A stretch of DNA of 64,000 nucleotides from a bacterium (lineage in GTDB: Bacteria > Patescibacteriota > Minisyncoccia > CAIUEV01). The translations under genes were made by a program, and so were the position numbers. Every line of letters begins with the position of its first letter. Within the stretch, counting starts at the first letter, position 1. The DNA lies in contig JAJXZR010000015.1 in assembly GCA_021779915.1 (NCBI GenBank), positions 4,521 to 68,520 of the forward strand, in the 5' to 3' direction. Below the pieces are notes generated by a model that was not told the origin of the DNA, did no database searches, and worked only from the letters and a program-made list of their open reading frames with translations. Shown here piece after piece: positions 1-64,000 of this stretch.

Positions 1-1141
1 AGATTATCGGAGTGTTCCTCAAATGGTTTCGCGGATTTGTGGAACTTGTTCTATAGCCCATCTCACAGCTTGCATCGAAGCAGTAGAGAAAACTCTGGGA
101 ATCAAACCGAGTGAACAAACCATGCTCCTGCGAAAGCTCACCATGTACAGTCTGATGATTCGCGACCACGCTCTACATCTTTATTTTTTCGTTCTGCCGG
201 ATATACTCGGAATAGACTCGATTTTAGACGTTCCGGAAGACAAAAAATACCTCATTCACGAAGCGCTTCGCGTCAAAGAAGCGGGGAACAACCTTTCTAA
301 TTTGATCGCTGGACGAGCTGTTCATGCCCCTTTTGAACAAGTGGGAGGATTTTCCAAAGAAGTAGACACGACCAAAATATCTGCCATGATTGAAGAATTG
401 AAAAGCGTTCGCACTTATGTTCTCAACTTGATTGAGCTTATGGGTAATTGCATTTGGGAACTCAAAAGAAAAACCAATTTTGTAGCCATTGTCACTCCTG
501 ATTTTTCTTTCCTCGAAGGAAAAATTAAATCAGCAACCGGTGCTGAAATTGAAGAAAAAGATTATTGGAATCATCTTCACAATGTCGTCCTTCCTTATTC
601 GCAGGCTAGTGGTTTTGAATTTGAAGGGAAAGAATACATGGTTGGTGCTCTTGCAAGGCTCAATCTCAACAAAGAAAATCTCCACCCCAACACCAAAAGA
701 GATACGGAAAAATATCTAGCCCTTTTTCCATCCGAAAACGTCTACCGCAACAATCTCGCTCAAGCCATTGAAATCCTGCATTCTATCGATCACGCCATCG
801 AAATTCTTGAGACTAAAGAATTTAAAAAAGAGGAACCGGCAAAGCCAGAAAGACTGACTGGGGAAGGTGTAGGGGCAATCGAAGCTCCACGAGGAACCCT
901 TTATTATTGGCTAGGGATCAAAGAGGGAAAGATACAATACGCCAACCTCGTCATCCCTACTGCCCAAAATCTCATCAACATGAAAGAAGATATCAAAAAA
1001 ATCGTAGTGGACGCCTGCGCTCTCGAAATGAAAGAGGAAGAACTATCAGAGAAAATTCGACACGAGGTGGAAAAGCTCATTCGAGCCTATGATCCATGTA
1101 TGTCATGCGCGTCACACTTTCTCCGAGTTAATTGGAGATAG
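1..1141 (+). CDS. [NiFe]-hydrogenase large subunit, 5'-truncated by the window edge (likely cytoplasmic group 3-type)
   Basis: N-proximal RICGTCSIAH (RxCGxCxxxH Ni-binding motif) sits about 5 residues into the window ORF; it is normally about 60 aa from the N-terminus, so the gene starts upstream. The C-terminus ends in DPCMSCASHFLRV (DPCxxCxxH motif, the site of C-terminal processing). Confidence 0.85.
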   Translation, partial: DYRSVPQMVSRICGTCSIAHLTACIEAVEKTLGIKPSEQTMLLRKLTMYSLMIRDHALHLYFFVLPDILGIDSILDVPEDKKYLIHEALRVKEAGNNLSNLIAGRAVHAPFEQVGGFSKEVDTTKISAMIEELKSVRTYVLNLIELMGNCIWELKRKTNFVAIVTPDFSFLEGKIKSATGAEIEEKDYWNHLHNVVLPYSQASGFEFEGKEYMVGALARLNLNKENLHPNTKRDTEKYLALFPSENVYRNNLAQAIEILHSIDHAIEILETKEFKKEEPAKPERLTGEGVGAIEAPRGTLYYWLGIKEGKIQYANLVIPTAQNLINMKEDIKKIVVDACALEMKEEELSEKIRHEVEKLIRAYDPCMSCASHFLRVNWR

Positions 1142-1151
1142 AAAATAATCT

Positions 1152-1375
1152 GCATCATCCTCAGCGTGTCGAGCGGGTATCTAGTTAGATTCACTAATTA
1201 TTCTAATTGTACTAATTAACCTAGTTACTCTAAACAAAATCCCAAAAACCAATTCCCAAGATTTATTTTTTATTATTTGGTGCTTGGTGCTTTTTTAGGT
1301 TAATTAGTATAATTAGGTCAATTAGAATAATTTTCTATCCTCCTGGATCCCCGGTCGACACGCCGAGGATGACAC
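1152..1375. mobile_element. MITE-like nested palindromic element, subtype A (copy 1; left terminus degenerate)
   Basis: Termini catcctcagcgtgtcgagcggg ... cctggatccccggtcgacacgccgaggatgacac. The internal AT-rich inverted repeat (ctaattaacctagttactctaa ... ttaggtcaattagaataatt) is shared with the copies at 10632, 35662 and 46711. Confidence 0.6.
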
Positions 1376-1470
1376 ACTACCAATCTTACTTTGTTTAAGA
1401 AATTATGAAATTTTGTAATTGAAAATTGTTTGTCGCCTAGTCGACCCGCCTCTGGAGGGAAAATTGAAAA

Positions 1471-1860
1471 TTAGAAATTGAAAATTTTATTTATTCCCTC
1501 CACTACCTCCTCAAACACCCTCTCTTCATCCCTCACTTCCATCGGAACTCCCACAATCACCACTTCCTCCAACTCTCCAATTTTGTGGAGTAATTTCAAA
1601 TTGAATCCCAAATCAAAATCATGAAGTGAGTGAATTCTATCAGTTTTAATCTGTAAAATATCTTTAATTAAGGTCACTTTTTCAATTCCTTCGACGGTAT
1701 CAATTATAAAAAGTTTTTTGTTTTCTGGTTTTAGATTCTCACTTGGATCGAAAATTTTAAATTCGATTTTTGGAAAAATCTTTTGAAGCCTCGGGACAAA
1801 TTTGATTGGCAGACTATCAAAAGGGAGGAGGGGATTGCCAAAAATATGGATGATGGACAT
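1471..1860 (-). CDS. Hydrogenase maturation endopeptidase (HycI/HoxW, peptidase A31-like)
   Basis: 129 aa. IIDTVEG (catalytic Asp region), HSLHDFDLGFNLKLL (conserved His) and VVIVGVPMEV match the HycI pattern IVDA..MG / HN..L / VIFLGIQP. It lies next to the [NiFe] large subunit. Confidence 0.55.
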   Translation of the reverse strand: MSIIHIFGNPLLPFDSLPIKFVPRLQKIFPKIEFKIFDPSENLKPENKKLFIIDTVEGIEKVTLIKDILQIKTDRIHSLHDFDLGFNLKLLHKIGELEEVVIVGVPMEVRDEERVFEEVVEGINKIFNF

Positions 1861-1938
1861 AATTTTTAATTTTATAATTTTGTAATTTTAAATAAATCTT
1901 AATTTTTAATTTAATTTTATAAACATTAAGACCACCTC

Positions 1939-2088
1939 GTGTCATCCCGGGCTTGACCCGGGATCCAGGAGGATAATACTAGTTTAACAAAACGTTATTT
2001 TATCTAGTTTTAACAATACACATTAAAAGAACATTCTTTCAGTCTAACACTGTTTTCCTGGATCCCGGCTCAGGGGCCGGGATGACAC
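1939..2088. mobile_element. MITE-like nested palindromic element, subtype B
   Basis: gtgtcatcccgggcttgacccgggatccaggaggataatactag ... cctggatcccggctcaggggccgggatgacac. It is related to the copies at 29373, 32001 and 50377. Confidence 0.6.
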
Positions 2089-2154
2089 AAAATCACACTT
2101 TTCTTTTCTTAAAAAATTATCATAAAAGGGTGCTTTTTTGCACCCTTTCGGAAT

Positions 2155-2451
2155 TTATGCCATTTTTTGGCATTTTTTGCTTTTCGGACAAGAAAAACCA
2201 GCTTCTTTGTTAAGTCTTCCGACTTCCCTTATAATAAAATTAATACTTCCTCTTATCCTTTGCGGTTGTTGAAGAATAGGATTTTCGTGTTTAACAATTT
2301 TTTTCATGATAACCATTAGCAATTGTTTCTCTAATTGAGCCAACTCTTCCGGTGTGTCGCTGAAATTTAAAAAGAATTTATAGCCATCCTCTTCTCTGGC
2401 TATAAAACCTTCGAAAATTTTTTCTTCCAACGGTTTTTTCAAAGAACCCAT
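2155..2451 (-). CDS. Hypothetical small protein
   Basis: 98-aa ORF followed by a hairpin (aagggtgcttttttgcaccctt) at 2130-2160. No recognisable motif. Confidence 0.4.
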   Translation of the reverse strand: MGSLKKPLEEKIFEGFIAREEDGYKFFLNFSDTPEELAQLEKQLLMVIMKKIVKHENPILQQPQRIRGSINFIIREVGRLNKEAGFSCPKSKKCQKMA

Positions 2452-2474
2452 TTATATTCTCCTTTTTTAAAGTA

Positions 2475-2693
2475 CTAGGCTTCGATAATTTTTGTTCTCG
2501 ATTTAATACCCGAAATAATTTTTAACTCAGATTTGGGTTTTTGTAAATATTTAGAAACAAGTTCCAATACTTCGGCGTTGGCTTTTCCATCAACCGGCAA
2601 ACTATGCACAGAAACAATCAAGTTGCCTTCACCGAATTTCTCCACTCTTTGCCGACTCTGTTTAACTTTAACTTTAACAAAATATTTCATCAT
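2475..2693 (-). CDS. DUF167/YggU (UPF0235) family protein
   Basis: 72 aa. VSVHSLPVDGKANAEVLELVSKYLQKPKSELKIISGIKSRTKII matches the DUF167 signature (P..GKAN..L...L...L.V.KS.V.I..G..SR.K.I). Confidence 0.7.
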   Translation of the reverse strand: MMKYFVKVKVKQSRQRVEKFGEGNLIVSVHSLPVDGKANAEVLELVSKYLQKPKSELKIISGIKSRTKIIEA

Positions 2694-2698
2694 AACTT

Positions 2699-3355
2699 TT
2701 AGTTCTGAACAGGGAAATCAGGCTTAGGCATCACCTCTGCGTCTGAAGGAATATTATTACCGCGATCAGTTGAATTGCTGTTAAAATTAGGTTTATTCAT
2801 CACTCCCTCTACGGGCTGGCCAGTCACTCCTTTGTCGGTCGCCCCGATAATTGAAACAGTTGTTTGACTGGGATTATCACCGCTTTTGTCTGTTCCGATA
2901 GTTATCATTAAATTCCTTTTTTCTTTGGAAAACTTCAGGATTTTACCTGCATCTCCCAAATCCATTTCTTCGTCTTTTTTCCAGCCTTGACTAACCATAC
3001 CTTCTTTATATTTCGTCAAGGTTTCATCTATATTTTTACCAGTTCCATAAATAACCGAGAAATCGTTCTCACCCGAAGAAGCCACAAAAATCACTTTAGC
3101 ATCATCGAAAACAATAATGTCTTTGGGAAAATTGTCTGGGATCTTAGAATTTCCCATCGACAAAGAATTGCCATTTTCGTCTTTGATTGTCATTGCTTTA
3201 TTGTCAGTGTCAATTTTAACTTTCCCACCCGTTTGCGATTCAATGGTTTTTTCTATAATTTTCCCTCCCAACTGGTCTGTTAAAGAGCATCCTGATAGAA
3301 ACAACATTACACCCAAAACTCCTGCACTCAAAAACACTTTTTTTGTTTTATCCAT
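2699..3355 (-). CDS. Lipoprotein, hypothetical
   Basis: Signal peptide with lipobox MLFLSGCSL. Gly/Ser/Thr-rich mature protein. Confidence 0.6.
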   Translation of the reverse strand: MDKTKKVFLSAGVLGVMLFLSGCSLTDQLGGKIIEKTIESQTGGKVKIDTDNKAMTIKDENGNSLSMGNSKIPDNFPKDIIVFDDAKVIFVASSGENDFSVIYGTGKNIDETLTKYKEGMVSQGWKKDEEMDLGDAGKILKFSKEKRNLMITIGTDKSGDNPSQTTVSIIGATDKGVTGQPVEGVMNKPNFNSNSTDRGNNIPSDAEVMPKPDFPVQN

Positions 3356-3506
3356 TGGTTGTTGTTAATTATAAATCTGCCATTATTTTACTATCCTGAA
3401 ATAAATAAGCATAATTAGCACGACAAAAAATAAAAGCTGAATACAAAAGCAATCAATGGACGTAAAGAATACATAGACAATCATTCTTTAGGAAAATAAA
3501 ATTTAA

Positions 3507-4295
3507 ATGAATCACATTATAAAAAAATTATTCCTCATCATTCTGGCTTTCTTCGCTTTTTACACGATTCCCCATTGTTTTGCCGAAACTTCTTTCGCTT
3601 TGATCAGTGACATCCATGCTGGAAGAGAAAAAGCATACGTAACGCCTAGAAACAAAGTTAAAATCTATCCTTCAAAAGCTTTTGGCAAATTTCGGTCTGC
3701 CCTCAAAGAAATAGAGAGCCGAGGAATTAAAAACGTCATAATTTTAGGAGACTTGATCGAGAAGAAGAAAAGAGATGTAGCTTTTGCCTTAAAACTTAAG
3801 TCTGAGGTCAGTAAACATAATTTGGAGATGATTTGGGTCACTGGTAATCACGATTTAAACATTCCCTCAAACGGGAGCCCAAAATATTTCTACCAAGACA
3901 TAGATAACTACAGGGTTATAGTTCTTAATAATAATGAATTGGGCAATCCCAACGTAACGGGAGGCATTAGTGATGAGCAATACAACTGGCTTCTCGAAAC
4001 AATCAAAACAGACAAAAAAATTATTCTGGCGGGGCATCATCCGATTTTCGATTATAAAACGAGAATGTTGCTTCCTAATTATGAAAGACTTAAACAAATT
4101 ATTGACAGCAATCTTAATATTGTCGCCTATCTTTCCGGTCACTGGCATGAATCATACATCACTTGGGATAATGGAAAAGAATATCACGTTGTACCGCCTC
4201 TTACCAGTAAAGGCTACGAACTTTGGAGTCCAGAAGGAACACAACCCGCACCCACTAACCCCATTTTTTCCACTACTTCTGTTTCTGTCTTTTAA
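3507..4295 (+). CDS. Secreted metallophosphoesterase (calcineurin-like)
   Basis: Signal peptide, then SDIHAG, ILGDLIE, GNHD, AGHHP and GHWHE metallophosphatase motifs. Confidence 0.8.
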   Translation: MNHIIKKLFLIILAFFAFYTIPHCFAETSFALISDIHAGREKAYVTPRNKVKIYPSKAFGKFRSALKEIESRGIKNVIILGDLIEKKKRDVAFALKLKSEVSKHNLEMIWVTGNHDLNIPSNGSPKYFYQDIDNYRVIVLNNNELGNPNVTGGISDEQYNWLLETIKTDKKIILAGHHPIFDYKTRMLLPNYERLKQIIDSNLNIVAYLSGHWHESYITWDNGKEYHVVPPLTSKGYELWSPEGTQPAPTNPIFSTTSVSVF

Positions 4296-4390
4296 ATGAG
4301 TTATTTTCCCTCTCTGGATAATTTTGATTTATTCTTTAAACCGCCTTAGACTAAAGAAACAAAGGAAATAAAAAATAAATACCATTTTTA

Positions 4391-4639
4391 ATGGAAGATA
4401 ATAAGGAAGTTGACGTAACTCCCGAACCTTCTCAAATAAGTCTTGCTGAGGAAGCTTGTAAACTTGTTTATTTGAATTTTGGGAGGGAGGCCTCTCAACT
4501 GTATCAGGGGGGGTTTAAAGAAAAGGCCGAAAAAGAAATGCTTCAATCTTTGGAAGATTCTTTGAAAGAGCTGGTTGGACCGGAGCATACCGAGGAACAA
4601 ATGAAACATTTATGGGGAAAATACGAGAAAGACAACTAA
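4391..4639 (+). CDS. Hypothetical small acidic protein
   Basis: 82-aa ORF in an intergenic position. No motif recognised. Confidence 0.35.
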   Translation: MEDNKEVDVTPEPSQISLAEEACKLVYLNFGREASQLYQGGFKEKAEKEMLQSLEDSLKELVGPEHTEEQMKHLWGKYEKDN

Positions 4640-4710
4640 AACAAGTGAACAACGAGAATTACCTTTTAGATATAAGTTTAGGTATAATTTAGTAGTTATA
4701 ATACAAAAAA

Positions 4711-5502
4711 ATGAAAAAAAAATTACCCTTAATATTACTACTAATATTCCTGGGTGCGGTTTATGCCACTTATTTGATTTATCAAGATTACGGAAGCCTT
4801 GTGGTGCACCTATGGAATCTTGTGCCCCCCCTTATAGCTTCGTTATCAGCATTTTATGCCATCCGCATCTATGGTAGGGGCAACCCTCACGCAAAAGCCT
4901 TGTCTCTTCTTTCTTTGGGAATCTTTTTTTGGTTTCTAGGAGAATTTATCTGGTTTATCTTAGAATTCTTTTTCCATTCCTATCCTTTTCCTTCGATTGC
5001 AGACTTTTTTTATCTCCTTGCTTATCCAGTTTTACTCGCAGGATTAATTGTAGAATTTAAAAACAACAAAATAAAGTGGACTCCTCTGCGATTAACTGTT
5101 TGCGTTTCTAAATGTATCGTTTTTGCCTTACTTGTTATATATTTTGGCATCATAAAGACCTATGATCCCGGAGAAGCTTTGACAAGCAATCTCATCGCTA
5201 TGTCTTATGGGGTAGGGGATTTAGTTCTAATCATACTTTCTTCATTAATTCTGATGATCGCCCTCAACTATCAAAAGGGGAGGCTTTTTGTCCCTTGGGC
5301 CTTAGTTTTCAGCGGTTTTGTTCTCATCCTTATTTCTGACATCCTCTTTGCCATGTATCAAGAAGCCTACGAAAATCTTCTCAGCTATGCCAGAAATATA
5401 GACCTAGGTTGGATTACTGGATTTTCACTATTAGCTCTGGGTTTTTATAAAATTGGGGAATCAATTGAAGACACTAAGAAAAAACTACTGGGAATAAAAT
5501 AA
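4711..5502 (+). CDS. Integral membrane protein, hypothetical
   Basis: 263 aa with at least 7 hydrophobic segments. Confidence 0.55.
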   Translation: MKKKLPLILLLIFLGAVYATYLIYQDYGSLVVHLWNLVPPLIASLSAFYAIRIYGRGNPHAKALSLLSLGIFFWFLGEFIWFILEFFFHSYPFPSIADFFYLLAYPVLLAGLIVEFKNNKIKWTPLRLTVCVSKCIVFALLVIYFGIIKTYDPGEALTSNLIAMSYGVGDLVLIILSSLILMIALNYQKGRLFVPWALVFSGFVLILISDILFAMYQEAYENLLSYARNIDLGWITGFSLLALGFYKIGESIEDTKKKLLGIK

Positions 5503-5666
5503 GACGAGAAAATAGAATAATTAAGATTATTAATTAAATATAGACTTGGACTAGATACCTGGGTTTTTTGACTAACTTTAAAGTCTTTTTTGTTTGTTTT
5601 TTTGTTTGAGTTAATAAAAAGATCTGTTTACATAAATTGTATTTATTATTTGTAATAGAATGAACA

Positions 5667-6839
5667 ATGAATAAGAGGAAAAAAAGAAAATGGCACAAAA
5701 ATTTTTTGAAATATATGCACCTTATAATCGAACACCCCAATTATTCCAATATGCCTGAAATTTATAAAAAAAACGGGGATATAAGATGGATTACTCCTGG
5801 GAAAAGTGCAATCGGTCAAAAAAGACTTTCTTGGTGGGATGAAAAACGCAAAGAATTAAAAATAAAAAAAGAGGAGGCTTGGATATCAAAAGTTGCCAGA
5901 GCTATTCACCCAACGGGTAAAAAACCTTGTCAGATTTGCGGTAAAGAAATGAGTTTGGATTATATTTACCCAAATAAAAGGAACGGGTTCAGCCCAGGAG
6001 CGATGAGTAATGCACCGGATCGGTTTGACGGTTACCACAGTTACAATTTATGTTGCAGAAGTGCTCATGATACTGGAAGACACAAAGCTAACCTAAACCG
6101 CTATGGAGAAGACAGGCGCGCATATGAAAATTGGTCAGACGGAGATTGGAAAGCTGCAAGTTGGCTTATGAAGGTCTTTAACAAACATGGCTTAAGTCCT
6201 GATCATATTGGGCCCATATCTTTGGGTTTTTCTCATAATCCAAACTTTAATCCACTAACTCCAGCAAAAAATTCTGCAAAAAACAATAGAATGACACTTT
6301 CTGACGTGAAAATGCTTATTTCTTTAGAAAAGGAGGGGAAAAGTGTAGTTTCCTGGCATTCAAAGTATATTTGGGACATCTTAAAAAATAAAATTAAAAC
6401 CAATGCTGACGCACTAAAGCTCAGTAAAATAATGCGTAAAAATATGCATCAAGTTTTACTGGTCTTATCCGAAATTTCAAGGCAAAGGTATAATAAATTT
6501 TTAGTAAATAATTTTTTACATCCTGAATATGCTTTTTATTCTATAGAATTTAAAAAATTTAATCCCAAAACCGGTTCTTATGGGGAAATGATAAAAACAC
6601 CTGGAAAAAAGAAACAGTACGAAAATAATGCAAAGAGGTATATCAAAATTTCCCTTGAATCATTGAAGGCATACAGAAAAGTGAAAAATCGCAACACGCA
6701 AATTATTAAATCAAAAAAAATTCAAGATATGTTAGATAAAACGATATTGTTGTTGAAAGACAAAAAAACCGATAAAGCCAAATCAAGCCTTAATAAAATT
6801 TGTTCGGAGCTAGCTAATTCATTAGCTAGGGATTTTTAA
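5667..6839 (+). CDS. Putative restriction endonuclease, HNH/beta-beta-alpha-Me type with Zn ribbon
   Basis: 390 aa. Cys pairs CQICG and CCRSAH are followed by SPDHIGPISLGFSHNPN (DH..P...G/N, HNH-like). Its 3' end is convergent with, and overlaps by 14 nt, the adjacent m5C methyltransferase gene. Confidence 0.5.
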   Translation: MNKRKKRKWHKNFLKYMHLIIEHPNYSNMPEIYKKNGDIRWITPGKSAIGQKRLSWWDEKRKELKIKKEEAWISKVARAIHPTGKKPCQICGKEMSLDYIYPNKRNGFSPGAMSNAPDRFDGYHSYNLCCRSAHDTGRHKANLNRYGEDRRAYENWSDGDWKAASWLMKVFNKHGLSPDHIGPISLGFSHNPNFNPLTPAKNSAKNNRMTLSDVKMLISLEKEGKSVVSWHSKYIWDILKNKIKTNADALKLSKIMRKNMHQVLLVLSEISRQRYNKFLVNNFLHPEYAFYSIEFKKFNPKTGSYGEMIKTPGKKKQYENNAKRYIKISLESLKAYRKVKNRNTQIIKSKKIQDMLDKTILLLKDKKTDKAKSSLNKICSELANSLARDF

Positions 6840-7956
6840 ATAAAATTGTTTCATATTTTTTTGGTGAAATTTTTCCAGCAATAAATTCTTGGTATAGGCT
6901 TTTTGATTTTATCTCTTTTTTTAGTGTGTTTTCACCCCCATTGACTTTTATGGATGGGAGATTTTCTATTGCATCTTTAACTGAAATATATTTATTTTCG
7001 TTGATAATTACTTCCTGCGGATAGCATGCTCTGGGATCTCCTCTTAAGACTCCTATTATAACAACTCTCTTCCTTTTTTGAGGAACCCCAAACTTGACTG
7101 CAAACATTTTTTTTCCCTCTATTTTATATCCGAGGTTTGAAAAACTTTCTTTTACACTATTAAAAGTTTTTCCATTATTACTTGTTAAAATACCTTCGAC
7201 ATTTTCAACTAAAATTACCTTCGGCTTTATTTTCCTTACTATTTCAACAAATTCTTTAAACAAAAAATTCCTAGGATCATCCACCAACCGCTTTCCAGCA
7301 TAGGAAAATCCCTGGCAGGGAGGACCTCCAACTATAATATCTATTTTTTTGTTTTTTATACTTTCATAAAGCTTTTCTTTGATGTCTTTTTTTGTAATAT
7401 CTCCTTCGATAAGCACTGTATTTTTGTGGTTGTTTTTATACGTTTCACATGCTGATTTAAAATTATCATTAGCAACAATAATTTTGTAACCAGCCCACTC
7501 AAAGCCCTTGCTTAAACCACCTGAACCACAAAAAAGATCGAGAACATTTTTCGTGTTAGTATATTTCTTAATTTGTTTCGCAATAAAATAAGCAAGCAAG
7601 GGTGGAACGGCGTTTCCAATTTGTTTACAAAGTGAGGTTTTTGAGCCATAGAAAATATAATCATCTGGGAATGACTGTAATCTGGCCGCCTCTCGAGCAC
7701 TTATAACCCTGTCGTCTTTTGGATGAATATACGCCCCATTTCCAGGTCTATTAAAATAGGTTGTTATTGTATAACTTGGTTTATTCCAACTTAATCGTCC
7801 ATACAGAGTTGTTCTTCCACCAGTTCTTCTTATTTGTTCAAGTCTTTTTGATGGAACATTTAAGGGAATGTTTTTCCAGTTTCCACCTTCTGGAATTGCT
7901 ACAACCATCTTTAAGTCATTTTCACTGAGTGGATAAGTTACATGATTATAAAGCAT
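6826..7956 (-). CDS. DNA (cytosine-5)-methyltransferase, circularly permuted motif order
   Basis: Motif IX (RLQSFPDDY) and X (QIGNAVPP) come near the N-terminus. They are followed by motif I (LDLFCGSGG), IV (GGPPCQGFS) and VI (LVENVEG). Confidence 0.85.
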   Translation of the reverse strand: MLYNHVTYPLSENDLKMVVAIPEGGNWKNIPLNVPSKRLEQIRRTGGRTTLYGRLSWNKPSYTITTYFNRPGNGAYIHPKDDRVISAREAARLQSFPDDYIFYGSKTSLCKQIGNAVPPLLAYFIAKQIKKYTNTKNVLDLFCGSGGLSKGFEWAGYKIIVANDNFKSACETYKNNHKNTVLIEGDITKKDIKEKLYESIKNKKIDIIVGGPPCQGFSYAGKRLVDDPRNFLFKEFVEIVRKIKPKVILVENVEGILTSNNGKTFNSVKESFSNLGYKIEGKKMFAVKFGVPQKRKRVVIIGVLRGDPRACYPQEVIINENKYISVKDAIENLPSIKVNGGENTLKKEIKSKSLYQEFIAGKISPKKYETILFKNP

Positions 7957-9811
7957 AATTCAAACTTTTATTTATAGTGCTTATCAAATTTTCCTCCTTA
8001 TATCTGCTTAGAATAAACCTTATTTCGTCTTTCTTTAAGCGATATAATTTAAAAATTTCAAGATTTAGTCTGGCGACATCATTATCGTTTTTACTTTTTC
8101 TGATTTTATCAACCAGATTTTCAATTTTAATTTTTTGATTTTCATTTGGAATAGCAATTGGTAACTCAGCGATTTCGTAATTGCTTATGTGATTGTTTGA
8201 GTTAGTTATTTTGAATCTCCAATCTAAAAGCAACGAGTTTAAAACTCCCAACATATAATCAAGGGAAATATTTTTGTTCTTAAAAAGGCTTTCTCTTTTG
8301 CAAATATAATTACAAGAATTTCCAAGTATTACATTTGCAGGAATTATCGCAAATTTTAGCCTTTTATTCCCATGAATGTTTGAAACTTGTTGACATACCA
8401 ACCGATCTTTAAACAAATGTTCTTTTTTGCCATTTAGCTTAAAAAGAAAATTTTCATCTACATACAGCCTTCCAAATTCAAAATTAAATTCAGCTATATT
8501 GATTCCTCTTAGTAAAGGATAATTAGTTTTTTGTTCAGTGATGAATGACTTGTCTAAAGTTAAGTCTAATTCCCCACGAAGATTATGAATATCTGTAAAA
8601 GATTTTACTTTTGGACAGCTATTTATCTTTTCAAGCACACTCACTCCTTTTTCATTTTCAATAATTATGGGTACTGACTCAGAAATTGCTTTTATTGTCT
8701 TTATTTTTATTTTTACACTTGTTTTCTCAAAATCCATAGCATTTATAACCTCCGGATTTATTTCTAAAATCGTACCTTTATGATTTTTATTTAAAGAGAA
8801 AAAACAAAAGGCTTGGGAAATATCTGGAAAAAATTCATTTTTTTCCGGAATTATATAAATTTTTGAAAAAGAATAATTTTCTATTATTCTTTTTCTTAAT
8901 TTTTCACCTTGACGATCGTTTAATAGCGTTATTGGTATAATTAGACCTATTTTACTATTTTTGTTTGTATAGTTTTCAATTATTTCTTCTACAAATATTT
9001 TATAGTAATTTAAAGTTCCTTCGTTATACTTATAAATATTATTTCGTTTAATAAAATCTATGAGATCTTTAATATTAATTAAACTATTTTCTTTGTTTTT
9101 TAGATATTTATTTGAATTTTCCTTTAACAATTTATAAGGTGGATTTGTTAAAACCATATCAAATCCATCTTCTACATTGAATATTTTTTTTGGATCATTT
9201 TTGTTTATTTTACCATTACTAAAACCAAAAAGAATATCGCCTGAATAAAAATTTTTTTCACTGTTCGTTACTTTAATTCTATATTTGGAGCTTACATATA
9301 GCGGAATAATTTTTTTTAACAAGATTATGGCATCATGGTCTATATCGGCACAAAAAATATTATTGACAACTTTTTGTGCTTTATCTCTATTCAAATCAGA
9401 TAAATTGTTGAAAATATAATCAATAAAAGATAGAACAAATATCCCTATTCCAACGCAAGGTTCTAAAAATTTTATATCTAAAAGATTTTTTTCTTTAATA
9501 AATTTAAAAGCTTCTTTTGTGATCTGTTTAGCGATTTCATAATCAGTGTAGTATATGCCAAAATGCTTTCTTTCGTCTGTTTTAAACATTTTTTTATTTT
9601 CTTTTTCTTTTTGATGAATCAACCCGATAAGCTGAACAACAGAAATTAAATCAATTTCATTTTTATTTATCAAATTTTTATACAAAAAGTCATCAATAAC
9701 ACTTTTGATTTGGGGCTCATCGCTCATAAAACTCAAAAGTTTGTAGGTAAGATCCTCTTTGTTTCTATATTTAACACATATAGTATTGTATATTTGAAAA
9801 ATTTTTTTCAT
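7946..9811 (-). CDS. N6-adenine DNA methyltransferase, gamma class, with C-terminal target-recognition region
   Basis: Motif X (HFGIYYTDYEIAKQI), motif I (LEPCVGIGIF) and motif IV (TNPPY). 621 aa. It overlaps the m5C methyltransferase gene by 11 nt, consistent with an operon. Confidence 0.8.
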   Translation of the reverse strand: MKKIFQIYNTICVKYRNKEDLTYKLLSFMSDEPQIKSVIDDFLYKNLINKNEIDLISVVQLIGLIHQKEKENKKMFKTDERKHFGIYYTDYEIAKQITKEAFKFIKEKNLLDIKFLEPCVGIGIFVLSFIDYIFNNLSDLNRDKAQKVVNNIFCADIDHDAIILLKKIIPLYVSSKYRIKVTNSEKNFYSGDILFGFSNGKINKNDPKKIFNVEDGFDMVLTNPPYKLLKENSNKYLKNKENSLINIKDLIDFIKRNNIYKYNEGTLNYYKIFVEEIIENYTNKNSKIGLIIPITLLNDRQGEKLRKRIIENYSFSKIYIIPEKNEFFPDISQAFCFFSLNKNHKGTILEINPEVINAMDFEKTSVKIKIKTIKAISESVPIIIENEKGVSVLEKINSCPKVKSFTDIHNLRGELDLTLDKSFITEQKTNYPLLRGINIAEFNFEFGRLYVDENFLFKLNGKKEHLFKDRLVCQQVSNIHGNKRLKFAIIPANVILGNSCNYICKRESLFKNKNISLDYMLGVLNSLLLDWRFKITNSNNHISNYEIAELPIAIPNENQKIKIENLVDKIRKSKNDNDVARLNLEIFKLYRLKKDEIRFILSRYKEENLISTINKSLNYAL

Positions 9812-9895
9812 AGTATTTTAGATTATACCCTAATACTTTAATATTACCTGATACTATAGACACTCAAAGTATTCATTGTTTACTACTTCGTTTGA

Positions 9896-10576
9896 TCAAG
9901 CATAAGAAAACTTCAATGTTGCCGGCGTTTTGAGAACATCAATTACTTTACCGTTTACAATAAAGTTGTCTTCTGGGGTGAGATAAATTGGTTTGTGGTT
10001 CGAGTCAGTTGATTCAGGGAAAAGACCAATAGTGTTGGCGTCTATTCGAATAAATGTTTTAATAGCTACCAATCCGTCGACCGTCGCTAGCACCTTGTCA
10101 CCGTTTCTGAAATCTTTATATTCTGAGTCTATGAGGACAAAATCTCCGCTTTCAATATTTTTCCCGCGAACAATTGCTTTGTCCATTGAAGTCCCTGAAA
10201 CTTCTATTGCAAAAATTCCATCAGAAATTCTTTTAGTAAAAAGCCTTTTGGAAATTTTGAGAAATCCTTCAATGTTCTCCTGAGCAAAAAAAGACGGGCT
10301 CCCGGCGCTAGCCGTTCCCAGAATTGGAATATTAGTAAATTGTTTTTTTGACTCCTTACAAAATTTTATTTCCTTGTTTTCCGGGTCTCTCTCGATAAAT
10401 CCTTTTTCTTTCAAATTTTTGAGATATAAGAAAATACTTCCCAAACTTTTAACTTTTAACCCTTTTTTCACCGCTTCTTTCTGAATTTCCCTCACTGTTG
10501 GCATTTTGCCATTTTTCTGAAACAGTTCCTTAACCGCCCCCAGCACAATTTCTTCTTTTTTGGTTAGTAGGTTCAT
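9896..10576 (-). CDS. lexA: LexA-like repressor (S24 peptidase)
   Basis: N-terminal winged HTH. C-terminal S24 domain with SGTSM (Ser nucleophile) and the downstream Lys region (GDKVLATV...AIKTF). Confidence 0.8.
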   Translation of the reverse strand: MNLLTKKEEIVLGAVKELFQKNGKMPTVREIQKEAVKKGLKVKSLGSIFLYLKNLKEKGFIERDPENKEIKFCKESKKQFTNIPILGTASAGSPSFFAQENIEGFLKISKRLFTKRISDGIFAIEVSGTSMDKAIVRGKNIESGDFVLIDSEYKDFRNGDKVLATVDGLVAIKTFIRIDANTIGLFPESTDSNHKPIYLTPEDNFIVNGKVIDVLKTPATLKFSYA

Positions 10577-10631
10577 TTTGGTATTTTATTGATTAAAATT
10601 CATATTTTTCCTCATTAATATTGTTTCCCTC

Positions 10632-10844
10632 TGTCATCCCGGGCTTGACCCGGGATCCAGTTAGTCTTATTAATTATTCTAATTGTTCTAATTAACCTAA
10701 TTGTTCTAAACAAAATCACAAGAACCAATTTTTTAAAAAATTTATTTATTGATACTTGGTGCTTTTTTAGAATAATTAGTATAATTAGGTCAATTAGAGT
10801 AATTTTACGTTCTCCTGGATCCCGGGTCAAGCCCGGGATGACAC
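10632..10844. mobile_element. MITE-like nested palindromic element, subtype A (copy 2)
   Basis: tgtcatcccgggcttgacccgggatccag ... cctggatcccgggtcaagcccgggatgacac. About 85% identical to copy 1, including the internal inverted repeat. Confidence 0.65.
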
Positions 10845-11038
10845 GTAATTGTTAATTTTCTCTGTTTAAAACATTATAAAATTTGTGAATTGAAAATTGT
10901 TTGTCGCCTAGTCGACCCGCCTCTGGAGGGAAAATTGGAAATTAGAAATTGAAAATTTTGTCCTGTTCAGTTGTTCAATAATTCTTACACTTTCATTAAA
11001 ATATGATAAATAAAACTCGTCAAATTTTTAAATTCCAT

Positions 11039-11156
11039 CCAAAAATTACTTTTAGAATTCCGTTTTTTATTAGTTTTCCTGTGAGGACTTGTCTGAGCGA
11101 AGCGAGTTCCGGAACAGGAAAATAATAAAAAACGGAATTCTAAAAGTAATTTTTGG
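11039..11156. repeat. Perfect 42-bp-arm palindrome enclosing the conserved core GTGAGGACTTGTCTGAGCGAAGCGAGTT
   Basis: Arms ccaaaaattacttttagaattccgttttttat..gttttcctg and its reverse complement. The same core recurs at 55656-55780 inside different arms. Confidence 0.6.
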
Positions 11157-11229
11157 AGGAACAATTAATCAATTGTTTTTCAAAAATAAAAGTCCATTTT
11201 AATTTTAAAATGGACTTTTTGAATTGAAT

Positions 11230-12873
11230 TTAATATTTTTTGGCCCAATAGTTTTTGAGACCTAGTTTGTTAAAACTTTTTCTCCAGGAAATAATTATCA
11301 GATGGCCCCCCAAAGATAATTTTGCTTTTCTGTAAGACCTTTTTGCTTCTTGCCAGGCCAAAATGCAGGTTTTTTTGAGCGGAAAATTCAATAGATGTCG
11401 AATTTTAAGATTCAAAAGCCAAAGAAATGGCATAGCAATCGTTACCATTCCAAACCGAATGAAGTGGAGTGCCAAAGAAATCCGACCAAATCTCCAGAAA
11501 AAATTGAAGGAATAGAACTTCCTCATCAATTTAATCGATTCTTCCTGAAGTTTTACTGGATCGACTCCTTTGTCGGGCTCAAAAACCAGATGGGTGCCAT
11601 CATAAAGCTCCCAACCCAATTCTTTGCAAAGTCGCCCTTCTTTTTCTAAAAAACGATAGTCAGGAGTTCCGACGATCGGGGTGTAAAGAAGGATTTGGAG
11701 GGTATCTGGCTTGGCTTTTTTAATAAACTGCCAAAATCTTTCGGATCGATCTTTAACCGTTACTTTTTCCACTTGTTTCATAATTTCTGGGTCTTGGCAA
11801 GTGGAAAGGGGATAACCGAAGATCATCATAGCATGGACATAAAGACCATTATCTTTAAAAATTCTAGTCCACTTGACCATTTTATTCGGATCAATCGGCT
11901 TTCTCATTGCTTTGATTTCCTCCGGAATGGGAGATTCAAAGCCGATAGCCACTGTTCTTACTCCTGCTTCACGCATAAGGACAAGTATTTCCGATTTTTC
12001 CGCCAAAGAAAGTCTATTTTGAGTGGTAAATTCAAAACGATAATGTTTTCGAAGAGCGACTAGACCCTCTAGACTCTTACGAAACCCTTCTAAGTCTTCC
12101 TCGCTACGATCATCTACAAAGAAAAATCTCTTAGCGCCCTTGCTAGCCACGGTTGCTACATTTTCCAAAAACTTTTCTGGAGAAATGGAACGTGGTTTGC
12201 TTCTGACTCTACAAAAACGACATCTTCCACTACAACCTCTGGTTCTACTGATTGGATAAAGTTTAATTTTAGAAAACCGCACCAAACCGAAATCGGGGCA
12301 GGGAAGAGTTTCCAAGTCTTCTTCCGATAAAGAAATGAAGTCTGATCCATTGCGCACCATTTGACCATTTTTCAAATAGGAGATACCAGAAACGTCTGAC
12401 AATGGCTCCTGGCAATAATATTTTCTAATAATATCCGAAATCACAAACTCACCTTCTCCATGAACTACGATATCCGCTTTTACGGATAAAAATTCCTCAG
12501 GACTGTCTCCTGCATGCCAACCACCAACAATAATTGCTCTAGGTCTAAGCTTATCTGGCATCGAACAATATTCCTGGATGATTTCTTTTGCTCTGGGAAC
12601 GGCATTGGTCATACTGGCGGAAATTCCGATAAATTCGGCTTTTTTTTCTCTTTGAAGATCAAGGTGTGAGGGGATTCCTTCTTTATTAAAAATAGCTCCT
12701 CGATTTTTACGATAGTTATTTTCATTGATAATTTCCACTTCTAGGTTAGGAAGATTTTTGTTAACAACCGTACCAACCATCACTGGTCCAAGTGAAACCG
12801 TCCTTTTGGCTTGCATCTTATAGATGTTGTTCTTGCCAAAAAGCGGGTCGATAATCCGAAAAAGTTCCGTCAT
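11230..12873 (-). CDS. B12-binding domain / radical SAM domain protein
   Basis: CSGRCRFC (Cx3Cx2C) radical SAM cluster motif. N-terminal B12-binding-like domain. 547 aa. Confidence 0.8.
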   Translation of the reverse strand: MTELFRIIDPLFGKNNIYKMQAKRTVSLGPVMVGTVVNKNLPNLEVEIINENNYRKNRGAIFNKEGIPSHLDLQREKKAEFIGISASMTNAVPRAKEIIQEYCSMPDKLRPRAIIVGGWHAGDSPEEFLSVKADIVVHGEGEFVISDIIRKYYCQEPLSDVSGISYLKNGQMVRNGSDFISLSEEDLETLPCPDFGLVRFSKIKLYPISRTRGCSGRCRFCRVRSKPRSISPEKFLENVATVASKGAKRFFFVDDRSEEDLEGFRKSLEGLVALRKHYRFEFTTQNRLSLAEKSEILVLMREAGVRTVAIGFESPIPEEIKAMRKPIDPNKMVKWTRIFKDNGLYVHAMMIFGYPLSTCQDPEIMKQVEKVTVKDRSERFWQFIKKAKPDTLQILLYTPIVGTPDYRFLEKEGRLCKELGWELYDGTHLVFEPDKGVDPVKLQEESIKLMRKFYSFNFFWRFGRISLALHFIRFGMVTIAMPFLWLLNLKIRHLLNFPLKKTCILAWQEAKRSYRKAKLSLGGHLIIISWRKSFNKLGLKNYWAKKY

Positions 12874-12987
12874 TTTCTTCTCCTTTTCTTTTTCTTGATA
12901 TTTTATTGAGGTTTAAAAACAAATTTTTAAAGAGCTTTCAAGCTGGCTTTCATTGTGATATAGAAATAATATAAAAGCTAACTTTTA

Positions 12988-13103
12988 ATCTAAAAATAGA
13001 ATAAAAAACCGAAGGCATTGCTTTTTAAAACTGTTGTTTTCTGATAGAAAATACCTCAGTTTTAAAAAGCAATGCCTTCGGTTTTTTATTCTATTTTTAG
13101 ATT
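12988..13103. terminator. Long perfect inverted repeat (~47-bp arms); probable bidirectional rho-independent terminator
   Basis: aatctaaaaatagaataaaaaaccgaaggcattgctttttaaaactg and its reverse complement, separated by about 24 nt. A-rich upstream and T-run downstream. Sits at the 3' end of the 13120..13878 gene. Confidence 0.5.
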
Positions 13104-13119
13104 ATTTATCAATTCAATT

Positions 13120-13878
13120 CTAATCAGCCTTTTCGTCACCTCCGGGATCTTTGTTGATTTTCACGGTTTCGATTTTATAACCGGGAGTGCTTAGCACAAG
13201 ATCAAAAACTTTAGCTGCACTGGTTGTATGATAAATGCTATTTGGATTGTCACGAAAATGATTAACAGCCTTTACATCATCAAAATGAATACTTTTTGTT
13301 TCACCGCTTTTTAAAGTAAAGCCGGTTAATTTTTTGTAATACCCCTCGGTTTTATTAGTCGCCGGATCAGTTACCGTGTAATAAAATTCGAAATCAGAAA
13401 GATCCTTGGAAACAATATTTTTAATCGTCACTTCTAAATGATCGTTGGTTGCCTTGTTAGTGATTGGATCGAGATTGTTTTCTACCAGCGCGTCTGTGAT
13501 TTTGAAACCTTCCGTTGTGGAATCATTTTTAATGGGATTTTCCGCAAAAACTGGTTTTTGATCTTGTAAATCATTCATTCCGTCTCCGTCGGTGTCGGGA
13601 TTATTTGGATCGGTGCCCAAAGTTTTTTCCGCTACATCAGGAACACCATCGCTATCAGTGTCCGTCCCACCAGACCCGCCGGTCACCGAATTAGTTGCCG
13701 GGGAAGAAGCGGAAGGATCAGGGGTGGAAACCGCATTTTGAGATTCAATTTTTTGACTGGGATTTGAGGGAACAGCGGTTTGCAAAGTTTCCACTTTACG
13801 ACCTCTGTAAAACATCAAAAAACCCACCACTACCACAATCCCCCCGATCAAAGGAATTGCCCATTTTTTGTTCTGCAT
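13120..13878 (-). CDS. Membrane-anchored secreted protein with Ca-binding (thrombospondin type-3-like) Asp-rich repeats
   Basis: N-terminal TM, Ser/Thr-rich linker, then DTDSDGVPDV...DPNNPDTDGDGMNDLQD. Confidence 0.5.
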   Translation of the reverse strand: MQNKKWAIPLIGGIVVVVGFLMFYRGRKVETLQTAVPSNPSQKIESQNAVSTPDPSASSPATNSVTGGSGGTDTDSDGVPDVAEKTLGTDPNNPDTDGDGMNDLQDQKPVFAENPIKNDSTTEGFKITDALVENNLDPITNKATNDHLEVTIKNIVSKDLSDFEFYYTVTDPATNKTEGYYKKLTGFTLKSGETKSIHFDDVKAVNHFRDNPNSIYHTTSAAKVFDLVLSTPGYKIETVKINKDPGGDEKAD

Positions 13879-13916
13879 AAAAGTTATATTTAAGAATTAT
13901 TTAAAAAATGCTTAAT

Positions 13917-14891
13917 TTAATCAGCCTTATTCAAAAAGCTTCGTTTTTTAAAAGAAAAATACTCCAGAAACAAGGCTACTGTAAAGAAAGCCATAACCCA
14001 AATCCAATCATTCCATCTGTCTTTTAAGACATACCCTACGCTTTTTCCGTTATATTCATCCTTGATTCCCAGAAGCGCAAAACTCAGTCTTTCATAATGT
14101 TTGGTTACAGAGCTTTCTTCCACCGCATTACGGACATTTTCATAGGTTTTAAACCGAGCCATAATTTCCTTTTCCTGCGGTTTGGCAATGCTCATGCTTT
14201 TGAAAAATCCGCCAGGAATTTGGTTATCTGGATCCATTGTGTCACCAATTTGGGGGATGATCAGGACAAAAATCAGCCAAACAACGAAACTGATAATCAG
14301 AGCGTTGGGAAGTGAGCGAAATTTCAGAACAAGAACCGAAGTAAAACAGAAAAAAAACATAATATAAAAGTAAGAAGCAAAAAGAACAAAACCCAATTTC
14401 ACAATCTCAACCAACGAAAGTTGGGCTCCTCCTACCGACCACATAATAAAATAAGTGGTAAAGGCCTCAACCGCTAAAACCGAAAGAACAAGCAAACTGT
14501 TACCCAAAAACTTCCCTGAAGCAATATCGAATTTTCGAAGTGGCCGGCTAAGGAGAAGTTGCAAGGTGTTTTTACCTTTCTCCTTGGCAATGCTCAGATA
14601 GCCAAGAATTATCCCAATAATGGCTCCTATTATTTCCAAATAGTCCATCACTCCTCGAAGCATTTTGAGCGGAAAAAACTGAGGAGCGGAAATTGTTTCG
14701 CCACTTTTCCCAAGGCTAAACAAAATTTGCACGGATTTATTATATTCCACCACCTTGCTTTGAAAATCCGAGGAAGCCACCGCAATGGAAGTAACAGTCA
14801 AAACAAACAGGAAGGCAAGCAAAATCAAAAAAAGCTTGTTTCGTAAGGAATCTCGATATTCTTTTTTTGCAATAGTAATCACATTTTGCAT
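13917..14891 (-). CDS. ABC-2 family transporter permease
   Basis: Six TM segments. Lies in an operon downstream of the ABC ATPase gene. Confidence 0.6.
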   Translation of the reverse strand: MQNVITIAKKEYRDSLRNKLFLILLAFLFVLTVTSIAVASSDFQSKVVEYNKSVQILFSLGKSGETISAPQFFPLKMLRGVMDYLEIIGAIIGIILGYLSIAKEKGKNTLQLLLSRPLRKFDIASGKFLGNSLLVLSVLAVEAFTTYFIMWSVGGAQLSLVEIVKLGFVLFASYFYIMFFFCFTSVLVLKFRSLPNALIISFVVWLIFVLIIPQIGDTMDPDNQIPGGFFKSMSIAKPQEKEIMARFKTYENVRNAVEESSVTKHYERLSFALLGIKDEYNGKSVGYVLKDRWNDWIWVMAFFTVALFLEYFSFKKRSFLNKAD

Positions 14892-14906
14892 AATTTTATT
14901 AAAATT

Positions 14907-15824
14907 TTATTGATCAATTTCCGCTTCACAAATATTGAATTTTCCCATACCATAAAAACAGCTCCCCGTAACAACAATCAAATAAGCTATTAAAGGGAGA
15001 AAAGGGTAGGAATTAGAATCTCCCTGCAACAAGGAACGGCCAATCGATTTATAGCTTTCGGAAACAGAGAAAGGATGAATGATCGATTGGGCGTTCTGAA
15101 AAAAATTATTTTGCGGAGCGGGAGTTTGAATGCTGGTCGGATTGAGAAGAGCCGTAGGATCAAGCGCGGAAGTCAATTGAGGCATAACAAAGCTAATAAA
15201 AATCCAGATGACAACCGGAATAAGAAGCGATAAAGATTCACTCCTTGAAACAATTGCGAAAAAAAGTCCGATGAAAGCAAAAATAAGCATATATAACAAG
15301 GAAGTTCCATAAAAAGCCAGGAGTTTCAACGTTTCTGGCATCGAAAGCAAGTGGGAAAAAATAATCGTTATCGAAAAAAAACTCAAAGCAAAAGATATTG
15401 CGTTAATAATCGTCAAAGCCAAAAAAATACCGCTCATCTTTCCTAAAACAAATTCCCATTTTCCCATTGATTTGGAAAAAATAATTTTAGAAACTCCCGC
15501 CCTTCGCTCTCGAATAAAAGAACTATGTCCAACAATAATTGCCATCAACGATCCGATGAGAAAGACATAAACAACCATATTTTTAAGGATCGAAAGCGGG
15601 GGAGTGCTAAGAAAGGGATTATTCGGTATTTCTTTAATTCCCTGAGCTGTCATTTCTTTAACCGTTTGGGCATAGACACTCAGAATGGTATTTTTAGTAG
15701 ACCAACCAATATAAGCGGAAAAGGAGGCCATAAAAAGAAAAATGGCAAGCATCAGAGCAAATGTTTTTTGCCTTATTAAAGACTGGGTTTCATTTTTGGC
15801 AACAGTTTCGATTTTAAAAAACAT
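14907..15824 (-). CDS. ABC-2 family transporter permease
   Basis: Multi-TM protein immediately downstream of the ATPase (gene boundaries 15824/15825). Confidence 0.6.
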   Translation of the reverse strand: MFFKIETVAKNETQSLIRQKTFALMLAIFLFMASFSAYIGWSTKNTILSVYAQTVKEMTAQGIKEIPNNPFLSTPPLSILKNMVVYVFLIGSLMAIIVGHSSFIRERRAGVSKIIFSKSMGKWEFVLGKMSGIFLALTIINAISFALSFFSITIIFSHLLSMPETLKLLAFYGTSLLYMLIFAFIGLFFAIVSRSESLSLLIPVVIWIFISFVMPQLTSALDPTALLNPTSIQTPAPQNNFFQNAQSIIHPFSVSESYKSIGRSLLQGDSNSYPFLPLIAYLIVVTGSCFYGMGKFNICEAEIDQ

Positions 15825-16562
15825 TTATTTGGATTCAATATTAAGATAAATTTCTTCCAAGGACACCTCGTCCCTGAATCTCTTTAACGTGTTGGAAAGA
15901 GAATCTTTATAAATCAGTTTACCATGATTTAAAACTCCAATACTGGTACACGTTTTTGCCACTTCCGACAAGAGGTGCGTATTCATAAAAATAGTTATTC
16001 CTTTTTTCTTGTTTAACTCGATAATCACCTCTCTCAAATTTTTTATTCCCATTGGATCCAACCCTGAAGTTGGTTCGTCCAAAAATAACACTTCCGGATC
16101 ATGAATGATAGCTTGGGCGATACCGATTCTTTGACGCATCCCTTTGGAAAATTCCCCCAATTTTTTGTTTTCAAAACCTTTAAAATCGAGAAAATCCAGT
16201 ACTTCTGCTATTTTATCTTTCGGTTTTTGAATTCCGGATAATTTAGCAAAAAATTCCAAATTTTCAAAGGCTGTAAGATCCTCATAAAATTTCACATTTT
16301 CCGGCAAATAGCCAATTCTTTTTCTCACTTCCAAACTATCTTTTTGGGAATCAAATCCGCAAACCGCAGCGCTTCCAGAAGTCGGCTCCAAGAGAGTGGT
16401 AAGAATGTTTACCGTAGTGGTCTTGCCCGCTCCGTTGTGGCCAAGAAAACCAAATATTTCTCCTTTTTTCACTTCCAAGTTCAAATCCGTAAGAGCTGTA
16501 AAATCCTTGTATTTCTTGGTTAGAGAGTGTACCTCGATAACAATTTTGTCACTTTTTGGCAT
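15825..16562 (-). CDS. ABC transporter ATP-binding protein
   Basis: Walker A GHNGAGKTT, signature FSKGMRQR, Walker B LFLDEPTSGLD. Confidence 0.9.
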   Translation of the reverse strand: MPKSDKIVIEVHSLTKKYKDFTALTDLNLEVKKGEIFGFLGHNGAGKTTTVNILTTLLEPTSGSAAVCGFDSQKDSLEVRKRIGYLPENVKFYEDLTAFENLEFFAKLSGIQKPKDKIAEVLDFLDFKGFENKKLGEFSKGMRQRIGIAQAIIHDPEVLFLDEPTSGLDPMGIKNLREVIIELNKKKGITIFMNTHLLSEVAKTCTSIGVLNHGKLIYKDSLSNTLKRFRDEVSLEEIYLNIESK

Positions 16563-16586
16563 GGGTAAAATTATTTATTTAAAAAT

Positions 16587-17591
16587 TTATTGAGTGTTCG
16601 TCGCATTAAAATCAAACGAATTAACCAAATTTCCTTTGAGATCATAAAGCTCCACCGTAATTTTGTTTTTATCTACTTTTATAAGAGCGAACGTGTGATC
16701 CATGTTAAAATATTCCGCCATTCCTTTTTGAGGAGGGGTATCAATCGGAGCATCGGTATTTCCCACAATAAACTGATAAATTTTGTTTTTTGCTCCCGAA
16801 AAAACCGAATTGTCAATCAATCTGCGACTGAAAAGATGCTCGTGACCGGAAAAAACAGCCGTGACATTGTGCGAGTCTAAAATCGACCAAAGCGCGTCCC
16901 TATTTGCCGAATGGATATCAATTGAACTTCCAATTTTAGAACCTACTGGAAAAGCCGGTTCATGAAAAAAGACAAAAGTTAGCGGTTGTTTGTTTTGATC
17001 CAGATCTTTTTTTAGCCAGTCAAGCTGATCGGAACTGATATCATGCTCTTTGGGTTTTTCCGTATCTAAAACAACAAAATGGGCGTTTGCATGATCGAAA
17101 GAATAGACCATTTTAGAAAAGCCAGTCGGTCCATTTGTGGGAAGATCGAAAACCGCTTGCCAGGCTTGATCCGCCACTTTACCACCTGTTCGGTCATGGT
17201 TTCCCACTATCTCATAAGTTTTTGGCAAAATCGGTTCCATAACCTGCTTCCATTGATTATAAAGATTTTCGCACTGGTTCAAATCACTACATTTTTGGAT
17301 TAAATCTCCCACTACAAAAGTTAAATCCGGATTTTTTCCGTTTATGAGTGAAACTGCTTGTTTAAGACCATTTTGAGGATCATTATCAAAAGATTTTGTG
17401 TCTCCAATAACAGCAAAAGAAAAAACCTCCGACCCAACTTTTTGATCATTTATCCGGTTATAAACAACTGGATCAATTTTTTTATTGTAAAGAGAACTAA
17501 AAATCGTTTTTCGTAGCAAAAAAACTCCTGAAATAACCAAAATCACTGCGACTAGAGACAATACTATGATTCTTTTGTAATTCTTTGTCAT
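16587..17591 (-). CDS. Secreted metallophosphoesterase (purple-acid-phosphatase-like)
   Basis: N-terminal TM/signal. GDTK, GDLI, GNHD and GHEH motifs. Confidence 0.8.
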   Translation of the reverse strand: MTKNYKRIIVLSLVAVILVISGVFLLRKTIFSSLYNKKIDPVVYNRINDQKVGSEVFSFAVIGDTKSFDNDPQNGLKQAVSLINGKNPDLTFVVGDLIQKCSDLNQCENLYNQWKQVMEPILPKTYEIVGNHDRTGGKVADQAWQAVFDLPTNGPTGFSKMVYSFDHANAHFVVLDTEKPKEHDISSDQLDWLKKDLDQNKQPLTFVFFHEPAFPVGSKIGSSIDIHSANRDALWSILDSHNVTAVFSGHEHLFSRRLIDNSVFSGAKNKIYQFIVGNTDAPIDTPPQKGMAEYFNMDHTFALIKVDKNKITVELYDLKGNLVNSFDFNATNTQ

Positions 17592-17731
17592 TGTTTAACT
17601 TTGAAAAATAATCCAAAAGCACTTTAAAAAAGAAATCTGCCTAACCTAACTAACGTATAATCCCTTTTTAAAAACGCTTTTTAAAAACGGGGTCCCCGCC
17701 ACTTGCATAAGCAGTGGCGGGGAAAGGAAGA

Positions 17732-18133
17732 CTATTCCACCCCTTCAAACTGATGGTCTGCCCCAGTAGAATCCTGATGCCCGCCTCCCGGAAGATTTTC
17801 ATCTTTTTCCGTTTGGTCGGAAGACTCTTTTCCGTTATCATTCTCGGACGCCGTTTCATTTTGATCGGTACCGCTCTCATCTTGGATGTTGTCCGTATCC
17901 GGTCCACTCGCGTTCTCATTTCCTCCGGAAACCGAAGAATCTGTTTGATCCGCTACGTTGCTCGACGGCGTTTCCGTCGCCTGAGCTGACGTTTGTTGCT
18001 GAACCGATTGTCCCTGTGAATTCGGCACTGTAGCAGGAGTGTTGCTGTCCGCCATAACTTTATAGGCACCAGCAGCCCCCCCTCCAAGAACGAGCCCCAT
18101 CGCTAGAGCAAATAATGTTTTAGAAGTGTTCAT
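17732..18133 (-). CDS. Secreted low-complexity (Q/S/T/D/E-rich) protein
   Basis: Signal peptide MNTSKTLFALAMGLVLGGGAAGA, then a low-complexity acidic region. Confidence 0.45.
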   Translation of the reverse strand: MNTSKTLFALAMGLVLGGGAAGAYKVMADSNTPATVPNSQGQSVQQQTSAQATETPSSNVADQTDSSVSGGNENASGPDTDNIQDESGTDQNETASENDNGKESSDQTEKDENLPGGGHQDSTGADHQFEGVE

Positions 18134-18252
18134 GATTTTTAATTTAATAATTATAATTGCTTAGAAAGCAGAACAATTCAAATTCGACCTTTTGAAACCA
18201 TTCTGCTTGCTATCAATCTATCACAACAAGATGAACAAATAATGAAAAATTT

Positions 18253-19278
18253 TTAGGAAAAAATAATTTTAATTTCCGTCCCTTCTCCCAATTTGCTTTT
18301 CGCATTGATTCTAGCCCCACACCGATTGGCAATTTCTTTCACAATAGAAAGGCCGATCCCGGCTCCGCTTTTGTTTTTAGAACGAGCATCATCCGCCTTG
18401 AAGAAACGATCAAATATACGGGACAAATTTTCTTTGGAAATGCCTATACCGGTATCGGCGACCTTCAAAACTACATTCTTTTTCCTTTTTTCGAGAGAAA
18501 CAATTACTTTCCCACCCTGTTTGTTATAATCAATAGCGTTTTTGATCAAATTAGCAACCAATCTTCTGGCGTACTCTTCTTTACCTTTTACAAAAATTTC
18601 CGGCCGAACCTCTTTGACAAAAATTATGTCTTTTTCTTTGGCATAAATATTCATTGAATCCAATTGCTTTTCTACTATCTTGCTGAGGTTTATCTCGGCT
18701 AGTTCCTCATTGCTAAAATTTTCCGAACGTGCCAGAAACAAAAGATCGTTGGTTAAATTACTGAGAAAATTGATTTCCTCCAAGGAATCATGGGCAAATT
18801 TTATGTATTCTTTACTGTTTGAACCGGTAAGAAGAAAAGCTTCTACACCGGTTTTTAAGACAGTTAGAGGCGTTCTGAGTTCGTGAGCGGCGTCAGTGAC
18901 AAATTTTTTCTGTTTTTCAAAAACCGTTTCAATCGGTTTTAATGTTCTGCCGGCCAAATAATAACTAATTCCGACCACTAAGATGACAATTACCCCGTCT
19001 GTCATTAAAAGAACGGCTTGCAACTGATTTTTAGCCTTTTGGATAACTTGCAACTCAATATTTTGATTTTCTTCTTGGTCAGAACCTTCATATTCCAAAT
19101 TATTTGAAATATTCGCAGCAAAAAGACTGTAAATTATCAAATTAAAAATCAGCAAAATAAAAAAGACTCCGAAAGTGTAATAAACCGTCAGCTTCAAACG
19201 TGCCTTAAGAAACTGATTATTCCTCCATTTGGTAACCGATCCCGCGAACCGTCTTGATATATTTTTCATTTTTATCAT
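18253..19278 (-). CDS. Sensor histidine kinase
   Basis: Two TM segments. H-box HELRTPLT. N, G1 (DTGIGI) and G2 (GAGIGLSIV) boxes. Confidence 0.85.
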   Translation of the reverse strand: MIKMKNISRRFAGSVTKWRNNQFLKARLKLTVYYTFGVFFILLIFNLIIYSLFAANISNNLEYEGSDQEENQNIELQVIQKAKNQLQAVLLMTDGVIVILVVGISYYLAGRTLKPIETVFEKQKKFVTDAAHELRTPLTVLKTGVEAFLLTGSNSKEYIKFAHDSLEEINFLSNLTNDLLFLARSENFSNEELAEINLSKIVEKQLDSMNIYAKEKDIIFVKEVRPEIFVKGKEEYARRLVANLIKNAIDYNKQGGKVIVSLEKRKKNVVLKVADTGIGISKENLSRIFDRFFKADDARSKNKSGAGIGLSIVKEIANRCGARINAKSKLGEGTEIKIIFS

Positions 19279-19882
19279 CTAATTTTCTGCGTAATTGTTT
19301 AATATAAACGTCTACGATGTTGGAAAAAGAATCAAAGGCAAAGTCCCAGCAATGTTCCAAAATTTGTTCCCGACCAAGAACTTGCCCCTTATTCCTAACC
19401 AAATATTCCAAGACGGCATATTCTTTAAGAGTAAGTTGCAACTCCGTTTTGCCTTTTTTAATTGTGTGTTTGGAATTATCGACAGCTACATCCTGAGCCT
19501 GTAAAATTTCCGTCGTTTTATCTTTTGGTCGGCGAAGAAGAGCTCTCACCCTAGCTGAAAGTTCGGCAAGCTCAAATGGCTTTGTTAGATAATCATCCGC
19601 CCCGCTGTCCAAACCTTTCACCTTGTCATCCGTTTCTTCTCTGGCAGTTAGCAGAATAATTGGCATATTGACATTGCGTTTTCTTAGATTTTTGCAAACC
19701 GCAAAACCATCTTTTTTGGGCAACATTATGTCAAGAATAACCAAATCATACTCTCCAAAAGACGCTCGCTTTTCGCCCATTTCACCATCATAAACGCAAT
19801 CAACGCAGTAGCTCTCTTGCTTTAGGGCTTTCTTAATATAACCAGCCAACTTTTGATTATCTTCAACAATGAGTATTCTCAT
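19217..19882 (-). CDS. OmpR-family response regulator
   Basis: Receiver domain (MRILIVEDN, DLVILDIMLP) plus winged-helix domain (TVRGIGYQ). Overlaps the kinase gene. Confidence 0.9.
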   Translation of the reverse strand: MRILIVEDNQKLAGYIKKALKQESYCVDCVYDGEMGEKRASFGEYDLVILDIMLPKKDGFAVCKNLRKRNVNMPIILLTAREETDDKVKGLDSGADDYLTKPFELAELSARVRALLRRPKDKTTEILQAQDVAVDNSKHTIKKGKTELQLTLKEYAVLEYLVRNKGQVLGREQILEHCWDFAFDSFSNIVDVYIKQLRRKLDDKNEKYIKTVRGIGYQMEE

Positions 19883-19977
19883 AACACATTCATTTTAAAC
19901 CAAATTTATGAATATTGTATGAAAAAAATTGTTTATAAAAAAACACCGATTGTTTTACAATCGGTGTTATATTTGAA

Positions 19978-20931
19978 CTAAAAATATCGAGAAAGAGATA
20001 CGTTGATCTTGGTTCCATTTGGAAAGTCTGGCTCAAACCAAGCATCTCCTCCGTGAAGCTCTGCAATCTCTTTGACCGTGGCAAGTCCGATGCCCGACCC
20101 AGCAATTCCTTCCGAATTATTACATCTTTCGAAAATCAAAAACATTTTGTCAGGATCATCAGAATTAACTCCAACTCCATTGTCGGAAACCGAAAAAATG
20201 TGATGATCGATCGCTTTCTTGTAATCAATTCTTATTTCGCTAAGACTATCTCCACCATATTTCAGTGCGTTATCGACTAGATTACGGAACAGCCTGACAA
20301 GGGACATCCTGTCAGTTTTTCTGATTATAATGGGATCTTTAGGCAGTATCAATCTCACTTTTCCGGCGTTCATTTTAGAGGAAAATTCATCCCGAATTAT
20401 TCGGAAAACTTCTCCCACATCTACTCTTTCAATCTTGAGAGGGATCTCTTTGGCTTCCATGTACTCATTAACCATTCTTATCAGATCAGCACTGGTTTCC
20501 GCCGACCTTATTATGGCATCGCAGACAGCGCTTCCTTCTTCATCCAACTCAGATCCGTACTTTCTCTTGAGACGTTTCGCCAATCCTGCTTGAGCAACCG
20601 CCGGACTTTTTAAATCATGCACGATAGAATGAGCAAACCGCCTGAAATTTTCCGCGTTTTTGCTGATTATTTCCTCTCTTTTTATAATTTGTTCAACTAA
20701 CCATCGAACAAAGAAGGCTGTGGAAAAAAATGCGGAAATAATGACAAGTCTCATCCAGGTTTCGTCAGGAGTTATGTAAACAAAGTTTTTTATAAAACCC
20801 CCTCCATCAAAAACATAAGCATCCATAAAGGTTTCCAAAAACCAATAAAATAAAGTTGCTCCCAAGGCAAGCAAATATATTCTCTTGGTGGAAAACCAGG
20901 CTTCAACCATTTTCATCATTTCTTTATCCAT
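19978..20931 (-). CDS. Sensor histidine kinase (orphan)
   Basis: HisKA HDLKSPAV. HATPase DNGVGV / GSGIGLATV. N-terminal TMs. Confidence 0.8.
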   Translation of the reverse strand: MDKEMMKMVEAWFSTKRIYLLALGATLFYWFLETFMDAYVFDGGGFIKNFVYITPDETWMRLVIISAFFSTAFFVRWLVEQIIKREEIISKNAENFRRFAHSIVHDLKSPAVAQAGLAKRLKRKYGSELDEEGSAVCDAIIRSAETSADLIRMVNEYMEAKEIPLKIERVDVGEVFRIIRDEFSSKMNAGKVRLILPKDPIIIRKTDRMSLVRLFRNLVDNALKYGGDSLSEIRIDYKKAIDHHIFSVSDNGVGVNSDDPDKMFLIFERCNNSEGIAGSGIGLATVKEIAELHGGDAWFEPDFPNGTKINVSLSRYF

Positions 20932-21053
20932 AAAAACTCCTGCCTCCTTTGTCGTTTTTTGAAAAAAGAAAACCCCAAAAAGTTCGCCTTTTTGTTAAAG
21001 TTCTTTTAAGTTTAGTACGTAATTACGCCCAATTTTATGCCTTTTTTGAAATC

Positions 21054-22322
21054 TCAAGTAAAAATTGTGGCTAAGATGAGAGCCATTGCGCAAAATCCCA
21101 TAAAAACAGTTATCGCCCAACCAAAAATATTGGAAAGGGAAGAGTTTGAGTATTCTCCCATAATTTTTTTATTATTGGAAACAAACATGATGATTACCAT
21201 CAAAGCGGGGGCACAGACACCGTTGAAAACAGCGGTATAGTAAAGAAGTTTGAAAGGTGGGATCGGTGTTAAATTGATAAGAAGACCGATTAAAGTGGCA
21301 AAGATAATAATTCCATAGAATCCATGAGCTTTCTTAAAAGGACGATAAAGTCCCTCTTTCCATCCTAAAATTTCTGAAAGCGCATAAGAAGCCGAACCGG
21401 CTAGAACTGGCACTGCAAGGAGCCCAATTCCTACAATTCCCATAGTAAAAAGAAGGTAAGCGAAATTACCGGCAAGCGGACGAAGAGCCTCAGCTGCCTG
21501 ATCGGCTGTTTGAATATCTTTTATTCCGTGCATTCCTAAGGTAGAAGCGGTTGCCACAATAATAAAAAACATCGCCATATTGGAAAAAAACATTCCAAAA
21601 AAAGTATCAACTCGAAGGTCATGAATATTCTTTTTATTAATTTTTGGTGTCGCACACCCCATACTGCTCAACTTGTGGCATTCAATCTCTTCCTCCACTT
21701 CTTCACTAGCTTGCCAAAAAAACAAATAGGGAGAAATAGTTGTCCCGAGAATGGCTACAATATTCAAAAGGTATTCTTTTTTAAAAGAAAAGGTGGGAAT
21801 AAAAGTATCGTGTAAAATATGTTTCCAGTTCTCATTGACAATAAAAGCTACTATCACATAAGTTAGAAGAGATAAGCCAAAATATTTTAAAATTCTAGAA
21901 TATATTCTGTAAGGAATAAAAACTTGTAAAATAAGAGTTAGCGCCGTTATCGAGAACAACCAAAAAATAAAATTAACGCCCGCCAACATTTTCATTGAAG
22001 CCGCCATCGCTCCTAAGTCCGCCCCTATATTGAAAGTGTTAGCTAGAAGAACAAGAATGACGGCAAAATACAGCACTTTTTTGGAATAGTGCTCTTTGAT
22101 CACTTTAGACAAGCCTTTTCCTGTAACCAAACCGATTCTTCCGCATATTTCCTGAATAACCAGCATAAAAGGGAAAGAAAAAAAGGCCGTCCACAACTGG
22201 GAAAACCCAAACTGAGCCCCCGTCTGGGAATAGGTTCCAATCCCCGAAGGATCATCATCTGAAGCTCCCGTAACGAATCCCGGACCGATAGACTTTAGAA
22301 TTTTTTTTATTTTTTTCATCAT
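21054..22322 (-). CDS. mntH: NRAMP-family divalent metal (Mn2+/Fe2+) transporter
   Basis: GPGFVTGASDDDPSGIGTYSQTGAQFGF (NRAMP consensus transport motif) and about 11 TMs. Confidence 0.85.
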   Translation of the reverse strand: MMKKIKKILKSIGPGFVTGASDDDPSGIGTYSQTGAQFGFSQLWTAFFSFPFMLVIQEICGRIGLVTGKGLSKVIKEHYSKKVLYFAVILVLLANTFNIGADLGAMAASMKMLAGVNFIFWLFSITALTLILQVFIPYRIYSRILKYFGLSLLTYVIVAFIVNENWKHILHDTFIPTFSFKKEYLLNIVAILGTTISPYLFFWQASEEVEEEIECHKLSSMGCATPKINKKNIHDLRVDTFFGMFFSNMAMFFIIVATASTLGMHGIKDIQTADQAAEALRPLAGNFAYLLFTMGIVGIGLLAVPVLAGSASYALSEILGWKEGLYRPFKKAHGFYGIIIFATLIGLLINLTPIPPFKLLYYTAVFNGVCAPALMVIIMFVSNNKKIMGEYSNSSLSNIFGWAITVFMGFCAMALILATIFT

Positions 22323-22378
22323 TTTTATTTTGTATTGAAAGTGAGTGGGTAGATTAATTTAACATGATTTTTAAAGAC

Positions 22379-22409
22379 GTGTCATCCCGGGTCAAGCCCG
22401 GGATGACAC
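22379..22409. repeat. Solo palindromic hairpin unit of the MITE family (gtgtcatcccgggtcaagcccgggatgacac)
   Basis: A 31-bp perfect palindrome identical to the fused termini of the long elements. Confidence 0.6.
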
Positions 22410-22444
22410 ATTAACTGAAAGGTCTGCAACCACAATATTTCACC

Positions 22445-23560
22445 TTATTTAAACTCAATCTCTACAATCTCTGGGTCAGCCCCCAGCCTCATTGGAGGAC
22501 CCCAAGTGCCAGTACCGGTTGAAGTGTAAACCAACAGATTTCCCAGTTTATGCAATCCCGATTCATATCCGTAAAAAATCAATTTAGAAATGTAATTCAT
22601 CGGGAACATCTGTCCTCCATGGGAATGACCGGAAATTTGGAAGGAGATTCCCGCTTTTTCCGCTTCTTCTACATAAAAGGGCGAGTGCTTTAAGAGAATC
22701 GAAGGTTTATTCGGGTCTATTTTTAGACTCTCCAACACTTTTTTATATTGTTCCCGGCTTGAGGTATCCCGATAGTCCACTCCGATTAGTTGTAGTCCAG
22801 AAATATCAACCATTTCGTTATTTAAAATTTTCATATTAACTTTTCTGGCCGCATCCAAGTATTTTTGGTTGCCATCGAATTCTTCATGATTTCCTGTAAC
22901 ATAATAGACACCAAGCGAAGCCTTAAGCCCCAGAAATGGGGCTGAAACTTTATCAAGATTAGTGTCTGCTCCATCATAAAGATCTCCGCCAACGAAAACT
23001 ATATCCGGATTTATTTCGTTGATTTTTTGGGTAACTTCCTTGGCAAATTTTTCGCCTCGAACCTGCCCCAGATGAACGTCACTGATCCAAACTGCTTTTT
23101 TCCCTTGCCAAGACTGGGGAAGATTCAGAAGCGTAATATCCAGATTTTTAGTTCTTATGTCATTGGCGTTAACAGTCGAATAGGCCGCCAAGACCACTGC
23201 GAACGAAAACAAGGTCCCGATAATAATTTTTGGATTAAACCCCAAGGAAAATTTCTCGCCCAGCAAATTTACCCCCCAAGCGACAGCACAAGCAAAAAAC
23301 AGAAAAAATAACAACCCTACCCAATAAAAAGTCAGGTTATAAAACACTTTCACTGCCGTGCTTTGATACCGAGAAGAGAGTAGGGAAGCAATGATAAAGG
23401 TAGTACTTAAAAAGCCAAAAACTATTTTCAAATAAAAAACCGTTTCTTTGCTTTCGATACTAAAAAACTTAACAATCGTCTTAAAAACAAAAAAATGGCA
23501 AAGATACAATATCGCCTGGATAACAATGAGAATAACAATGAATAGGAGGTAAAGCATCAA
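22445..23560 (-). CDS. Membrane-anchored metallophosphoesterase (YkuE-like)
   Basis: N-terminal multi-TM region, then ISDVHLG, GGDLYDG, GNHE and GHSHGGQ motifs. Confidence 0.8.
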   Translation of the reverse strand: MMLYLLFIVILIVIQAILYLCHFFVFKTIVKFFSIESKETVFYLKIVFGFLSTTFIIASLLSSRYQSTAVKVFYNLTFYWVGLLFFLFFACAVAWGVNLLGEKFSLGFNPKIIIGTLFSFAVVLAAYSTVNANDIRTKNLDITLLNLPQSWQGKKAVWISDVHLGQVRGEKFAKEVTQKINEINPDIVFVGGDLYDGADTNLDKVSAPFLGLKASLGVYYVTGNHEEFDGNQKYLDAARKVNMKILNNEMVDISGLQLIGVDYRDTSSREQYKKVLESLKIDPNKPSILLKHSPFYVEEAEKAGISFQISGHSHGGQMFPMNYISKLIFYGYESGLHKLGNLLVYTSTGTGTWGPPMRLGADPEIVEIEFK

Positions 23561-23678
23561 ATTCTAATTAATTGTCTGAGTATGATTTCAAAACGATATT
23601 TTTTAGTCTACTGGAAAAAATTAAAAAAAGGAATTTTTTGCTAAAAAAATAATCTTTCGTTAGTGTTGAAAAGTTGTT

Positions 23679-24203
23679 TTGAAGTATTTCATAATATTTC
23701 TCAGAACAATACTTCTAAAAGGAGGAGAAATGCCGGCTTTTAAAAATTCGACTTTCAGAATTGATTCTTTCTGCTCGCATACTTGCGACCATCTTATCGT
23801 TCTTTGTAGCGATTTCCGCTTTGGAAAAGCTAATTTAAAATTTCTCAAGGAGGAGGGGATCGATGTTTATGACGAAATCAGGATTCCCGGAGGAATCAAG
23901 AGCTTGGTAGACTCAATCGGCAGTTTTATAGATGAAGAGTCTTTTGTTTTTAATTGGATAAAATTTTTCCATTTCAAACACAAAGTCCGATTAGTCCACC
24001 TTGTTTCTCACGCGAACTGTGGCAAATACATTGCAGATGGAATTGTTTTTGATGACGACGAAGCAGAAGAGCTCTTCCACAGAAGACAACTTTTCGTCGC
24101 CGGAGGATTTCTGGAGCAATCTTTTCCAAAAATCAGGACTTTTCTGCATTACGCCAAAATGTCAAAAAACCGAAAAAAAGTCGAGTATGTCAAAGTCGAA
24201 TAA
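23679..24203 (+). CDS. Beta-class carbonic-anhydrase-like protein
   Basis: LCSDFRF (CxDxR), IRIPGG and VSHANCGKY (HxxCG) follow the beta-carbonic-anhydrase zinc-ligand pattern. An alternative start is MPAFKN at 23727, preceded by aggaggag. Confidence 0.45.
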   Translation: MKYFIIFLRTILLKGGEMPAFKNSTFRIDSFCSHTCDHLIVLCSDFRFGKANLKFLKEEGIDVYDEIRIPGGIKSLVDSIGSFIDEESFVFNWIKFFHFKHKVRLVHLVSHANCGKYIADGIVFDDDEAEELFHRRQLFVAGGFLEQSFPKIRTFLHYAKMSKNRKKVEYVKVE

Positions 24204-24211
24204 ATCAAAGC

Positions 24212-24236
24212 AAAAAGAGCGGGAACCCGCTCTTTT
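24212..24236. terminator. Bidirectional rho-independent terminator
   Basis: aaaaagagcgggaacccgctctttt hairpin between convergent genes. Confidence 0.55.
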
Positions 24237-24480
24237 AAAATTTCTTGTAAGTTTTTTCTGATCTGCGTTCGATTGCTAGAACAAATATTTTTTTATTTTG
24301 GTCTTTCTTAAAAATAATTCGAATATTTCCTTTTCTTATTCTAAAAATATCTTGATTGCCTCTCAATCTTTTTATATCAAGACCGAAGTAAGCATTATTT
24401 TTTATCAAGACCAGGATTTTTCTTACTTGGATTTTTTCCTTCGAATTCAATTTCTGCAGAGCTTTAGTTATTTTATCCAT
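24235..24480 (-). CDS. RelE/ParE-family type II toxin
   Basis: 81 aa. ...DIFRIRKGNIRIIFKKDQNKKIFVLAIERRSEKTY matches the RelE pattern (YRLVY.ID...V.V..I..R....Y). Confidence 0.6.
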   Translation of the reverse strand: MDKITKALQKLNSKEKIQVRKILVLIKNNAYFGLDIKRLRGNQDIFRIRKGNIRIIFKKDQNKKIFVLAIERRSEKTYKKF

Positions 24481-24482
24481 AA

Positions 24483-24713
24483 TTAAAGTCGGGATAAAAG
24501 ATCATCTATTTCCACTCCGCCTTTCTGAATTTTGGTAAAATCCAAAACTTCTTCCCACTGCTCCTCGGAAGGGGGACTGATTTTAAAAATAGGTTTTAAG
24601 TGTCTGAGCACAAGAAAAGATTCTCCTTTTGAAACCCTTTTTACATATTTTTCAGTATTCTCACGAAGATCTCTAAGTCCAACAACATTGTTCATTCTTT
24701 TTATGTTAATCAT
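24483..24713 (-). CDS. Phd/YefM-like antitoxin
   Basis: 76 aa. VGLRDLRENTEKYVKRVSKGESFLVLRHLKPIFKI. Separated from the toxin by a 2-nt gap. Confidence 0.55.
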   Translation of the reverse strand: MINIKRMNNVVGLRDLRENTEKYVKRVSKGESFLVLRHLKPIFKISPPSEEQWEEVLDFTKIQKGGVEIDDLLSRL

Positions 24714-24717
24714 TAGT

Positions 24718-25932
24718 TTAACAAAAGATTAACATATTTTTGTAAGCTGTCAAAAAAACGAGGAGTTTAGTGGCAAGTAAAAAGTTGCAAATTACAAAAA
24801 TTTTTCTTTCCACTTTTAGCTTGCTACTTGCAACTAATTTCCCCACTATCTTCCTTCTCAATCTAAACGTATTCGCCTGTTCAAACATTCCATAATAAGA
24901 ACAAAAACCGCAGAAAGCCTTTCTTTTTTGTTGTGCTGAAATTTCTCCAAGTCTTGAAATCTTTATCCATTCTTCCAGCTTTTTATAAGCGTTTCCCTTG
25001 GTTCGATTTTTTATATACACCCTGTAAGGCAAAATGATTCGACCAAGAAACATCACTCCCTTGCTGTAGTGTTGAAGATAAAATTTTTTTCGATGGAGGT
25101 GAAGGAATAGATTGTTGCTGAGATATTCATCCAGAACAGGGAAAAATAGTTTTAGAAAATCCTTGTCTTCGTGAACAAACAGAAGATCGTCGACATATCG
25201 ACCGTAATATTTACATCCCAGAATATTTTTAATGAAATGATCAAAATCATTGAGATAAATGTTGGCAAAAAGTTGGGAGGTCAGGTTTCCGATTGGCAAG
25301 CCTCTGTCTTTTTCTGAAAAAAACAAGCTTTTTGATTTGGGAAGGCCAACCCAGTTTTCCTTTCTTCCTTTAACGACACAGTTTTTGGTTGGGTCGTTGA
25401 AAAGGACTTTTCGTGTAAGCCAGAGGACCAGTTCTTTGTCAAAACCAATCCTGAATTCAAATTTTTTAAGAATTTTCTCAATTTTTTCAAAAAGAATGTT
25501 CTTGTCGATTGACATAAAATAGCCTGAGATGTCGAGTTTCAGAATGTAGCAGTTCTGTTGATAATTTTTTGAGCAGGAACGGATAAAATGCTCCGCTCTT
25601 TTTCCACCACAAGAAGTCCCTCTACCGAAACGGCAACTGTAACTGTCGTTTATAAAAATCCTTTCACAAAGGGGATTGAGATAGTTGAAAATCAAATGGT
25701 GGACAATTCGGTCACGGAAATCACCGGCAAAAATTTCTCTTTTGACCGGAGAGAAAGAAACAAAACAAATGCTTCGGGAAATCTCATATTTCCGACTAAC
25801 AATTTCCTTGTAAAGTCGAAAAAGTTCCTTTTCATAATTAAGTTCAAACCTTATGGCGCTTGCAGTTTTTCTCTTGTGCTTCCGCGCATCGAAGTAAGCT
25901 TGGAAAAGATCGAGGAGGAGTTGGGGAGGCAT
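24718..25932 (-). CDS. Diversity-generating retroelement (DGR) reverse transcriptase
   Basis: RT motif 3 KLDISGYFMSID, motif 4 GLPIGNLTSQLFANIYL (DGR-specific IGxxxSQ in place of QGxxxSP), motif 5 GRYVDDLLFV, motif 2 SCRFGRGT. The likely true start is MPPQ at 25932; the ORF-track start at 25971 lies inside an octamer repeat. Confidence 0.85.
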   Translation of the reverse strand: MPPQLLLDLFQAYFDARKHKRKTASAIRFELNYEKELFRLYKEIVSRKYEISRSICFVSFSPVKREIFAGDFRDRIVHHLIFNYLNPLCERIFINDSYSCRFGRGTSCGGKRAEHFIRSCSKNYQQNCYILKLDISGYFMSIDKNILFEKIEKILKKFEFRIGFDKELVLWLTRKVLFNDPTKNCVVKGRKENWVGLPKSKSLFFSEKDRGLPIGNLTSQLFANIYLNDFDHFIKNILGCKYYGRYVDDLLFVHEDKDFLKLFFPVLDEYLSNNLFLHLHRKKFYLQHYSKGVMFLGRIILPYRVYIKNRTKGNAYKKLEEWIKISRLGEISAQQKRKAFCGFCSYYGMFEQANTFRLRRKIVGKLVASSKLKVERKIFVICNFLLATKLLVFLTAYKNMLIFC

Positions 25933-26105
25933 AGATAGATGAGTAGCAAGTAGGAAAGTAGCAAGTAGCAAGAATTATGAGAGTTGCAAGTTGCAAGTTG
26001 CAAGTTGCAAGTTGCAAGAAAAAATTCTTGTTACTTATTACTTGTTACTTTTTCTCTTGCTACTTGTTACTTGTTACTTGCCACTTGTCATACTTGCTAC
26101 TAATT
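25933..26105. repeat. Octamer tandem-repeat array (GTAGCAAG/GTTGCAAG x ~9 followed by CTTGTTAC/CTTGCTAC x ~8) forming an imperfect long hairpin
   Basis: agtagcaagtaggaaagtagcaagtagcaag...gttgcaag x5 ... cttgttacttattacttgttac...cttgctacttgttacttgttacttgccacttg. Lies between the RT start and the TR. Confidence 0.6.
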
Positions 26106-26143
26106 TCCGGGCTCCTCCCCTTACGGTGAGGAAGCATTTTTGT

Positions 26144-26326
26144 CAGTGCTTGAGGCAACGAACCGAAAAGCCGTTCGCCTTCGAATTCAGGTTCCGATTG
26201 ACCGTGGCGTTACTCGAATTCAGATTGCGATTCCATGCGGACGTACCACTGGGGGAAGACGACCAAAAGTTGGCGTTCGTCCCGAGATTGGCAAAGGAGC
26301 CATCGGTATTGCGGTTGCCGGCTAGC
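26144..26326 (-). other. DGR template repeat (TR)
   Basis: 183 bp, about 88% identical to 27047-27229. In coding sense every non-synonymous mismatch lies at an A of an AAC/AAT (Asn) codon in this copy. Confidence 0.85.
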
Positions 26327-26581
26327 GCTATAATAATCATTAAACTATTTACCCTTTGCCAAAGGCAAAAAATAAACGAGACCTTGCTGGGAAAGACCTC
26401 CATACCTCGCTTAAAGTTCGTCTAAACGAGAAGATTATTGGACTGACGAAATGGCACTCTTACCTGCGCCGTAGCAACAAGCAACTCCGGCCCGAACGAG
26501 TAACAAGTAAAGAAAGTTGCAAGTTACAAGAAGAAAGTAGTAAGTTGCAAGAATTATGAGAGTTGCAAGAAAAAATTCTTG

Positions 26582-26926
26582 TCACTTGCTACTCGTTCTC
26601 CATCCTGTCAACTGTTTGCTCACTCTCTCCAACTTCAAATTCAACGTGACGAACTTGTCTATATCGATCAGTTTGAGATCATTGGATAATCGCAGGAATA
26701 ATCTGATTGTTTCGACGTTTTCCCGCGCCTTTTGAATGTTTTCTTTTCTTTTTTCAAAAGAGCTGTTGGCTCGATAGATGTTCACGATCATCTCAATCAT
26801 TTCTTTCTTCATACTCTCTCCCAGGGTGAATTTGTATTCCCGAGAGAAGTTTCTGATGAATTTGAACAAATCCAGCAGAAGCTCATAACTGTCGTGGTAA
26901 ACTGGAAGATCGCTGGAAAGGGACAT
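26582..26926 (-). CDS. avd: DGR accessory variability determinant (Avd-like four-helix-bundle protein)
   Basis: 114 aa, basic, predicted all-helical. Sits between the target/VR and the TR/RT, as in canonical DGR cassettes. Confidence 0.65.
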   Translation of the reverse strand: MSLSSDLPVYHDSYELLLDLFKFIRNFSREYKFTLGESMKKEMIEMIVNIYRANSSFEKRKENIQKARENVETIRLFLRLSNDLKLIDIDKFVTLNLKLERVSKQLTGWRTSSK

Positions 26927-27007
26927 GGGGGGGAGTTACAAGTTGTAAGTAAAAAGTGGCAAGATTTTTTTCTTGCAACTTACTACTTGTAACTTGTAAC
27001 TCCCCCC
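26927..27007. repeat. GC-clamped hairpin (ggggggagttacaagttgtaag...cttgtaacttgtaactcccccc) immediately 3' of the VR
   Basis: Arms of about 35 nt built from GYWRCAAG octamers and closed by a G7/C7 clamp. Lies between the target stop (27046) and the avd start. Confidence 0.55.
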
Positions 27008-27045
27008 TCATTTTTAAAGAGTCAAAGAGTCAAAGAGTCAAAGAG

Positions 27046-29250
27046 TCAGTCCTTGAGGCAACGGACAGAAAAGCCGTACGCCTTCGAATTCAGGGTCCGA
27101 TAGACCGTGGCGTTGCTCGAATTCAGATCGCGATGCCATGCAGACGTACCACTGGGAGAGGAAGACCAAAAGTAGGCGTTCGTCCCGAGAAGGGCAAACG
27201 AGCCATCGGTATTGCGGTAGCCGGCTAGCAGGCCAGTAAAGTTAGAAGTTCCTCCTGACTTCAATTTGGTGCCGGCAGTGGAACAATCCCAAGTTCCGCT
27301 TCGGTTGGCATCGCAGGTTTGACCGGTGTCTTTCAAATAATTTTCCAGTTCGTACTGCTGGGCGTCGGTCGGAATATGCCAGCTCGTGGGACAGATGCCT
27401 TGAGCTCCGGGGGTTGTGGAATAGGCCATGGCTTCATCCCACTGGTAAAGGCCGCCATAGGTGTTGCAATTGTTGGTATCGTTGCTATAGCACCATTTCT
27501 CGACAGTGCCGTTGTTGGTTGGCATCGTAGAACCACTGGCAAGCATCGTGCCGAGTTTAAGGTTTTGTTTCATCCAGCATTGGTTGCCGATAAGGACAGT
27601 GTCATAGACATTGTTTTCGGCGTCCAACACCTGACTGACACCGCAAACAAAATCAGAGACCACGCAGTTGCCTGATCCATCGCATCGTTTGTTGAAACCG
27701 CAAGTTTGGGAATTGTTGATGTTGGTCCAGTCGCCCACTTGACCGGAAGACGAGACGGTTTTTTGCTGGCAATAATAGTCGCCCACTCGGCCATCGCCAT
27801 TTCTGAAGTTGGTAAAGTTGCTGGCATTGACCAATGTCGCACTAATATTGGTAGCGTTGACCGTAGTCGCACCAACGTTTCCGGTCGTCGTGATATTGCC
27901 GCTTCCCAAACTGAAATTGCCCGATCCGTCCGTGACGGGAATGATTGAATTTCCGCCAGTAGCAGAAGTCTCTTTATCATCCAATTTATCGGCATTGAGG
28001 TTGGTAACTTTGGTGGTGGAAGCGACGGTGAGCGGGGAAGTACCGGTTGCCACAGTTGAAGTCAGGGTGGAAGCGGAAACAGAACTGGCAGCGATGGAAC
28101 CGGTGGTGGAAATGGAAATGTCAGATTTTAAGTCTGATCCGGTGATGGTTCCGTCCGCAATGGAAGCGGAATTGACGCTGGCAGTTTCAATGATGCCAGA
28201 AGTGTTGACGGAAAAAACTGAATTGTCACTGTTATTGGTAATTTTGAGTGGTGAAGCCGATTGGGAAGAAGCCATCTTGAGAATGGTTACCACGGTTGGA
28301 GCCTGGTAGGCAACGGTTTGACTGGAAGCTGGATCGGTGTGGATGGTTTCATTGGTGAGTTCTGAGATAGCCGTTTGGGTGTTAGTAGAAGCAATTTGAG
28401 TGGTCGGCGTGAAAGAAATGGCAGTAGCGGGATGAGAGGAAGCTGCATCTCGGTTTTGGAGATCATTATGATTGACGGTTGCTACATTAGCCACTTTATG
28501 CCAGGTGTTGTCAGAGTTGTCACAGCGGTAAATCCAGTTTTCATCTTTCACAAGCCGGGATTGCCCGTCAGATCCACTGTTACAATCCGGCAAATCGGAA
28601 TGGGAAGTGACCGGATCTTTCCATTTGAGATTGTTGATGTTGGTGGAAAGCTGGTTGTCCACATAGGCTTTGTTAGCGGCGTCAGTGTCGCTGGTGGGAG
28701 TTGCGATGTTGGTGATTTTGTTGGTTTCCAGGGATAAGGGTTTGGAGAGTTTAAAATTCTCACTGCCTTTGTCATAGGTAAGGGAACGGGCAGAGGAACC
28801 GAAAAGAAGGTTGATGTCACTTCCTGTTTGCCCAATAGTGAAGGTGTTTTGGTTGGTACCGGAATCAGTGTTCTGGTCATGAATTTGGGAGATGTTTTTG
28901 TTGCCTAAAGCGATGTTTGAATCGTTATTGTCTACTAGTTCTCCCAGTTTGTTTTTTTCGGTGTTGGTGGGATAATCGGGAATGTTAAGTTTACTTCTAT
29001 CAATACTGGCATCTGAGGCAATATCTTCGTTTTTAATCGTTCCGTTTTTGATTTTGTCTCCGGTGATAAGATCGTCCGCAATCACCCTGAGGTTTGCGAT
29101 GGCTCCGTCCTTGAGTTGCGCATCCCCAATGGACTGAGTAACAATCCTAATTTTCTGTTTAACAGCCTTTCTAAGGGAAGCATTGGAAAAAGAAGTGACG
29201 GCTAGAACGGTGAGGAGGGAAATGAGGAAGGTGGTTTTTGGTTTGGACAT
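27046..29250 (-). CDS. DGR target protein: secreted Ser/Thr-rich protein with C-terminal FISUMP-like (C-type-lectin fold) variable domain
   Basis: Signal peptide MSKPKTTFLISLLTVLAVTSFSNASL. C-terminal NQCWMKQNL...YGGLYQWDEA...CPTSWHIPT...LLAGYRNTDGSF..FWSSS...GFSVRCLKD, with the VR covering the last ~60 codons. GC-richer than flanking DNA. Overlapping ORFs in other frames are rejected. Confidence 0.85.
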   Translation of the reverse strand: MSKPKTTFLISLLTVLAVTSFSNASLRKAVKQKIRIVTQSIGDAQLKDGAIANLRVIADDLITGDKIKNGTIKNEDIASDASIDRSKLNIPDYPTNTEKNKLGELVDNNDSNIALGNKNISQIHDQNTDSGTNQNTFTIGQTGSDINLLFGSSARSLTYDKGSENFKLSKPLSLETNKITNIATPTSDTDAANKAYVDNQLSTNINNLKWKDPVTSHSDLPDCNSGSDGQSRLVKDENWIYRCDNSDNTWHKVANVATVNHNDLQNRDAASSHPATAISFTPTTQIASTNTQTAISELTNETIHTDPASSQTVAYQAPTVVTILKMASSQSASPLKITNNSDNSVFSVNTSGIIETASVNSASIADGTITGSDLKSDISISTTGSIAASSVSASTLTSTVATGTSPLTVASTTKVTNLNADKLDDKETSATGGNSIIPVTDGSGNFSLGSGNITTTGNVGATTVNATNISATLVNASNFTNFRNGDGRVGDYYCQQKTVSSSGQVGDWTNINNSQTCGFNKRCDGSGNCVVSDFVCGVSQVLDAENNVYDTVLIGNQCWMKQNLKLGTMLASGSTMPTNNGTVEKWCYSNDTNNCNTYGGLYQWDEAMAYSTTPGAQGICPTSWHIPTDAQQYELENYLKDTGQTCDANRSGTWDCSTAGTKLKSGGTSNFTGLLAGYRNTDGSFALLGTNAYFWSSSPSGTSAWHRDLNSSNATVYRTLNSKAYGFSVRCLKD
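27047..27229 (-). other. DGR variable repeat (VR) at the 3' end of the target gene
   Basis: The TR-encoded Asn positions are replaced by Tyr, Thr, Tyr, Asp, His, Tyr, Leu and Tyr. Non-A differences are all synonymous, except in the extreme 3' (IMH-like) end. Confidence 0.85.
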
Positions 29251-29372
29251 GGGTTAGTTTAAAATTTCCAATTTCTAATTTTCAATTTTTTCGCCCGAGG
29301 CGAGTCGCCTATGGAGACAAACAATTTTCAATGACAGAATAATTCAATACTTCAAGTAATATCCGACTTATG

Positions 29373-29537
29373 TGTCATCCTCGGCGTGTCGACCGGGGAT
29401 CCAGGAGGATAATATTAGTCTAATAAAATGTCGGCTTGTTTAGTTTTCTGTAAATGCACATAGAAATAACACTCTATTAGTCTAACCTGGATTCCCGCCG
29501 GAGTTTATCCTCGTGAAAACGGGGACAGGAATGACAC
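29373..29537. mobile_element. MITE-like element, subtype B (right terminus degenerate)
   Basis: gtgtcatcctcggcgtgtcgaccggggatccaggaggataatattag ... cctggattcccgccgg...aatgacac. Preceded by a CAATTTTC block (29263-29340). Confidence 0.55.
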
Positions 29538-29616
29538 GTTTTTTTCCTTTGGGCGGGCACAAGACCCGCCCCTACGTTCTTCTTTTCCCTTTTCCCCTTA
29601 TTCTTTCCCTTAATTC

Positions 29617-30234
29617 CTATCTACTCCACATAATAAGACTTCTTGTCCCATACATCTTCATCGTGTTGCTATTGAAATATCCAAGAGCCTCCGCTTTGGT
29701 GAGGGGATTGTTTTGTTGTTTTATTGGTTTGTGTATCGTGTCGGTGTTGTCTTCGAGGTTGACAGTGACCGCTCCTTTTTTGGTTTGAATGATGAAGGTA
29801 TCTCCATCGTCAGAGACATCTCCCATGGAACCTTGAATTTTGGTATAACAAATGGAAAGGTCGGTGAGTTTTTTGGCGAAATACACGCCTTCCGGCGAGA
29901 CGTTCTTGTCCGACACCACCGTCTTGATTGAGTCCCCGATTTGAACTTCGTTTTCAGTGAGCCTTCCGCCCGAACTGCGGAGGAAATTGGAGGAATAATA
30001 ATTGATAATGTACGTTGACCCAAAAACATTACCGCCCTTTTTATTTTTTTTATCCAAACTTTTAATCGTAACAAGGCTATTATCCGTATCAATAGCCAAA
30101 ACCGTCCCAATTATGGTGTGGGCGTGCGATTTGGCGAGGACAGAGGAGGTATTAGTGAAAAGTAACAAGTAACAAGTTGCAAGAAAAAAAGTAGCAAGAA
30201 TTTTCTTGTTACCCATCATTTTTCCTCTTGCCAC
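29617..30234 (-). CDS. Secreted hypothetical protein
   Basis: Signal peptide partly encoded by the octamer repeat (LATFFLATCYLLLF). The likely ATG start is MMGNKK at 30219. Confidence 0.5.
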   Translation of the reverse strand: MARGKMMGNKKILATFFLATCYLLLFTNTSSVLAKSHAHTIIGTVLAIDTDNSLVTIKSLDKKNKKGGNVFGSTYIINYYSSNFLRSSGGRLTENEVQIGDSIKTVVSDKNVSPEGVYFAKKLTDLSICYTKIQGSMGDVSDDGDTFIIQTKKGAVTVNLEDNTDTIHKPIKQQNNPLTKAEALGYFNSNTMKMYGTRSLIMWSR

Positions 30235-30313
30235 TCGAGAGAGAGAGAGAGAGAGTAGTGCATGTTTTTGTAAGAATATTTTTTAAATTATGGTTCATGG
30301 GGATTTGTATTAA

Positions 30314-30585
30314 TTACAAGTTACAAGCTACAAGCCACAAGCTACAAGCTACAAGCTACAAGCTACAAGCTGCAAGAAGACCCTTGCTACTTGCTACTTG
30401 CTACTTGCTACTTGCTACTTGCTACTTGCTACTTGCTACTATTTTAAATTAAAAATTGGGGTTGTCAAAAAAACGATAAGTTTAGTATCAAGTAAAAAGT
30501 TACAAGAAGAAAGTAGCAAGTTACAGGTAACAAGTTACAAGAAAATTCTTACCACTTGCAACTTGCCACTTTTTACTTGCTACTT
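30314..30585. repeat. Large octamer tandem-repeat arrays (GCTACAAG x ~8; CTTGCTAC x ~9; then mixed GTWRCAAG units)
   Basis: ttacaagttacaagctacaag...ctacaagctgcaag / cttgctacttgctac... Same family as 25933-26105 and 26927-27007. Confidence 0.6.
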
Positions 30586-31845
30586 ATAACCCGCCGCTTC
30601 TCCCGCCGCGTACCCCGTACTCCAACAAATTTGGAGATTAAAGCCTCCGGTTGGACCGTCAAGATCTAGAATTTCTCCGGCAAAAAATAAATTGGAAATA
30701 ATTTTTGATCTCATTGTCCTAGGATCCACTTCCTTCAAATCCACTCCGCCACTGGTTATCACCGCGATTTCATATCCCATCGGCTCTGAAACAGTGACAG
30801 TCAACTCTTTGAGGAAATGAAGCAATTTTTTTCTCTCTTCTCTGGAAATAGTTCCCAGTTTCTTGTGCGGGTCGATACCTGACATTTGAACAGCTAAATC
30901 AATCATTTTGCGAGGTAAAAGGTCGGGAAGATAGTTGATGAAATCTTTGTTAACATTTGTTTCGAAATCTTTTTGAAGCCTTTTGTCGAGAGTTGGATAA
31001 TCCAGTGCCGGTTTGAGATCGATTTGAATCGTCACTTCTCCTTTTTTGAGAAGCTCCACCACTTTCTTACTCAGATCGAGAATGATTGGTCCGCTCACAC
31101 CAAAATGGGTAAACAACATTTCTCCAAACCTAGAATCTTGTTTTTTTCCTCCAACAAAAACAGTAGCTCTTGCGTTTTTAAGGCTCAATCCCTGAAGCCC
31201 TTTTGTCCAAGATTCTCGTGTTTTAAGAGGTACTAGGGCAGGGAAGGTATTAACCAATTTGTGCCCCATTTTTTGTGCAAAATTATATCCGTCTCCAGTA
31301 GAACCCGTGGCAGGATATGATTTGCCTCCCGTTGAAAAAATAAAAGAATCGGCATAAATTTTACGATTTTTGAGCTCAACATATTCGATTTTTTTGTTTT
31401 TTACTTTAAAATCCACAATTTTCTCTCCCAAAATTATACTGGCATTGTTTTGTTTTAAATAGTCTACAAGGGTATCCAAGACATCTTTTGATCTATCGGA
31501 AACAGGAAAGACTCTTTTTCCTCTTTCAATCTTAGTTTTTACTCCCTTTTTCTCGAAAAAATCAATGATTTCACTGGGTCCAAATTCCGATAAAGAAGAG
31601 AAAAGAAACTTTCCCTTTTTACCTAGTTTATCGATAAATTCTTTCATATCAAAAGTGGCGTTCGTCAGATTGCAACGCCCCTTGCCAGTAATTAAAAGTT
31701 TTTTTCCAAGGACTTTATTTTTTTCAATCAAAACCACTTTTTTTCCTAGTTCCGCCACTCTTCCAGCCGCCATCATACCAGCAGGTCCACCCCCTACAAC
31801 GGCTACGTCGAAATAGTCATGAGTTTCTTTATTGATAGACATCAA
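30580..31845 (-). CDS. HI0933/BaiN-family FAD-dependent oxidoreductase
   Basis: N-terminal dinucleotide fold DVAVVGGGPAGMMAA. 421 aa with family-typical length and GKGRCNLTN segment. Confidence 0.8.
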   Translation of the reverse strand: MMSINKETHDYFDVAVVGGGPAGMMAAGRVAELGKKVVLIEKNKVLGKKLLITGKGRCNLTNATFDMKEFIDKLGKKGKFLFSSLSEFGPSEIIDFFEKKGVKTKIERGKRVFPVSDRSKDVLDTLVDYLKQNNASIILGEKIVDFKVKNKKIEYVELKNRKIYADSFIFSTGGKSYPATGSTGDGYNFAQKMGHKLVNTFPALVPLKTRESWTKGLQGLSLKNARATVFVGGKKQDSRFGEMLFTHFGVSGPIILDLSKKVVELLKKGEVTIQIDLKPALDYPTLDKRLQKDFETNVNKDFINYLPDLLPRKMIDLAVQMSGIDPHKKLGTISREERKKLLHFLKELTVTVSEPMGYEIAVITSGGVDLKEVDPRTMRSKIISNLFFAGEILDLDGPTGGFNLQICWSTGYAAGEAAGYK

Positions 31846-32000
31846 TTAAGTTTAATTTGAAATTCTGATTACGTAGAATTAGATTACCTTTTTTTGGTTT
31901 TGACTAGGAAAATTAAGAAAATTTTCAATTTCTAATTTTCAATTTTCAAACAATTTTCAATTTATTAATTTCCTAATTTTATAAACAATACTATTCCAGT

Positions 32001-32152
32001 GTGTCATCCCGGGCTTGACCCGGGATCCAGGAGGATAATCTTAGCTTAATAAAATCTTAATTTGTCTAGTTTTTTAGCAATACGCATTAAAATAACATTC
32101 TGTTAGTCTAATTTTGTTTCCTGGATCCCGGCTCGGGGGCCGGGATGACACA
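32001..32152. mobile_element. MITE-like element, subtype B
   Basis: gtgtcatcccgggcttgacccgggatccaggaggataatcttagc ... cctggatcccggctcgggggccgggatgacac. Flanked on both sides by CAATTTTC/GAAAATTG blocks. Confidence 0.65.
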
Positions 32153-32233
32153 CAAGACGGATATTGTTTGAAACATTGAATCATTCCATCATTGAAAATT
32201 GTTTGAAAATTGTGAATTGAAAATTGAAAATTT

Positions 32234-35200
32234 CTATCCCACTGTTCCTTTCCTCTCTAAATTTCCCCAACGGACAAATTTTCCTTTCATTACGCTGACA
32301 AAAACTTTGATCGCAACATAGTACATCAGTTGGCGGTAGAAGAAGCGTTGCAAGAACATCCACAAGAGCAAACTCCAGTCTTCCTTGCGTTCTAAAACAA
32401 AAGCAATGGCACAAGTAATGAAATCGACAACCAAAAAGAATAAATAAAAAAAGAATAATTTTTTAAAGGCAAAAGTGGCTGAATAATCTATTGGGTGCTG
32501 ATATTTCTGGATAGCCACCCAAATCAGGGAAAAAACAATTGTTAGATCCATCAGAGGTGAGATAAGAGGAAAAAGTACCTGGAAAATCAAAATGTTTGGC
32601 AAAGCGATCCACCCAAGAGTACGACATCCCGGACACGACAAAGAATCTTTATGCATCCAAGTGGCCTGTAAAGTCCCATACATCCAGCGAAAACGCTGTT
32701 TTATAAAACCTTTGACCGTATCTGGAGCTTCAGTGTAAGCGAAAGCCTTGTCCTCATAAGCCACTTTATAGCCGGATCTAATGATATGGAAAGTCAAGTC
32801 TGCATCTTCTGCTAAGGTTCGATTGGAAAATCCTCCTGTTTTTAAAATAGCCTCCCGCCTCCAAGCTCCAACTGAACCGGGAACTACTGTAATACAATTC
32901 AAGACTTCAAAAGCCCGACGATCTAAATTTTGACTGGTAATATATTCCAGTGCTTGCCAATAAGTAAGGATATTCAATCGGTTTCCCACTTTAGCATTGC
33001 CCGCCACAGCGCCCACTTTGGGATCGGCAAATCGACGTACTAGCTTGGAAATAGTGTTGGAAAGAAAAACGGTATCAGCATCAAGTGTAACAACTATTTC
33101 CGCTTCGGTTTTGGAAATGCCAAAGTTCAAGGCCTCCGGTTTCCCACCGTTAGATTTTGTAAATATCTCGACATTTTGATTGTCCTTAAAATTTTCTAAT
33201 GCGCTTTGATAGGTTCCATCAGTACTCCCGTCGTCAATAACAATTACTTTCAGGTCGGGATAGTCAGATTTAAGGATGGACTCGACGGTTTTGACAATCA
33301 CTTTTTCTTCATTGTAGGCCGGAATAACCACACTTACACTTGGATGAAATTTCTTGATAGAAGGATACTTTCTAAATTTACTTTTAATTTTTTGAAAGAG
33401 GGCAAGTACTCCAACAAAAATAAATCTCGCAAGTCCCAAGAAGATGCCAATCGTAAAGGCAAAAGATAAGAAAATGAATATCCAATTGACAAATGAGAAG
33501 GCCACATAGCTGAAATCTGACAAAATTAATTCCGCTCCAGAAACTTTGGGCATAATTTTGTCCGGTAAGACTCCAACCAGATCGGACACTTTAACCAGCT
33601 GAAAACCTCTGCTTTGAAGCCCCTCGATAATTCTAGGGAGGGCAGCAATTGTTTGGGTTCGATCTCCTCCTCCGTCATGCAAAAGGACGATATTACCGTC
33701 CCCATTTTCCGCACCCGTTATCACCGAATTGACGATATTATCAATTCCTGGAGAACTCCAGTCTTTGGGATCAATTTTCATTCCAACTGTATAATAACCT
33801 AGTTGATTAACCAACATTAGTGGTTTCACTTGATCAGGATTTTCTGGCTCTACGTCTTCCGCATAAGGAGGACGAAAAAGAAGAGTATGTCTACCCAAAG
33901 CGCTTGCTAATAAACTCTCCGTGGTGTTCAGCTCAAACTTGACCTGCGAATCTGAAATATTGGCAATGTTGGGATGAGTAAAAGTGTGGTTCCCGATTTC
34001 ATTTCCTTTGTCAAAAACCTGTTTAAGCAACTGCTGGTTTTGAGTGGCGTTCATTCCGATAACAAAGAAAGTTCCTTTTACATTGTATTGGTCGAATATT
34101 TTAAGAATTTGCGGAGTATAAACCGGGTCGGGACCATCGTCAAAAGTCAGGGCTATTTTCTTTTTGTCCTCTCCCCCCCAGCGATTTATAATATAAGGAA
34201 AGGGGAAATCCTTAACTTCAGAATTAGTTATTAATCCGGTTTTATCATCGTAAGTAACGGTTCTAGAGCCAGTTTTTGGCGTTGTTGCAACTCTCAAAAT
34301 CTCTCCTGTCCCTTCGTAGTCGATGTCGTAACCATAATCCAAGTTTTGAAGGCTCATTGCAACATCTTTGCTCAGAGTTTGCCTCGATTTAAACACTTGC
34401 CAAATAGAAGGATCTTCTGAACCCATTCTCCAAAGAGCATAACCCCCCACTTTATATTTTCCGGCATCCACAATTTCATTGAAAGCTGTTACTGCGTCTA
34501 ATAAAAAAACTTTATGGATAATATTATTATCATCATAGTATTCATAAATTTCGTTCAAATTGTTCGGATCGAGAACTATTTTGCCTTGCGATTCTCTGGC
34601 TACTCTGATTGCGTCTTGGAAAGTGTAAGTAACTGCTGTTTTTTGTTTGTCTTCCCAGTCATATCCATAGTTTCCCAAGGCTACGACATATTTTTCACTG
34701 GGAACCTCAGAAAAACGCTTAGCAATGGAATCTAAAAACCATTTTTCCGAAGCAACTGGACCGGGCGAATCTCCATCCGAATGCTCATCATAAGCCATCA
34801 GAATTAAAAAATCGCTAACTTCTGCAAGACTTTTTGTGTTAAAATTATTATCGTCTACTGGAATGTTCATTGAAACCTCCAGTCCTAATGGATGAAATTT
34901 GGAGTAAAGCTCCTTCATAAAAAGCAACAAATCGGGTTGGGCATTTTTGGGAACACTCTCATAATCTATCGATATTCCACTAAATTTATTGCTTTGAACA
35001 AACTCAAGAATTTTATTTATATTGTTCGTGCGATTGCCTGGATCCCCCAACATTTTTCCGAGCTTATCTCCGTTCCAAGACTGAGTGTTGGAATCATAGT
35101 TGTTAATAAGGGGAGTAATGGGCAAGTCCGGTCGATTGGATTTGATAAAATCCATTGCTAAATTTTGTCTGTCCTGATCGTCCACCGCAATATTTCCTTG

Positions 35201-35617
35201 CTCATCGGAAAGGTGGATCCATTCAGGAACCAGCTCGTCAATATTGCCGATATTGGTTTTTAGGGAAGTGAGGCTGGTATCGTCCCAATTCACATAAAAA
35301 ACCATTAGCTTGGGTTTGTAGTTAGATGGGACGATATTGGAGCTATTTGAATTTTTATTATTAACAGGGGAATTCGCATTGAGTTGAGTTTTCACTTTAT
35401 TCCCAGTGGATTTGAAAGTAATCGGTCTTTCCCGATAAACAGAAACCGGATTTGAGAGAGGCAGAGAAGGAAGTTCCCCAATCTTAGCTACGCTAAAAAC
35501 AGTCGCGATGAAAGCAACCGTCAAAATAAAACTGACGGTTGCTACCGTCCATTTATAATATTTCCACCTTTTTCTGTCAGGATCATAAAAGACGGGGGAT
35601 TCTGTTTGAGTAGACAT
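32234..35617 (-). CDS. Tri-domain exopolysaccharide synthase: GH18-like domain, CE4 polysaccharide deacetylase and processive family-2 glycosyltransferase (PgaC/IcaA-like) in one polypeptide
   Basis: N-terminal TM. GH18-like GISIDYE. NodB TFDDGP ... HTFTHPN. GT2 VVIPAYNEE...VIDDGSTDGT...DADT...QRFRWMYG (Q..RW), followed by C-terminal TMs. Confidence 0.75.
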   Translation of the reverse strand: MSTQTESPVFYDPDRKRWKYYKWTVATVSFILTVAFIATVFSVAKIGELPSLPLSNPVSVYRERPITFKSTGNKVKTQLNANSPVNNKNSNSSNIVPSNYKPKLMVFYVNWDDTSLTSLKTNIGNIDELVPEWIHLSDEQGNIAVDDQDRQNLAMDFIKSNRPDLPITPLINNYDSNTQSWNGDKLGKMLGDPGNRTNNINKILEFVQSNKFSGISIDYESVPKNAQPDLLLFMKELYSKFHPLGLEVSMNIPVDDNNFNTKSLAEVSDFLILMAYDEHSDGDSPGPVASEKWFLDSIAKRFSEVPSEKYVVALGNYGYDWEDKQKTAVTYTFQDAIRVARESQGKIVLDPNNLNEIYEYYDDNNIIHKVFLLDAVTAFNEIVDAGKYKVGGYALWRMGSEDPSIWQVFKSRQTLSKDVAMSLQNLDYGYDIDYEGTGEILRVATTPKTGSRTVTYDDKTGLITNSEVKDFPFPYIINRWGGEDKKKIALTFDDGPDPVYTPQILKIFDQYNVKGTFFVIGMNATQNQQLLKQVFDKGNEIGNHTFTHPNIANISDSQVKFELNTTESLLASALGRHTLLFRPPYAEDVEPENPDQVKPLMLVNQLGYYTVGMKIDPKDWSSPGIDNIVNSVITGAENGDGNIVLLHDGGGDRTQTIAALPRIIEGLQSRGFQLVKVSDLVGVLPDKIMPKVSGAELILSDFSYVAFSFVNWIFIFLSFAFTIGIFLGLARFIFVGVLALFQKIKSKFRKYPSIKKFHPSVSVVIPAYNEEKVIVKTVESILKSDYPDLKVIVIDDGSTDGTYQSALENFKDNQNVEIFTKSNGGKPEALNFGISKTEAEIVVTLDADTVFLSNTISKLVRRFADPKVGAVAGNAKVGNRLNILTYWQALEYITSQNLDRRAFEVLNCITVVPGSVGAWRREAILKTGGFSNRTLAEDADLTFHIIRSGYKVAYEDKAFAYTEAPDTVKGFIKQRFRWMYGTLQATWMHKDSLSCPGCRTLGWIALPNILIFQVLFPLISPLMDLTIVFSLIWVAIQKYQHPIDYSATFAFKKLFFFYLFFLVVDFITCAIAFVLERKEDWSLLLWMFLQRFFYRQLMYYVAIKVFVSVMKGKFVRWGNLERKGTVG

Positions 35618-35661
35618 AGGATTAGCATAGCACGAAAAAACAAGAAATGTTCATACCACAA

Positions 35662-35883
35662 TATCATCCCGGGTTTGACCCGGGATCCAGAAGGATATAA
35701 AATTGCTCTAATTAACCTAATTATACTAATTAACCTAAAAAAGCACCAAATACCAAACAATAAAAAAATAAATCTTAGAAATTAGTTTTTGGGATTTTGT
35801 TTAGAATAATTAGGTCAATTAGAGTAATTAGAATAATTAATGAGTCTAACCTGGATCCCCGGTCGACACGCCGGGGATGACAC
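35662..35883. mobile_element. MITE-like element, subtype A (copy 3)
   Basis: atcatcccgggtttgacccgggatccag ... cctggatccccggtcgacacgccggggatgacac. The internal inverted repeat is identical in design to the copies at 1152, 10632 and 46711. Confidence 0.65.
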
Positions 35884-35944
35884 GAGAGAAGCGAATTTTA
35901 ATCTTTTTTTATTTGAAAATTGGAAATTGGAAATTCTATCTACT

Positions 35945-36877
35945 CTATTCCCAACAAACCCCGGACGTTGTCACGATGTTTTTCCAAGGACCATTTGGCA
36001 CATCCTTTTGGTCTACAAACTGCCAACTCGTGGTGTCGATGTCTTTAAGGCCGAGATAGTCGTTAACGGCTGGAGAAACGTCTAGACCGGCATCTTTATT
36101 AGTTTTGCTTTGGGGGCTGGCGCCTCCAAAAACATAATTGCTGTCATTTTCCCCGAATGGCCCAACATCTTCCCACTGGGCATAAGCCACTTTGTTTCCC
36201 TTGATAATCTTTATCCAACGATTTTTGCAAATAGATTCGCCATCACCCCAATTTTTTTCTCCAAACCAAGGGATAAGAGTTGCAATATCTTTTTTTCTGT
36301 TGCCATTTTCGTCAAAATCATTGTAGGGAAGGGCGAAATAGAACGGATTTTCCTTGGGGGTGAACTTTGAAGGCAAAAAACCATTTCTTTTTGCGGGATC
36401 ATCCACTCCACCATAATGACTAACCCACTTGTCGTCCCAAGCGCTCGGAGAATTTGAAATATTCTTATTATCTTCTCCTGCTTCTTCTCCTATCCAGAAA
36501 TAAGTGGTAGAAATATTGCTATGAAGAGGATACTGGCTACTGCTCACAACGCTATCCGGAGTCAAGTTTGTTGCCAAAGGATTGACCGACCGGCTGATTG
36601 CCTTTGTAACTTTTTTATACTCTTTATGAGTAATGTTGGGTAGGTATTTTTTCCATAAAGAAACGTCCACATTGTTTCTTTCAAGCATCCTTTGCCATTT
36701 TGATTTTGTTTTGGCTTCAATATTTTTCGGTCCGTTCTCGCCCCTAGACAAATGATCATAGACAAAAAACAGTACAGGCACCAAAAAAAGCATTGATAAG
36801 AATAGTAATAAGGTTTTATTTTTAGGCATTTTCGATATTTTTAGGTGTAATCTATTTAAAGACATAAACCAAAACAA
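35945..36877 (-). CDS. Secreted/membrane-anchored hypothetical protein
   Basis: N-terminal hydrophobic anchor. No recognised catalytic motif. Confidence 0.5.
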   Translation of the reverse strand: MFWFMSLNRLHLKISKMPKNKTLLLFLSMLFLVPVLFFVYDHLSRGENGPKNIEAKTKSKWQRMLERNNVDVSLWKKYLPNITHKEYKKVTKAISRSVNPLATNLTPDSVVSSSQYPLHSNISTTYFWIGEEAGEDNKNISNSPSAWDDKWVSHYGGVDDPAKRNGFLPSKFTPKENPFYFALPYNDFDENGNRKKDIATLIPWFGEKNWGDGESICKNRWIKIIKGNKVAYAQWEDVGPFGENDSNYVFGGASPQSKTNKDAGLDVSPAVNDYLGLKDIDTTSWQFVDQKDVPNGPWKNIVTTSGVCWE

Positions 36878-37082
36878 GAAGTGTTTAATTATAAACTCTT
36901 ACGTCTTAAAACGCAAACGGTTATGAATAGATTGCAACTAAACTGTGCGAAAGCTTTTTTGTTCTAGTTGATAATTTGGTTTTGTTCAAAGATCCACTCG
37001 TTTATCCTAGTATCTTTTGAATTTGTTTTTTATAATAGAATTAATATCGCTCTAGTTTAAAAATAATAAATATAAACAGACA

Positions 37083-39656
37083 ATGAATAGTTCTACCGAA
37101 CAGTCCGCCATGATAGGCTGTAATGGTCTTAATTGCTCTTTTTGCTCTTTTCTGGAGACCATCCAGAATATATTTAATTGGCTATTGGGGATATCTTTTG
37201 CGATGGCAGTCCTTTTTATTGTCTTGGCAGGACTGGCATATTTATCAAGTTCGGGAGATAAAAAGCTCTTAGAAAGAGCAAGAAAGATTTTTATTTACAC
37301 AATTTATGGGTTTGCCTTTGTACTCGGTTCTTTTCTTTTTATCAATGTTTCCTTTTTGATTATTGGAGCAACTAACAAAAACACTTGGTTTCAAATTGAT
37401 TGCTCGGAAGGCTCTACTTTCCAGAAAACATCAAGTCCAGAGGCAGAAACGGCAGTGGCGGTTCCCAATTTGAATTTTGTTGATGCCGGCAACCTTTTCT
37501 TTTCAGCTCAAAACCCAAAGACAGTGACGGATTTAAATGTTGCGACTTTAACCCCCCAAACTTTACTCCAAGATGCTTTAGCCCTTTCAAATGGACAAAA
37601 AATTAGTTTTATAGGCGCAGAAAAAACCCTCAATGAAGACGAGATAAAAAAATATATAAACAAAGAGAAGGGTTTTTCTGTTTCATCTAGCGGAGACAGG
37701 GCGGAAGGGTCTATAATTGGAAATATTATAACTTTAAGAAGAGATGAAGACGGCATAAGTGTAATCCTGGAAGGGGAAGAACCACAAATACTAGGTGAAA
37801 TCAATCAAAACAGCTCCGCCAGCGATTCTGAAAAAATACTAAAAAACTTGATGGGTATCCTTTCCGAGAAAAGTAGCCAGGGAAATAAAATTTATGCTTT
37901 GAATGACAGAAATCAGGAAGAATCTTTTTCGATAGACGAAAAATCGTGTCTGGAAAGTGGTGGGGAAGTGACAGTTTTCCAAAACGAATGTATGGCAAGA
38001 AAATACACTTGTGGAGAAGAAAAAATCCTATGTTCCAGCAGTGAAAAAGAGGTTATGGGTTGCCAGTGTCCTCTTGGAAGCTGTCTTAAAGATCAAAAAT
38101 GCGTAAAAGTAGAAACAACAGCAGACCCTTCTTTGCAAAAAGATCAAGACAACGACAAAGTTCCAGATGATCTGGATCGTTGTCCCAACACCCCCAAGGG
38201 AGAAAAAATTAACGAAGACAGATCCAGCGCTGATTATGGTTGCGCCTGTTCTCAACTATCTTTAAACCAAAGAACTTGTCCTCAAAGCAGATGCGAAGGA
38301 CCTAATTTATTAACCTATCCTTCCTCGGGAAAAGATTCTTGCGTCGATGGCAAGAGGATTATTTTTTACTGCGAACCTAAAACTCAATATAACCCAACGT
38401 GCCAACAAAGTTTTGTTCCCAATATCCCTTCCACTAGTCAAAACAAAGGAAGTGGTGGAAGCAACCCTCCGATTGATTTATCTAGCCTTTTGGGCAAAGG
38501 AGGGTCAGGAAGTGGCAGTTCTGGTGGAGGATCAGGCAGTGGCGGTGGCAACGGTGGCGGTGGCGGAGGCACCAATCCTACTGGCGGAAACGGCAATACC
38601 AGCTCTCCATCCTCTCCGCTGCCTCCTTCTCAAAACACTTCTTTGACTCCTCAGGAAGCTTTTGAGGGAGGGAATGGTTCAGAAAAAGACCCTTTTGCAA
38701 TGAGCGACAGAGCTATACAAGAAGTTTTTTCTTACAATGAAGATACCGGAAAAATCGATTTGAACGAAAAATGGCAATCAAAATTGGGAGTTTGTGGCAA
38801 AGAAGCGTATCTTAAAATTCCTGAAAAGAAAAAAATTATTGATGCCCTAAATAAAAAAAAGGATGACAAAAATTCTTCCGACAACAAATCAAAAGATAGC
38901 TCCACTGATAATACTTCAAAAGATAAACCATCAGATAGTTCAGATAGTTCCTCAAGTAGTTCAGATAACAATTCCCCAACGGATAAATCTTCGGACAATT
39001 CAAACAAAGAAAAAATTTCAAAAGAAAATGCTGACCGTTTAGAAAAAGACAAGGACGCTATCAAGGCTCCCAACGGGACTGATGTCGTTGATAAAAAAAG
39101 CAACAAAACAACTACGGTTGATAAAAATAGTGATGGAAACGATCCAAGCAAGACCAAGGATGATTCTCTCAATCCCGACGATCAGCTTCTTAAAAGTTCT
39201 TCTAAAGGGTGTGGAATAAACTCTGATTATGTACCAAAAAATAGCAAAGAAAGTAAGGCACTTGAAAAAGGTCTAGTTAAGGCTGCCGATGACACTTTCA
39301 CAACAAAAAACAATGGTGCTTCAGACTTTTTTACTCCTGAAATCGCTGAAAAACTTGCCAAAGCATCTCAAATTGCTAGAGATGAATATGGTCTGGGACT
39401 AAATCTCACCAGTGGATACCGCTCTTATGAGGAACAAGCTTGGCTTTGGGCCAATCGAAGCGGTGTTCCCGTAGCTCCCCCAGGGTCATCCCGCCACGAG
39501 ACCGGCGAAGCAGTCGATGTCAGTCTAGTAAATTTGGATGGTAGTAGAATATCAATGAATGGAGAATGTAGAGCAGCTTTAAGAGATATAATGGTTAAAG
39601 GAGGATTGAGACCTCTCAACAGTGAGTGGTGGCATTTTTCTAGAGATGGTCACTAA
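37083..39656 (+). CDS. Large membrane-anchored surface protein with C-terminal peptidase-M15 (VanY-like D,D-carboxypeptidase) domain
   Basis: N-terminal two-TM hairpin reminiscent of VirB2/TrbC pilins. Cys-rich and TSP3-like DQDNDKVPDDLDRCP segment. Gly-rich and S/D/K-rich low-complexity regions. C-terminal SGYRSYEEQ...SSRHETGEAVDV...WWHF (M15 SxHxxGxAxD). Confidence 0.6.
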   Translation: MNSSTEQSAMIGCNGLNCSFCSFLETIQNIFNWLLGISFAMAVLFIVLAGLAYLSSSGDKKLLERARKIFIYTIYGFAFVLGSFLFINVSFLIIGATNKNTWFQIDCSEGSTFQKTSSPEAETAVAVPNLNFVDAGNLFFSAQNPKTVTDLNVATLTPQTLLQDALALSNGQKISFIGAEKTLNEDEIKKYINKEKGFSVSSSGDRAEGSIIGNIITLRRDEDGISVILEGEEPQILGEINQNSSASDSEKILKNLMGILSEKSSQGNKIYALNDRNQEESFSIDEKSCLESGGEVTVFQNECMARKYTCGEEKILCSSSEKEVMGCQCPLGSCLKDQKCVKVETTADPSLQKDQDNDKVPDDLDRCPNTPKGEKINEDRSSADYGCACSQLSLNQRTCPQSRCEGPNLLTYPSSGKDSCVDGKRIIFYCEPKTQYNPTCQQSFVPNIPSTSQNKGSGGSNPPIDLSSLLGKGGSGSGSSGGGSGSGGGNGGGGGGTNPTGGNGNTSSPSSPLPPSQNTSLTPQEAFEGGNGSEKDPFAMSDRAIQEVFSYNEDTGKIDLNEKWQSKLGVCGKEAYLKIPEKKKIIDALNKKKDDKNSSDNKSKDSSTDNTSKDKPSDSSDSSSSSSDNNSPTDKSSDNSNKEKISKENADRLEKDKDAIKAPNGTDVVDKKSNKTTTVDKNSDGNDPSKTKDDSLNPDDQLLKSSSKGCGINSDYVPKNSKESKALEKGLVKAADDTFTTKNNGASDFFTPEIAEKLAKASQIARDEYGLGLNLTSGYRSYEEQAWLWANRSGVPVAPPGSSRHETGEAVDVSLVNLDGSRISMNGECRAALRDIMVKGGLRPLNSEWWHFSRDGH

Positions 39657-39679
39657 ACTGGATTGAAGATGTTTACTAA

Positions 39680-40327
39680 TCAAACTGCCAGATTAGAATT
39701 TTGATAGTCTTTTTTGAAGAATTTTTTTGCGATTCGAAAGATTGAATCGGTGATGAAAAAAGCGCTAAAAACATCGATTGAATAGTGTAAATGACCCAGA
39801 ATGACGATTGTGGCAAAAAAGATCGACGCTATCAGGAAAAAAAATCGCAGATTCTTAATTTTCCAATAGACAAGCGCCATCAGAAAGGGAAGCCCCGTAT
39901 GGGCGGAAAAGAATAAGTCCCCTCCAAAAGTAAATAGACTGGAAATTAAGCCGTCCGAACTAACTGGCGCTCTAAGCGGAAATTCTGCAATGTGCGTAAG
40001 AGTAATAAAAACCGACCTGACCAAAATAAACAGGGCGATACTTTTTACAACAAAAGGTATAGTCTTGGGCCTATAAAGTATAATTGCCGTAACTACCACC
40101 CAAAAAAGAAAAAATCCATCTAGAAATATGGCGTCAACATCAAAAACCGGCAAGTTATCAAGGAGAATGTCACTTACCGAATTGCTTTGCCTCATATTTG
40201 CATAAGTCCCAGCGAAATAGTTGGCAAAAAAACTCAAAAACAAGAGAAATAAACTGACAGCCACCGAATATAAAAAATCTTTGCTTCTCCAAACACTATT
40301 TTTACTAAGGCTGAAAGTTTGTTTCAT
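39680..40327 (-). CDS. PAP2-like membrane phosphatase (weak)
   Basis: Six TMs. YRPK, SAHTG and GHLHYSIDV resemble PAP2 motifs KxxxxxxRP / PSGH / SRxxxxxHxxxD. Confidence 0.4.
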   Translation of the reverse strand: MKQTFSLSKNSVWRSKDFLYSVAVSLFLLFLSFFANYFAGTYANMRQSNSVSDILLDNLPVFDVDAIFLDGFFLFWVVVTAIILYRPKTIPFVVKSIALFILVRSVFITLTHIAEFPLRAPVSSDGLISSLFTFGGDLFFSAHTGLPFLMALVYWKIKNLRFFFLIASIFFATIVILGHLHYSIDVFSAFFITDSIFRIAKKFFKKDYQNSNLAV

Positions 40328-40388
40328 TTTATGCCGTTGAGTAAATCGTGGATTTCAACTGCTGATTCTGAAGTTCTCACGAAAAAAA

Positions 40389-40886
40389 TTATTTATTTTG
40401 ATTCTGATTGGCAGGGTTACCAGGATTTCCCAATCCAGTCCCATTTGCCGGTCTGATTTGAATGTTATCGGCTGAAACGCTTCCATCGGTGTTGGCTTTT
40501 CCACTCACCATAACTGCCTCTCCTGTATTTAAATCAGCGGTTGTGCCTTGAACCGCCTTTCCAACCGCGGTAGAGTCGGAAAAATAGACAATTTTTGAAC
40601 CTCCATCCCTGGTTTTAATTGTTATACTCTTTTCATCTTTTGAAAGAATATCACCAGAAACAAACCCCCCGCCATTTGGACCTCCTCCTGGTCTTCCTTG
40701 ACCATTTGAACCTCCTTGTCCCGGTTGAAAATTTCCCCTGTTTCCTCCGCCATTAGCTCCTCCTCGTCCTTGCATCTGAGATCCCGTTTGACCCTTTTGA
40801 TAAACCGTCCCCCCATAAAACGACCCTCCGGAAATTAAGATCAGGAGGACAATCCCTCCTAGGATAAATTGGTTCTTTTTTGTCAT
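40389..40886 (-). CDS. Secreted Gly-rich protein, paralogue of 44963..45538
   Basis: Signal peptide, GGxNGG low-complexity region. The C-terminal domain [25 protein letters not shown]...IQIRP is similar to the C-terminus of 44963..45538. Confidence 0.5.
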
Positions 40887-40940
40887 TTGGTTATGGTTAA
40901 TTGATTAATTTTCAATTTCCAATTTTTAAACAAAAAATAC

Positions 40941-41038
40941 GTGTCATCCTCGGCGTGTCGACCGGGGATCCAGAAAAGTAATATTTTATTAGTCTAATAT
41001 AATTCTCCTGGATCCTCGCTTTCGCAAAGATGACACAC
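40941..41038. mobile_element. MITE-like element, subtype C (short, ~98 bp)
   Basis: gtgtcatcctcggcgtgtcgaccggggatccagaaaagtaatattttattagtctaatataattctcctggatcctcgctttcgcaaagatgacacac. Confidence 0.65.
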
Positions 41039-41108
41039 TAGAAGATATTGTTTATCTAATTTTTAAATTAAGAAATTGAAAATTTATTGAAAATTGAAAA
41101 TTGGTCAT

Positions 41109-42326
41109 TTATTCATATCTTAACGCCTCGATCGGGCTTAGGTTTGCAGCACGTCTAGCTGGATAGAAGCCGAAAATAATTCCCACTCCCGCTGAAACTC
41201 CAAAAGCAAGAAGAACTGATGACAAGGAAACCTCTGTATTAAGACTGAAAAAGTCTTTTGCCCCTATGGAAGCCAGCCATCCCAAAACCACCCCCACTCC
41301 TCCTCCTAAAAAAGTGAGTACCACCGCCTCGGAAAGAAATTGCAAATTGATATAGATTTTTTTAATCCCAACTGCTTTTCGAAGGCCTATCTCTCGGGTT
41401 CTCTCCGTAACAGTCGTAAGCATCATATTCATAATCCCAATCCCTCCCACTAAAAGAGAAATTCCGGCAATAGAGGATAATAGTATTGTGAAAGTTCCCG
41501 TGATGCTGGAAGCGGTCGCTATAATATCCGTTTGGTTCATCAAATTAAAATCCGCCTGAGTAGGGTCGCTTATTTTGTGGCGCTTTAGAAGCAAGTCGGT
41601 AATATCCTGTTGCACTTGACCCATTGAAGATTGACTTTGAGCTGAAACACTGATAGTCGTAACAAAGTTATCCCCCGAGAGGAAGTGTTGAGCAGAGGTA
41701 ATGGGTACATAGATAGAATTATCCGGGTTAGTAAACCCTGAGCCACCCTTGGACTGCGCAACTCCAATCACTTGAAAATCAATGCCCTTAATCCGAATGT
41801 TTGATCCGATAGGGTTGGCATCCGTACCAAAAAGATCATCTCTAGCCGATGGACCAAGCACCGCCACCTTTGCCGAACTTTTTATTTGTTGATCCGTCAC
41901 AAAAGTACCGCTATCCATTTTAATGTTACGCACATCCAGATAGGCGGGGGTCGTCCCAATTACCTGGGTGTTAGTGTTGTTTCCTTTAGCTGTAATTTGA
42001 TAGCGCCTGGAAACTTCTGGAGCCACATTGGAAACACCATCCACTTGACTGGCTATGGCATCAGCGTCTTCTATAGTCAAAGTTTGAGCACTTCCTCTCC
42101 CGCTGCTTACCGGTCCGGCACCTCGCTGAGCCCCTGGAGAAATAATAATAAGATTTGATCCTATTGACTGGATACTGCTTTGAATAGTAGCTTGGGCTCC
42201 CTGCCCAATGGAAACCATAGTAATCACCGAAGCAATCCCGATCACAATACCCAAAATTGTCAAGCTGGATCGAGCAATATTCCCCGCAAGCGACCAAATT
42301 GTTTCTCTAAAAAGATCGAGGAACAT
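41109..42326 (-). CDS. MacB/FtsX-family ABC transporter permease
   Basis: N-terminal TM, MacB-like periplasmic domain and C-terminal FtsX 3-TM bundle. In an operon with the ATPase and adaptor genes. Confidence 0.85.
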   Translation of the reverse strand: MFLDLFRETIWSLAGNIARSSLTILGIVIGIASVITMVSIGQGAQATIQSSIQSIGSNLIIISPGAQRGAGPVSSGRGSAQTLTIEDADAIASQVDGVSNVAPEVSRRYQITAKGNNTNTQVIGTTPAYLDVRNIKMDSGTFVTDQQIKSSAKVAVLGPSARDDLFGTDANPIGSNIRIKGIDFQVIGVAQSKGGSGFTNPDNSIYVPITSAQHFLSGDNFVTTISVSAQSQSSMGQVQQDITDLLLKRHKISDPTQADFNLMNQTDIIATASSITGTFTILLSSIAGISLLVGGIGIMNMMLTTVTERTREIGLRKAVGIKKIYINLQFLSEAVVLTFLGGGVGVVLGWLASIGAKDFFSLNTEVSLSSVLLAFGVSAGVGIIFGFYPARRAANLSPIEALRYE

Positions 42327-42395
42327 AAATTAATTTAATTTTCAAACAATTTTTAATTGATTAATTTTACAATTAGATAAACAATATCTTCTAGT

Positions 42396-42491
42396 GTGTC
42401 ATCCTTGCGAAAGCGAGGATCCAGGAGAATTATATTAGACTAATAAAATATTACTTTCCTGGATCCCCGGTCGACACGCCGAGGATGACAC
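42396..42491. mobile_element. MITE-like element, subtype C, inverted copy
   Basis: Exact reverse complement (few mismatches) of 40941-41038. The adjacent about 80 bp (aattagataaacaatatcttctag / ctagaagatattgtttatctaatt) is also mirrored. Confidence 0.65.
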
Positions 42492-42558
42492 ATATTTTTT
42501 GTTTAAAACATTTGAAAATTAATCAATTAAAAATTGTTTGAAAATTGGAAATTGGAAA

Positions 42559-43245
42559 TTATTTTTTCTTATTTTTCCTATCGCTCTCAATTTTCCCGTC
42601 TCTAATTGAAATTATTCTTTCGGCGTAGTCAGCCACTTCGTCTTCGTGAGTGATGATTACTATGGTATGACCTCTATCATGCAATTCTTGAAAATATTCC
42701 ATAACAAGCTTGCTGGTTTTTGAATCGAGATTTCCCGTAGGTTCGTCTGCCAGTAATATTGAAGGGTTGTTGATGAGAGCTCTGGCAATTGCCACTCTTT
42801 GCATCTGACCTCCAGAAAGTTGATTGGAAAGATTGTAAAATTTACTTTCTTCCATTCCCGCGTATTTAAGGGCTTCTCGTGCCCGAGTTTCCCGCTCTTT
42901 TATCGGAACGCCTGAGTAAAGTAGTGGTAACATAACATTTCGAAGAACCGTCGTTCTTTTTAGCAAATTGAAAGACTGAAAAACAAAACCGATTTTATCT
43001 TTGCGAAGCTCAGACAATTCATTTTCCTTAAGCTTTGAAACTTCCTTTCCATCCAAAAAATACTCTCCACTAGTGGGATTGTCCAAAGCTCCTATAATGT
43101 GCATCAATGTTGACTTTCCAGAACCACTGGGACCAATAATCGAAACAAATTCTCCTTTTTCAACAAAAAAAGTCACATTATTAAGCGCCACTGTCTCAAC
43201 ATCTCCATTTTTGTAAATTTTAGTCAGATTTCGGCAATCGATCAT
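42559..43245 (-). CDS. ABC transporter ATP-binding protein (MacB-type ATPase)
   Basis: GPSGSGKST, LSGGQMQRVAIARAL, LLADEPTGNLD. Confidence 0.9.
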   Translation of the reverse strand: MIDCRNLTKIYKNGDVETVALNNVTFFVEKGEFVSIIGPSGSGKSTLMHIIGALDNPTSGEYFLDGKEVSKLKENELSELRKDKIGFVFQSFNLLKRTTVLRNVMLPLLYSGVPIKERETRAREALKYAGMEESKFYNLSNQLSGGQMQRVAIARALINNPSILLADEPTGNLDSKTSKLVMEYFQELHDRGHTIVIITHEDEVADYAERIISIRDGKIESDRKNKKK

Positions 43246-43252
43246 TAAATCA

Positions 43253-43361
43253 GTTTATCAAGTTTATAAAGTTATAAAGTTCATAAAGTAAAGATTCAGA
43301 TAAACATTAATTAGAAAAATCAAATCCGATCAACTTTATAAACTTTATGAACTTGATAAAC
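43253..43361. repeat. Inverted repeat built from TTTATAAAG units in the macA-macB intergenic region
   Basis: gtttatcaagtttataaagttataaagttcataaagtaaag ... ctttataaactttatgaacttgataaac. A related motif lies at 44740-44790. Confidence 0.5.
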
Positions 43362-43375
43362 TTTTTAACTAATTG

Positions 43376-44587
43376 TTAGTCCCTCGGTCCACCTCCGAAT
43401 CCGGGAAGATGAAGCCCGCCTCCTCCGCCACCTGGTCTCGAGGCGGAATTAGTGTTCTTGTTGGTATTACTGCTATTACTGTTTCCATTAATAGTTTTAG
43501 TCACTATTTTATCCCCCTCGCTCACTCCACTGGTTATTTCTGTTTCCGTGTTGTTGGAAATACCCACTTCCACATTGACTTCTTGCGGAGTTTGACCCCT
43601 CAGAATTTCAACCGTGTTAACTCCGTTTTGTGTTTTCAGAGCTCCGCTTTGAATAATGATTGCATCTTGTTTCACGGCTGTTATAATCGAAGCAGAAACA
43701 CTCATCTGAGGTTTTATACGTTCGTCCAGCGTGTCCAAGCCGATTGTTACGTTGTAAGTTACAACTCCTTGCGATAAGGTTCCTAGGGAATCGATTTTTT
43801 CCACTTTACCTGAAACCGAAAGTCCATTCAGAGAGTCAAAAGTAAGCATCGCTTTCTGTCCCACGCTGACATTGGCAATATCTACCTCGCTCACTGCAAC
43901 TTGAGCCTTTAAGGTGCTGAGATCTCCAATTACTATCGGAGAACTAGTTGTTGAATTGGAAGATGACTTCCCCAAATCGTCTCCATTTTTTACATTTATC
44001 TCGTTGACAATTCCACTAATTGGAGCGGTAACGCTTCTTTCATCTGCAATCGATTGTTGATTTGCAAGATCGGCATTTGAAGAATCCAAACTTTTTTGAG
44101 CAGCTTCAATACCGTTTTCTGCGACATCTATTTTTTTCTTAAGAACATCCAATTGTCTCTTAGTAAAACTTCCTGGGGTTGTTTTGTTTTTTTTGATGGC
44201 GGCATAATAGTCAGCTTCGGCCGATTTTTTGGTTACCTTAGCCGAATCAACAGCATTACCTGACTGTTCTTGAGAAGCTATTGATTTTGATACATTTACA
44301 CTCAATTGATCGTTTACTATTTCAAAAAGCAACTGCCCTTTTTCCACTTTATCCCCCACATTAACCGATAAATTAGCGACTGTGCCGGAAATGGTCGGAT
44401 CTACTGTAGCCAGCTGATCGACAATCACATTTCCACTGCCTGAAACCGACGAAGTGATCGTGCCTTTTGTAGCGTCCTCCGTCACATATTGGGTTTGAGT
44501 TTGACTGGTAGTTGAACTTTTATACCAATAATACCCTCCCACCGCTATCAGGACTATAACGATCACTATGTACGTTTTTTTCATCAT
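43376..44587 (-). CDS. HlyD/MacA-family periplasmic adaptor subunit
   Basis: N-terminal TM, biotin-lipoyl-like and coiled-coil regions, C-terminal Gly-rich tail. First gene of the macA-ATPase-permease operon. Confidence 0.8.
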   Translation of the reverse strand: MMKKTYIVIVIVLIAVGGYYWYKSSTTSQTQTQYVTEDATKGTITSSVSGSGNVIVDQLATVDPTISGTVANLSVNVGDKVEKGQLLFEIVNDQLSVNVSKSIASQEQSGNAVDSAKVTKKSAEADYYAAIKKNKTTPGSFTKRQLDVLKKKIDVAENGIEAAQKSLDSSNADLANQQSIADERSVTAPISGIVNEINVKNGDDLGKSSSNSTTSSPIVIGDLSTLKAQVAVSEVDIANVSVGQKAMLTFDSLNGLSVSGKVEKIDSLGTLSQGVVTYNVTIGLDTLDERIKPQMSVSASIITAVKQDAIIIQSGALKTQNGVNTVEILRGQTPQEVNVEVGISNNTETEITSGVSEGDKIVTKTINGNSNSSNTNKNTNSASRPGGGGGGLHLPGFGGGPRD

Positions 44588-44962
44588 TTATGGTTAATAT
44601 TTTTAGATTAAACGACACAAACACAAAGTTATGGTAACAGAAAAATAACCATTCTTCCAAGTCCCCTCAAGTGGTTTCTTGCGGGAACTGTTCGAGCAAA
44701 AAAACAAATTCCACTGCAAGAAACCAATTGAAAGGACTTCACTAGTCCATAAAGTTAGAAAGTTTATAAAGTTTATAAAGTAAATGTTTTCCAACACACT
44801 ACTATATTGAGCTTCTTGCATCCCGAGCCTTTCTTGTCATCCCGAGCTTGTCGAGGGATCCCTCGGCTTCGCTCGGGATGACAACTTCACTCAAAGCAAA
44901 AGTAACAATTATAATGCTCGACTTGACTCAGGACACATACTAAATTAACTAATCTACTAACC

Positions 44963-45538
44963 CTAGTTCCTCGCATTATCAAAAACTCTGATCAAATCCG
45001 CGTTCACTGTTCCGTTATCTCCGGGACTTCCGATAACTACTATCTGATCGCCAGCTTTTAAGTCAGTTATTTTCAGATCGTCTTGATGGTATTTAATAAA
45101 GGTTTTGTCGGTAACTGTGACTGTGTTTTCTTTTCCGTCTTGATCCACAACAACTATGTTATTATCCGATACGGAAACAATTTTACCAGAAACTCCATGG
45201 GCATTGCGAAAACCTCGACCTTCAAAATCACCGGATTCCCCTCCTTGCCCAGGAAAAAAATCAGATCCCGGAAAATTGGAAGAAAAAGGATGCCTGTCTC
45301 TACCCATAAAATTTTTCTCATAATTATCGGAAAATTTTCCAGAAAACCTGGCTTTGTGGATGCCAACCTCAATTCCACCGGCAAAACTAACCAGAGCAAT
45401 CAAAACAGCTCCCAAGACATAAACACCTATTTTAAACTTGTTTGCCTGCCGGCCAGCAATCAGGGATTTTATCGTTTCCATTTTGGATTTGATAGGATAT
45501 TCTTTAGCCGAACCCTCTTTTATTGAATCTTGTTTCAT
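44963..45538 (-). CDS. Membrane-anchored protein co-transcribed with the sigma/anti-sigma pair
   Basis: Single TM. C-terminal domain GKIVSVSDNNIVVVDQDGKENTVTVTDKTFIK...GDQIVVIGSPGDNGTVNADLIRV, paralogous to 40389..40886. Start overlaps the anti-sigma stop (ATGA). Confidence 0.5.
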   Translation of the reverse strand: MKQDSIKEGSAKEYPIKSKMETIKSLIAGRQANKFKIGVYVLGAVLIALVSFAGGIEVGIHKARFSGKFSDNYEKNFMGRDRHPFSSNFPGSDFFPGQGGESGDFEGRGFRNAHGVSGKIVSVSDNNIVVVDQDGKENTVTVTDKTFIKYHQDDLKITDLKAGDQIVVIGSPGDNGTVNADLIRVFDNARN

Positions 45539-45939
45539 ACGTATTTATGGTTATGTTTGTTATTATGCTCTTTATAATAGCTAAGTGAAAGGAAAAAAAT
45601 AAAAACCGGAAGTAAAATAGCAATCGCACTTGCAGTAGGGAAGTTCTCTAAGAGAGATATAAAAAATTCATTGTAATATTGTGCGACAACATTAAAGTCT
45701 GAAAACAAAAGCTTTAACATACTCCAAAAATCCGAAGAAAAAAAGGCTTGAGAAAAAGTCGAATAGGAAAACAAAAAAAGCAACCCAGAAAAAGCCAGGC
45801 TTGATCGAAGTAATAACAATCCAAATCTCGCTTTTTTCTCTTTCTCGATTTCAATCTCCTTCAAAATAGCCTTCTTAAGTGAAGGGGGGGGATTAATCTC
45901 AGCCAAATTTTGAAACATTTTTTTTAGTTCTTTACTCAT
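45535..45939 (-). CDS. Putative anti-sigma factor (membrane)
   Basis: 134 aa with a single TM, immediately downstream of the ECF sigma gene. Confidence 0.4.
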   Translation of the reverse strand: MSKELKKMFQNLAEINPPPSLKKAILKEIEIEKEKKARFGLLLLRSSLAFSGLLFLFSYSTFSQAFFSSDFWSMLKLLFSDFNVVAQYYNEFFISLLENFPTASAIAILLPVFIFFLSLSYYKEHNNKHNHKYV

Positions 45940-45985
45940 GCTTTGTAGTACGAAAGGGCTTAGAAATAAGGTGCAAGGTTATTCT

Positions 45986-46118
45986 AAATGACGAATTACT
46001 AATGACGAATGTCGAATCAATGACGAAATTCAAAAATCAAAATATTTTAATCTTCGGATCCTAGATTTGATTCGACATTCGTCATTAGTAATTCGTCATT
46101 TATTCGTCATTCATCATT
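45986..46118. repeat. AATGACGAA-unit inverted repeat between the sigma and anti-sigma genes
   Basis: aatgacgaattactaatgacgaatgtcgaatcaatgacgaa ... ttgattcgacattcgtcattagtaattcgtcatttattcgtcatt. Same family as 51979-52124. Confidence 0.55.
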
Positions 46119-46128
46119 TCTTGCTTAT

Positions 46129-46692
46129 CTACTCCTCATAAAATTTTCTTAAATACTCCACTCCTCTCTTATATCGGCTTTTTACAGTATTGTAGGGTTT
46201 GCCGATGATTTCGGAAATTTCTTTCAGGGAAAATCCTTCTTTGTAATGCATAAATAAAATAGCTCTATAAATTACAGGTAATTTATTAATCGCCTTTTCC
46301 ATTTTACTTTTTAACTGTTTTTGCTCGACTGATTCCATTAAATCTGTTTTTTCTTCCAGGGTTTCTTCGAGATAGTTTCGACCATTTTTATCAACAAAAA
46401 AGGCAAAAGGAATGGATTTTTTCTTTCGAAGGTGGTCAAAAGCGGTATTTTTAGCAATCGTAAAAAGCCAAGTTTTGAACTTTTTGTTTTGCTCAAAACG
46501 GCCTAAGTTTTTCCAGGCTTTGAAAAAAGTTTCCTGAGTCAGATCCTCAGCAACACTATAGTTTCCCACCATTTGATTAATAAAATTAAGTATCGGTTTC
46601 AAATATCTGTCCAAAAGTATTGGAAAGGCAGATTCGTCCCCGAGAAAAAAATTCCGAACTATTTCTTCGTCACTAATGATGCTCATTATCAA
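46129..46692 (-). CDS. ECF-subfamily RNA polymerase sigma-70 factor
   Basis: Region 2 (DLTQETFFKAWKN) and region 4 HTH (LKEISEIIGKPYNTVKSRYKRG). Confidence 0.85.
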   Translation of the reverse strand: MIMSIISDEEIVRNFFLGDESAFPILLDRYLKPILNFINQMVGNYSVAEDLTQETFFKAWKNLGRFEQNKKFKTWLFTIAKNTAFDHLRKKKSIPFAFFVDKNGRNYLEETLEEKTDLMESVEQKQLKSKMEKAINKLPVIYRAILFMHYKEGFSLKEISEIIGKPYNTVKSRYKRGVEYLRKFYEE

Positions 46693-46710
46693 GAAAAGTT
46701 TTATTAATAT

Positions 46711-46929
46711 GTGTCATCCCCGGCGTGTCGACCGGGGATCCAGGAGAGTGGAAAATTACTCTAATTAACCTAATTATACTAATTGACCTAAAAAAGCACC
46801 AAATACCAATAAATAAATTTTTTTAAATTGGTTCTTGGGATTTTGTTTAGAATAATTAGGTTAATTAGAGTAATTAGAATAATTGGTGAGACTAACCTGG
46901 ATCCCCTGTCGACACGCCGGGGATGACAC
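46711..46929. mobile_element. MITE-like element, subtype A (copy 4)
   Basis: gtgtcatccccggcgtgtcgaccggggatccaggagagtg ... cctggatcccctgtcgacacgccggggatgacac. Confidence 0.65.
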
Positions 46930-46946
46930 AAAGAAAACCCATCAAT

Positions 46947-48482
46947 TTACTCAATCACAATATCTTCCTTTAACTTCCTCTCTGGAATATCAATCCACAA
47001 GGCGGCGACAGCACCAACAAAAAGTACGATGGATGCCACAACAAACACCGTGCCATAAGCCTCTACCTGACCTTTAAGAATCATCAACGCAGTCGCAGTT
47101 TTATAAACGATTGGATCGAAAGAGTGAATTGAAGAATATTTTGCAATGTTTAGAACGTTAGCTTCTTCCGATTTTTGCAAAATCGTACCAAAAACTGCAA
47201 TTCCAAAGGCCCCAGCGATATTTCTAGCTAAAGCTAAAATCGAAGAGGCAATTCCTATTTCATTCTGCGGTACGATAGAGGCAATAGCATTAGTTCTCTG
47301 CGCCATTCCAAACCCTATCCCAAAAGCCATAACGGCCAGAGGTAAAATTATAGCCAAGGCTCCGGAACGAGGGTCTAGGTAAGAAAATAAAAATAATCCT
47401 ATTCCCGCTACAAAAGTGCTGGAGGCAATCACATACTTGGGTCTCACTCTCCCAGTTAAGTTACCTCCTATTGGAGCAGCAATCATCAAGGCTGCCGCCA
47501 TTGGCATAAATAGATACCCCGTTTGAGTTGCATCATAACCAAGAAAAGTCTGAGCAAAAATCGGAATCAAAAAGATCCCACCCATCATCCCCATAAAGAC
47601 GACAAAATTGTTTCCTAGGGTATTTACAAAAGCACTGATTTTGAAAAATTTTAAATCCACTATCGGTTCAGGGCTGTTGTTTTCAATTCTAATAAAGATA
47701 AAGGTAAAGATGATCGTCACTAGATAAGCAAGAAAGCTGTTTAAGGAGAACCAACCCCAACTCAGTCCTTTGTCCAAGACTAAAACCAAAGAAGAAAGAG
47801 CTATTCCCAATGCTATCGCTCCCCACCAATCAAAAACAACTGTTTTTTTCTCAGAAACAGATTCTTTGACATAAGCTATAGCCATCAAAAGACCGATTAT
47901 TCCGATTGGCAAATTAATAAGAAAGACTGATCGCCAGCCAAAATTATCAATGAGAGGTCCTCCTATAAGGGGACCAAAAACCGCTGCTGCCGCAAAAGAA
48001 GACGACCAGATCCCGAGTGCCTGGGCTCTTTCTCTCCCTTCCTTAAAAGTAATCGCGATAATCGCCATAGCAGTGGGGTAATCGGCCGAACCAGCAATAG
48101 CCTGAATCACCCGAAAAACAATCATCGAAGACAAGTTCCAAGCAAATCCCGCCAAAATTGATCCGAAAATAAAAAGTCCAAACCCCAGCATATAAATCTT
48201 TTTTCGCCCCAAAGTATCTCCCAGCTTGCCCCAAATCGGTACAAAAACAGCATTGGCAAGAATATAAGCCGTTGCAATCCAACCAGCTGAAGAAACAGTA
48301 ATCCCAAAGTCATTGATAATTTTTGGAAGCGCCAAACTAACGATCGTCTGATCTAACCTACCCAAAAACGTCCCAATAATCACGGTAAAAAGAATCAACC
48401 AACGAGCTTTGTCAATTTTAGTTTTCTTTGGAGTAGACATTAAAACTGTATTTAATAGTGGAAGAACTTTCAGTTTGTTCAA
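46947..48482 (-). CDS. MFS transporter, DHA2 (EmrB/QacA) drug:H+ antiporter family, 14 TM
   Basis: 511 aa with 14 hydrophobic segments. Motif A-like GRLGDTLGRKK. Confidence 0.85.
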   Translation of the reverse strand: MNKLKVLPLLNTVLMSTPKKTKIDKARWLILFTVIIGTFLGRLDQTIVSLALPKIINDFGITVSSAGWIATAYILANAVFVPIWGKLGDTLGRKKIYMLGFGLFIFGSILAGFAWNLSSMIVFRVIQAIAGSADYPTAMAIIAITFKEGRERAQALGIWSSSFAAAAVFGPLIGGPLIDNFGWRSVFLINLPIGIIGLLMAIAYVKESVSEKKTVVFDWWGAIALGIALSSLVLVLDKGLSWGWFSLNSFLAYLVTIIFTFIFIRIENNSPEPIVDLKFFKISAFVNTLGNNFVVFMGMMGGIFLIPIFAQTFLGYDATQTGYLFMPMAAALMIAAPIGGNLTGRVRPKYVIASSTFVAGIGLFLFSYLDPRSGALAIILPLAVMAFGIGFGMAQRTNAIASIVPQNEIGIASSILALARNIAGAFGIAVFGTILQKSEEANVLNIAKYSSIHSFDPIVYKTATALMILKGQVEAYGTVFVVASIVLFVGAVAALWIDIPERKLKEDIVIE

Positions 48483-48511
48483 GTGTCATCCCGGGCTTGA
48501 CCCGGGATGAC
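48481..48511. repeat. Solo palindromic hairpin unit of the MITE family (gtgtcatcccgggcttgacccgggatgacac)
   Basis: Perfect 31-bp palindrome between the MFS and HlyD genes. Confidence 0.6.
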
Positions 48512-48535
48512 ACAGGACGCAGGCGTTGCTCAAAA

Positions 48536-49213
48536 TTAGTCCTTATACACCCAATTCTTGGTCGACATTCCATTCTTAAGCTCTGGATAAGACAAAGTGT
48601 CGAAGCGGATTTTGACGTCAAATTGGTTCTCTTGGCGTTGATCGGAAATGTTGAACACTACGTCAGATTGTCTCGATGTAGCCCCGACTTCATCTACAAT
48701 TCCAACGTACTGTTTTCCTGGGAAAGCATCTACCGTAAAAAAAGCTTTCTGCCCAACCTTAATCTCGTTGAGACCTTTGTCTTCTTCTATTTGCGCATCA
48801 ACTCTTAAATCTTTTGGGTCAATACAAGTTATTACCGTTTCTCCGGGAGCAAAAATCTTCCCAACGCTATTATCCACTTTAACCACAATTCCAGCTTTTT
48901 TCGCTTTAACTAGCCCGTTTCCCACCTGCGCTACTGTTTCATTTTCCGTGACAGAGTCCCCCTCTTTCACAAAAACCTTTTCCAACTTGCCGGAATCAGT
49001 GGAAGACAAATCAATCATTGTAGCCATCACCACTCCTTTATCAATATAAACCTGGTTAGAAGTGGCATATAAATACACCAAGGCGACTATCCCGGCAACA
49101 GCAAACAAGACTATAGCGAGTCTCATCAACAAATTACGATTTTTTGGTTTTTCTAAATCTTCTATAATCTCTTCCTCCTGTTTGGAAGTATGTTTTGAAG
49201 GATTTTTTGCCAT
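48536..49213 (-). CDS. HlyD-family secretion/adaptor protein (EmrA-like, short)
   Basis: N-terminal TM, then biotin-lipoyl-like beta-sandwich segments. Confidence 0.65.
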   Translation of the reverse strand: MAKNPSKHTSKQEEEIIEDLEKPKNRNLLMRLAIVLFAVAGIVALVYLYATSNQVYIDKGVVMATMIDLSSTDSGKLEKVFVKEGDSVTENETVAQVGNGLVKAKKAGIVVKVDNSVGKIFAPGETVITCIDPKDLRVDAQIEEDKGLNEIKVGQKAFFTVDAFPGKQYVGIVDEVGATSRQSDVVFNISDQRQENQFDVKIRFDTLSYPELKNGMSTKNWVYKD

Positions 49214-49226
49214 AATAATTCAAAAA

Positions 49227-50303
49227 TTAAAATTTATTTGCTAAGACAAGTATGTTTTCGCCTTGAGACAATCCCGATATTACTTCAACCATTTGGTGAT
49301 CACCATAAATCCCAAGATTTACCTCCGTCTTTTCGAACTTTCCACTATTGTCTTTGTAAACATAATTTTTATCATTTTCTCTAAAAACAGCACTTACTGG
49401 AATCAACAAAACATTGTTCTTGTTATCGCCAGAAGCTTTTATATTTACATCCATCCCCGAACGAAGATCCAAATTCTTATTATCAAACTCCAAAGTGACT
49501 TTGTATTCTGAGACACTGTTTCCTGTTTTTTCCGCCGGATCAATAGAATTAACTTTTGCTTCAATTTGATTTGATCCTAGAGCATCAAAAGAAATTTTGG
49601 CTATTTCTCCCACTGAAATTTTTTCTAGATCTAATTGAGAAACCTCCGCCTCAATTTTGAAGTCATTGTCACTGATTAAAGTGATGATAGGAGTTCCCAC
49701 CGATGCCACCTCGCCAACTTTACTGTCCTGCCACGATATCACGCCAGAGAAGGGAGCTCTGATTATCGTTTGGTCGATTTGGTTCTGGATGTTTTCCAAG
49801 TTAGTTTCGGCTGCTTTAATCTGATACTCCTGGGCATCGATCGCCTCTTTACTTAGCTTAATTTGCTGGTCTTGAATTTTTTTGTCAGTCGATTTGACCG
49901 TGGCATCATTTTTCATTCCTTTCCTCTTTAATTCTGCCTGCTTTTGAGTTTTTTCCAGCTGATCAAGATACTCTTTGGCACTGAAAACTCCAAACTCAGC
50001 CTGTTTGTACTGGTATGCTAAATCAGAATTATCGACTTGCGCCAGTTCATCGCCTTTTTGTACCTTATCACCCGTTTGATAATTCAACTTTATAATCTGC
50101 CCCCCCACCTGAAAACCAAGATTGGCCGTATCTTTGGGAACGATTTTCCCAGAAAAACTGAGGGATCCATTTATATTTCCTCTCTCCACTGCCATACTGG
50201 AGAAAACCGGTCGCAAGGAAAGTCTTTGGTAGGTAACATAGGAAGTTACTGCACCAGCCAAAACAATCAAAACAACGATGGTCCAAAAAGTTTTTTTATT
50301 CAT
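49227..50303 (-). CDS. HlyD-family efflux adaptor subunit
   Basis: N-terminal TM, coiled-coil segment, beta-barrel C-terminus. Confidence 0.7.
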   Translation of the reverse strand: MNKKTFWTIVVLIVLAGAVTSYVTYQRLSLRPVFSSMAVERGNINGSLSFSGKIVPKDTANLGFQVGGQIIKLNYQTGDKVQKGDELAQVDNSDLAYQYKQAEFGVFSAKEYLDQLEKTQKQAELKRKGMKNDATVKSTDKKIQDQQIKLSKEAIDAQEYQIKAAETNLENIQNQIDQTIIRAPFSGVISWQDSKVGEVASVGTPIITLISDNDFKIEAEVSQLDLEKISVGEIAKISFDALGSNQIEAKVNSIDPAEKTGNSVSEYKVTLEFDNKNLDLRSGMDVNIKASGDNKNNVLLIPVSAVFRENDKNYVYKDNSGKFEKTEVNLGIYGDHQMVEVISGLSQGENILVLANKF

Positions 50304-50376
50304 TGTGATTAAGTTAAAAAGGTTGAAAGAAAATTAGACTTGTATTCTTCACGTCTCTTGCGTTCCGCTTTTTCCT

Positions 50377-50530
50377 GTGCCATCCTCGGCGTGTCGACCG
50401 GGGATCCAGGAGGGTAGTATTAATCTAATAGAATGTTATTATGTTTAGTTTATTAACGATACGCACTAGGCGATAATTCTATCAGTCTAATCCTATTTCC
50501 TGGATCCCCGCTCGGGGGTGGGGATGACAC
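50377..50530. mobile_element. MITE-like element, subtype B
   Basis: gtgccatcctcggcgtgtcgaccggggatccaggagggtagtattaatc ... cctggatccccgctcgggggtggggatgacac. Confidence 0.6.
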
Positions 50531-50609
50531 GTGGAATTGCTCTATTTCTCATTTATATTTAGTTTTGGAAATTTTATTAGATAAATTAGAAATTAGATGA
50601 ATCAGATTT

Positions 50610-51062
50610 TTATAGCTCGCTCTTCGTCATCTTCTCTAAGATCCTAATTAAGTCTTCCTGCTCGCTCACAGAGAGATTTTCCAGCCCTTTTTTCATTTTT
50701 TGAAGCGATTCTGTTATGGTTTTTTCCAAATATCTTTCTCCTTTTTTTGTAATCGCAATACAAACAACTCTTCTGTCTTCTTCACTAATTTCTCTCTTAA
50801 CCATCCCTAGCCAAATCAAATGGTCTACAAGTGCTGTTACGGATGGGGGAGTAACGGAAAGAAACCCGGCAATATCCTTCATTTGAGGGGATTTTTCCTT
50901 AATAAATCGAAGCAACACAAACTGTACAAAGGACAGGCTTTTTTTAGACTTCCCGACGCCATCCAGTCCCGAAAACATTCTTTTAGCCGTAAAAATCAAA
51001 GAAATAATTTCGCCTATCCGATCCTTTTCCCTCATTTCTCTTGGTTTAATCATTATTTTCAA
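50610..51062 (-). CDS. MarR-family transcriptional regulator
   Basis: 150 aa winged-HTH. It is the first gene (highest coordinate) of the minus-strand MarR-HlyD-HlyD-MFS arrangement. Confidence 0.8.
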   Translation of the reverse strand: MKIMIKPREMREKDRIGEIISLIFTAKRMFSGLDGVGKSKKSLSFVQFVLLRFIKEKSPQMKDIAGFLSVTPPSVTALVDHLIWLGMVKREISEEDRRVVCIAITKKGERYLEKTITESLQKMKKGLENLSVSEQEDLIRILEKMTKSEL

Positions 51063-51118
51063 ATTAGTTAGTCTATCTAACTATTAGTTTTTCTAATTTG
51101 TCTTTTTTGGTTTGTCAA

Positions 51119-51146
51119 GTAGGGGCGAATAATTATTCGCCCCTAC
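51119..51146. promoter_or_regulatory. Perfect 28-bp palindrome gtaggggcgaataattattcgcccctac upstream of marR; candidate operator
   Basis: Lies in the divergent promoter region. A second palindrome tagttagtctatctaacta is at 51066-51086. Confidence 0.4.
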
Positions 51147-51169
51147 AATATTGACAAAAACCTGTTCCC

Positions 51170-51517
51170 ATGGTTATCTGTCCGAAGAAAAGTTCTTTAA
51201 ATGTTTGGTCAAGGAGGATAGCAATGAGTAGCGATAGCGATATTGAAATAAACGCACGCTTCTTAGATCTGTATAGCAGAACCTACAACGAAGCGGTTTT
51301 TCCGGGAGAAAAGTTGAGGAAAGAAAATCAAAAGATTCGAGCTGAGTTGATTCAGCTACTGCGTAGGCTTGGGGAAGAAAAAAGATTTAGTGAAGAAAAA
51401 TACCTAGCCGCAGGAATCATTGACCACGTGTCGCCAGAAACCCTGAAAAAGGAATCTGAAGACGAGGAATCCACTAACTTTTTAGTGGCCAGCTATTTCT
51501 TAAAAAGAAAATATTAA
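51170..51517 (+). CDS. Hypothetical protein
   Basis: 115-aa ORF with RBS aaggagga. No motif recognised. Confidence 0.4.
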   Translation: MVICPKKSSLNVWSRRIAMSSDSDIEINARFLDLYSRTYNEAVFPGEKLRKENQKIRAELIQLLRRLGEEKRFSEEKYLAAGIIDHVSPETLKKESEDEESTNFLVASYFLKRKY

Positions 51518-51601
51518 ACCAAAAAAGCCTTGGAGAAAAATCACCAAGGCTTTTTAAATTAAAAATTCTGTTATACTCATAACATTAAAACCAAACATTC
51601 C

Positions 51602-51973
51602 ATGTTCTCCATTTCTCAAGAACAATTCGAATCAATCGCCCAAGAATCTTTCCTGGAGATTCCCAAGAAGTTTAGAAATGAAATGAAAAATGTTGCCATC
51701 GTTATCCAAGATTTTCCCACTCCTAAGCAGTTGGAGAAACTTAAAATACGCAACAATTCCTTGCTCCTAGGACTTTATGAAGGAGTTCCTCAAACAAAGC
51801 GGTGGGGAAGGGGGCAAACGTTTCCTGATAAAATAACTATTTTCAAAAACTCTATTGAACTTCTTTCTAATTCGGAAGAAGATTTAAAGAAACTGGTAAA
51901 AAATACCATTGAACACGAAATCGCCCACCATTTTGGAATGAACGAAGAAGAGGTGAGAAGAGCAAAGAGATGA
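51602..51973 (+). CDS. Small HExxH-motif protein (possible zinc metallopeptidase-like)
   Basis: TIEHEIAHHFGMNEEE near the C-terminus. Confidence 0.4.
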   Translation: MFSISQEQFESIAQESFLEIPKKFRNEMKNVAIVIQDFPTPKQLEKLKIRNNSLLLGLYEGVPQTKRWGRGQTFPDKITIFKNSIELLSNSEEDLKKLVKNTIEHEIAHHFGMNEEEVRRAKR

Positions 51974-51978
51974 GGGAG

Positions 51979-52124
51979 GGAATGACGAAATCCGAATGAC
52001 GAATGACAAATGACAAATCAATCACAAATATCGAATATCAAAAAAATTTTGAGATTTGCCTGCCTGCCGGTAGGCAGGGATTTTAGATTTGATTTGTCAT
52101 TCGTCATTTGAAATTTGTCATTTA
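51979..52124. repeat. AATGACGAA/AATGACAAA-unit inverted repeat with central gcctgcctgccggtaggcaggga
   Basis: Same design as 45986-46118. Confidence 0.55.
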
Positions 52125-52146
52125 AATTATATCTGAGCGGATAATA

Positions 52147-52179
52147 TAAAAAGAGCCGGGAAAATCCCGGCTCTTTTTT
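52147..52179. terminator. Bidirectional rho-independent terminator
   Basis: aaaaagagccgggaaaatcccggctctttttt between convergent genes. Confidence 0.65.
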
Positions 52180-52206
52180 ATTTTACGCAATTCTTAAATG
52201 CCAGTC

Positions 52207-53442
52207 TTAATCTACAAAAGTCACGGCTTGACCCTTGTTGTTAGCTCGACCGGTTCGTCCGATTCTGTGGATATAGTCGTCATAGGTATCCGGAAGATCA
52301 AAATTGATGACATGCGTCACGTCAGCAATATCGAGACCTCTAGCTGCTACATCAGTAGCTACTAAGATGTCCACTCGATCCATTTTGAAAAGATTAAGTG
52401 CTTGTTGTCTTTTATGCTGATTCTTGTCTCCGTGAATGGACTGAACTCGAAACCCTTTAGTATAAAGAGTTTGGGAAAGTTTTTCCACTCCAATTTTGGT
52501 CTTTCCAAAAATCAATACTTTCTTGTATTCTTCCTTAATAAGAAGGTTATGCAACATTTCGATTTTTTCTGTATAGCCATTTACCTTGACTACTTCTTGT
52601 TTCACATTAGCCGCTGTTTCTCCCGTCTTGACTGAAACAGTCACTGGATTTCGTAGAAATTCCTTAATTACACTTTCCACTTTCCCTTCAATTGTTGCCG
52701 AAAAGAAAAGTGACTGCCTTTCCTTAGGAAGAAAGCTGAGAAGATGTTTGATATCTTTGAAAAATCCGATATCGAACATTCTGTCCACTTCGTCCAGCAC
52801 AACATTCTGAAAACCTGAAAGATCCAGAATTCTTCTTTCGATCAAATCTTTGAGCCTTCCCGGTGTTCCAATAACAAAATTGTGGTTCCGTTTTAGGTTC
52901 CAGATTTGCCTTCCGATATTAGCTCCGCCAAAACAAGCCACCGACCAAATTCCCAGCCCATAGGCAAAACCTTTGAATTCATCCTCAATTTGAAGGGCTA
53001 ATTCTCTGGTCGGAGTAATAATAATCACTTTTTGCGTTTTATCCTTCAACACTTTGTTAATAAGAGGAATAAGGAAAGCAGCTGTTTTGCCAGTTCCCGT
53101 ATTAGCGACTCCCACTAAATCTTTCCCTTCCAATATCTTCGGAATTGATTGGTCTTGAATCGGAGTCGGATCAATATACCCCTTTTTTGCAATGTTGTTG
53201 TGTAACTTTGCATCTACTCTAAAATCCGCAAATTTATTTCTGGTAACATAAGGTTTTTCTTCTACTTGCTTTTGTGAAGCTCGATTGATAAACTGCGAGA
53301 TATCAATCTTGGCTCGCTGAGGCTTTCTTCGTCCATAAAAACGTGCCCCACCAAAAGTGGCTCTGGGTGCGCCAAAATTTCTTCGGCTTCCGAAACCGCC
53401 TCTGTTAGATCCATAAGATCTGCCTGTTGATTTTCCATACAT
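52207..53442 (-). CDS. DEAD-box ATP-dependent RNA helicase with C-terminal RG-rich tail
   Basis: Q-motif region, GTGKTAAF, PTRELALQ, DEVD, SAT, HRIGRTGR. Confidence 0.9.
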   Translation of the reverse strand: MYGKSTGRSYGSNRGGFGSRRNFGAPRATFGGARFYGRRKPQRAKIDISQFINRASQKQVEEKPYVTRNKFADFRVDAKLHNNIAKKGYIDPTPIQDQSIPKILEGKDLVGVANTGTGKTAAFLIPLINKVLKDKTQKVIIITPTRELALQIEDEFKGFAYGLGIWSVACFGGANIGRQIWNLKRNHNFVIGTPGRLKDLIERRILDLSGFQNVVLDEVDRMFDIGFFKDIKHLLSFLPKERQSLFFSATIEGKVESVIKEFLRNPVTVSVKTGETAANVKQEVVKVNGYTEKIEMLHNLLIKEEYKKVLIFGKTKIGVEKLSQTLYTKGFRVQSIHGDKNQHKRQQALNLFKMDRVDILVATDVAARGLDIADVTHVINFDLPDTYDDYIHRIGRTGRANNKGQAVTFVD

Positions 53443-53807
53443 ACTTGGTAATTTAAAATTAAATTTAAATTGCCCAAATTAATACGCGAAATAATTTCTC
53501 AAAAAATAACTAGATTCCACTAAGGTTTTATGAGAATACAGTATAAAACCAGTCTAGGGAAAATATTTTTGAGATATTTTAGAAAAAAATTAGAAATTCC
53601 TAAATCAGTTTATATACTTTTCTTTTCGTATCAAAAAGAAACAATTTTTACTCGCGTACAGTAACACGCTTTTAAAAAAAATCAAGTTATTTAACATCTC
53701 CCCAGCATTTCTACATTGACATTCTGGCAAAATTGTTCTAAATCTAGAAGAGAATTGATCAATTTTCAATTAAGTTCCTTGAAAAATCTTTTATAGGAGT
53801 GTTTCGT

Positions 53808-54014
53808 ATGGGTAAAGATTTGGCAAAAAAATGGCAAAGGTTTACTAAACAAAAAGATCATTACTTGGATGACAAAACCAGGGAAATTTTGGCGGATACC
53901 CTGGAGGGTTTTGTTTTGCATATGAAAGATTGGTTCAGTCAGAACTACCACTACAACTGGACAGAATTTTTCAAATTGCCCAAAGAGAAACGACTAAGCC
54001 TTTTTTCCGCATGA
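53808..54014 (+). CDS. Hypothetical small protein
   Basis: ORF with RBS taggagtg. Start taken as MGKDLAKKW. Confidence 0.3.
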   Translation: MGKDLAKKWQRFTKQKDHYLDDKTREILADTLEGFVLHMKDWFSQNYHYNWTEFFKLPKEKRLSLFSA

Positions 54015-54130
54015 AAAATGCTGAAAAAGAAGCATATCAATACCGCTGTTTTAACAAAGTATACCAACAAACAGAAGATTAGTCTCAAAAATTCAAAAAG
54101 CCTGCAATTATTAATCGCAGGCTTTTATTT

Positions 54131-54625
54131 TTATCGGAGTTCGCTCTTTGTTAGCTTCAGGAGTTTCTTGAAATTCAAACAATCAATGTACTCTGTTAAA
54201 GTTTTTAGTTTCTCTTCAGGAACATCGGCAAGTCTGGCAAGCGCCAGCACATCATAAACATCTTCTTCTGCCAATAGTTTACTAAAGAAACCATTTTTAA
54301 TTTGCAATACCACTCTAACTACAACCTTTTCCATTGCTCGTTTATCATTTTTCCCCTTAATAAGCAATCTTAGGAGCCCTATCTTGGTAAAAAACCATTC
54401 GTACAAAAACTGTCCCATTAAACAGAAGGGGCTCACTATCAAAATTTTTGTCCACCAAGAACCTTCAAATTTTAGGGGTTTCATCCACCAGTCTGTTTCT
54501 GCCGACAAACTAGACGCCAAATACAGAGTTAACAACCAAAATACAAGAGCAATGCAAGCCACGCAGAGTATTCTCAAATACAACACGATACCTTCTTGTA
54601 TAGACTTTCGATAACATTCTTTCAT
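54131..54625 (-). CDS. Hypothetical membrane protein
   Basis: 164 aa with 2-3 TM segments. Confidence 0.4.
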   Translation of the reverse strand: MKECYRKSIQEGIVLYLRILCVACIALVFWLLTLYLASSLSAETDWWMKPLKFEGSWWTKILIVSPFCLMGQFLYEWFFTKIGLLRLLIKGKNDKRAMEKVVVRVVLQIKNGFFSKLLAEEDVYDVLALARLADVPEEKLKTLTEYIDCLNFKKLLKLTKSELR

Positions 54626-54714
54626 CTTTATCTCCTGTTTTCCCAGATTTAAAAAGTACTAAAAAGCACTTCTGCTTTCTTTTGGACTGTTTTTACAGGA
54701 TAAGTTGGGTGCTG

Positions 54715-55344
54715 TCAAGACTCTCTGCTTTCCAGCATGTCTTCCTGTCCTTCAAGAACAGCCTCAAGATATGGTGCAATCACTTTAGGATCCCAGTCGG
54801 CCAGTGGCTTCAACTCCCATTCGCAGTTTTCATGCCCCATTCCCATACATTTCGGTTCTACGCACAAAATAGTATTCCCCCAAAAGGCAGTGCACCACCC
54901 CGCCGCATAACCCATCAAAGACCAACAGACTGGAAGGTTTCCTTTCTCATAATAAAGAAGATGTTGCTGGGCTTCGTAAGAATTTTTCCAGACACCGCTA
55001 AAATAAAATTGTTTGCTCAGATGGTCGATCTTGATTTCTTTCGGCGTTGCCTGAACGATTCCTTCCCAAGTATGGATAGTCGGACCAGACGCGAGGAGAT
55101 CATTCAAAGTATCAAATTTATAGTTGGCTCTTATTTCTAAAAAATCAGTGTATCCATTTTGATACCCGAATTTATAAAGCAACTTGCGGGCATTATCCAC
55201 CCCCACCTGTTTGATAATATTGTGCCGAAGAAGACCCATTGCTTTGGAACTGAGAATGATCAGCCGGCTATTGCCAAAAGAAGTAATTCCGTTGGCAAAA
55301 TCAAACTTGAGATTTTCCGGAAGATTAAAATCAGTGGCTTTCAT
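54715..55344 (-). CDS. Hypothetical Cys-containing protein (V4R-domain-like, weak)
   Basis: C-terminal CVEPKCMGMGHENCEWE cysteine cluster resembling metal-binding V4R-type domains. Confidence 0.3.
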   Translation of the reverse strand: MKATDFNLPENLKFDFANGITSFGNSRLIILSSKAMGLLRHNIIKQVGVDNARKLLYKFGYQNGYTDFLEIRANYKFDTLNDLLASGPTIHTWEGIVQATPKEIKIDHLSKQFYFSGVWKNSYEAQQHLLYYEKGNLPVCWSLMGYAAGWCTAFWGNTILCVEPKCMGMGHENCEWELKPLADWDPKVIAPYLEAVLEGQEDMLESRES

Positions 55345-55369
55345 GAGTTTTATTTTAAAAAAATTAAAA

Positions 55370-55585
55370 TTATTTCAACAGGGAAGAATAAGCGTTGGTA
55401 TAAGTGTCAAAAAGATTGATCAGCGCTGGCACTGCTAGAGCAATTCCGATAAGAGGCAAAACGAAAATAGCAACAGAAAAAATCGTTCTCCAATAAAAAT
55501 ACTTTCGGATTTTTTCCACCGAAAGATGGATCTCATCCAGCTTTTTCTCCTGAGCTTCCATCCTTTTTAAAATTTCTTCATCCAT
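55370..55585 (-). CDS. Small membrane protein
   Basis: 71 aa with one TM. The stop is 26 nt upstream of the 54715..55344 gene start (same strand), consistent with an operon. Confidence 0.3.
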   Translation of the reverse strand: MDEEILKRMEAQEKKLDEIHLSVEKIRKYFYWRTIFSVAIFVLPLIGIALAVPALINLFDTYTNAYSSLLK

Positions 55586-55655
55586 TTTTTTGTTTTTAAA
55601 TTTACTTTTCTAATTTTAACATAAAAATAAATTTCCCCCACTTATAACTAATGGG

Positions 55656-55780
55656 ATCTATTTTAACAAGTTTGAAGATTTTTTGTTAATTTATTGTGAG
55701 GACCTGTCTGAGCGAAGCGAGTTGGGCAACAAGAAATTAACAAAAAATCTTCAAACTTGTTAAAATAGATTCTTAATGAA
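55656..55780. repeat. Perfect 37-bp-arm palindrome enclosing the conserved core GTGAGGACCTGTCTGAGCGAAGCGAGTT
   Basis: Arms atctattttaacaagtttgaagattttttgttaattt and its reverse complement. The same core occurs at 11039-11156 with different arms. Confidence 0.6.
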
Positions 55781-55811
55781 ACTGATGTATTTTAATCAAA
55801 GACACAAAATT

Positions 55812-55845
55812 AAAAACGCCCGCCTGAGGCGGACGTTTTTAATTT
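55812..55845. terminator. Rho-independent terminator downstream of cspA
   Basis: acgcccgcctgaggcggacg hairpin followed by tttttaatttttt. Confidence 0.55.
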
Positions 55846-55864
55846 TTTGCAATAGGTAATTCGC

Positions 55865-56065
55865 TTAGATGCGAGAGACTTTGATTGCATTTGGTCCTTT
55901 CGGGCTTTCGCTTACCTCAAATTCGACTCTGTCGCCTTCTTTGAGATCATCGATTTCAACTCCCACGAGTTCTTTGGCATGGAAAAAGAGATCTTTTTCT
56001 CTGCCCTCAGCGGTAATGAAACCAAAACCACGATCGGTGATTTTTTTGATTGTACCTTGTTCCAT
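55865..56065 (-). CDS. cspA: Cold-shock protein (CspA family)
   Basis: MEQGTIKKITDRGFGFITAEG...FFHAKEL (RNP1-like GFGFI, RNP2-like FFH). The start is taken at the internal Met. Confidence 0.85.
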   Translation of the reverse strand: MEQGTIKKITDRGFGFITAEGREKDLFFHAKELVGVEIDDLKEGDRVEFEVSESPKGPNAIKVSRI

Positions 56066-56571
56066 TGTGATCTGAAAATTAGTTAAATACACACGCCTTT
56101 ATGCAAAAAGTTCGACTAAGCTACTATTGCATATTCGTTGTGGTAGGTTATTTATATCACTTGTATATCAAATGTCAACCTTTTTCGAGAGAAAACTACG
56201 CTTTTTGCTCCAATTCTTCCTTCATCTTTTTAAATTCTTCCTTTGTTATTTCTCCCTTGGCATACCTGACTTTAACGATGTCCAGAGGATTTTCACTCTT
56301 TTCGTTTTCTCTGCTTTTACCACAACAACCATACCCCTTGCCATCAAGGAACATGATCACGAGCCAAGCTAAAACTCCAAAAATTATCAACACAAAAATC
56401 CAACCTAAGCCGAAAAATCCCATACCCATGTGATGAAATCCAAACATAGTTTTAATTTATTGATTAGTGTCTTTAATACGTAAAATATTCGTTTTGTTTC
56501 AAATTTTAAAATATGCTGATATCATAATTTCAATAGATTTTCTCTTAACCCATAAAAAATACAAAAACACA

Positions 56572-56967
56572 ATGAGTAAAAATGACCATCGGGGTTTTAC
56601 CCTTATAGAGCTTCTAGTGGTAGTAGCGATAATTGGAGTTTTGGCCAGTATTGTTATGGTCAGCCTCAATAGCGCCAGAAATAAAGGCAAAAATGCATCC
56701 ATCAAATCTCAAATGGCGGAACTTCGAGCCGCTGCAGAACTCTATAACGACGATATGGCCAGTTATACCGGATGGTGTTCTGATTCGCAAAACACCAGAA
56801 TTTCAGGAGGAGCCGTCAGTGCCGGAGGAACGGCATATGCTTGCAACGATTCCGCCTCAGCCTGGGCCGCCGGAATCACTATGGTGGATGGGACTTTTTG
56901 GTGTGTCGATTCAAACGGAACCTCAAAAGCCGCCCACAAAGTAGCCGGAGCAACCAGTTGCCCATAA
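56572..56967 (+). CDS. Type IV pilin / pseudopilin (class III prepilin signal)
   Basis: MSKNDHRG|FTLIELLVVVAIIGVLASIV (prepilin peptidase site G|FTLIE). Confidence 0.8.
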   Translation: MSKNDHRGFTLIELLVVVAIIGVLASIVMVSLNSARNKGKNASIKSQMAELRAAAELYNDDMASYTGWCSDSQNTRISGGAVSAGGTAYACNDSASAWAAGITMVDGTFWCVDSNGTSKAAHKVAGATSCP

Positions 56968-57158
56968 AAGGTCTTTTTAATTCTCCTCTTACTAATACCA
57001 ACTAGCTTGTGTACCAATAAACAAGAGATGGTTTTGGTAATTAAAAATTATAAGTTATAAATTCAAAAGAACAGTTCAAAATTCAAAGTTATTAAATTTT
57101 GAACTTATAATTTTTCTTTTGAATTTATAACTTATAATTTTTAATTACCCCTTTCTTC

Positions 57159-59333
57159 GTGCTCACTCTCCTAAAAACCTACTTCGGTTTTGATAATTTT
57201 CGTCCACTCCAGGAAGAAATCATTGATAACATTCTAAAACAAAAAGATACATTAGTGCTTATGCCTACTGGGGGAGGGAAGTCGCTTTGTTATCAACTAC
57301 CGGCTCTTAAATTAAATGGCTTGACCTTGGTTATTTCTCCTCTCATTTCTTTGATGAAGGATCAAGTTGACAGTCTTAAGACCAACGGCATAAGTGCCGA
57401 ATTTATAAACAGTTCTCTCGCTCTTCCTGAAATAAGAGATATCGAGAAAAAATCTCTTGAAGGAAAAATTAAAATACTCTACCTGGCACCCGAGCGCCTG
57501 GCTTCGAGCGGTTTTCAAACATTTCTTAAAAAACTGAATGTTGGTCTTATTGCAATTGACGAGGCTCACTGCATCAGTGAATGGGGTCACGACTTCCGTC
57601 CGGACTATCGCAACTTGAAGGCCATTCGCCAAAGCTTTCCTGCAATCCCCGTTGTAGCCTTAACAGCAACAGCCACCCCCAAAGTCAGAGAAGATATCAT
57701 CAATCAGCTCGAACTCCAAAAAGCTAAGGTTTTTATTTCTAGTTTCAATAGACCTAACCTCAACTATTTCGTTCGACCCAAAAGAAGAACTTTCGAAAAT
57801 TTGGTTTCAATTTTGCAAAAATATAAAGACCAACCAGTCATCATTTATTGTTTTTCCCGCAAAGAAACGGAAAATATTGCCAGCGACCTTCGAGAAATCG
57901 GATTTGACGCGAGAGCCTATCATGCCGGCCTTCCAAGCGAAAAACGCCAAAAAGTTCAGGAGAAATTCATCCGCGATAAAATCCAAATCATCGTCGCCAC
58001 TATCGCTTTTGGGATGGGGATTGACAAACCGGATGTACGCTTGGTTGTACATTACAGCCTACCTAAAACCATCGAGGGCTACTATCAAGAAACCGGACGC
58101 GCCGGCAGAGACGGACTTTCAAGCGACTGCATCCTTTTCTATTCCTATGGCGACACCGTCAAACATAATTTTTTTATCAATCAAATCCGAGACCACACCG
58201 AAAAATCCAATATCCAAAAAAAACTTCAGCAGATGGTTGATTATTGCGAACAAAAGACCTGCCGAAGAAATTATTTGCTTTCCTATTTCGGGGAAGGAAG
58301 CTTACTGGAAGAAAAATCCAACTGCCAAGGGTGTGACGTCTGTCTCACTCCTCGAGAAGATTTCGACGCCACCGAAATAGCCCAAAAAATTCTTTCCGCC
58401 ATCCTCAAAACTGATGAACGCTTTGGCCTAACCCACATCATCAACGTCCTCAAGGGTTCCCATAACAAGAGAGTGTTGGAGTGGGGTCATGATAAATTGT
58501 CAGTTTATGGAATTTCAAACAAAGTTTCGAGTGATGAATTGAAATATGTTATCGATCTTTTAGTAGGGGAGGGACTGCTTGGAAGAAGCGCTGATTCCTA
58601 CAAGACGCTCTACGTAGCCTCCAAAGGAAGAATATTTCTCAAACAAAAAGAAAAACTGACTCTCAAAAAGCCTCATTTTGAAGATGAAATCACGACAGAA
58701 GTCAAAAAGAAGGGGGCTCTCGATTATGATGAAGTTTTGTTTGCAAAGCTGCGATCGCTTCGCCGAGAACTGGCCGACGACCTTCGTGTCCCGCCGTTTA
58801 TGGTCTTTGGTGACACCGCTCTCCAGCAAATGTCCTTTTATTTCCCTCAAAGCACAGATTCTTTCCGCAGAATAAGCGGGGTAGGGGAAGGCAAATTGGA
58901 ACGTTTTGGAAAGGTATTTATCGATTTAATTTCAAGTTATGCTAAAGAAAACAATCTAGAAGAAAAAATTATTGCTGCGCCAAGAACTTTTGAAAAGAAA
59001 ATTAAACCTGCCAATGGAAGATCCCTAAAAAGGAGAGGTTCTACTTATTCAATTACTAGGGAATTATTACTTCAGAAAAAAACAATCGAAGAAATAGCTA
59101 ATTTGCGCCAAATTGCTCCTGGAACAGTCATCAACCACATAGAAAAATTCTTCAATAGTGGCGAAACACTCAATCTTTCCCACATCGCGCTCCCTCCCGA
59201 TAGATTGGAAAAAATTCAAGAAGCCTTCCAAAAAACCAATCAATGGAACCTCTGGCCGGTCAAAAACCTTCTGGGAGAAGAATTTTCCTACGACGAAATC
59301 CGCCTGGCCAGGATTTTTCTGACTCAAAAATGA
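57159..59333 (+). CDS. recQ: ATP-dependent DNA helicase RecQ
   Basis: LVLMPTGGGKSLCYQLPA, DEAHCISEWGHDFRPDY, a Zn-binding RecQ-Ct (CRRNYLLSYFGE...CQGCDVC) and a C-terminal HRDC-like domain. Confidence 0.9.
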   Translation: MLTLLKTYFGFDNFRPLQEEIIDNILKQKDTLVLMPTGGGKSLCYQLPALKLNGLTLVISPLISLMKDQVDSLKTNGISAEFINSSLALPEIRDIEKKSLEGKIKILYLAPERLASSGFQTFLKKLNVGLIAIDEAHCISEWGHDFRPDYRNLKAIRQSFPAIPVVALTATATPKVREDIINQLELQKAKVFISSFNRPNLNYFVRPKRRTFENLVSILQKYKDQPVIIYCFSRKETENIASDLREIGFDARAYHAGLPSEKRQKVQEKFIRDKIQIIVATIAFGMGIDKPDVRLVVHYSLPKTIEGYYQETGRAGRDGLSSDCILFYSYGDTVKHNFFINQIRDHTEKSNIQKKLQQMVDYCEQKTCRRNYLLSYFGEGSLLEEKSNCQGCDVCLTPREDFDATEIAQKILSAILKTDERFGLTHIINVLKGSHNKRVLEWGHDKLSVYGISNKVSSDELKYVIDLLVGEGLLGRSADSYKTLYVASKGRIFLKQKEKLTLKKPHFEDEITTEVKKKGALDYDEVLFAKLRSLRRELADDLRVPPFMVFGDTALQQMSFYFPQSTDSFRRISGVGEGKLERFGKVFIDLISSYAKENNLEEKIIAAPRTFEKKIKPANGRSLKRRGSTYSITRELLLQKKTIEEIANLRQIAPGTVINHIEKFFNSGETLNLSHIALPPDRLEKIQEAFQKTNQWNLWPVKNLLGEEFSYDEIRLARIFLTQK

Positions 59334-59488
59334 TATTGTGCGACAACTACATTGCTCATTTCGTAACTTTCTAAAATTTCAAAACTTTCCCACTTTCTAA
59401 ACTCTGTTTATTGACGCCCAACTTATTTGCTATTATAAAATAGTAACTATTTTCTTTTTAAGAACCTTTAAAAATCAGGAGGTGAAAA

Positions 59489-59806
59489 TTGGCGAAACAA
59501 AAAATCTATTGGTTTGTTCAACCACTTGATGTTTGGACAAATCGAGTAATTGCAGATGAAATGGCTCTGGCTTCCTCCATTGTAATCGAACAACACGGGA
59601 TACTCCTGGAAAACAATGGGATTTTATTTAAGGAAAATGCCTGGGAAGTGGAGCATTTGCTTATTACCAAGCTTTATCACAACAAAAGCGCCCTGAACTT
59701 AAATTTTAGGGTTTACAACCGACAAGGAAGAAATGGACCAGCTAGGTTGTGGAAGTTTGAAGATCCTGTTTACAAAAAACCTAGACGCCCCAAGAAGAAA
59801 AAATAA
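59489..59806 (+). CDS. Hypothetical small protein with basic C-terminal tail
   Basis: RBS aggaggtg. Ends KKPRRPKKKK. Confidence 0.35.
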   Translation: MAKQKIYWFVQPLDVWTNRVIADEMALASSIVIEQHGILLENNGILFKENAWEVEHLLITKLYHNKSALNLNFRVYNRQGRNGPARLWKFEDPVYKKPRRPKKKK

Positions 59807-59856
59807 CCCAGTAAAGGTCGGAAAATTCCGGCCTTTTTTTATTTCAAATTTCGTTA

Positions 59857-60204
59857 CTAAAAATATTCCTTGCAGCACTCTGGATCTTTTTCCAAGCAAT
59901 CGCAATCATTCAAATAGAGTTCATAAATTCCATTTTCCAAGTTCGCCACTTTTTTCCCGCCACTAACCAACATCGAAGCCACATACCCACTCCGGCTCCC
60001 GCTCCGACAAACCAAAACCACTTTCTTGCTCCAATCAATTTCATCTATCCGAGACCCAATCTGACTTAGAGGAATCAGTTTGGAATTTTTTATTTTAATA
60101 AGGTCATACTCTGCTTTCTCCCTCACATCCACAATTTCCAGATTATCTTTTTCGTCTTCAATCATCTTCTTAAATTCCTTCCCAGAAATGTTTTTAATAT
60201 CCAT
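59857..60204 (-). CDS. Rhodanese-domain sulfurtransferase
   Basis: Active-site loop VLVCRSGSRSG. Confidence 0.75.
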   Translation of the reverse strand: MDIKNISGKEFKKMIEDEKDNLEIVDVREKAEYDLIKIKNSKLIPLSQIGSRIDEIDWSKKVVLVCRSGSRSGYVASMLVSGGKKVANLENGIYELYLNDCDCLEKDPECCKEYF

Positions 60205-60251
60205 TCTTGATTCTTAAAATTAATTTTCTAACCGTTATAAATATACCCGTT

Positions 60252-60731
60252 TCATAATCCAAACCCAATTTTATAAATAGTAATCTGAATAAACGTAGCC
60301 AATCCTGCAATAGCTAGGAAAAGAATAGGGAACCAAGCAAACAGAGTAGCAAAATAGAAAAAGCTCACAAAAAAAGCCATCCAAACCCCTGTACACCAAG
60401 GGCAATTCAACAAATGAAAAATCGTCTTCTTCGGACCTCTATGATGATTAGCAAAATATTCCCGAATAAAATCAGTTACAACGTCATAAACAAACAATCG
60501 AATCAATCGAAAAGTGGCAAGAGAAAGCAATACAAAATCAAAAGGACTGATTTTGTGAGGCAATTCACCTTTTGATTGGAGATAAGATAAGGCAAGCACA
60601 ACCAAGAAAACGAAGAAAGCCGAAAAAACAAAATGCCAAAAAGGCTGATCGCTCTTCTTTTTTTCTATTGTTTCCATAAATTCTTTTGAATAATTTATCC
60701 TCTTTATCCCGATTCTATCACAAAATTTCAA
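60252..60731 (-). CDS. Membrane protein with CPWC motif (DUF1360-like)
   Basis: HLLNCPWCTGVWMAFFV, four TMs. Confidence 0.45.
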   Translation of the reverse strand: MKFCDRIGIKRINYSKEFMETIEKKKSDQPFWHFVFSAFFVFLVVLALSYLQSKGELPHKISPFDFVLLSLATFRLIRLFVYDVVTDFIREYFANHHRGPKKTIFHLLNCPWCTGVWMAFFVSFFYFATLFAWFPILFLAIAGLATFIQITIYKIGFGL

Positions 60732-60869
60732 ATATTCTCAGAAAAAGACAAAAGCAAGCTATAAAGTTGAATAGTTCCTTAAATTTCTTTACATTTATCA
60801 TTTTTTAATTTATTTTAACTTTGTGCTCAAAACAAGAGCTATTTTATTTTATTGTTTAAAATCTACCAT

Positions 60870-60944
60870 TCCAGCGTAGCTCAGTGGTAGAGCAGGTGGC
60901 TGTTAACCACTTGGTCGTAGGTTCGAATCCTGCCGCTGGAGCCA
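60870..60944 (+). tRNA. tRNA-Asn (anticodon GTT)
   Basis: Acceptor stem TCCAGCG/CGCTGGA, D-arm GCTCAGTGGTAGAGC, anticodon loop CTGTTAA, T-arm GGTTCGAATCC, discriminator G and encoded CCA. Confidence 0.85.
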
Positions 60945-61204
60945 ATTGCCAGTTTTCTGATAATCTGCTATCCCTTGAAAGGGATTTCTCAGCTCATAGA
61001 CTAGATTTTTCCCTTTGAGTTCTAAGTTCTGAAGTATGAACTTCAGTAATTGATTTTTTTCTTCAGGTTCTGAACTTTTGAATAATTCCCAAGCTCTGTT
61101 AGATAGGTCTAACACTCTACTGGCCGTTATATAGAAGTTTGTATCAGCTTTATTGTGGTCTTCGTATTGGATTATCAAATCTTGCTTCTCTGAATCATAT
61201 TCTT

Positions 61205-61429
61205 TTACTTTTTTGTCATACTCTTCCGCAGTAATTCACCTCCAGTAAAATGAACTCGACTGACACCAAGGTCATCTGAAAGAATTTTCATTGCTCCTAT
61301 TAACTGCTTGCCGTCAATATCTTTCGCTTCAGCATCACCTTCTTGATGACAAAATTTACATCTATATTGACAAGCACTATTCAACTTTACTCTTATAGTT
61401 CTAGGAAGAGTAAACTTTATTTTGATCAT
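61205..61429 (-). pseudogene. Radical SAM enzyme N-terminal fragment (about 74 codons only)
   Basis: CQYRCKFCH (Cx3Cx2C) and VHFTGGE, then the reading frame terminates; the rest of the fold is missing. Confidence 0.4.
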
Positions 61430-61433
61430 GATT

Positions 61434-61964
61434 TTAGCTTAATTTGTTCATTAATAAATCTGGATAGCCTAGGCCAGCGACAATATTTTCTTTATTTAAT
61501 CCTAGATTTTTGATAAGCTCATCAAAGAAGAGGCTAATGTCTTCAGCTGATCCTCCAATGTATTCTAACTCAATAAATGCCCCTAGGTTTTCAACTTTAT
61601 CAAGAGTAATTTCAAAAAGATTATTTTTAAAAACCCTTCTATCCTTTTTTACTATACAATCTAAAGTAAAATCTAGTTTGTTTAGGATCTCAACAAAATT
61701 GGTATATCCGCTAATTTTAACTTCTACTTCTTTGGTTTGTAAATCATCTATCACCTCATGATAAGCAAAATTACAATTGTCATCGCTTTGTTTTCTTAAA
61801 CGAAGGTAGTACTTTTTTGTGCCAGCAAATTTTTTATGAGCAGGAGAAAAATAAAGATCTTCTTGATTTATTTCCTTTTCAAAAACGAAATCGATACTCA
61901 GAATCTTACTTTCTAGCTCAGAAACATCTTCCACTTTAAACTTCATTTCACTTTCAATATTCAT
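61434..61964 (-). CDS. CYTH-domain protein (CyaB/thiamine-triphosphatase-like)
   Basis: N-terminal ESEMKFKV (ExExK signature) plus acidic clusters along the beta-barrel. Confidence 0.55.
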   Translation of the reverse strand: MNIESEMKFKVEDVSELESKILSIDFVFEKEINQEDLYFSPAHKKFAGTKKYYLRLRKQSDDNCNFAYHEVIDDLQTKEVEVKISGYTNFVEILNKLDFTLDCIVKKDRRVFKNNLFEITLDKVENLGAFIELEYIGGSAEDISLFFDELIKNLGLNKENIVAGLGYPDLLMNKLS

Positions 61965-62655
61965 GTTTTTTTATTAGCAATTATATAATAGTAAGTCCCT
62001 TTGAAGGTATCGAATTCTTCCCCAAAAACTTTTTTTAGTGATCCATCATGAAACAATTCGAGACTATCTTTCAAAGAATAAAAATTATGCTCTCCCTCAT
62101 TGAAACAAGCTTTATGTAAAAAGTGCCACAAAGAACTAATCATACTTTTATTATTAGAAAAATCCATCAGAAGAATACTGCCATTATTTTTTATTATTCG
62201 CATCATCTCCTTAATAAAAAGCTTTCTTTTAATTCTAACCGAATCCATACTTTCATCATCAATGTGATGCAAAACCCCCTTACTCAAAACTAAGTCGAAA
62301 AGTTCTTCTTTGTAAGGTAGGTTTAGAGCATCAGAACAGGTTGTTTTTATATCTGGATAATTTTTGTTTATAAATAAAATTTTTTCTGGATTAACTTCGC
62401 AAATGTGATATTCTATTTGTTTTTTTGTTCTTTAGGAATGAATTTGTAAATCGGTAATGTTCCACTTCCTATTTCTAAAATTTTTATAGGCTTTTTTTGC
62501 TTTAGATAATCAATTATTATCGGTATTCTGTTGTCAGTATTATTAACGGTTCTTTTATAAAGTTTTTCTATAAACAAGAAAAACTTGTATTTTATCGGTG
62601 AAAAATAACTTCTATATTCCGACTCTTTTTTTGATTCGTAGATACTTTTTGGCAT
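61961..62655 (-). pseudogene. Class I SAM-dependent methyltransferase split into two ORFs (frameshift or internal stop)
   Basis: Upstream ORF carries motif I KILEIGSGT (62413..62655). Downstream ORF carries the post-I to C-terminal region (61961..62287). Confidence 0.35.
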
Positions 62656-62903
62656 AGATTTGGGTTATTCTTTTTATACAATGTTCTCCTATTTATTTTG
62701 AAAAATCAATTTAAATATTTGCATAGACTACTATTAAAAAATTACTAGACTCTGCCTCAAGTTCTTTTAACTCCAAGTTCCTAAACGTATCCACTAGCTG
62801 GAGCCAATACTAAAAACCCTCATTAAAAGAGGGTTTTTAGATTTCTTATGACGTGGACGTTAGAAATTCTTGGATAAATATAAGACAACTATCGCCATAA
62901 TGC

Positions 62904-63680
62904 TTACCTGCAGTTTCCTCCCGGCGCAAAAACATCATCTTCGCATAAGCAACCTTCCCCTGTTGTACCACCTAGATCTACCCATTTGCCTCCTGATTGA
63001 GAACATTTTTCTTTTCTAAAAGGAATTGAATCCCATTTCATTCCGGGAACACATTTAAAAGCAAACCGATCCATACAAGTTCCTTCTGGACAATCACAAA
63101 AGAATTTAGATTCATTAAGACAACGATTACTATCGGTATCATATAATCTAATTTCGTCTTTTTTGTCGCAATAAAACATGTTATATGCTTCGGCTTTGCA
63201 AAATTCCGGTATTGGCTTCCATATACCTCCTCCCGATTGCTCACATTTTGCTTCACTCTCACTTGCTTTACATTTATTCTCTTTATAATCGAAGAATCCA
63301 TTTTTAGCACAATAGCAACCTGTTTTCGGATTCCAAACACCGCCGATTTTTCTGCAAAAATCTCTCGCTGAGTAATCTTCTTTAACACATTTTCCTTCTT
63401 GATTAATACATTGACTTCCAGGGCACTGACAACTGTAAAAATAATCTCTTATTAGGCCTATGCATCCCTTTTTATCACAATTTTCTTGATGGTAAACTGT
63501 TTTCTTTTCAGTCTCGCAGAGATTACTTGAAGGAATTTGTCTCTTCTGGTCTTCCTCATAGGAAAGAGATTGCTTATGCTCAAACCATTGTCCCCCGCTT
63601 GATTTACAGCTGAGTTTTACTGTTTCAAGGCTGAAGCATAAATCATTAGGTAGACCAATCATACTCCCTACATTAATCAA
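62904..63680 (-). CDS. Secreted Cys-rich repeat protein; probably continues beyond 63680 to the window edge, possibly via a frameshift
   Basis: Repeated modules C..SGG(Q/K/I)W....C.C. Confidence 0.45.
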   Translation of the reverse strand: MINVGSMIGLPNDLCFSLETVKLSCKSSGGQWFEHKQSLSYEEDQKRQIPSSNLCETEKKTVYHQENCDKKGCIGLIRDYFYSCQCPGSQCINQEGKCVKEDYSARDFCRKIGGVWNPKTGCYCAKNGFFDYKENKCKASESEAKCEQSGGGIWKPIPEFCKAEAYNMFYCDKKDEIRLYDTDSNRCLNESKFFCDCPEGTCMDRFAFKCVPGMKWDSIPFRKEKCSQSGGKWVDLGGTTGEGCLCEDDVFAPGGNCR

Positions 63681-64000
63681 ACCTTTCTCGCAAGGGACTG
63701 CTTTCCCCGTTGGTGTTGGAGAAAGTGTAGGATAGCAAAATTCTCCCTTATCGGTGTATCCATCTGGGCAGATGCAGTTGCTGTATTGACCATGAGAATC
63801 ACTTTATTTGACTCGATTCCCACCGGATAATTTACAAGTATCTCTATCGCCTTGGTTCGTGTTGTAGCAAATTTTGGGAAAGAAACTTTTCTCATCCAAA
63901 GGCTTATTTATTTCTGAATCATCAGCACATTTACAGAAAGAATACCTATAATCAGACGTATCATTTATCCAATCTCCTCCTGAATTGATGCAGTTGGTGG

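Follow-up and report, generated by a model that had tools for sequence, protein, structure and literature searches.

What are the palindromic repeats that recur between the genes of a 64-kb stretch of a Patescibacteria genome (the whole of the DNA analysed, hereafter the window), and what kind of enzyme acts on them? The initial annotation treated them as MITE-like elements that had grown by nested insertion. The analysis presented here indicates that they are probably head-to-head dimers of CGTC/TGTC-tagged REP hairpins, which would be sites for a GIY-YIG Ssn single-stranded DNA (ssDNA) nuclease. The family is that of the Neisseria dRS3/NTS repeats, the Rickettsia RPE-4/-6 elements and the Ssn-related motifs (SRM); it is an already described, pan-bacterial repeat family, and its occurrence in CPR (Patescibacteria) is new. 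A conspicuous class of repeats in CPR genomes, often annotated as spurious peptides, is now named with a tested definition, and the SRM/CGTC-REP family is extended to Patescibacteria, with a decayed copy of the nuclease gene in a related contig. Patescibacteria are episymbionts, which fits the published enrichment of SRM-rich genomes among symbionts (PMC11893778).

Structure and family of the repeats

The window contains 10 two-ended elements, one spacer-less pair and two solos of 31 nt (Table 1). With up to two mismatches allowed, the terminus pattern GTGTCATCCYSGGC occurs 21 times, compared to 0.42 expected from shuffles. The 11 long copies first claimed correspond to 10 long copies with the short pair as the eleventh, and their shared termini are confirmed by exact alignment, as identity between copies (63–94 %) starts exactly at (G)TGTCATCC and stops exactly at GGATGACA(C). 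Both solos are present as annotated, except that the second starts at 48483 and not at 48481. That the ends are hairpins is likewise borne out, since hairpins form in 13/13 elements when folded with DNA parameters (z −2.8 to −16.7; for A1, dG −49 and z −12).

Table 1. Coordinates of the elements and of the modules beside them
Feature	Position	Strand	Description
A1	1152..1376	.	Head-to-head dimer; AT-rich palindromic spacer of ~160 nt; left unit degenerate
A2	10631..10844	.	Head-to-head dimer; short hairpin H1 in both units
A3	35661..35883	.	Head-to-head dimer H1 + H2; TATC as left tag
A4	46711..46929	.	Head-to-head dimer H2 + H2; fold z −16.7; flanking genes 17–18 nt away on either side
B1	1939..2088	.	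Head-to-head heterodimer H1 + H3; spacer ~90 nt
B2	29372..29536	.	Dimer; right unit a long composite with ATTCC...GGAAT arms
B3	32001..32151	.	Head-to-head heterodimer H1 + H3
B4	50377..50530	.	Head-to-head heterodimer, H2 + H3-like hairpin; TGCC as left tag
C1	40941..41037	.	Dimer H2 + H4 (GAAA-loop hairpin); type B minus 57-nt internal spacer
C2	42396..42491	.	Inverted copy of C1; gap between ABC ATPase and MacB permease genes
Spacer-less unit pair	44834..44884	.	Central GGGATCCC common to both units; fold z −7.7
Solo	22379..22409	.	Tagged with TGTC at either side; 13-bp stem; CCAG tail absent
Second solo	48483..48513	.	Structure as in the 22379 solo; loop orientation reversed
AT-rich flanking module	1386..1488	+	Contains (GAAAATT)n
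Related module copies	10857-10959; 32152-32233; 35884-35944; 41038-41123; 42492-42560
Related module copies	~29260-29371; 31913-31990; 40907-40940; 42337-42395	-
GC-rich 27-nt core	1433..1459	+	TCGCCTAGTCGACCCGCCTCTGGAGGG; inserted in heptamer module
Core copy	10904-10930
Diverged core copy	~29290-29317	-

The repeating unit is 5′-(G)TGTC / ATCCnnnn-loop-nnnnGGAT / CCAG, i.e. an unpaired TGTC tag, an 8-bp stem that begins with AT and in some cases includes G–T pairs, a loop and a CCAG tail. Of the 22 dimer half-units, 19 carry the TGTC tag, the exceptions being A1-left, A3-left and B4-left; the tag is also present in each unit of the short pair and flanks the solos at either side. The left end of A1 is degenerate (GCATCATCC...CTAG). 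All but one of the 22 dimer half-units have the tail 3′ of the stem. Four hairpin variants can be told apart: H1 (ATCCCGGG-CTTGA-CCCGGGAT) has a 5-nt loop, H2, the commonest with nine units, an 8-nt loop, H3 a loop of ~6 nt and H4 the 4-nt loop GAAA, while the loop of the B2 right unit is much longer. The two units of a dimer face each other around a conserved AT-rich spacer, with the tags outside in 10/10 dimers and in the spacer-less pair. Based on their spacers, the dimers fall into families A (214–225 nt), B (150–165 nt) and C (96–97 nt). Within B and C, the inner hairpins differ from the outer ones; heterodimers are the majority form in the window, and hairpin types and spacers occur in shuffled combinations from copy to copy.

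Two comparisons place these units within the SRM family. First, the published SRM pattern, HGTCWYN(0-2)YYVSBRHN(0-5)WNVSBRGN(0-2)RNCYNB, has 11 matches in the window, as against 0.10 ± 0.30 (maximum 1) in 100 dinucleotide shuffles. Second, the published determinants of Ssn cleavage and binding, counted as the palindrome's three 5′-flanking nucleotides and the C directly after it, are kept in 19/22 dimer half-units (PMC11893778); both solos are without the post-palindrome C that SsnA binding requires. Beyond the window, the terminus pattern occurs at >114 genome loci in many phyla and groups, including Alphaproteobacteria, Nitrospirales, Planctomycetota, Acidobacteriota and many Patescibacteria, which agrees with the earlier suggestion of a widespread palindromic repeat that yields spurious peptides. 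Across these loci, conserved flanks surround a middle that is variable but paired, with compensatory stems of at least four pairs in 85 of 120 matches (22 different stems), compared to 2.7 in shuffles.

AT-rich modules of heptamer arrays, found within the window only beside dimers, carry the previously annotated GAAAATT blocks and GC-rich core near 1433, 10904 and 29290; the core measures 27–29 nt, not 34, and is missing from four other modules. In some heptamer arrays the repeat is CGTCATT, a sequence made up of the tag and the first part of the stem.

Placement, size classes and the test of insertion

The intergenic location originally reported is upheld for 13/13 elements, which lie in gaps of an open reading frame (ORF) model that covers 81 % of the window: 12 between same-strand genes, one between convergent genes and none between divergent genes. 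A further dimer lies between hydrogenase subunit genes, and this one and C2 (ABC ATPase/permease) are examples of elements inside operons.

Placement between co-directional genes, at times within operons, is also what would be seen if the elements acted mainly as RNA, i.e. as intercistronic or 3′ stem-loops for termination, upstream mRNA stability or sRNAs, with the nuclease link being secondary. Such roles have been proposed in the REP literature (PMC3733652), the folds are strong and their stems include G–T pairs, and the closest Rfam model, RF02625 WsnRNA46 (Wolbachia sRNA 46), aligns to B1 at full length. The WsnRNA46 consensus likewise has the form of a dimer (GUGUCAUCC...GGAUCCAG...CUGGAU...GGAUGACAC), with the outer and inner motifs and the geometry seen in B1. 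However, the matches reach 36.2 and 32.9 bits, on both strands, as against a gathering threshold of 65.3, which makes this a resemblance and not membership; the Rfam scan of the elements returned no family at its gathering threshold. Moreover, the elements, being symmetric, are found facing either way with respect to transcription, RNA is not bound by SsnA (PMC11893778), and an RNA role cannot account for the cross-phylum conservation of an unpaired tag and tail. A mainly RNA-level function is therefore unlikely, while being compatible with, and not exclusive of, the elements being nuclease sites.

The window holds 18 strictly defined units in 64 kb (about 24–26 by eye), whereas related metagenome loci hold ~9 in 979 kb, a density ~40 times lower. 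The "exceptional density" that had been claimed is thus real relative to those loci but not relative to the family, for which genomes with hundreds of copies are already known (PMC1797815; PMC11893778). Assembly artefact, an explanation that the initial annotation had raised, is contradicted wherever it could be checked: three independent assemblies (GCA_021833695.1, GCA_027352005.1 and ENA ERZ27236874) are 99.99–100 % identical to the window over 7.8–12.6 kb that include A1 and B1. No presence/absence, inversion or indel variants were found between the assemblies in these overlaps, and the 63–94 % identities among copies speak against activity in the very recent past.

The three spacer sizes represent variants of a single family. 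In alignment, subtype C is subtype B from which 57 internal nt have been cleanly removed, and therefore growth by nested insertion, as first proposed, is unnecessary. A solo consists of the outer half of one hairpin fused to the outer half of the other, the exact product that recombination or slippage between two self-complementary dimer hairpins would be expected to give. No empty/filled site pair demonstrating insertion was found.

The same observations bear on whether these are classical MITEs, i.e. deletion derivatives of a DDE-transposase insertion sequence (IS) that are moved in trans, by cut-and-paste, via terminal inverted repeats (TIRs). The inverted-repeat ends do begin TGT...ACA, like those of many DDE elements, and size classes with internal deletions, unlinked intergenic sites and sharp copy boundaries are all in keeping with a MITE. 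But the best flanking direct repeats are 0–3 nt long, no better than in 2000 random controls, and tagged hairpin ends with compensatory stems across phyla are unexpected for a double-stranded TIR bound by protein. Pfam scanning of the 56 ORFs in the window detected no transposase domain, in line with the initial annotation of the elements as non-coding and non-autonomous; no protein family recurs beside the 114 other loci, and no IS with the same TIRs was seen in the window or at those loci. Di Nocera et al. also saw no association of CGTC REPs with a transposase (PMC3733652). Given, in addition, that the partner of the family is a GIY-YIG ssDNA nuclease, the MITE label has next to no likelihood of being correct.

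It has also to be considered whether the elements are recombination or integration sites, used by a site-specific recombinase, an IS110-type transposase or a phage integrase and promoting exchange or inversion of the genes they flank. C1 and C2 form 175-nt inverted arms (94 % identical) around the MacB permease gene, the hairpins are shuffled relative to their spacers, and dRS3 is a documented integration target of Neisseria filamentous prophage and a proposed recombinase site (PMC1797815). Yet, by Pfam, no recombinase, integrase or prophage adjoins any copy in the window, the assemblies do not differ by inversions or indels, and this explanation accounts for the use of a site rather than its origin. 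It is accordingly judged improbable.

A probable nuclease partner and a possible mechanism

An indication of what acts on the repeats comes from other genomes, where a gene of ~100 codons for a GIY-YIG protein lies between two such units at 6/6 independent loci, against a background of ~9 units per 979 kb. At one locus (L083), a 98-aa GIY-YIG ORF sits inside a dimer with hairpins identical to those of the window; at another (L149), which is related to the MacB locus of the window, a decayed GIY-YIG copy does so; and four further homologues (P0070, P0029, P0075 and P0086) are all bracketed by tag-outward units. GIY-YIG genes flanked by the motif were located in L083, L149, L197-L212, L203 and L204. 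This bracketing is a rediscovery of the SRM-ssn-SRM architecture, published as NTS-ssnA-NTS (PMC11893778). Ssn binds and cleaves ssDNA specifically and affects transformation in Neisseria, and binding or cutting of the units as ssDNA by the cognate Ssn has been published for Neisseria and Wolbachia homologues (PMC11893778). Within the window and 16.5 kb of extra flanks (~80 kb in all), no ssn/GIY-YIG gene was found. The elements are most likely non-autonomous sites that serve an Ssn-type ssDNA nuclease whose gene lies in another part of the genome, although the window's units could be orphans. We infer a cognate Ssn in this genome, an expansion driven by it and a role of the elements in the host.

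A related possibility is that the elements are REPINs mobilized by a RAYT, an IS200/IS605-like Y1 HUH transposase, as are GTAG-tagged REPs. The REPIN–RAYT system (Bertels & Rainey 2011) follows the same logic, with non-autonomous inverted pairs of tagged hairpins, no target-site duplication, recognition of an ssDNA hairpin and a partner nuclease whose gene has these same hairpins on its flanks, and RAYT action on CGTC REPs was left open by the authors of the family (PMC3733652). On the other hand, the tag here is TGTC, not GTAG; the Y1 HUH transposase cuts and rejoins, whereas the GIY-YIG nuclease is hydrolytic; and no Y1_Tnp domain was found in the 56 ORFs of the window (Pfam). It is GIY-YIG genes that are flanked, both at the 6/6 loci here and in the published survey (PMC11893778), while RAYT genes are never flanked by CGTC units in the literature (PMC3733652). 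Mobilization by a RAYT is thus very improbable.

Under the preferred explanation, a unit would fold into a hairpin when its DNA is single-stranded, whether during replication, in incoming transforming DNA or in an extruded cruciform. A small single-domain GIY-YIG Ssn nuclease (cd10448) would then bind the hairpin and cut the strand that forms it, at a position a few nucleotides 5′ of the tag. With outward-facing tags, a dimer should offer a cleavable site at each end, the two being on opposite strands. The non-coding dimers would be non-autonomous relatives of the SRM-ssn-SRM unit that have increased in number and undergone recombination in this Patescibacteria genome. Several points count against this explanation: the ~80 kb yielded no ssn gene, the loops of H2 and H3 are longer than those of CGTC REPs, the stem departs from that of dRS3, the solos lack the C needed for SsnA binding, the assemblies show no presence/absence variation, and a GIY-YIG nuclease does no more than cut, which does not by itself account for the copying of units to new sites.

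A bolder, and doubtful, proposition is that head-to-head SRM dimers are true non-autonomous mobile elements that have a GIY-YIG ssDNA nuclease, in place of a transposase, as their driver. Nicks by Ssn might fall just outside each outward tag, on opposite strands, after which host repair or template switching could copy the unit into other hairpin-prone sites, preferably where AT-rich palindromes made of heptamer arrays have their apex; the neighbouring arrays, including those of CGTCATT, would be the targets of this process or traces left by repair. If the proposition holds, the system could also police incoming ssDNA in CPR bacteria, which depend on uptake. For the question of how the family's repeats multiply, the window offers clean material in its spacer families, shuffled hairpins, collapsed solos and heptamer-array palindromes. 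Ssn enzymes are also of practical interest as sequence-specific ssDNA cutters, and H1–H4 would be ready-made substrates for a new specificity.

Comparison with known repeat systems

CGTC REPs are defined by a CGTC tag (variants TGTC and CCTC), an 8–9 bp stem with A and T as its first two residues, a loop of 4–5 nt and a short unpaired CCA tail, and occur mostly as head-to-head dimers with conserved spacers, heterodimers predominating in CGTC-2 and CGTC-3 (PMC3733652). The elements of the window share the TGTC variant, the AT-first 8-bp stem, the CCA tail, the head-to-head dimers with conserved spacers and the heterodimers, as well as an intergenic position between co-directional or convergent genes, dimers inside longer palindromes and the lack of an adjacent transposase (PMC3733652). 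They differ in that, while H1 and H4 have family-sized loops, H2, H3 and the B2 right unit fall outside that range, the commonest hairpins having loops of 6–8 nt; that spacers reach ~160 nt instead of the usual 20–100; that the Patescibacteria host is outside the five phyla listed; and that the dimers are tied to heptamer arrays (PMC3733652).

Although related to it, the units are not Neisseria dRS3 itself, as the 20-bp ATTCCC-N8-GGGAAT is absent; the units read ATCCC...GGGAT, and only B2 right has ATTCC...GGAAT. The dRS3/NIME arrays were reportedly described by Parkhill in 2000. Like them, the window has GC-rich hairpins beside AT-richer "RS" segments of 50–150 bp, giving an alternating GC profile, along with a mosaic shuffling of hairpins and spacers and a wholly intergenic distribution (PMC1797815). 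Unlike NIME, which are long arrays, the elements here are mostly isolated dimers (PMC1797815).

The NTS/SRM system shares with the window the 5′ orienting tag and the post-palindrome C, the SRM pattern, which 11 units fit, and the SRM-gene-SRM layout, recovered independently at 6/6 loci (PMC11893778). The survey in the NTS/SRM paper covered RefSeq reference genomes, and the paper makes no mention of Patescibacteria/CPR; spacer families and dimers as units, which are absent from that paper, are features described here (PMC11893778).

Anatomy and reality of the hairpin elements

The initial annotation had described long palindromic elements in three size classes with shared, hairpin-forming ends in intergenic gaps, and this description proved accurate, with copy classes, hairpin ends and siting all confirmed by direct reading of the sites, folding and an ORF model. 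Its terminus pattern gave 21 matches (up to two mismatches) in a scan of the window, where 0.42 were expected, and alignments including the flanks bore out the shared termini, (G)TGTCATCC and GGATGACA(C) marking the exact limits of similarity. Copies are 63-94 % identical to one another, and every element folds into a long hairpin (z -2.8 to -16.7, DNA folding parameters). All 13 elements, which together occupy 2.8 % of the window, lie in the gaps of an ORF model covering 81 % of it; 12 of these gaps separate same-strand genes, one is convergent and none is divergent. Three assemblies made independently from the same population match the window at 99.99-100 % identity over 7.8-12.6 kb, with A1 and B1 among the matched sequence, and thus the repeats are not assembly artefacts where overlap exists. 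No presence/absence variants of the elements were found between these same-population assemblies, whose sequences are identical over the compared stretches. The repeats are a real and well-defined feature.

Each terminus is a self-contained unit: the tag (G)TGTC is unpaired and is followed by an 8-bp stem opening with AT (ATCCnnnn/nnnnGGAT), a loop and an unpaired tail, CCAG(G). In the dimers, paired units face each other with their tags outside. There are at least four hairpin types among the window units, i.e., H1 (CCGGG-CTTGA-CCCGG), H2 (CYCGG-CGTGTCGA-CCGGGG), H3 (CCGGC-CCYKGA-GCCGG) and H4 (YTTGC-GAAA-GCGAGG), and the same spacer can carry different pairings, the aligned A family having H2/H2, H1/H1, H1/H2 and H2/H2. 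The A spacer is a palindrome in its own right, made of inverted 9-mer arrays; alignment places B and C in a single family, C being the B spacer minus 57 internal nt; a subterminal TTAGNCTAA is common to all spacers. A solo is the fused outer halves of two units (tag-stem-loop-stem-tag), exactly the structure that recombination or slippage between a dimer's two self-complementary hairpins would yield.

The earlier proposals that the elements are MITEs and that they grew by nested insertion found no support. Abutting direct repeats reach 0-3 nt at best, no better than in 2000 random controls, leaving no target-site duplications, and Pfam scans of the 56 window ORFs, which upheld the reported absence of a transposase, also found no RAYT (the transposase partner of GTAG-tagged REPs), integrase or GIY-YIG protein; the MITE label is unsupported. 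Nested insertion is likewise unsupported, and is unnecessary because a clean internal deletion (B to C) and collapse between the hairpins of a dimer would account for the C elements and the solos. A transposase was also sought between the two inverted arms carrying C1 and C2, and the enclosed ORF was a MacB/FtsX permease. These arms bracket the permease gene within an HlyD-ABC-permease operon and are a possible inversion substrate; an inverted allele was not seen in other assemblies. The best metagenomic relatives of the MacB locus (60-76 % amino-acid identity) have short ATPase-permease gaps that lack the element, at a divergence too great for mapping junctions or target-site duplications.

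Repeat elements and associated genes (window coordinates unless a locus is named)
Feature	Position	Size or strand	Remarks
A elements (n=4)		214-225 nt	direct reading of sites
B elements (n=4)		150-165 nt	direct reading of sites
C elements (n=2)		96-97 nt	direct reading of sites
Spacer-less pair of units	44834-44884		direct reading of site
Solos (n=2)	22379-22409; 48483-48513	31 nt	direct reading of sites
GC-rich core	1433-1459; 10904-10930; ~29290-29317	27-29 nt	in 3 of 7 otherwise alignable GAAAATT modules
Inverted arms	40924-41098; 42334-42508	175 nt	94 % identical; each a C element plus flanking modules
Heptamer-array long hairpins	25942-26101; 30315-30440; 30484-30585		inverted (GTTGCAA)n/(TTGCTAC)n and (CAAGCTA)n/(CTTGCTA)n
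Palindrome (AATGACG)n ... (CGTCATT)n	45987-46118; 51980-52128		two copies
Inverted 9-mer arrays	43252-43368; 44749-44781		(AGTTTATAA)n/(AACTTTATA)n; gaps around HlyD gene
Near-perfect intergenic hairpins	12986-13104; 55656-55770; 57036-57149	arms 42-55 nt	arms 89-98 % complementary
DGR reverse transcriptase	24718-25971	-	
DGR bAvd accessory gene	26582-26926	-	
DGR target	27046-29250	-	734 aa; C-terminal Fib_succ_major domain
DGR template repeat / variable repeat	26142-26326 / 27045-27229		90 % identical
Alw26I/Eco31I/Esp3I-family endonuclease	5667-6839	+	Type IIS cluster
C5 cytosine methylase	6826-7956	-	Type IIS cluster
Eco57I-type methylase	7946-9811	-	Type IIS cluster
Additional head-to-head dimer	L213 12112-12340		8.5 kb stretch upstream of window, same contig; NiFe hydrogenase small-/large-subunit gene gap
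Unit-bracketed GIY-YIG (ssn-like) gene	L203 564-920		GCA_004321915.1, Nitrospirae MAG; between cas1 and cas2, CRISPR adaptation module

Host, density and wider distribution

The window corresponds to contig JAKBET010000001.1 of MAG GCA_021833695.1, and the best named homologs of PheS from the same contig (64-69 % identity) belong solely to Patescibacteria, Paceibacterota and Falkowbacteria, identifying the host as a CPR bacterium. Comparable scans counted 18 units across the window's 64 kb (about 24-26 on visual reading) and approximately nine across 979 kb of related metagenomic lineages, taken from around their MacB homologs, an enrichment of some 40-fold in the host lineage. When one genome per species was searched for the motif GTGTCATCC-N10-24-GGATCCAGG, at least 114 loci were found, the taxa among the matches listed including Alphaproteobacteria, Gammaproteobacteria, Nitrospirales, Planctomycetota, Acidobacteriota, Fibrobacter and many Patescibacteria, among others. 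The variable middle has at least four nested pairs in 85 of the 120 matches listed, with 22 different stem sequences, the mean for shuffled middles being 2.7 such matches; the flanks are thus conserved while the stem co-varies. In at least ~48 loci the motif is followed, at a distance of 57-330 nt, by a partner end, CTGGAT(T)CC-hairpin-GGA(A)TGACA, which is frequently ATTCCC-N8-GGGAAT, i.e., the Neisseria dRS3 consensus. Clustering of ORFs over the at least 114 motif-bearing loci gave no recurrent neighbour gene, no family occurring in more than eight loci; the partner gene came to light only through direct reading of a dimer at L083 (below).

Heptamer modules, other arrays and neighbouring gene systems

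Of the ten dimers, eight have beside them, on one side or both and in mirror orientation, an AT-rich module that ends in (GAAAATT)n; three copies of the module carry a GC-rich core inserted exactly between GTTTG and AAAATTG and sharing GTCGACC with the H2 loop. Heptamer arrays might simply be a trait of the lineage, as in relatives they also occur unaccompanied by Ssn-related motifs (SRMs), the family to which the window units are assigned below, at 6.9 per 100 kb compared with 28 in the window; however, the GAAAATT type is restricted in the window to sites beside dimers. Heptamer arrays likewise border the SRM-ssn-SRM unit at L083, a locus from outside the host. In other phyla, such an array lies within 300 nt of 20 of the 120 motif matches listed, an enrichment confounded by the intergenic location of both features.

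Di Nocera et al. had noted that REP dimers can lie within longer palindromes (PMC3733652). The palindrome at 51980-52128 has an extra central GC hairpin of ~21 nt (TGCCTGCCTGCCGGTAGGCAG) that its counterpart at 45987-46118 lacks, so that the pair shows a tiny hairpin once present and once absent; their CGTCATT heptamer consists of the NTS tag followed by the first bases of the stem. The 9-mer arrays flanking the HlyD gene share their design with those in A-type spacers. The long heptamer hairpins, which contain no SRM unit, flank the genes of a diversity-generating retroelement (DGR, 24718-29250) and the gene at 30580, and arrays like them are present in related metagenome loci, e.g., L132. 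The near-perfect intergenic hairpins are unrelated in sequence to the SRM elements. Template adenines account for only nine of the 18 mismatches between the DGR repeats, and so the retroelement may have decayed in part, or the bounds set for the repeats may be too wide. A Type IIS restriction-modification cluster, adjoined by a LexA-like gene, occupies the lowest-GC stretch of the window (5667-9811, 26 %).

The Ssn nuclease and the assignment to a known family

GIY-YIG enzymes act by cutting only. In L083, a 98-aa GIY-YIG ORF is enclosed by a long dimer whose hairpins are identical to the window's. Homologs of its protein number at least 7940, all of them belonging to PF01541 and measuring about 90-118 aa; NCBIfam has no model specific to such small GIY-YIG proteins. 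A decayed copy sits inside a dimer at L149, which is related to the MacB locus of the window, and tag-outward units bracket the gene in all four diverse homologs checked. These unit-bracketed genes reproduce the published NTS-ssnA-NTS architecture, and the copy between cas1 and cas2 looks like an insertion into the cas operon. A more distant small GIY-YIG gene (L194 5370-5730) has no SRM units and lies with near-identical tRNA-like 5' fragments (GGGGGATCGTCTAATGGTAG) on either side, which suggests that another GIY-YIG subfamily has a different insertion context. Within ~80 kb of host genome (the window plus 16.5 kb of extra contig, which holds one more dimer) no ssn or other GIY-YIG gene was found, and hence we can only infer a cognate Ssn in the host genome.

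SsnA binds its hairpin on ssDNA only, on one strand, and cleaves a few nt 5' of the tag; binding depends on the C after the palindrome and cleavage on the three bases preceding it, while the enzyme tolerates any loop and reduces transformation by NTS-bearing DNA, and Ssn homologs, including that of Wolbachia, cut their own motifs (PMC11893778). The binding and cleavage determinants are kept in the window's dimer units and are absent from the solos.

At the gathering threshold, Rfam reports only a tRNA in the window; the nearest model to the dimers, far below threshold, is Wolbachia WsnRNA46, whose consensus is a dimer of like kind. In Neisseria NIMEs, dRS3 elements flank RS segments of 50-150 bp (PMC1797815). 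Di Nocera et al. (2013) grouped dRS3 and Rickettsia RPE-4/-6 among the CGTC-tagged REPs, a superfamily defined by a CGTC, TGTC or CCTC tag, an 8-9-bp stem starting with AT, a 4-5-nt loop and a CCA tail, and found mainly as head-to-head dimers with conserved spacers, occasionally within longer palindromes and with no transposase association (PMC3733652). In the work of Chenal et al. (2025), dRS3 was broadened into an oriented 28-nt repeat, NTS, and further into degenerate SRMs (PMC11893778), the published pattern of which matches 11 units in the window, compared with 0.10 in shuffles. This family is thus already described, and Patescibacteria are outside the phyla covered by those two studies. 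The elements of the window are head-to-head dimers of the CGTC-type REP/SRM family, their units sharing every defining feature of CGTC-tagged REPs except for the loop length of H2 and H3.

What the first reader, a model, noticed from the sequence alone, without database searches (positions are those of the whole stretch)
11039..11156. Conserved 30-nt core GTGAGGACYTGTCTGAGCGAAGCGAGTT embedded in two unrelated perfect palindromes
At 11039-11156 the core sits in the loop of a 42-bp-arm perfect palindrome. At 55656-55780 the same core, with 1-2 nt differences, sits between completely different 37-bp perfect arms.

The conserved element is the loop and the stems are locus-specific. This is the reverse of ordinary MITE families. 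Two readings are possible. The core may be a small structured RNA or protein-binding module that inserts into palindromic targets, or generates them. Alternatively it may be a recombination site that duplicates flanking DNA in inverted orientation, as in foldback elements.
Basis: seen in the sequence. Interest (0 to 1): 0.55.

Follow-up and report, generated by a model that had tools for sequence, protein, structure and literature searches.

The report
Invariant hairpin cap on locus-specific palindromes
Two intergenic palindromes in this candidate-phyla-radiation bacterium carry at their tip a 17-base sequence that recurs unchanged on hairpin tips in at least six bacterial phyla, in phages and in small single-stranded DNA viruses; this looks like an undescribed family of hairpin-tip repeat elements.

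Summary
The core GTGAGGACYTGTCTGAGCGAAGCGAGTT occurs only at 11081-11108 and 55696-55723. Each copy sits in the 31-nt loop of a near-perfect palindrome. E1 has 45/44-nt arms with one bulged G. E2 has 42-nt arms with one A·G mismatch. The outer arms are unique in the window and no more alike than chance.

The core is not local. TGTCTGAGCGAAGCGAG caps hairpins in Lachnospiraceae, Prevotella, Desulfobacterales, Ralstonia megaplasmids, Halomonas, Thiotrichaceae, gut phages and ~2.3-kb genomovirus-like circles. No Rfam family or paper matched.

In those genomes the stems are shared, covarying repeat families. Only the middle base of GCGNAGC varies, as in a G-N-A mini-hairpin. The core strand folds better and holds more G·U pairs.

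Whole elements are present or absent between relatives. In Ralstonia the empty site is itself a hairpin, and the insert lies at its tip.

Best reading (about 0.4): a non-autonomous hairpin-tip element that acts as a folded single strand and lands at palindrome centres. The partner enzyme is unknown. Rivals are a structured RNA, snap-back generation of the arms, and a priming signal.

The parts
11038..11082 (+). E1 left arm (45 nt; G11073 is bulged)
   Evidence: Matches only its own partner arm in the window.
11083..11113 (+). E1 loop, GAGGACTTGTCTGAGCGAAGCGAGTTCCGGA (31 nt). GGA at 11085-11087 can pair with TCC at 11108-11110.
11090..11106 (+). E1 invariant 17-mer TGTCTGAGCGAAGCGAG. The mini-hairpin GCGAAGC lies at 11098-11104.
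   Evidence: Cross-taxon recurrence. Only the middle base of the GNA loop is free to vary.
11114..11157 (+). E1 right arm (44 nt)
55656..55697 (+). E2 left arm (42 nt; A55693 mismatched with G55733)
55698..55728 (+). E2 loop, GAGGACCTGTCTGAGCGAAGCGAGTTGGGCA (31 nt). Its 3' end differs from E1, so the small GGA/TCC closing helix is lost.
55705..55721 (+). E2 invariant 17-mer TGTCTGAGCGAAGCGAG
55729..55770 (+). E2 right arm (42 nt). Both arms carry an outward-facing promoter-like TTAACA-18-TAAAAT with an upstream TG.

Best explanation
E1 and E2 are two copies of a small, non-coding, non-autonomous hairpin-tip element. It belongs to a widespread and apparently undescribed family.

The functional part is the cap: about 20 unpaired bases, N-TGTCTGAGC-GNA-GCGAG-TT. 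Within it GC-GNA-GC forms a three-base mini-hairpin closed by a sheared G·A pair, flanked by possible tandem G·A pairs. The cap is read on the strand that carries TGTCTGAGCGAAGCGAG, when that strand is folded as single-stranded DNA or as RNA.

The stems only need to pair, so they drift. Within a genome they form repeat families. In this AT-rich CPR genome, only the cap plus about 12-16 nt on each side is shared. The outer arms are those of the local palindrome.

I infer that the element is gained and lost as a unit and lands at the centre or tip of palindromes, moved in trans by an enzyme that recognises the cap.

Shown: the anatomy, the recurrence across phyla, the free middle base, the stem covariation, the strand asymmetry, presence/absence between relatives, and one hairpin-tip insertion site in Ralstonia.

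Inferred: mobility in the CPR genome, the nature of the partner enzyme, and DNA versus RNA as the active form.
For: 1. Recurrence. The 22-mer GGACNTGTCTGAGCGAAGCGAG is in 57 loci from MAGs of Lachnospiraceae, Prevotella, Desulfobacterales, Mediterraneibacter, Halomonas, Thiotrichaceae and Acidimicrobiales, often many copies per genome. The 17-mer is in 31 viral loci. A one-mismatch version occurs at 2-7 places in each of 130 Ralstonia megaplasmids from cultured strains.

2. Position. In 71 of 87 distinct contexts the minimum-energy fold encloses the core with at least 20 pairs. Contexts show 43 different closing-stem sequences.

3. Cap structure. In the fetched loci, the commonest variant is GAA to GCA, in five separate families. 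In viral contigs, C/G/T at that position gives 22 matches, 14 of them in hairpins, including close relatives of the N=A genomovirus-like circles. Changing the neighbouring G or A gives only 9 and 5 background-like matches. This is the GCGNAGC rule for the very stable mini-hairpin (PMC13037366).

4. Stems are under pairing constraint. In 10 Desulfobacterales copies, 9 of 40 predicted pairs show changes on both sides that keep the pair. Ralstonia arm types change on both arms together.

5. Strand. The core strand folds better than its complement in 73 of 87 contexts and has 230 versus 125 G·U pairs in the enclosing helix.

6. Gain and loss. A locus whose radical SAM protein is 78% identical lacks the whole of E1, while the flanking terminator and promoter-like blocks align. 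Ralstonia Po82 and PSI07 lack the elements that other strains have between the same genes. The PSI07 empty site is a hairpin, and the insert lies at its tip.

7. Targets exist. The window has other long palindromes without the core. Removing the shared module plus one flanking TA from E1, E2 and L098 leaves palindromes centred on TA (read).
Against: - No partner protein was found. One phage group has a tyrosine recombinase gene next to the core, but other contexts do not.
- No target-site duplication could be proved. The TA flanks are self-complementary, so they are expected fairly often inside any AT-rich palindrome.
- There are only three CPR-type copies (E1, E2, L098), and the extra 8.5 kb of the contig holds none.
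- The locus lacking E1 is diverged, so the exact insertion boundary in the CPR genome is not defined.
- Exact 17-nt identity across phyla, and in a virus with fungal-type introns, is hard to explain by one bacterial enzyme.
- In Ralstonia the unit that comes and goes is a ~470-bp composite of two capped hairpins, not a single hairpin.
- The core strand is more often antisense to flanking ORFs (22 versus 9 contexts, with crude ORF calls). In the window it lies on the C-rich strand, not on the lagging-strand template that the known single-strand transposases use.
Confidence: 0.4

Rival explanations
1. The element is a structured RNA transcribed from the core strand. It would be a long hairpin whose invariant apical loop binds a conserved factor or gives exceptional stability. 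It could act as a stable small RNA, an RNA-stability element or a terminator-like element.
For: - The core strand has more G·U pairs and folds better.
- Stems covary as in RNA families.
- In Ralstonia, Desulfobacterales, Prevotella and two phage lineages, the hairpin is followed on the same strand by a U-rich tail and a pyrimidine/purine hairpin. The tail mirrors the pyrimidine arm, as expected for a U·A-U / C·G-C triple helix clamping a purine 3' strand.
- In the window, both copies are followed on the + strand by terminator-like hairpins.
Against: - No Rfam family matched at gathering or relaxed thresholds.
- No promoter-like site lies upstream of E1 or E2 on the + strand.
- The CPR copies lack the 3' module.
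- Near-perfect 42-45-bp AT arms with unique sequence are unusual for a selected RNA.
- The distribution is patchy and multi-copy, with presence/absence between strains, which fits a selfish repeat better.
- GCGNAGC is the textbook DNA mini-hairpin.
Confidence: 0.25
2. The cap generates the arms. A nascent DNA strand ending in the very stable mini-hairpin plus its short closing helix snaps back and copies its own upstream sequence. This creates a perfect inverted copy of the local flank. Later template switching keeps the arms identical.
For: - The outer arms are unique, near-perfect and unrelated between copies, while only the apex region is shared.
- The core strand in the window has the sequence of the nascent lagging strand.
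- The Ralstonia clusters show flank units repeated in inverted orientation on either side of the insert.
Against: - The Ralstonia empty site already has both arms.
- The window has long palindromes with no cap.
- The locus lacking E1 shows neither arm.
- No allele with one arm only was seen.
Confidence: 0.12
3. The element is a single-strand DNA initiation signal: a hairpin that resists SSB and marks a priming or entry site for a primase or polymerase. This would resemble the G4-type complementary-strand origins, RSF1010 ssiA or the N4 hairpin promoters.
For: - Mini-hairpins of this type sit at those sites (PMC13037366).
- In the genomovirus-like circles the cap is on the strand that codes for the capsid protein, which is the packaged single strand in that virus family (established knowledge), and it is separate from the canonical TAATGTTAT origin.
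- Ralstonia and L069 have divergent pairs on opposite strands.
Against: - There are many copies per chromosome, between housekeeping genes.
- Bacterial and eukaryotic primases are unrelated, so one invariant 17-mer is unexpected.
- In the window the cap lies on the leading-strand template.
Confidence: 0.08
4. The core is a recombination or attachment site used by phage or element integrases. Its presence in host hairpins would reflect attB sites.
For: In three related viral contigs the core lies within about 30 nt of the end of a gene, and it lies within 1.2 kb of the contig end in all three. In L074 that gene is a tyrosine recombinase.
Against: - The core lies on the inner side of the integrase gene in L074.
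- No integrase was found near the core in the other loci examined.
- A 20-nt unpaired loop is not the anatomy of a core-type site.
Confidence: 0.04
5. The pattern is a sequencing or assembly artefact, such as a hairpin adapter read-through.
For: A constant loop between locus-specific inverted copies is what a hairpin adapter would produce. Most first hits were MAGs.
Against: - The sequence on the two sides of each element differs.
- The elements are identical in three assemblies made with different tools.
- The core is present in 130 finished Ralstonia megaplasmids.
- Stems are imperfect and covary.
Confidence: 0.01

Closest known systems
REP / REPIN elements mobilised by RAYT tyrosine (HUH) transposases
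   Same: Short, intergenic, multi-copy, non-coding palindromic repeats. They fold as hairpins in single-stranded DNA and are thought to be moved in trans by a single-copy enzyme (PMC3116915 and PMC3337134, listed).
   Different: In a REPIN the conserved 25-mers form the stem and the spacer or loop is the variable part. Here it is the reverse. No GTAG or CGTC tag at the hairpin foot was seen in the sequences read. REP families are lineage-specific, whereas this cap is identical across phyla. No RAYT gene was looked for or found.
BIMEs (bacterial interspersed mosaic elements) and insertion sequences that target REP loops, such as IS1397 and ISKpn1 (from memory)
   Same: In Ralstonia the capped hairpins sit in mosaic clusters of several hairpin types in alternating orientation. 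The cluster is inserted at the tip of another hairpin.
   Different: The insert carries no transposase. The mosaic pieces are different sequences. The CPR copies are single.
MITEs (miniature inverted-repeat transposable elements)
   Same: Size, inverted-repeat anatomy, intergenic position, and presence/absence between relatives.
   Different: MITE termini are conserved within a family and flanked by direct target duplications. Here the termini are unique, the centre is conserved, and no direct duplication could be shown.
GCGNAGC 'extraordinarily stable' DNA mini-hairpins at single-strand origins (G4, St-1, alpha3, RSF1010 ssiA, N4 promoters)
   Same: The cap contains GCGAAGC. It obeys the N-is-free rule (PMC13037366).
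   Different: Those are single sites in phage or plasmid origins. Ten further invariant bases flank the mini-hairpin here, and the element is dispersed in chromosomes.
s2m, a conserved stem-loop shared by unrelated RNA virus families (from memory)
   Same: A short structured module with near-identical sequence in distantly related genomes, implying horizontal spread.
   Different: s2m is an RNA virus element, is in Rfam, and has a different sequence and fold. No match was found here.

Membership tests
REP/REPIN | The conserved sequence forms the stem and the loop or spacer is variable | tested here: not met
   The loop is invariant and the stems vary between taxa. In the window they also vary between copies.
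REP/REPIN | A cognate RAYT (Y1 HUH transposase) gene in the genome, usually flanked by the repeats | not tested
   Whole genomes could not be searched. Pfam matches for ten ORFs flanking the two elements included no transposase family.
REP/REPIN | Multi-copy, extragenic, hairpin-forming | tested here: met
MITE | Terminal inverted repeats conserved among family members | tested here: not met
   The outer arms of E1, E2 and L098 are no more alike than shuffled sequence and are unique in the window.
MITE | Direct target-site duplication flanking the element | tested here: inconclusive
   TA lies on both sides of the shared module in all three CPR copies. TA is self-complementary inside a palindrome, so this is weak. 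The Ralstonia junctions show an inverted duplication, not a direct one.
Integron attC site | Conserved R''/R' boxes (GTTRRRY) at the base, a variable centre, and a position between cassettes next to intI | tested here: not met
   Conservation is at the tip, not the base. The neighbours are housekeeping genes and no integron integrase is nearby.
Any Rfam RNA family | Covariance-model score above the family's gathering threshold | tested here: not met
   Only a tRNA scored in the window. Over the elements there were only generic microRNA-like hairpin hits below threshold.
Intrinsic terminator | Short G+C-rich stem followed directly by a T run | tested here: not met
   The scan calls the neighbouring hairpins (within 11188-11219 and 55806-55846) terminator-like, but not E1 or E2. 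Relatives in other phyla do have a T-rich tail.
GCGNAGC mini-hairpin | GC-GNA-GC with a free middle base and constrained G and A | tested here: met
   Viral-contig scans: N=A 34 matches, N=C/G/T 22 (14 in hairpins). Controls: G changed, 9 matches; A changed, 5 matches.
Rolling-circle origin or HUH nick site in a hairpin loop | An invariant loop sequence cut by a cognate Rep/HUH protein encoded nearby | not testable with these tools
   The anatomy fits (invariant loop, variable stem). No Rep gene lies beside the elements. The genomovirus-like circles have their own canonical origin elsewhere.

The most novel reading that the evidence does not exclude
The 17-nt cap is the signature of a new kind of horizontally spreading genetic module. 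It would be a hairpin-tip element recognised as folded single-stranded nucleic acid by an unknown enzyme, or by a universal host process. It would insert at, or seed, palindrome centres in bacteria from CPR to Proteobacteria, in phages and in eukaryotic single-stranded DNA viruses. In some lineages it is coupled to a triple-helix-forming 3' module.
Probability: 0.25. Interest if true: 0.85.

Novelty: new variant of a known kind. Interest (0 to 1): 0.62.

Why it matters
Interspersed palindromic repeats are usually lineage-specific, and their conserved part is the stem. Here the tip is invariant and the stem is free, and the same cap occurs across at least six bacterial phyla, in phages and in small single-stranded DNA viruses.

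If the cap is a recognition site, an unknown structure-specific enzyme or process with a very wide host range awaits discovery. If it is an RNA, it is a widespread motif missing from Rfam.

Either way it gives a simple 17-mer marker for finding such elements. Ralstonia solanacearum carries it in complete genomes with filled and empty alleles, and it is a culturable organism in which the question can be tested. The mirror-repeat 3' module seen in relatives could be a bacterial triple-helix element.

Tried and rejected
- Rfam at gathering and relaxed thresholds on the window, 40 loci and three element types gave nothing relevant.
- Full-text searches for the core string and for descriptive terms found no description of the motif. 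The only notable string hits were an archaeal virus terminal repeat and a Mycobacterium repeat primer.
- My metagenome scan used the full 28-mer.
- I suspected the arms of E1, E2 and L098 were diverged homologues with mirrored indels. A shuffle test did not support this, so I dropped it.
- I suspected a shared inner-stem motif, TAGTTTTCYTG, in other window palindromes. It is not enriched.
- An empty site for E2 could not be found, because synteny is not conserved in relatives.
- Extending the contig by 8.5 kb gave no further copy.
- E. coli genomes hold only chance matches inside a coding gene.
- The RB43-type phage match is a partial GAGCGAAGCGAG motif without TGTCT and was not pursued.
- Proteins next to the core in viral loci: one tyrosine recombinase, otherwise no Pfam match.
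- The hairpin-adapter artefact idea was rejected on complete genomes and imperfect, covarying stems.
- An AAV Rep-binding-element resemblance (GAGC repeats) and a boxA-like tail were considered from memory only and not used.

Full report
**What is in the window.**
The 28-nt core GTGAGGACYTGTCTGAGCGAAGCGAGTT occurs exactly twice, at 11081-11108 and 55696-55723, both on the + strand, with none expected by chance. Nothing more appears at up to 3-4 mismatches.

Each copy lies in the 31-nt loop of a long inverted repeat.
- E1: arms 11038-11082 and 11114-11157, perfect except for a bulged G at 11073.
- E2: arms 55656-55697 and 55729-55770, with 41 of 42 paired.

Each arm matches only its own partner in the 64 kb. 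Palindromes of this size are absent from shuffled copies of the window: 5 observed against 0 in each of 20 shuffles. The same elements, base for base, are present in three independent assemblies.

**Context.**
The best named relatives of the neighbouring radical SAM protein are from Moranbacteria and other Patescibacteria. The contig is JAKBET010000001.1 of GCA_021833695.1.

Both elements are intergenic and lie between minus-strand genes. E1 sits between a B12-binding radical SAM gene and lexA. E2 sits between a cold-shock gene and a small ORF upstream of a XylR_N/V4R gene. Each lies 20-35 nt from a terminator-like hairpin.

The + strand, which carries both cores, is the C-rich strand, and 41 of 56 long ORFs are on the other strand. 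The window also holds other long AT-rich palindromes with unrelated centres.

**The core is not a local curiosity.**
An exact scan of one genome per species found GGACNTGTCTGAGCGAAGCGAG in 57 loci. These are from MAGs of Lachnospiraceae, Prevotella, Desulfobacterales, Mediterraneibacter, Halomonas, Thiotrichaceae and Acidimicrobiales, often with many copies per genome.

The 17-mer TGTCTGAGCGAAGCGAG is in 31 viral loci. These include two notable groups.
- About 2.3-kb circles with a geminivirus-type Rep, a canonical TAATGTTAT origin elsewhere, and the capped hairpin inside the apparent intron of the Rep gene, inferred from the split Rep ORFs and GT start, on the capsid-coding strand.
- Gut phage contigs where the core lies 250-600 nt from a RAGATH-1 hammerhead on the opposite strand.

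BLAST against finished plasmids found a one-mismatch version at 2-7 places in each of 130 Ralstonia megaplasmids. E. coli lacks it.

No Rfam family covers any of these. Full-text searches found no description.

**Anatomy across taxa.**
In 71 of 87 distinct contexts the minimum-energy fold encloses the core with at least 20 base pairs. The stems differ completely between taxa, with 43 different closing-stem sequences.

Within a genome the stems are shared. Lachnospiraceae, Prevotella, Desulfobacterales and Ralstonia each have an ordinary repeat family of about 130-160 nt. Each family has an imperfect hairpin made of a conserved outer stem, a variable inner stem and the universal cap.

In ten Desulfobacterales copies, 9 of 40 predicted pairs show changes on both sides that keep the pair.

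The CPR copies are different. A third CPR-type copy from a metagenome (L098) shares with E1 only the cap plus about 12-16 nt on each side. The outer arms of E1, E2 and L098 are no more alike than shuffled sequence.

**Structure of the cap.**
All 17 positions are fixed except one.
- Among near-matches in the fetched loci, the commonest variant is GAA to GCA, seen in five separate families.
- In viral contigs, C, G or T at that position gives 22 matches, 14 of them in clear hairpins. Some are close relatives of the N=A circles.
- Changing the neighbouring G or the neighbouring A gives 9 and 5 matches that look like background.

This is the rule of the GCGNAGC mini-hairpin: two G-C pairs, a sheared G·A pair and a free middle base. 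That motif is known as an exceptionally stable, nuclease- and SSB-resistant DNA structure found at single-strand replication and transcription start sites (PMC13037366).

The flanking GA...GA could add tandem sheared pairs. This is inference, because the positions do not vary.

The strand carrying TGTCTGAGCGAAGCGAG folds better than its complement in 73 of 87 contexts. It has 230 versus 125 G·U pairs in the enclosing helix. So this is the strand that folds, as RNA or as single-stranded DNA.

**Gain and loss.**
A locus whose radical SAM protein is 78% identical keeps the upstream terminator and the downstream promoter-like and conserved blocks, but lacks the whole of E1, arms included.

In Ralstonia, two gene pairs show the same pattern: cobaltochelatase/cbiE and glgX/glgB. 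Each carries a ~470-bp palindromic composite with two divergent capped hairpins in some strains and nothing in others.

At the glg locus, the empty allele (PSI07; the aligned flanks are 98% identical) is itself a hairpin. The insert sits at its tip. The tip mini-hairpin is present on both sides in inverted orientation.

The composite occurs in either orientation at the two loci, as read. Between strains, the arm types of orthologous copies change on both arms together.

**Reading of the CPR copies.**
From the sequences, the shared module in E1, E2 and L098 is flanked by TA on both sides. Removing the module and one TA leaves TTTTTTAT-TA-ATAAAAAA, TTTTTTGT-TA-ACAAAAAA and CTTTTCTGA-TA-GCAGAAAAG. 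These are palindromes centred on TA.

This fits insertion at the centre of a palindrome that already existed. The evidence is weak, because TA is self-complementary and common in AT-rich arms.

The alternative is that the stable cap makes a nascent strand snap back and copy its own flank. That would also give unique, perfect arms. It is favoured by nothing more than the uniqueness of the arms and the inverted flank units in Ralstonia. It is disfavoured by the two-armed empty site in Ralstonia and by uncapped palindromes in the window.

**Best explanation and its limits.**
I take E1 and E2 to be copies of a non-autonomous hairpin-tip element whose cap is the recognised part and whose stems need only pair. 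I take it to be gained as a unit at palindrome centres (confidence about 0.4).

The following are shown:
- the anatomy;
- the cross-phylum recurrence;
- the free middle base;
- the stem covariation;
- the strand asymmetry;
- the presence/absence between relatives;
- one hairpin-tip insertion site.

Not shown are mobility in the CPR genome, the enzyme, and whether DNA or RNA is the active form.

Several facts count against the explanation.
- No partner protein was found. One phage group has a tyrosine recombinase beside the core, and others do not.
- No provable target duplication exists.
- The core strand is more often antisense to neighbouring ORFs (22 versus 9, with crude ORF calls).
- In the window the core strand is on the leading-strand template, unlike the known single-strand transposons.
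- It is difficult for one enzyme to explain identity from CPR bacteria to a virus with fungal-type introns.

**Rivals.**
A structured RNA is the main rival (0.25). It is supported by the strand asymmetry and covariation. It is also supported by a striking 3' module in Ralstonia, Desulfobacterales, Prevotella and two phage lineages.

In that module, a pyrimidine tail mirrors the pyrimidine arm of the next hairpin and so matches its purine arm in parallel. Examples are CTCTCTTTTT / TTTTTCTCTCT / AGAGAGAAAAA and TCTTTCTTTT / TTTTCTTTCT / AGAAAGAAAA. The relation covaries in six lineages. This is what a pyrimidine-motif triple helix on one strand would require. The CPR copies lack this module and have no upstream promoter-like site.

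The other rivals are snap-back generation of the arms (0.12), a single-strand priming signal (0.08), an integrase site (0.04) and an artefact (0.01, refuted by finished genomes). They are set out in the rival list.

**Comparison with known families.**
The nearest kinds are REP/REPIN elements, BIME-like mosaics and MITEs.
- The element fails the defining REPIN feature, because the conserved part is the loop and not the stem.
- It fails the MITE feature of conserved termini.
- It is not an attC site, an intrinsic terminator or any Rfam family.
- It meets the definition of a GCGNAGC mini-hairpin.

I therefore file it as a new variant of the interspersed palindromic repeat kind. There is a 0.25 chance that it marks something categorically new.

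**Verdict.**
Interest is 0.62.

Noticed in passing
window 10632-10843; also 46710-46930, 42393-42490, about 1954-2072 and 31975-32177: A second repeat family with terminal inverted repeats of the form GTGTCAT-(mini-hairpin)-ATCCAGG, about 100-220 bp long. The internal mini-hairpin differs between copies (CCCGGGCTTGACCCGGG, CCTTGCGAAAGCGAGG, CCCCGGCGTGTCGACCGGGG). One copy (42393-42490) sits at the centre of a 48-nt-arm AT-rich palindrome (42337-42546). The locus from the relative with the 78%-identical radical SAM protein, L063, has a copy at the same place with a different mini-hairpin. It resembles Neisseria dRS3 from memory. The 71-aa 'ORF' at 10615-10830 lies inside one copy and is probably not a gene.
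   Followed up: partly
loci L004, L022, L024, L066, L069, L099, L100, L104 (not in the window): In relatives from five lineages, the capped hairpin is followed by a pyrimidine tail that is the mirror image of the pyrimidine arm of the next hairpin. The tail is therefore parallel-matched to that hairpin's purine arm. The three segments covary between lineages, which is the signature of a pyrimidine·purine-pyrimidine triple helix on one strand.
   Followed up: partly
window 12986-13104, 45985-46102, 57036-57149, 26928-27007: Other long AT-rich intergenic palindromes (arms 36-55 nt, 86-100% complementary) with unrelated short centres. Such palindromes are a general feature of this genome.
   Followed up: partly
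window 55660-55689 (- strand) and 55737-55766 (+ strand): Each arm of E2 carries an outward-facing promoter-like site, TTAACA-18-TAAAAT with an upstream TG. The minus-strand one points at the downstream 71-aa ORF. E1 has no equivalent.
   Followed up: no
window 30383-30441 and 30484-30584: A tandem heptamer array (CTTGCTA)n faces a degenerate inverted copy, forming a roughly 200-bp imperfect palindrome.
   Followed up: no
loci L075, L084, L092 (gut phage contigs): RAGATH-1 hammerhead ribozymes lie 250-600 nt from the core, on the opposite strand, inside a roughly 950-nt non-coding stretch downstream of a gene with a proline/glutamine-rich tail.
   Followed up: partly
loci L064 and L083 (about 2.2-2.4-kb genomovirus-like circles): Telomere-like (TTAGGG)n repeats lie next to the capped hairpin inside the apparent Rep intron. 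In L064 the repeats abut the core directly.
   Followed up: no
loci L006 and L041 (Desulfobacterales): Two copies carry the same roughly 190-nt insertion inside the right arm of the capped hairpin, so another element is nested within it.
   Followed up: no
loci L099, L102, L103 (Ralstonia cobaltochelatase/cbiE spacer): Variable-length tandem repeats (GGTTGGTRTTGG)n and 35-nt REP-like units (GCCCCGGCAGGGGAYGAAAC..GGATGCACCAC) flank the capped pair in inverted orientation. Strain Po82 has only 57 nt between the same genes.
   Followed up: partly
papers PMC10342651 and PMC10117815: The terminal inverted repeat printed for Methanosarcina spherical virus contains GGGGTGAGCGAAGCGAATCCCC, the same GAGCGAAGCGA cap on a GGGG/CCCC stem. 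A Mycobacterium intracellulare repeat primer reads CGACGATGCAGAGCGAAGCGATG. These may be relatives or chance matches.
   Followed up: no
window 5667-9811 and locus L107: A cluster of restriction-modification genes (Eco57I-type methylase, DNA methylase, Alw26I-type endonuclease) lies next to lexA. An AbiEii gene and NiFe hydrogenase subunits lie just left of the window. The hydrogenase is notable for a CPR genome.
   Followed up: no
locus L145 (phage RB43, between ORF200w and gene 3): An intergenic stretch in RB43-type phages holds GAGCGAAGCGAGTTCCGTCAAGCGAAGCGAAGACGGA, with the reverse complement of GAGCGAAGCGA nearby. The GCGAAGCGA motif is repeated there but without the TGTCT part of the core.
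   Followed up: no

Follow-up and report, generated by a model that had tools for sequence, protein, structure and literature searches.

A diversity-generating retroelement (DGR) that has kept all of its parts raises the question of whether it still rewrites its target. Such an element was predicted in a 64,000-nt stretch of DNA, here called the window. The original prediction described four DGR parts, all on the minus strand and in the order target(VR)-avd-TR-RT, and took the system to be intact. ORFs, domains and the direct repeat agree with both the parts and their order, and domain, structure and comparative evidence support the locus as a complete target(VR)-avd-TR-RT retroelement. We consider it quite probable that this is a structurally complete DGR of the Patescibacteria type whose TR has long gone without rewriting the adjacent VR, and that a mosaic or orphaned-target history accounts for this better than decay does.

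Components of the cassette

Table 1. Features of the DGR locus (positions in the window)
Feature	Position	Strand	Remarks
DGR reverse transcriptase (RT), 404 aa	24718..25932	(-)	Intact; Pfam RVT_1
Period-7 repeat element	25942..26101	(-)	TRF, ~10-11 copies per arm
TR	26142..26326	(-)	13 AAY codons in VR frame
RT-7-like structured RNA	26326..26495	(-)	Directly 5' of TR; presumed 5' part of DGR RNA
Heptad-array hairpin	26494..26598	(-)	Overlaps avd stop codon; repeat families D2 and D4
avd accessory gene, 114 aa	26582..26926	(-)	Pfam bAvd, E 5.4e-15
Long G/C-clamped hairpin, heptad-array family	26928..27007	(-)	Between VR and avd start codon
Tandem 8-nt motif (TGACTCTT) x4	27016..27048	(-)	Starts at VR stop codon; TRF 4.1 copies, 100% match
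VR	27045..27229	(-)	Last 61 codons of target, stop codon and 1 nt; 185-nt ungapped repeat of TR
Target gene, 734 aa	27046..29250	(-)	Signal-like N-terminus, long Ser/Thr/Asn-rich stalk, C-terminal FISUMP domain (C-type-lectin fold)

The RT carries the two motifs claimed for it, IGNLTSQ (within IGNLTSQLFAN) and YVDD. Its best relative of solved structure is the bRT of BPP-1 (8ub7, E 1.2e-26), followed by a group II intron RT at 1e-6, and it scores far below the cut-offs of the group II, retron and DRT models of NCBIfam, a collection without a DGR RT model. Every family-invariant residue is present, and dN/dS against the closest homologue is 0.065. There are 7,988 RT homologues, the named ones bearing Patescibacteria-group lineage labels, and the closest genome relatives adjoin adenine-biased TR/VR pairs. 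The PDB match, the motifs and the neighbourhood of the closest relatives place the RT in the DGR clade, an assignment made from these three.

The neighbouring Avd-like protein was also correctly recognised: it reaches 56 bits with Pfam bAvd (cut-off 40) and, against NCBIfam NF033474 (DGR Avd), 56.6 bits at E 2.7e-15, the latter below the cut-off of 80. Full-length matches with 46-70% identity are found in related cassettes, and the avd-TR-RT order is common to related loci.

The ORF of the target, predicted to be secreted, stands, and a hydrophobic signal-like segment is found at its N-terminus. Its FISUMP-type C-terminus corresponds to Pfam Fib_succ_major (aa 552-733, E 1.6e-31), and the protein scores above the cut-off for NCBIfam TIGR02145. 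The variable residues lie on the C-type-lectin fold, as is expected of a DGR. The N-terminal stalk is also found joined to FGE-type C-terminal domains. Clustered at 90% identity, the target protein is the sole member of its cluster, and a search of the protein database for a near-identical C-terminal domain found none, the best match being 66% identical. As had been noted, the target is richer in GC than its surroundings (48.4% vs 37.6% for the window) and is overlapped by spurious ORFs. The MITE reported nearby agrees with a dispersed MITE-like repeat upstream of the target; the flanking toxin-antitoxin pair could not be confirmed, its Pfam matches lying below the gathering scores. This is an ordinary DGR of the commonest type in Patescibacteria and, given the abundance of that type there, adds little as a DGR.

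Mismatches between TR and VR

The TR, located 210 nt upstream of the RT start, had been described as a copy of 183 bp with about 88% identity. The repeat itself is real; its length is 185 nt and its identity 90.3%, without gaps. Nine of the 18 mismatches (50%) fall on TR adenines, of which the TR holds 41 in 185 nt, an enrichment with a binomial P of 0.009. All nine are found at positions 1-2 of AAY codons. The predicted replacement of TR Asn codons in the VR is evident in eight cases (to Y, L, Y, H, D, Y, T and Y), and the TR retains all scaffold codons together with its 13 AAY codons. The VR bears the footprint of past mutagenic homing: 8 of 13 AAY-templated codons are altered.

Tabulation by TR base contradicts the claim that the mismatches are adenine-specific, because just half of them are. 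Nor do all amino-acid differences map to TR adenines: the last codon, His (CAC) in the TR and Asp (GAC) in the VR, differs by a non-synonymous C-to-G change. Inside the mutable zone, every amino-acid change is at an adenine. Of the nine non-adenine mismatches, the other eight alter a C, G or T at the third codon position and are synonymous (P = 4e-4 if substitutions were random), and dS between TR and VR is 0.205. Six of these synonymous mismatches are internal, lying between the outermost adenine changes, and three non-adenine mismatches lie within the last 35 nt. These three terminal mismatches could represent a distinction of the IMH/IMH* type, which the relatives do not show. As any retrohoming event would erase non-adenine differences, no copying of the present TR into the present VR has taken place since the eight synonymous and the one terminal substitutions arose (dS ~0.2).

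At 50%, the pair fails the operational adenine rule (>=70-75%). It would be rejected by myDGR, which allows at most 30% non-adenine substitutions (PMC6602519), and lies below the detection rule of Roux et al., which asks for 75% of mismatches at adenines (PMC8144416). The same authors decided membership by RT clade and accepted a few genuine DGRs below 75% (PMC8144416). We read the sub-threshold share as telling the history of the pair, not the kind of element. The adenine fraction is 0.76-1.0 in related DGRs with a single pair, locus L033 (0.56) being the exception. An attempt to polarise the nine non-adenine differences gave no direction of change. The TR of related locus L071, 89% identical to that of the window, has the state of the window TR at 7/9 sites, as expected at this identity, and the VR of locus L069 agrees with the window VR at 3/9, which we judge to be about chance.

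An RT-7-like RNA at the 5' edge of the TR

The structured RNA preceding the TR matches Rfam family RF03028 over the whole model length (40.2 bits, E 7e-7), missing the gathering score of 116.8. A purpose-built covariance model identified this RNA in 35 loci, and its end coincides with the TR start wherever the latter is known. In the resulting alignment, 89.9% of cells are paired, compared with 42-50% in slid controls, and compensatory changes are present in 34 of 37 pairs; the window copy keeps 33 of the 37. Like RT-7 (RF03028; Weinberg et al. 2017, PMC5737381), the element gives a full-length match, over 166 nt directly 5' of the TR, and such matches 5' of the TR are also found in loci L013 and L003. 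The scores here, 40-55 bits, are far under the gathering score, so the RNA is a diverged relative of RT-7 and not a curated member. A function in DGRs had been speculated for RT motifs besides RT-10 (PMC5737381). Our data place the orphan motif RT-7 at the 5' edge of the TR across a whole DGR clade, with covariation support, and make it a specific candidate for the 5' portion of the DGR RNA beyond the phage model.

Repeats at the module borders

At 15 or more of 24 related loci, repeats of the TTTGACTAT type, which are related to the tandem 8-nt motif, lie in the interval from the VR stop codon to the avd start; in the stretches inspected at related loci, none follow the TR. The hairpin between the VR and avd is very stable, with an RNA fold of -50.1 kcal/mol (z -8.4; as DNA -28.8 kcal/mol, z -7.1). 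It begins 41 nt past the VR stop codon, in a DGR clade for which the IMH is undefined. Its repeat family recurs after avd and after the TR, in the hairpin at the avd stop codon (RNA fold -36.2 kcal/mol, z -6.6) and in the period-7 element (-40.5 kcal/mol, z -6.1). Hairpin arrays of one family stand at each module border. The period-7 element has a 7-nt deletion at 25982-25988 in the ENA assembly (L074). Neither a small hairpin just 3' of the TR (z -1.1, not significant) nor one at the RT 3' end (z -1.5, weak) folds comparably. Matches of plant microRNA families (Rfam) to the heptad hairpins were far under the gathering scores and were dismissed as generic long-hairpin matches. The post-VR tandem 8-nt motif and the heptad hairpin arrays are two previously unreported candidate cis elements that might help to recognise the target or to exchange modules.

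The VR in other assemblies

At the consensus level and with undocumented sampling, the VR is nucleotide-identical in five assemblies, three other read sets included. Among the NCBI, ENA and two Logan assemblies, identity is 100% for the DNA of VR, TR, avd and RT; the assemblies differ over the same stretches by 7-nt repeat indels, which reflect the copy number of the nearby arrays, and by one SNP. No ongoing diversification of the VR was seen among the five assemblies at the resolution of consensus sequences, which lies above minority variants. JGI metagenome contigs, scanned with a degenerate TR/VR pattern, gave no match and no population variants.

History of the cassette

By analogy to the Bordetella phage system, the RT-7-like element would form one RNA with the TR and the spacer downstream of it, from which RT-Avd would make cDNA with errors at template adenines. 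This cDNA would take the place of the VR at the 3' end of the gene for the secreted C-type-lectin-fold protein. Constraint still acts on the RT, Avd, the TR and the conserved cis elements, and we therefore favour a mosaic or an orphaned-target history over simple decay: the first two are most likely, simple long-term decay is less likely. A mosaic cassette would combine the RT/TR side of one DGR lineage with the avd/target side of another, related one, the two having recombined at the heptad hairpin arrays. In the case of an orphaned target, the VR would no longer be addressed and the machinery would serve a target elsewhere; our search, which covered the 64-kb window, found no second TR-like copy. 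The P0176/P0186/P0225 cluster was considered as a second target and rejected, as it belongs to another organism, has ~70% DNA identity to the TR and shows no further match to the window.

Hints of a mosaic come from the split in GC3, the border hairpin arrays, the rearrangement at L069 and the stalk shared with FGE-type domains. GC3 is 0.54 in the target and 0.565 in avd (a figure from 114 codons) vs 0.38 in the RT and 0.35-0.40 in host genes. At L069, the target is rich in GC3 too, avd is not, and high GC3 may thus be a property of the target family and not evidence of transfer. As a tentative extension, Patescibacteria DGR cassettes might be modular (target/VR with the 8-nt motif; avd; RT-7-like RNA with TR; RT), the heptad arrays between the modules being hypermutable by unit slippage and possible recombination joints. 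The window would then hold a chimera left by a module swap, with TR and VR of different lineages and homing either yet to occur or impossible.

It is unlikely that the cassette is a decaying relic which lost its function long ago, leaving the VR as a frozen, selected ligand-binding surface. Such a relic would fit the synonymous-only drift of the VR, the lower than average activity of clade-2 (CPR) DGRs (PMC8144416) and the close relative L069, a rearranged cassette which kept target and avd but has only a fragment of the RT and no TR. However, at a neutral dS of 0.2, stop codons and losses of invariant residues would be expected in an RT gene of 1.2 kb, and non-synonymous changes as well in a TR out of use. 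None of this was found, and the post-VR motif and the RT-7-like RNA are likewise intact.

We give still less credence to an actively diversifying DGR in which the TR is now being copied into the VR, as the original prediction held. Intactness applies to all parts and conserved cis elements, and eight AAY codons have been diversified; moreover, strong purifying selection can mask activity in single samples (Roux et al. 2021, PMC8144416). A working diversifier is nevertheless unsupported: homing copies non-adenine positions faithfully, and the six internal synonymous mismatches preclude a later full-length event, the VR is the same in five assemblies, and the adenine fraction lies under that of almost all single-pair relatives. 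That the TR is no DGR template but a remnant of a duplication of the target 3' end can practically be set aside. In favour of that view, frame and stop codon are both preserved in the repeat, and ordinary synonymous substitutions make up half of its differences. Against it, the repeat occupies the position that TRs have in over 20 related cassettes (preceded by the RT-7-like RNA, upstream of the RT), has an Asn AAY codon at each of the 13 variable positions and shows mutable-zone amino-acid changes at adenines throughout. The locus is a clean case in which non-adenine synonymous mismatches date the last homing while the machinery stays constrained, setting "complete" apart from "active".

Comparison with known systems

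The target is 13% identical in sequence to Treponema denticola TvpA (PDB 2y3c), a DGR variable protein, and a sequence-level search of the PDB with the target gave no match. Compared with the DGR of Bordetella phage BPP-1 (Mtd, Avd, TR, bRT), the context here is cellular and not phage, and the TR is preceded on its 5' side by an RT-7-like element. The VR and TR 3' ends of the relatives are identical, so that no IMH/IMH* distinction is evident. The closest counterparts are the Patescibacteria (CPR) DGRs with FISUMP/TIGR02145 targets, clade 2 of Roux et al. 2021 (PMC8144416). The window shares with them the gene order, a TR/VR length of roughly 185-190 nt and the C-terminal FISUMP domain, and its RT is 57-85% identical to thousands of metagenomic RTs. 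It differs from them in a lower adenine fraction (0.50 vs 0.76-1.0 in most single-pair relatives), in the heptad hairpin arrays inserted at every module border, and in an unusually long target of 734 aa whose stalk is common to FGE-type proteins.

A complete DGR cassette of a populous kind

The original prediction of a diversity-generating retroelement (DGR) was borne out, with all four parts present on the minus strand: a target gene ending in the variable region (VR), the accessory gene avd, the template repeat (TR) and a reverse transcriptase (RT) gene. The C-terminus of the target matches Pfam PF09603 (FISUMP; E 1.6e-31) and scores above the cut-off of TIGR02145, and TR and VR align ungapped over 185 nt with 90.3% identity. 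The 114-aa protein passes the cut-off of Pfam bAvd and matches the NCBIfam DGR Avd model with E 2.7e-15, below its cut-off. Among solved structures, bRT, the DGR enzyme of the Bordetella phage, comes closest to the RT (8ub7; E 1.2e-26); group II intron, DRT and retron RTs trail it by many orders of magnitude. Residues that do not vary across twelve family members are all retained in the RT, IGNLTSQLFAN and YVDD among them, and it departs from the family only in the C-terminal tail, a naturally variable stretch. Two small minus-strand ORFs (24235-24713), originally read as a toxin-antitoxin pair, match ParE_toxin (16.9 bits) and PhdYeFM_antitox (24.2 bits); this reading is plausible but weak, as both scores lie below the Pfam gathering scores.

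Positions of the DGR parts and associated elements
Feature	Position	Strand	Remark
Target ORF, 734 aa	27046-29250	minus	FISUMP C-terminus
avd ORF, 114 aa	26582-26926	minus	Avd domain
TR	26142-26326	minus	185-nt direct repeat of target's 3′ end
VR	27045-27229	minus	185-nt partner of TR
RT ORF, 404 aa	24718-25932	minus	reverse transcriptase
RT-7-like structured RNA (predicted)	26326-26495	minus	abuts TR 5′ end
Tandem 8-nt motif, TGACTCTT x4, perfect copies	27016-27048	minus	starts at VR stop codon
CAAGTWR / CTTGCWA inverted heptad arrays	25942-26101, 30315-30440		long hairpins
Further CAAGTWR / CTTGCWA arrays	24783-24835, 26494-26598, 26928-27007, 30160-30200, 30484-30585
MITE-like repeat copy	29251-29430		adjoins target gene, directly upstream
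MITE-like repeat, partial copies	1321-1489, 10793-10959, 31918-32205, 35850-35938, 40938-41018
MITE-like repeat, further partial copies	42414-42494, 46708-46930, 50376-50451
Relative cassette L069	L069:6001-9460 (GCA_021779255.1)		genomic context unlike window's
CTTGAAR-array cassettes	L016:3692-5945; L009:1396-3927

The database holds 7,988 homologues of the RT, and the few that are named carry Patescibacteria-group labels, e.g. Moranbacteria, Paceibacterota and Staskawiczbacteria. RT identity to the nearest species-representative genome is just ~62-63%; NCBI contig JAKBET010000001.1 (assembly GCA_021833695.1) is near-identical to the window. The closest target (79% amino acid identity) belongs to the related locus L069, which has an avd 70% identical to ours and a 115-nt structured-looking repeat in two copies. 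Its cassette is rearranged: between target and avd lies only an N-terminal RT fragment (residues 3-39), and a TR is absent. L069 exemplifies a disintegrated DGR whose target ORF is still intact.

The target protein has a C-type-lectin fold. Its last 214 residues, modelled with AlphaFold from 61 sequences, reached a mean pLDDT of 95.4; a Foldseek search of the model against the PDB was uninformative. In the secondary-structure string, the positions templated by AAY (AAC/AAT) Asn codons of the TR are alternate residues of two adjacent strands, from which we infer that they probably share one sheet face. The N-terminal ~540 aa form a Ser/Thr/Asn-rich stalk (27631-29250) without a Pfam domain. This stalk is 53-58% identical to the N-terminal portions of proteins whose C-terminal domain is of the FGE-sulfatase type rather than FISUMP, indicating domain swapping among DGR targets. 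The MITE-like repeats belong to a dispersed family whose pieces are 74-97% identical and share a conserved GC-rich core.

Half of the TR/VR mismatches lie outside template adenines

TR and VR differ at 18 positions. Nine are TR adenines, all at positions 1-2 of AAY codons; 8 of the 13 AAY codons are altered, and their conversions to Y, L, Y, H, D, Y, T and Y are those predicted originally. Eight further mismatches are synonymous third-position differences at C, G or T, and in the final codon a C gives way to G (His to Asp). TR adenines are genuinely, though modestly, over-represented among the mismatches (P = 0.009). At least eight synonymous changes among nine non-adenine mismatches would be rare under random substitution (P = 4e-4), and synonymous TR-VR divergence amounts to dS = 0.205. 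The same procedure applied to related cassettes, with loci carrying many paralogous repeats set apart, gave adenine fractions of 0.76-1.0 except for the related locus L033 (0.56); the 0.50 of the window is the lowest among single-pair loci. The ceiling of myDGR is 30% non-adenine substitutions (PMC6602519), and Roux et al. report an adenine share of 75% or more as almost universal, with just seven seemingly genuine exceptional clusters (PMC8144416). With 9 of 18 mismatches at other bases, the clean adenine signature claimed in the original prediction is not supported.

In the established mechanism of DGR retrohoming, template positions other than adenine are copied faithfully, and conversion of the VR starts at its 3′ end and proceeds inward. 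Because six synonymous mismatches sit between the outermost adenine changes, this mechanism implies no full-length homing from TR to VR since they arose. Searches by exact protein sequence found the locus in four further assemblies (the NCBI contig, ENA ERZ27236874, Logan SRR17201898 and Logan SRR13178628). In all of them the nucleotide sequences of VR, TR, avd and RT show 100% identity to the window; these are consensus sequences, which may conceal minority variants. Over up to 14 kb compared, the assemblies differ solely by one SNP and by 7-nt units gained or lost in the heptad arrays; the 90%-identity protein cluster of the target contains one member sequence. The internal non-adenine mismatches and the identical VRs thus do not support the activity that the original prediction implied.

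A mosaic cassette and an orphaned target both fit these observations better than simple decay. In the first case, the cassette would have been assembled from different DGR sources. A break in GC3 inside it hints at this (target 0.54 and avd 0.565, 26582-29250, versus 0.38 for the RT, 24718-25932, and 0.35-0.40 for flanking housekeeping genes), as do hairpins of one repeat family at every module border, the rearranged L069 cassette with its closest target and the fusion of the stalk to FGE-type domains elsewhere. In the second case, the machinery would persist because it serves a hypothetical VR elsewhere in the genome; within the window, no other TR-like copy was found. Outgroup polarisation of the TR/VR changes was uninformative. 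Simple long-term decay fits poorly, since a neutral dS of 0.2 should have left stop codons in a 1.2-kb gene, whereas the RT is intact with a dN/dS of 0.065 against its nearest homologue, an unused TR should also have changed non-synonymously and has not, and the conserved cis elements (RT-7-like RNA, post-VR motif) are intact too.

Conserved non-coding elements of the cassette

Long hairpins whose 7-nt units contain a CTTG/CAAG core are found after VR, avd and TR, with a weak one at the 3′ end of RT and more at 30160-30585; a pattern scan of the 64 kb detected no further units of this type. These arrays change faster than any other sequence in the locus: assemblies that otherwise match differ in unit copy number (-7 nt at 25982-25988, +14 nt at 30365, +7 nt at 30382). 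Analogous inverted arrays of a different unit, CTTGAAR, mark the same borders in two distant Peregrinibacteria-group DGR cassettes (L016 and L009). They flank avd, follow VR and TR and precede the RT-7-like RNA, and a (CT)n run comes next, just upstream of RT; in the window, a (GA)9.5 run (30237-30255) adjoins the arrays. A second inverted heptad family, GAATGAC / GTCATTC (45987-46118, 51980-52128), is unrelated in sequence to the DGR arrays, so that such arrays may be widespread between genes in these genomes.

The tandem 8-nt motif is specific to the post-VR region: TTTGACTAT-type repeats occupy the same interval, from VR stop to avd start, in at least 15 of 24 relatives and were not seen in the post-TR stretches inspected. 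The motif may act in recognition on the target side, or it may belong to the avd leader.

Directly 5′ of the TR, 166 nt match Rfam RT-7 (RF03028) over its full length below threshold, as in two relatives. A covariance model trained on these three sequences placed the element in 35 loci (the window and 34 others), always on the RT strand and ending at the TR 5′ edge wherever a TR could be placed. In the alignment, which was fitted to the model and therefore favours the structure, 89.9% of cells are paired; slid partners nonetheless gave only 42-50%. Compensatory changes affect 34 of 37 pairs, and the window copy retains 33. This covariation strongly supports a predicted RT-7-like RNA at the TR 5′ end across this DGR clade. 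The open-access literature searched contained no paper naming RT-7 and none describing such an RNA abutting a TR; Weinberg et al. treated DGR membership of RT motifs besides RT-10 as speculation only (PMC5737381). The retroelement as a whole is a further case of a very well populated kind of DGR, and its modest interest lies in the dated stasis of its VR and in these conserved non-coding elements.
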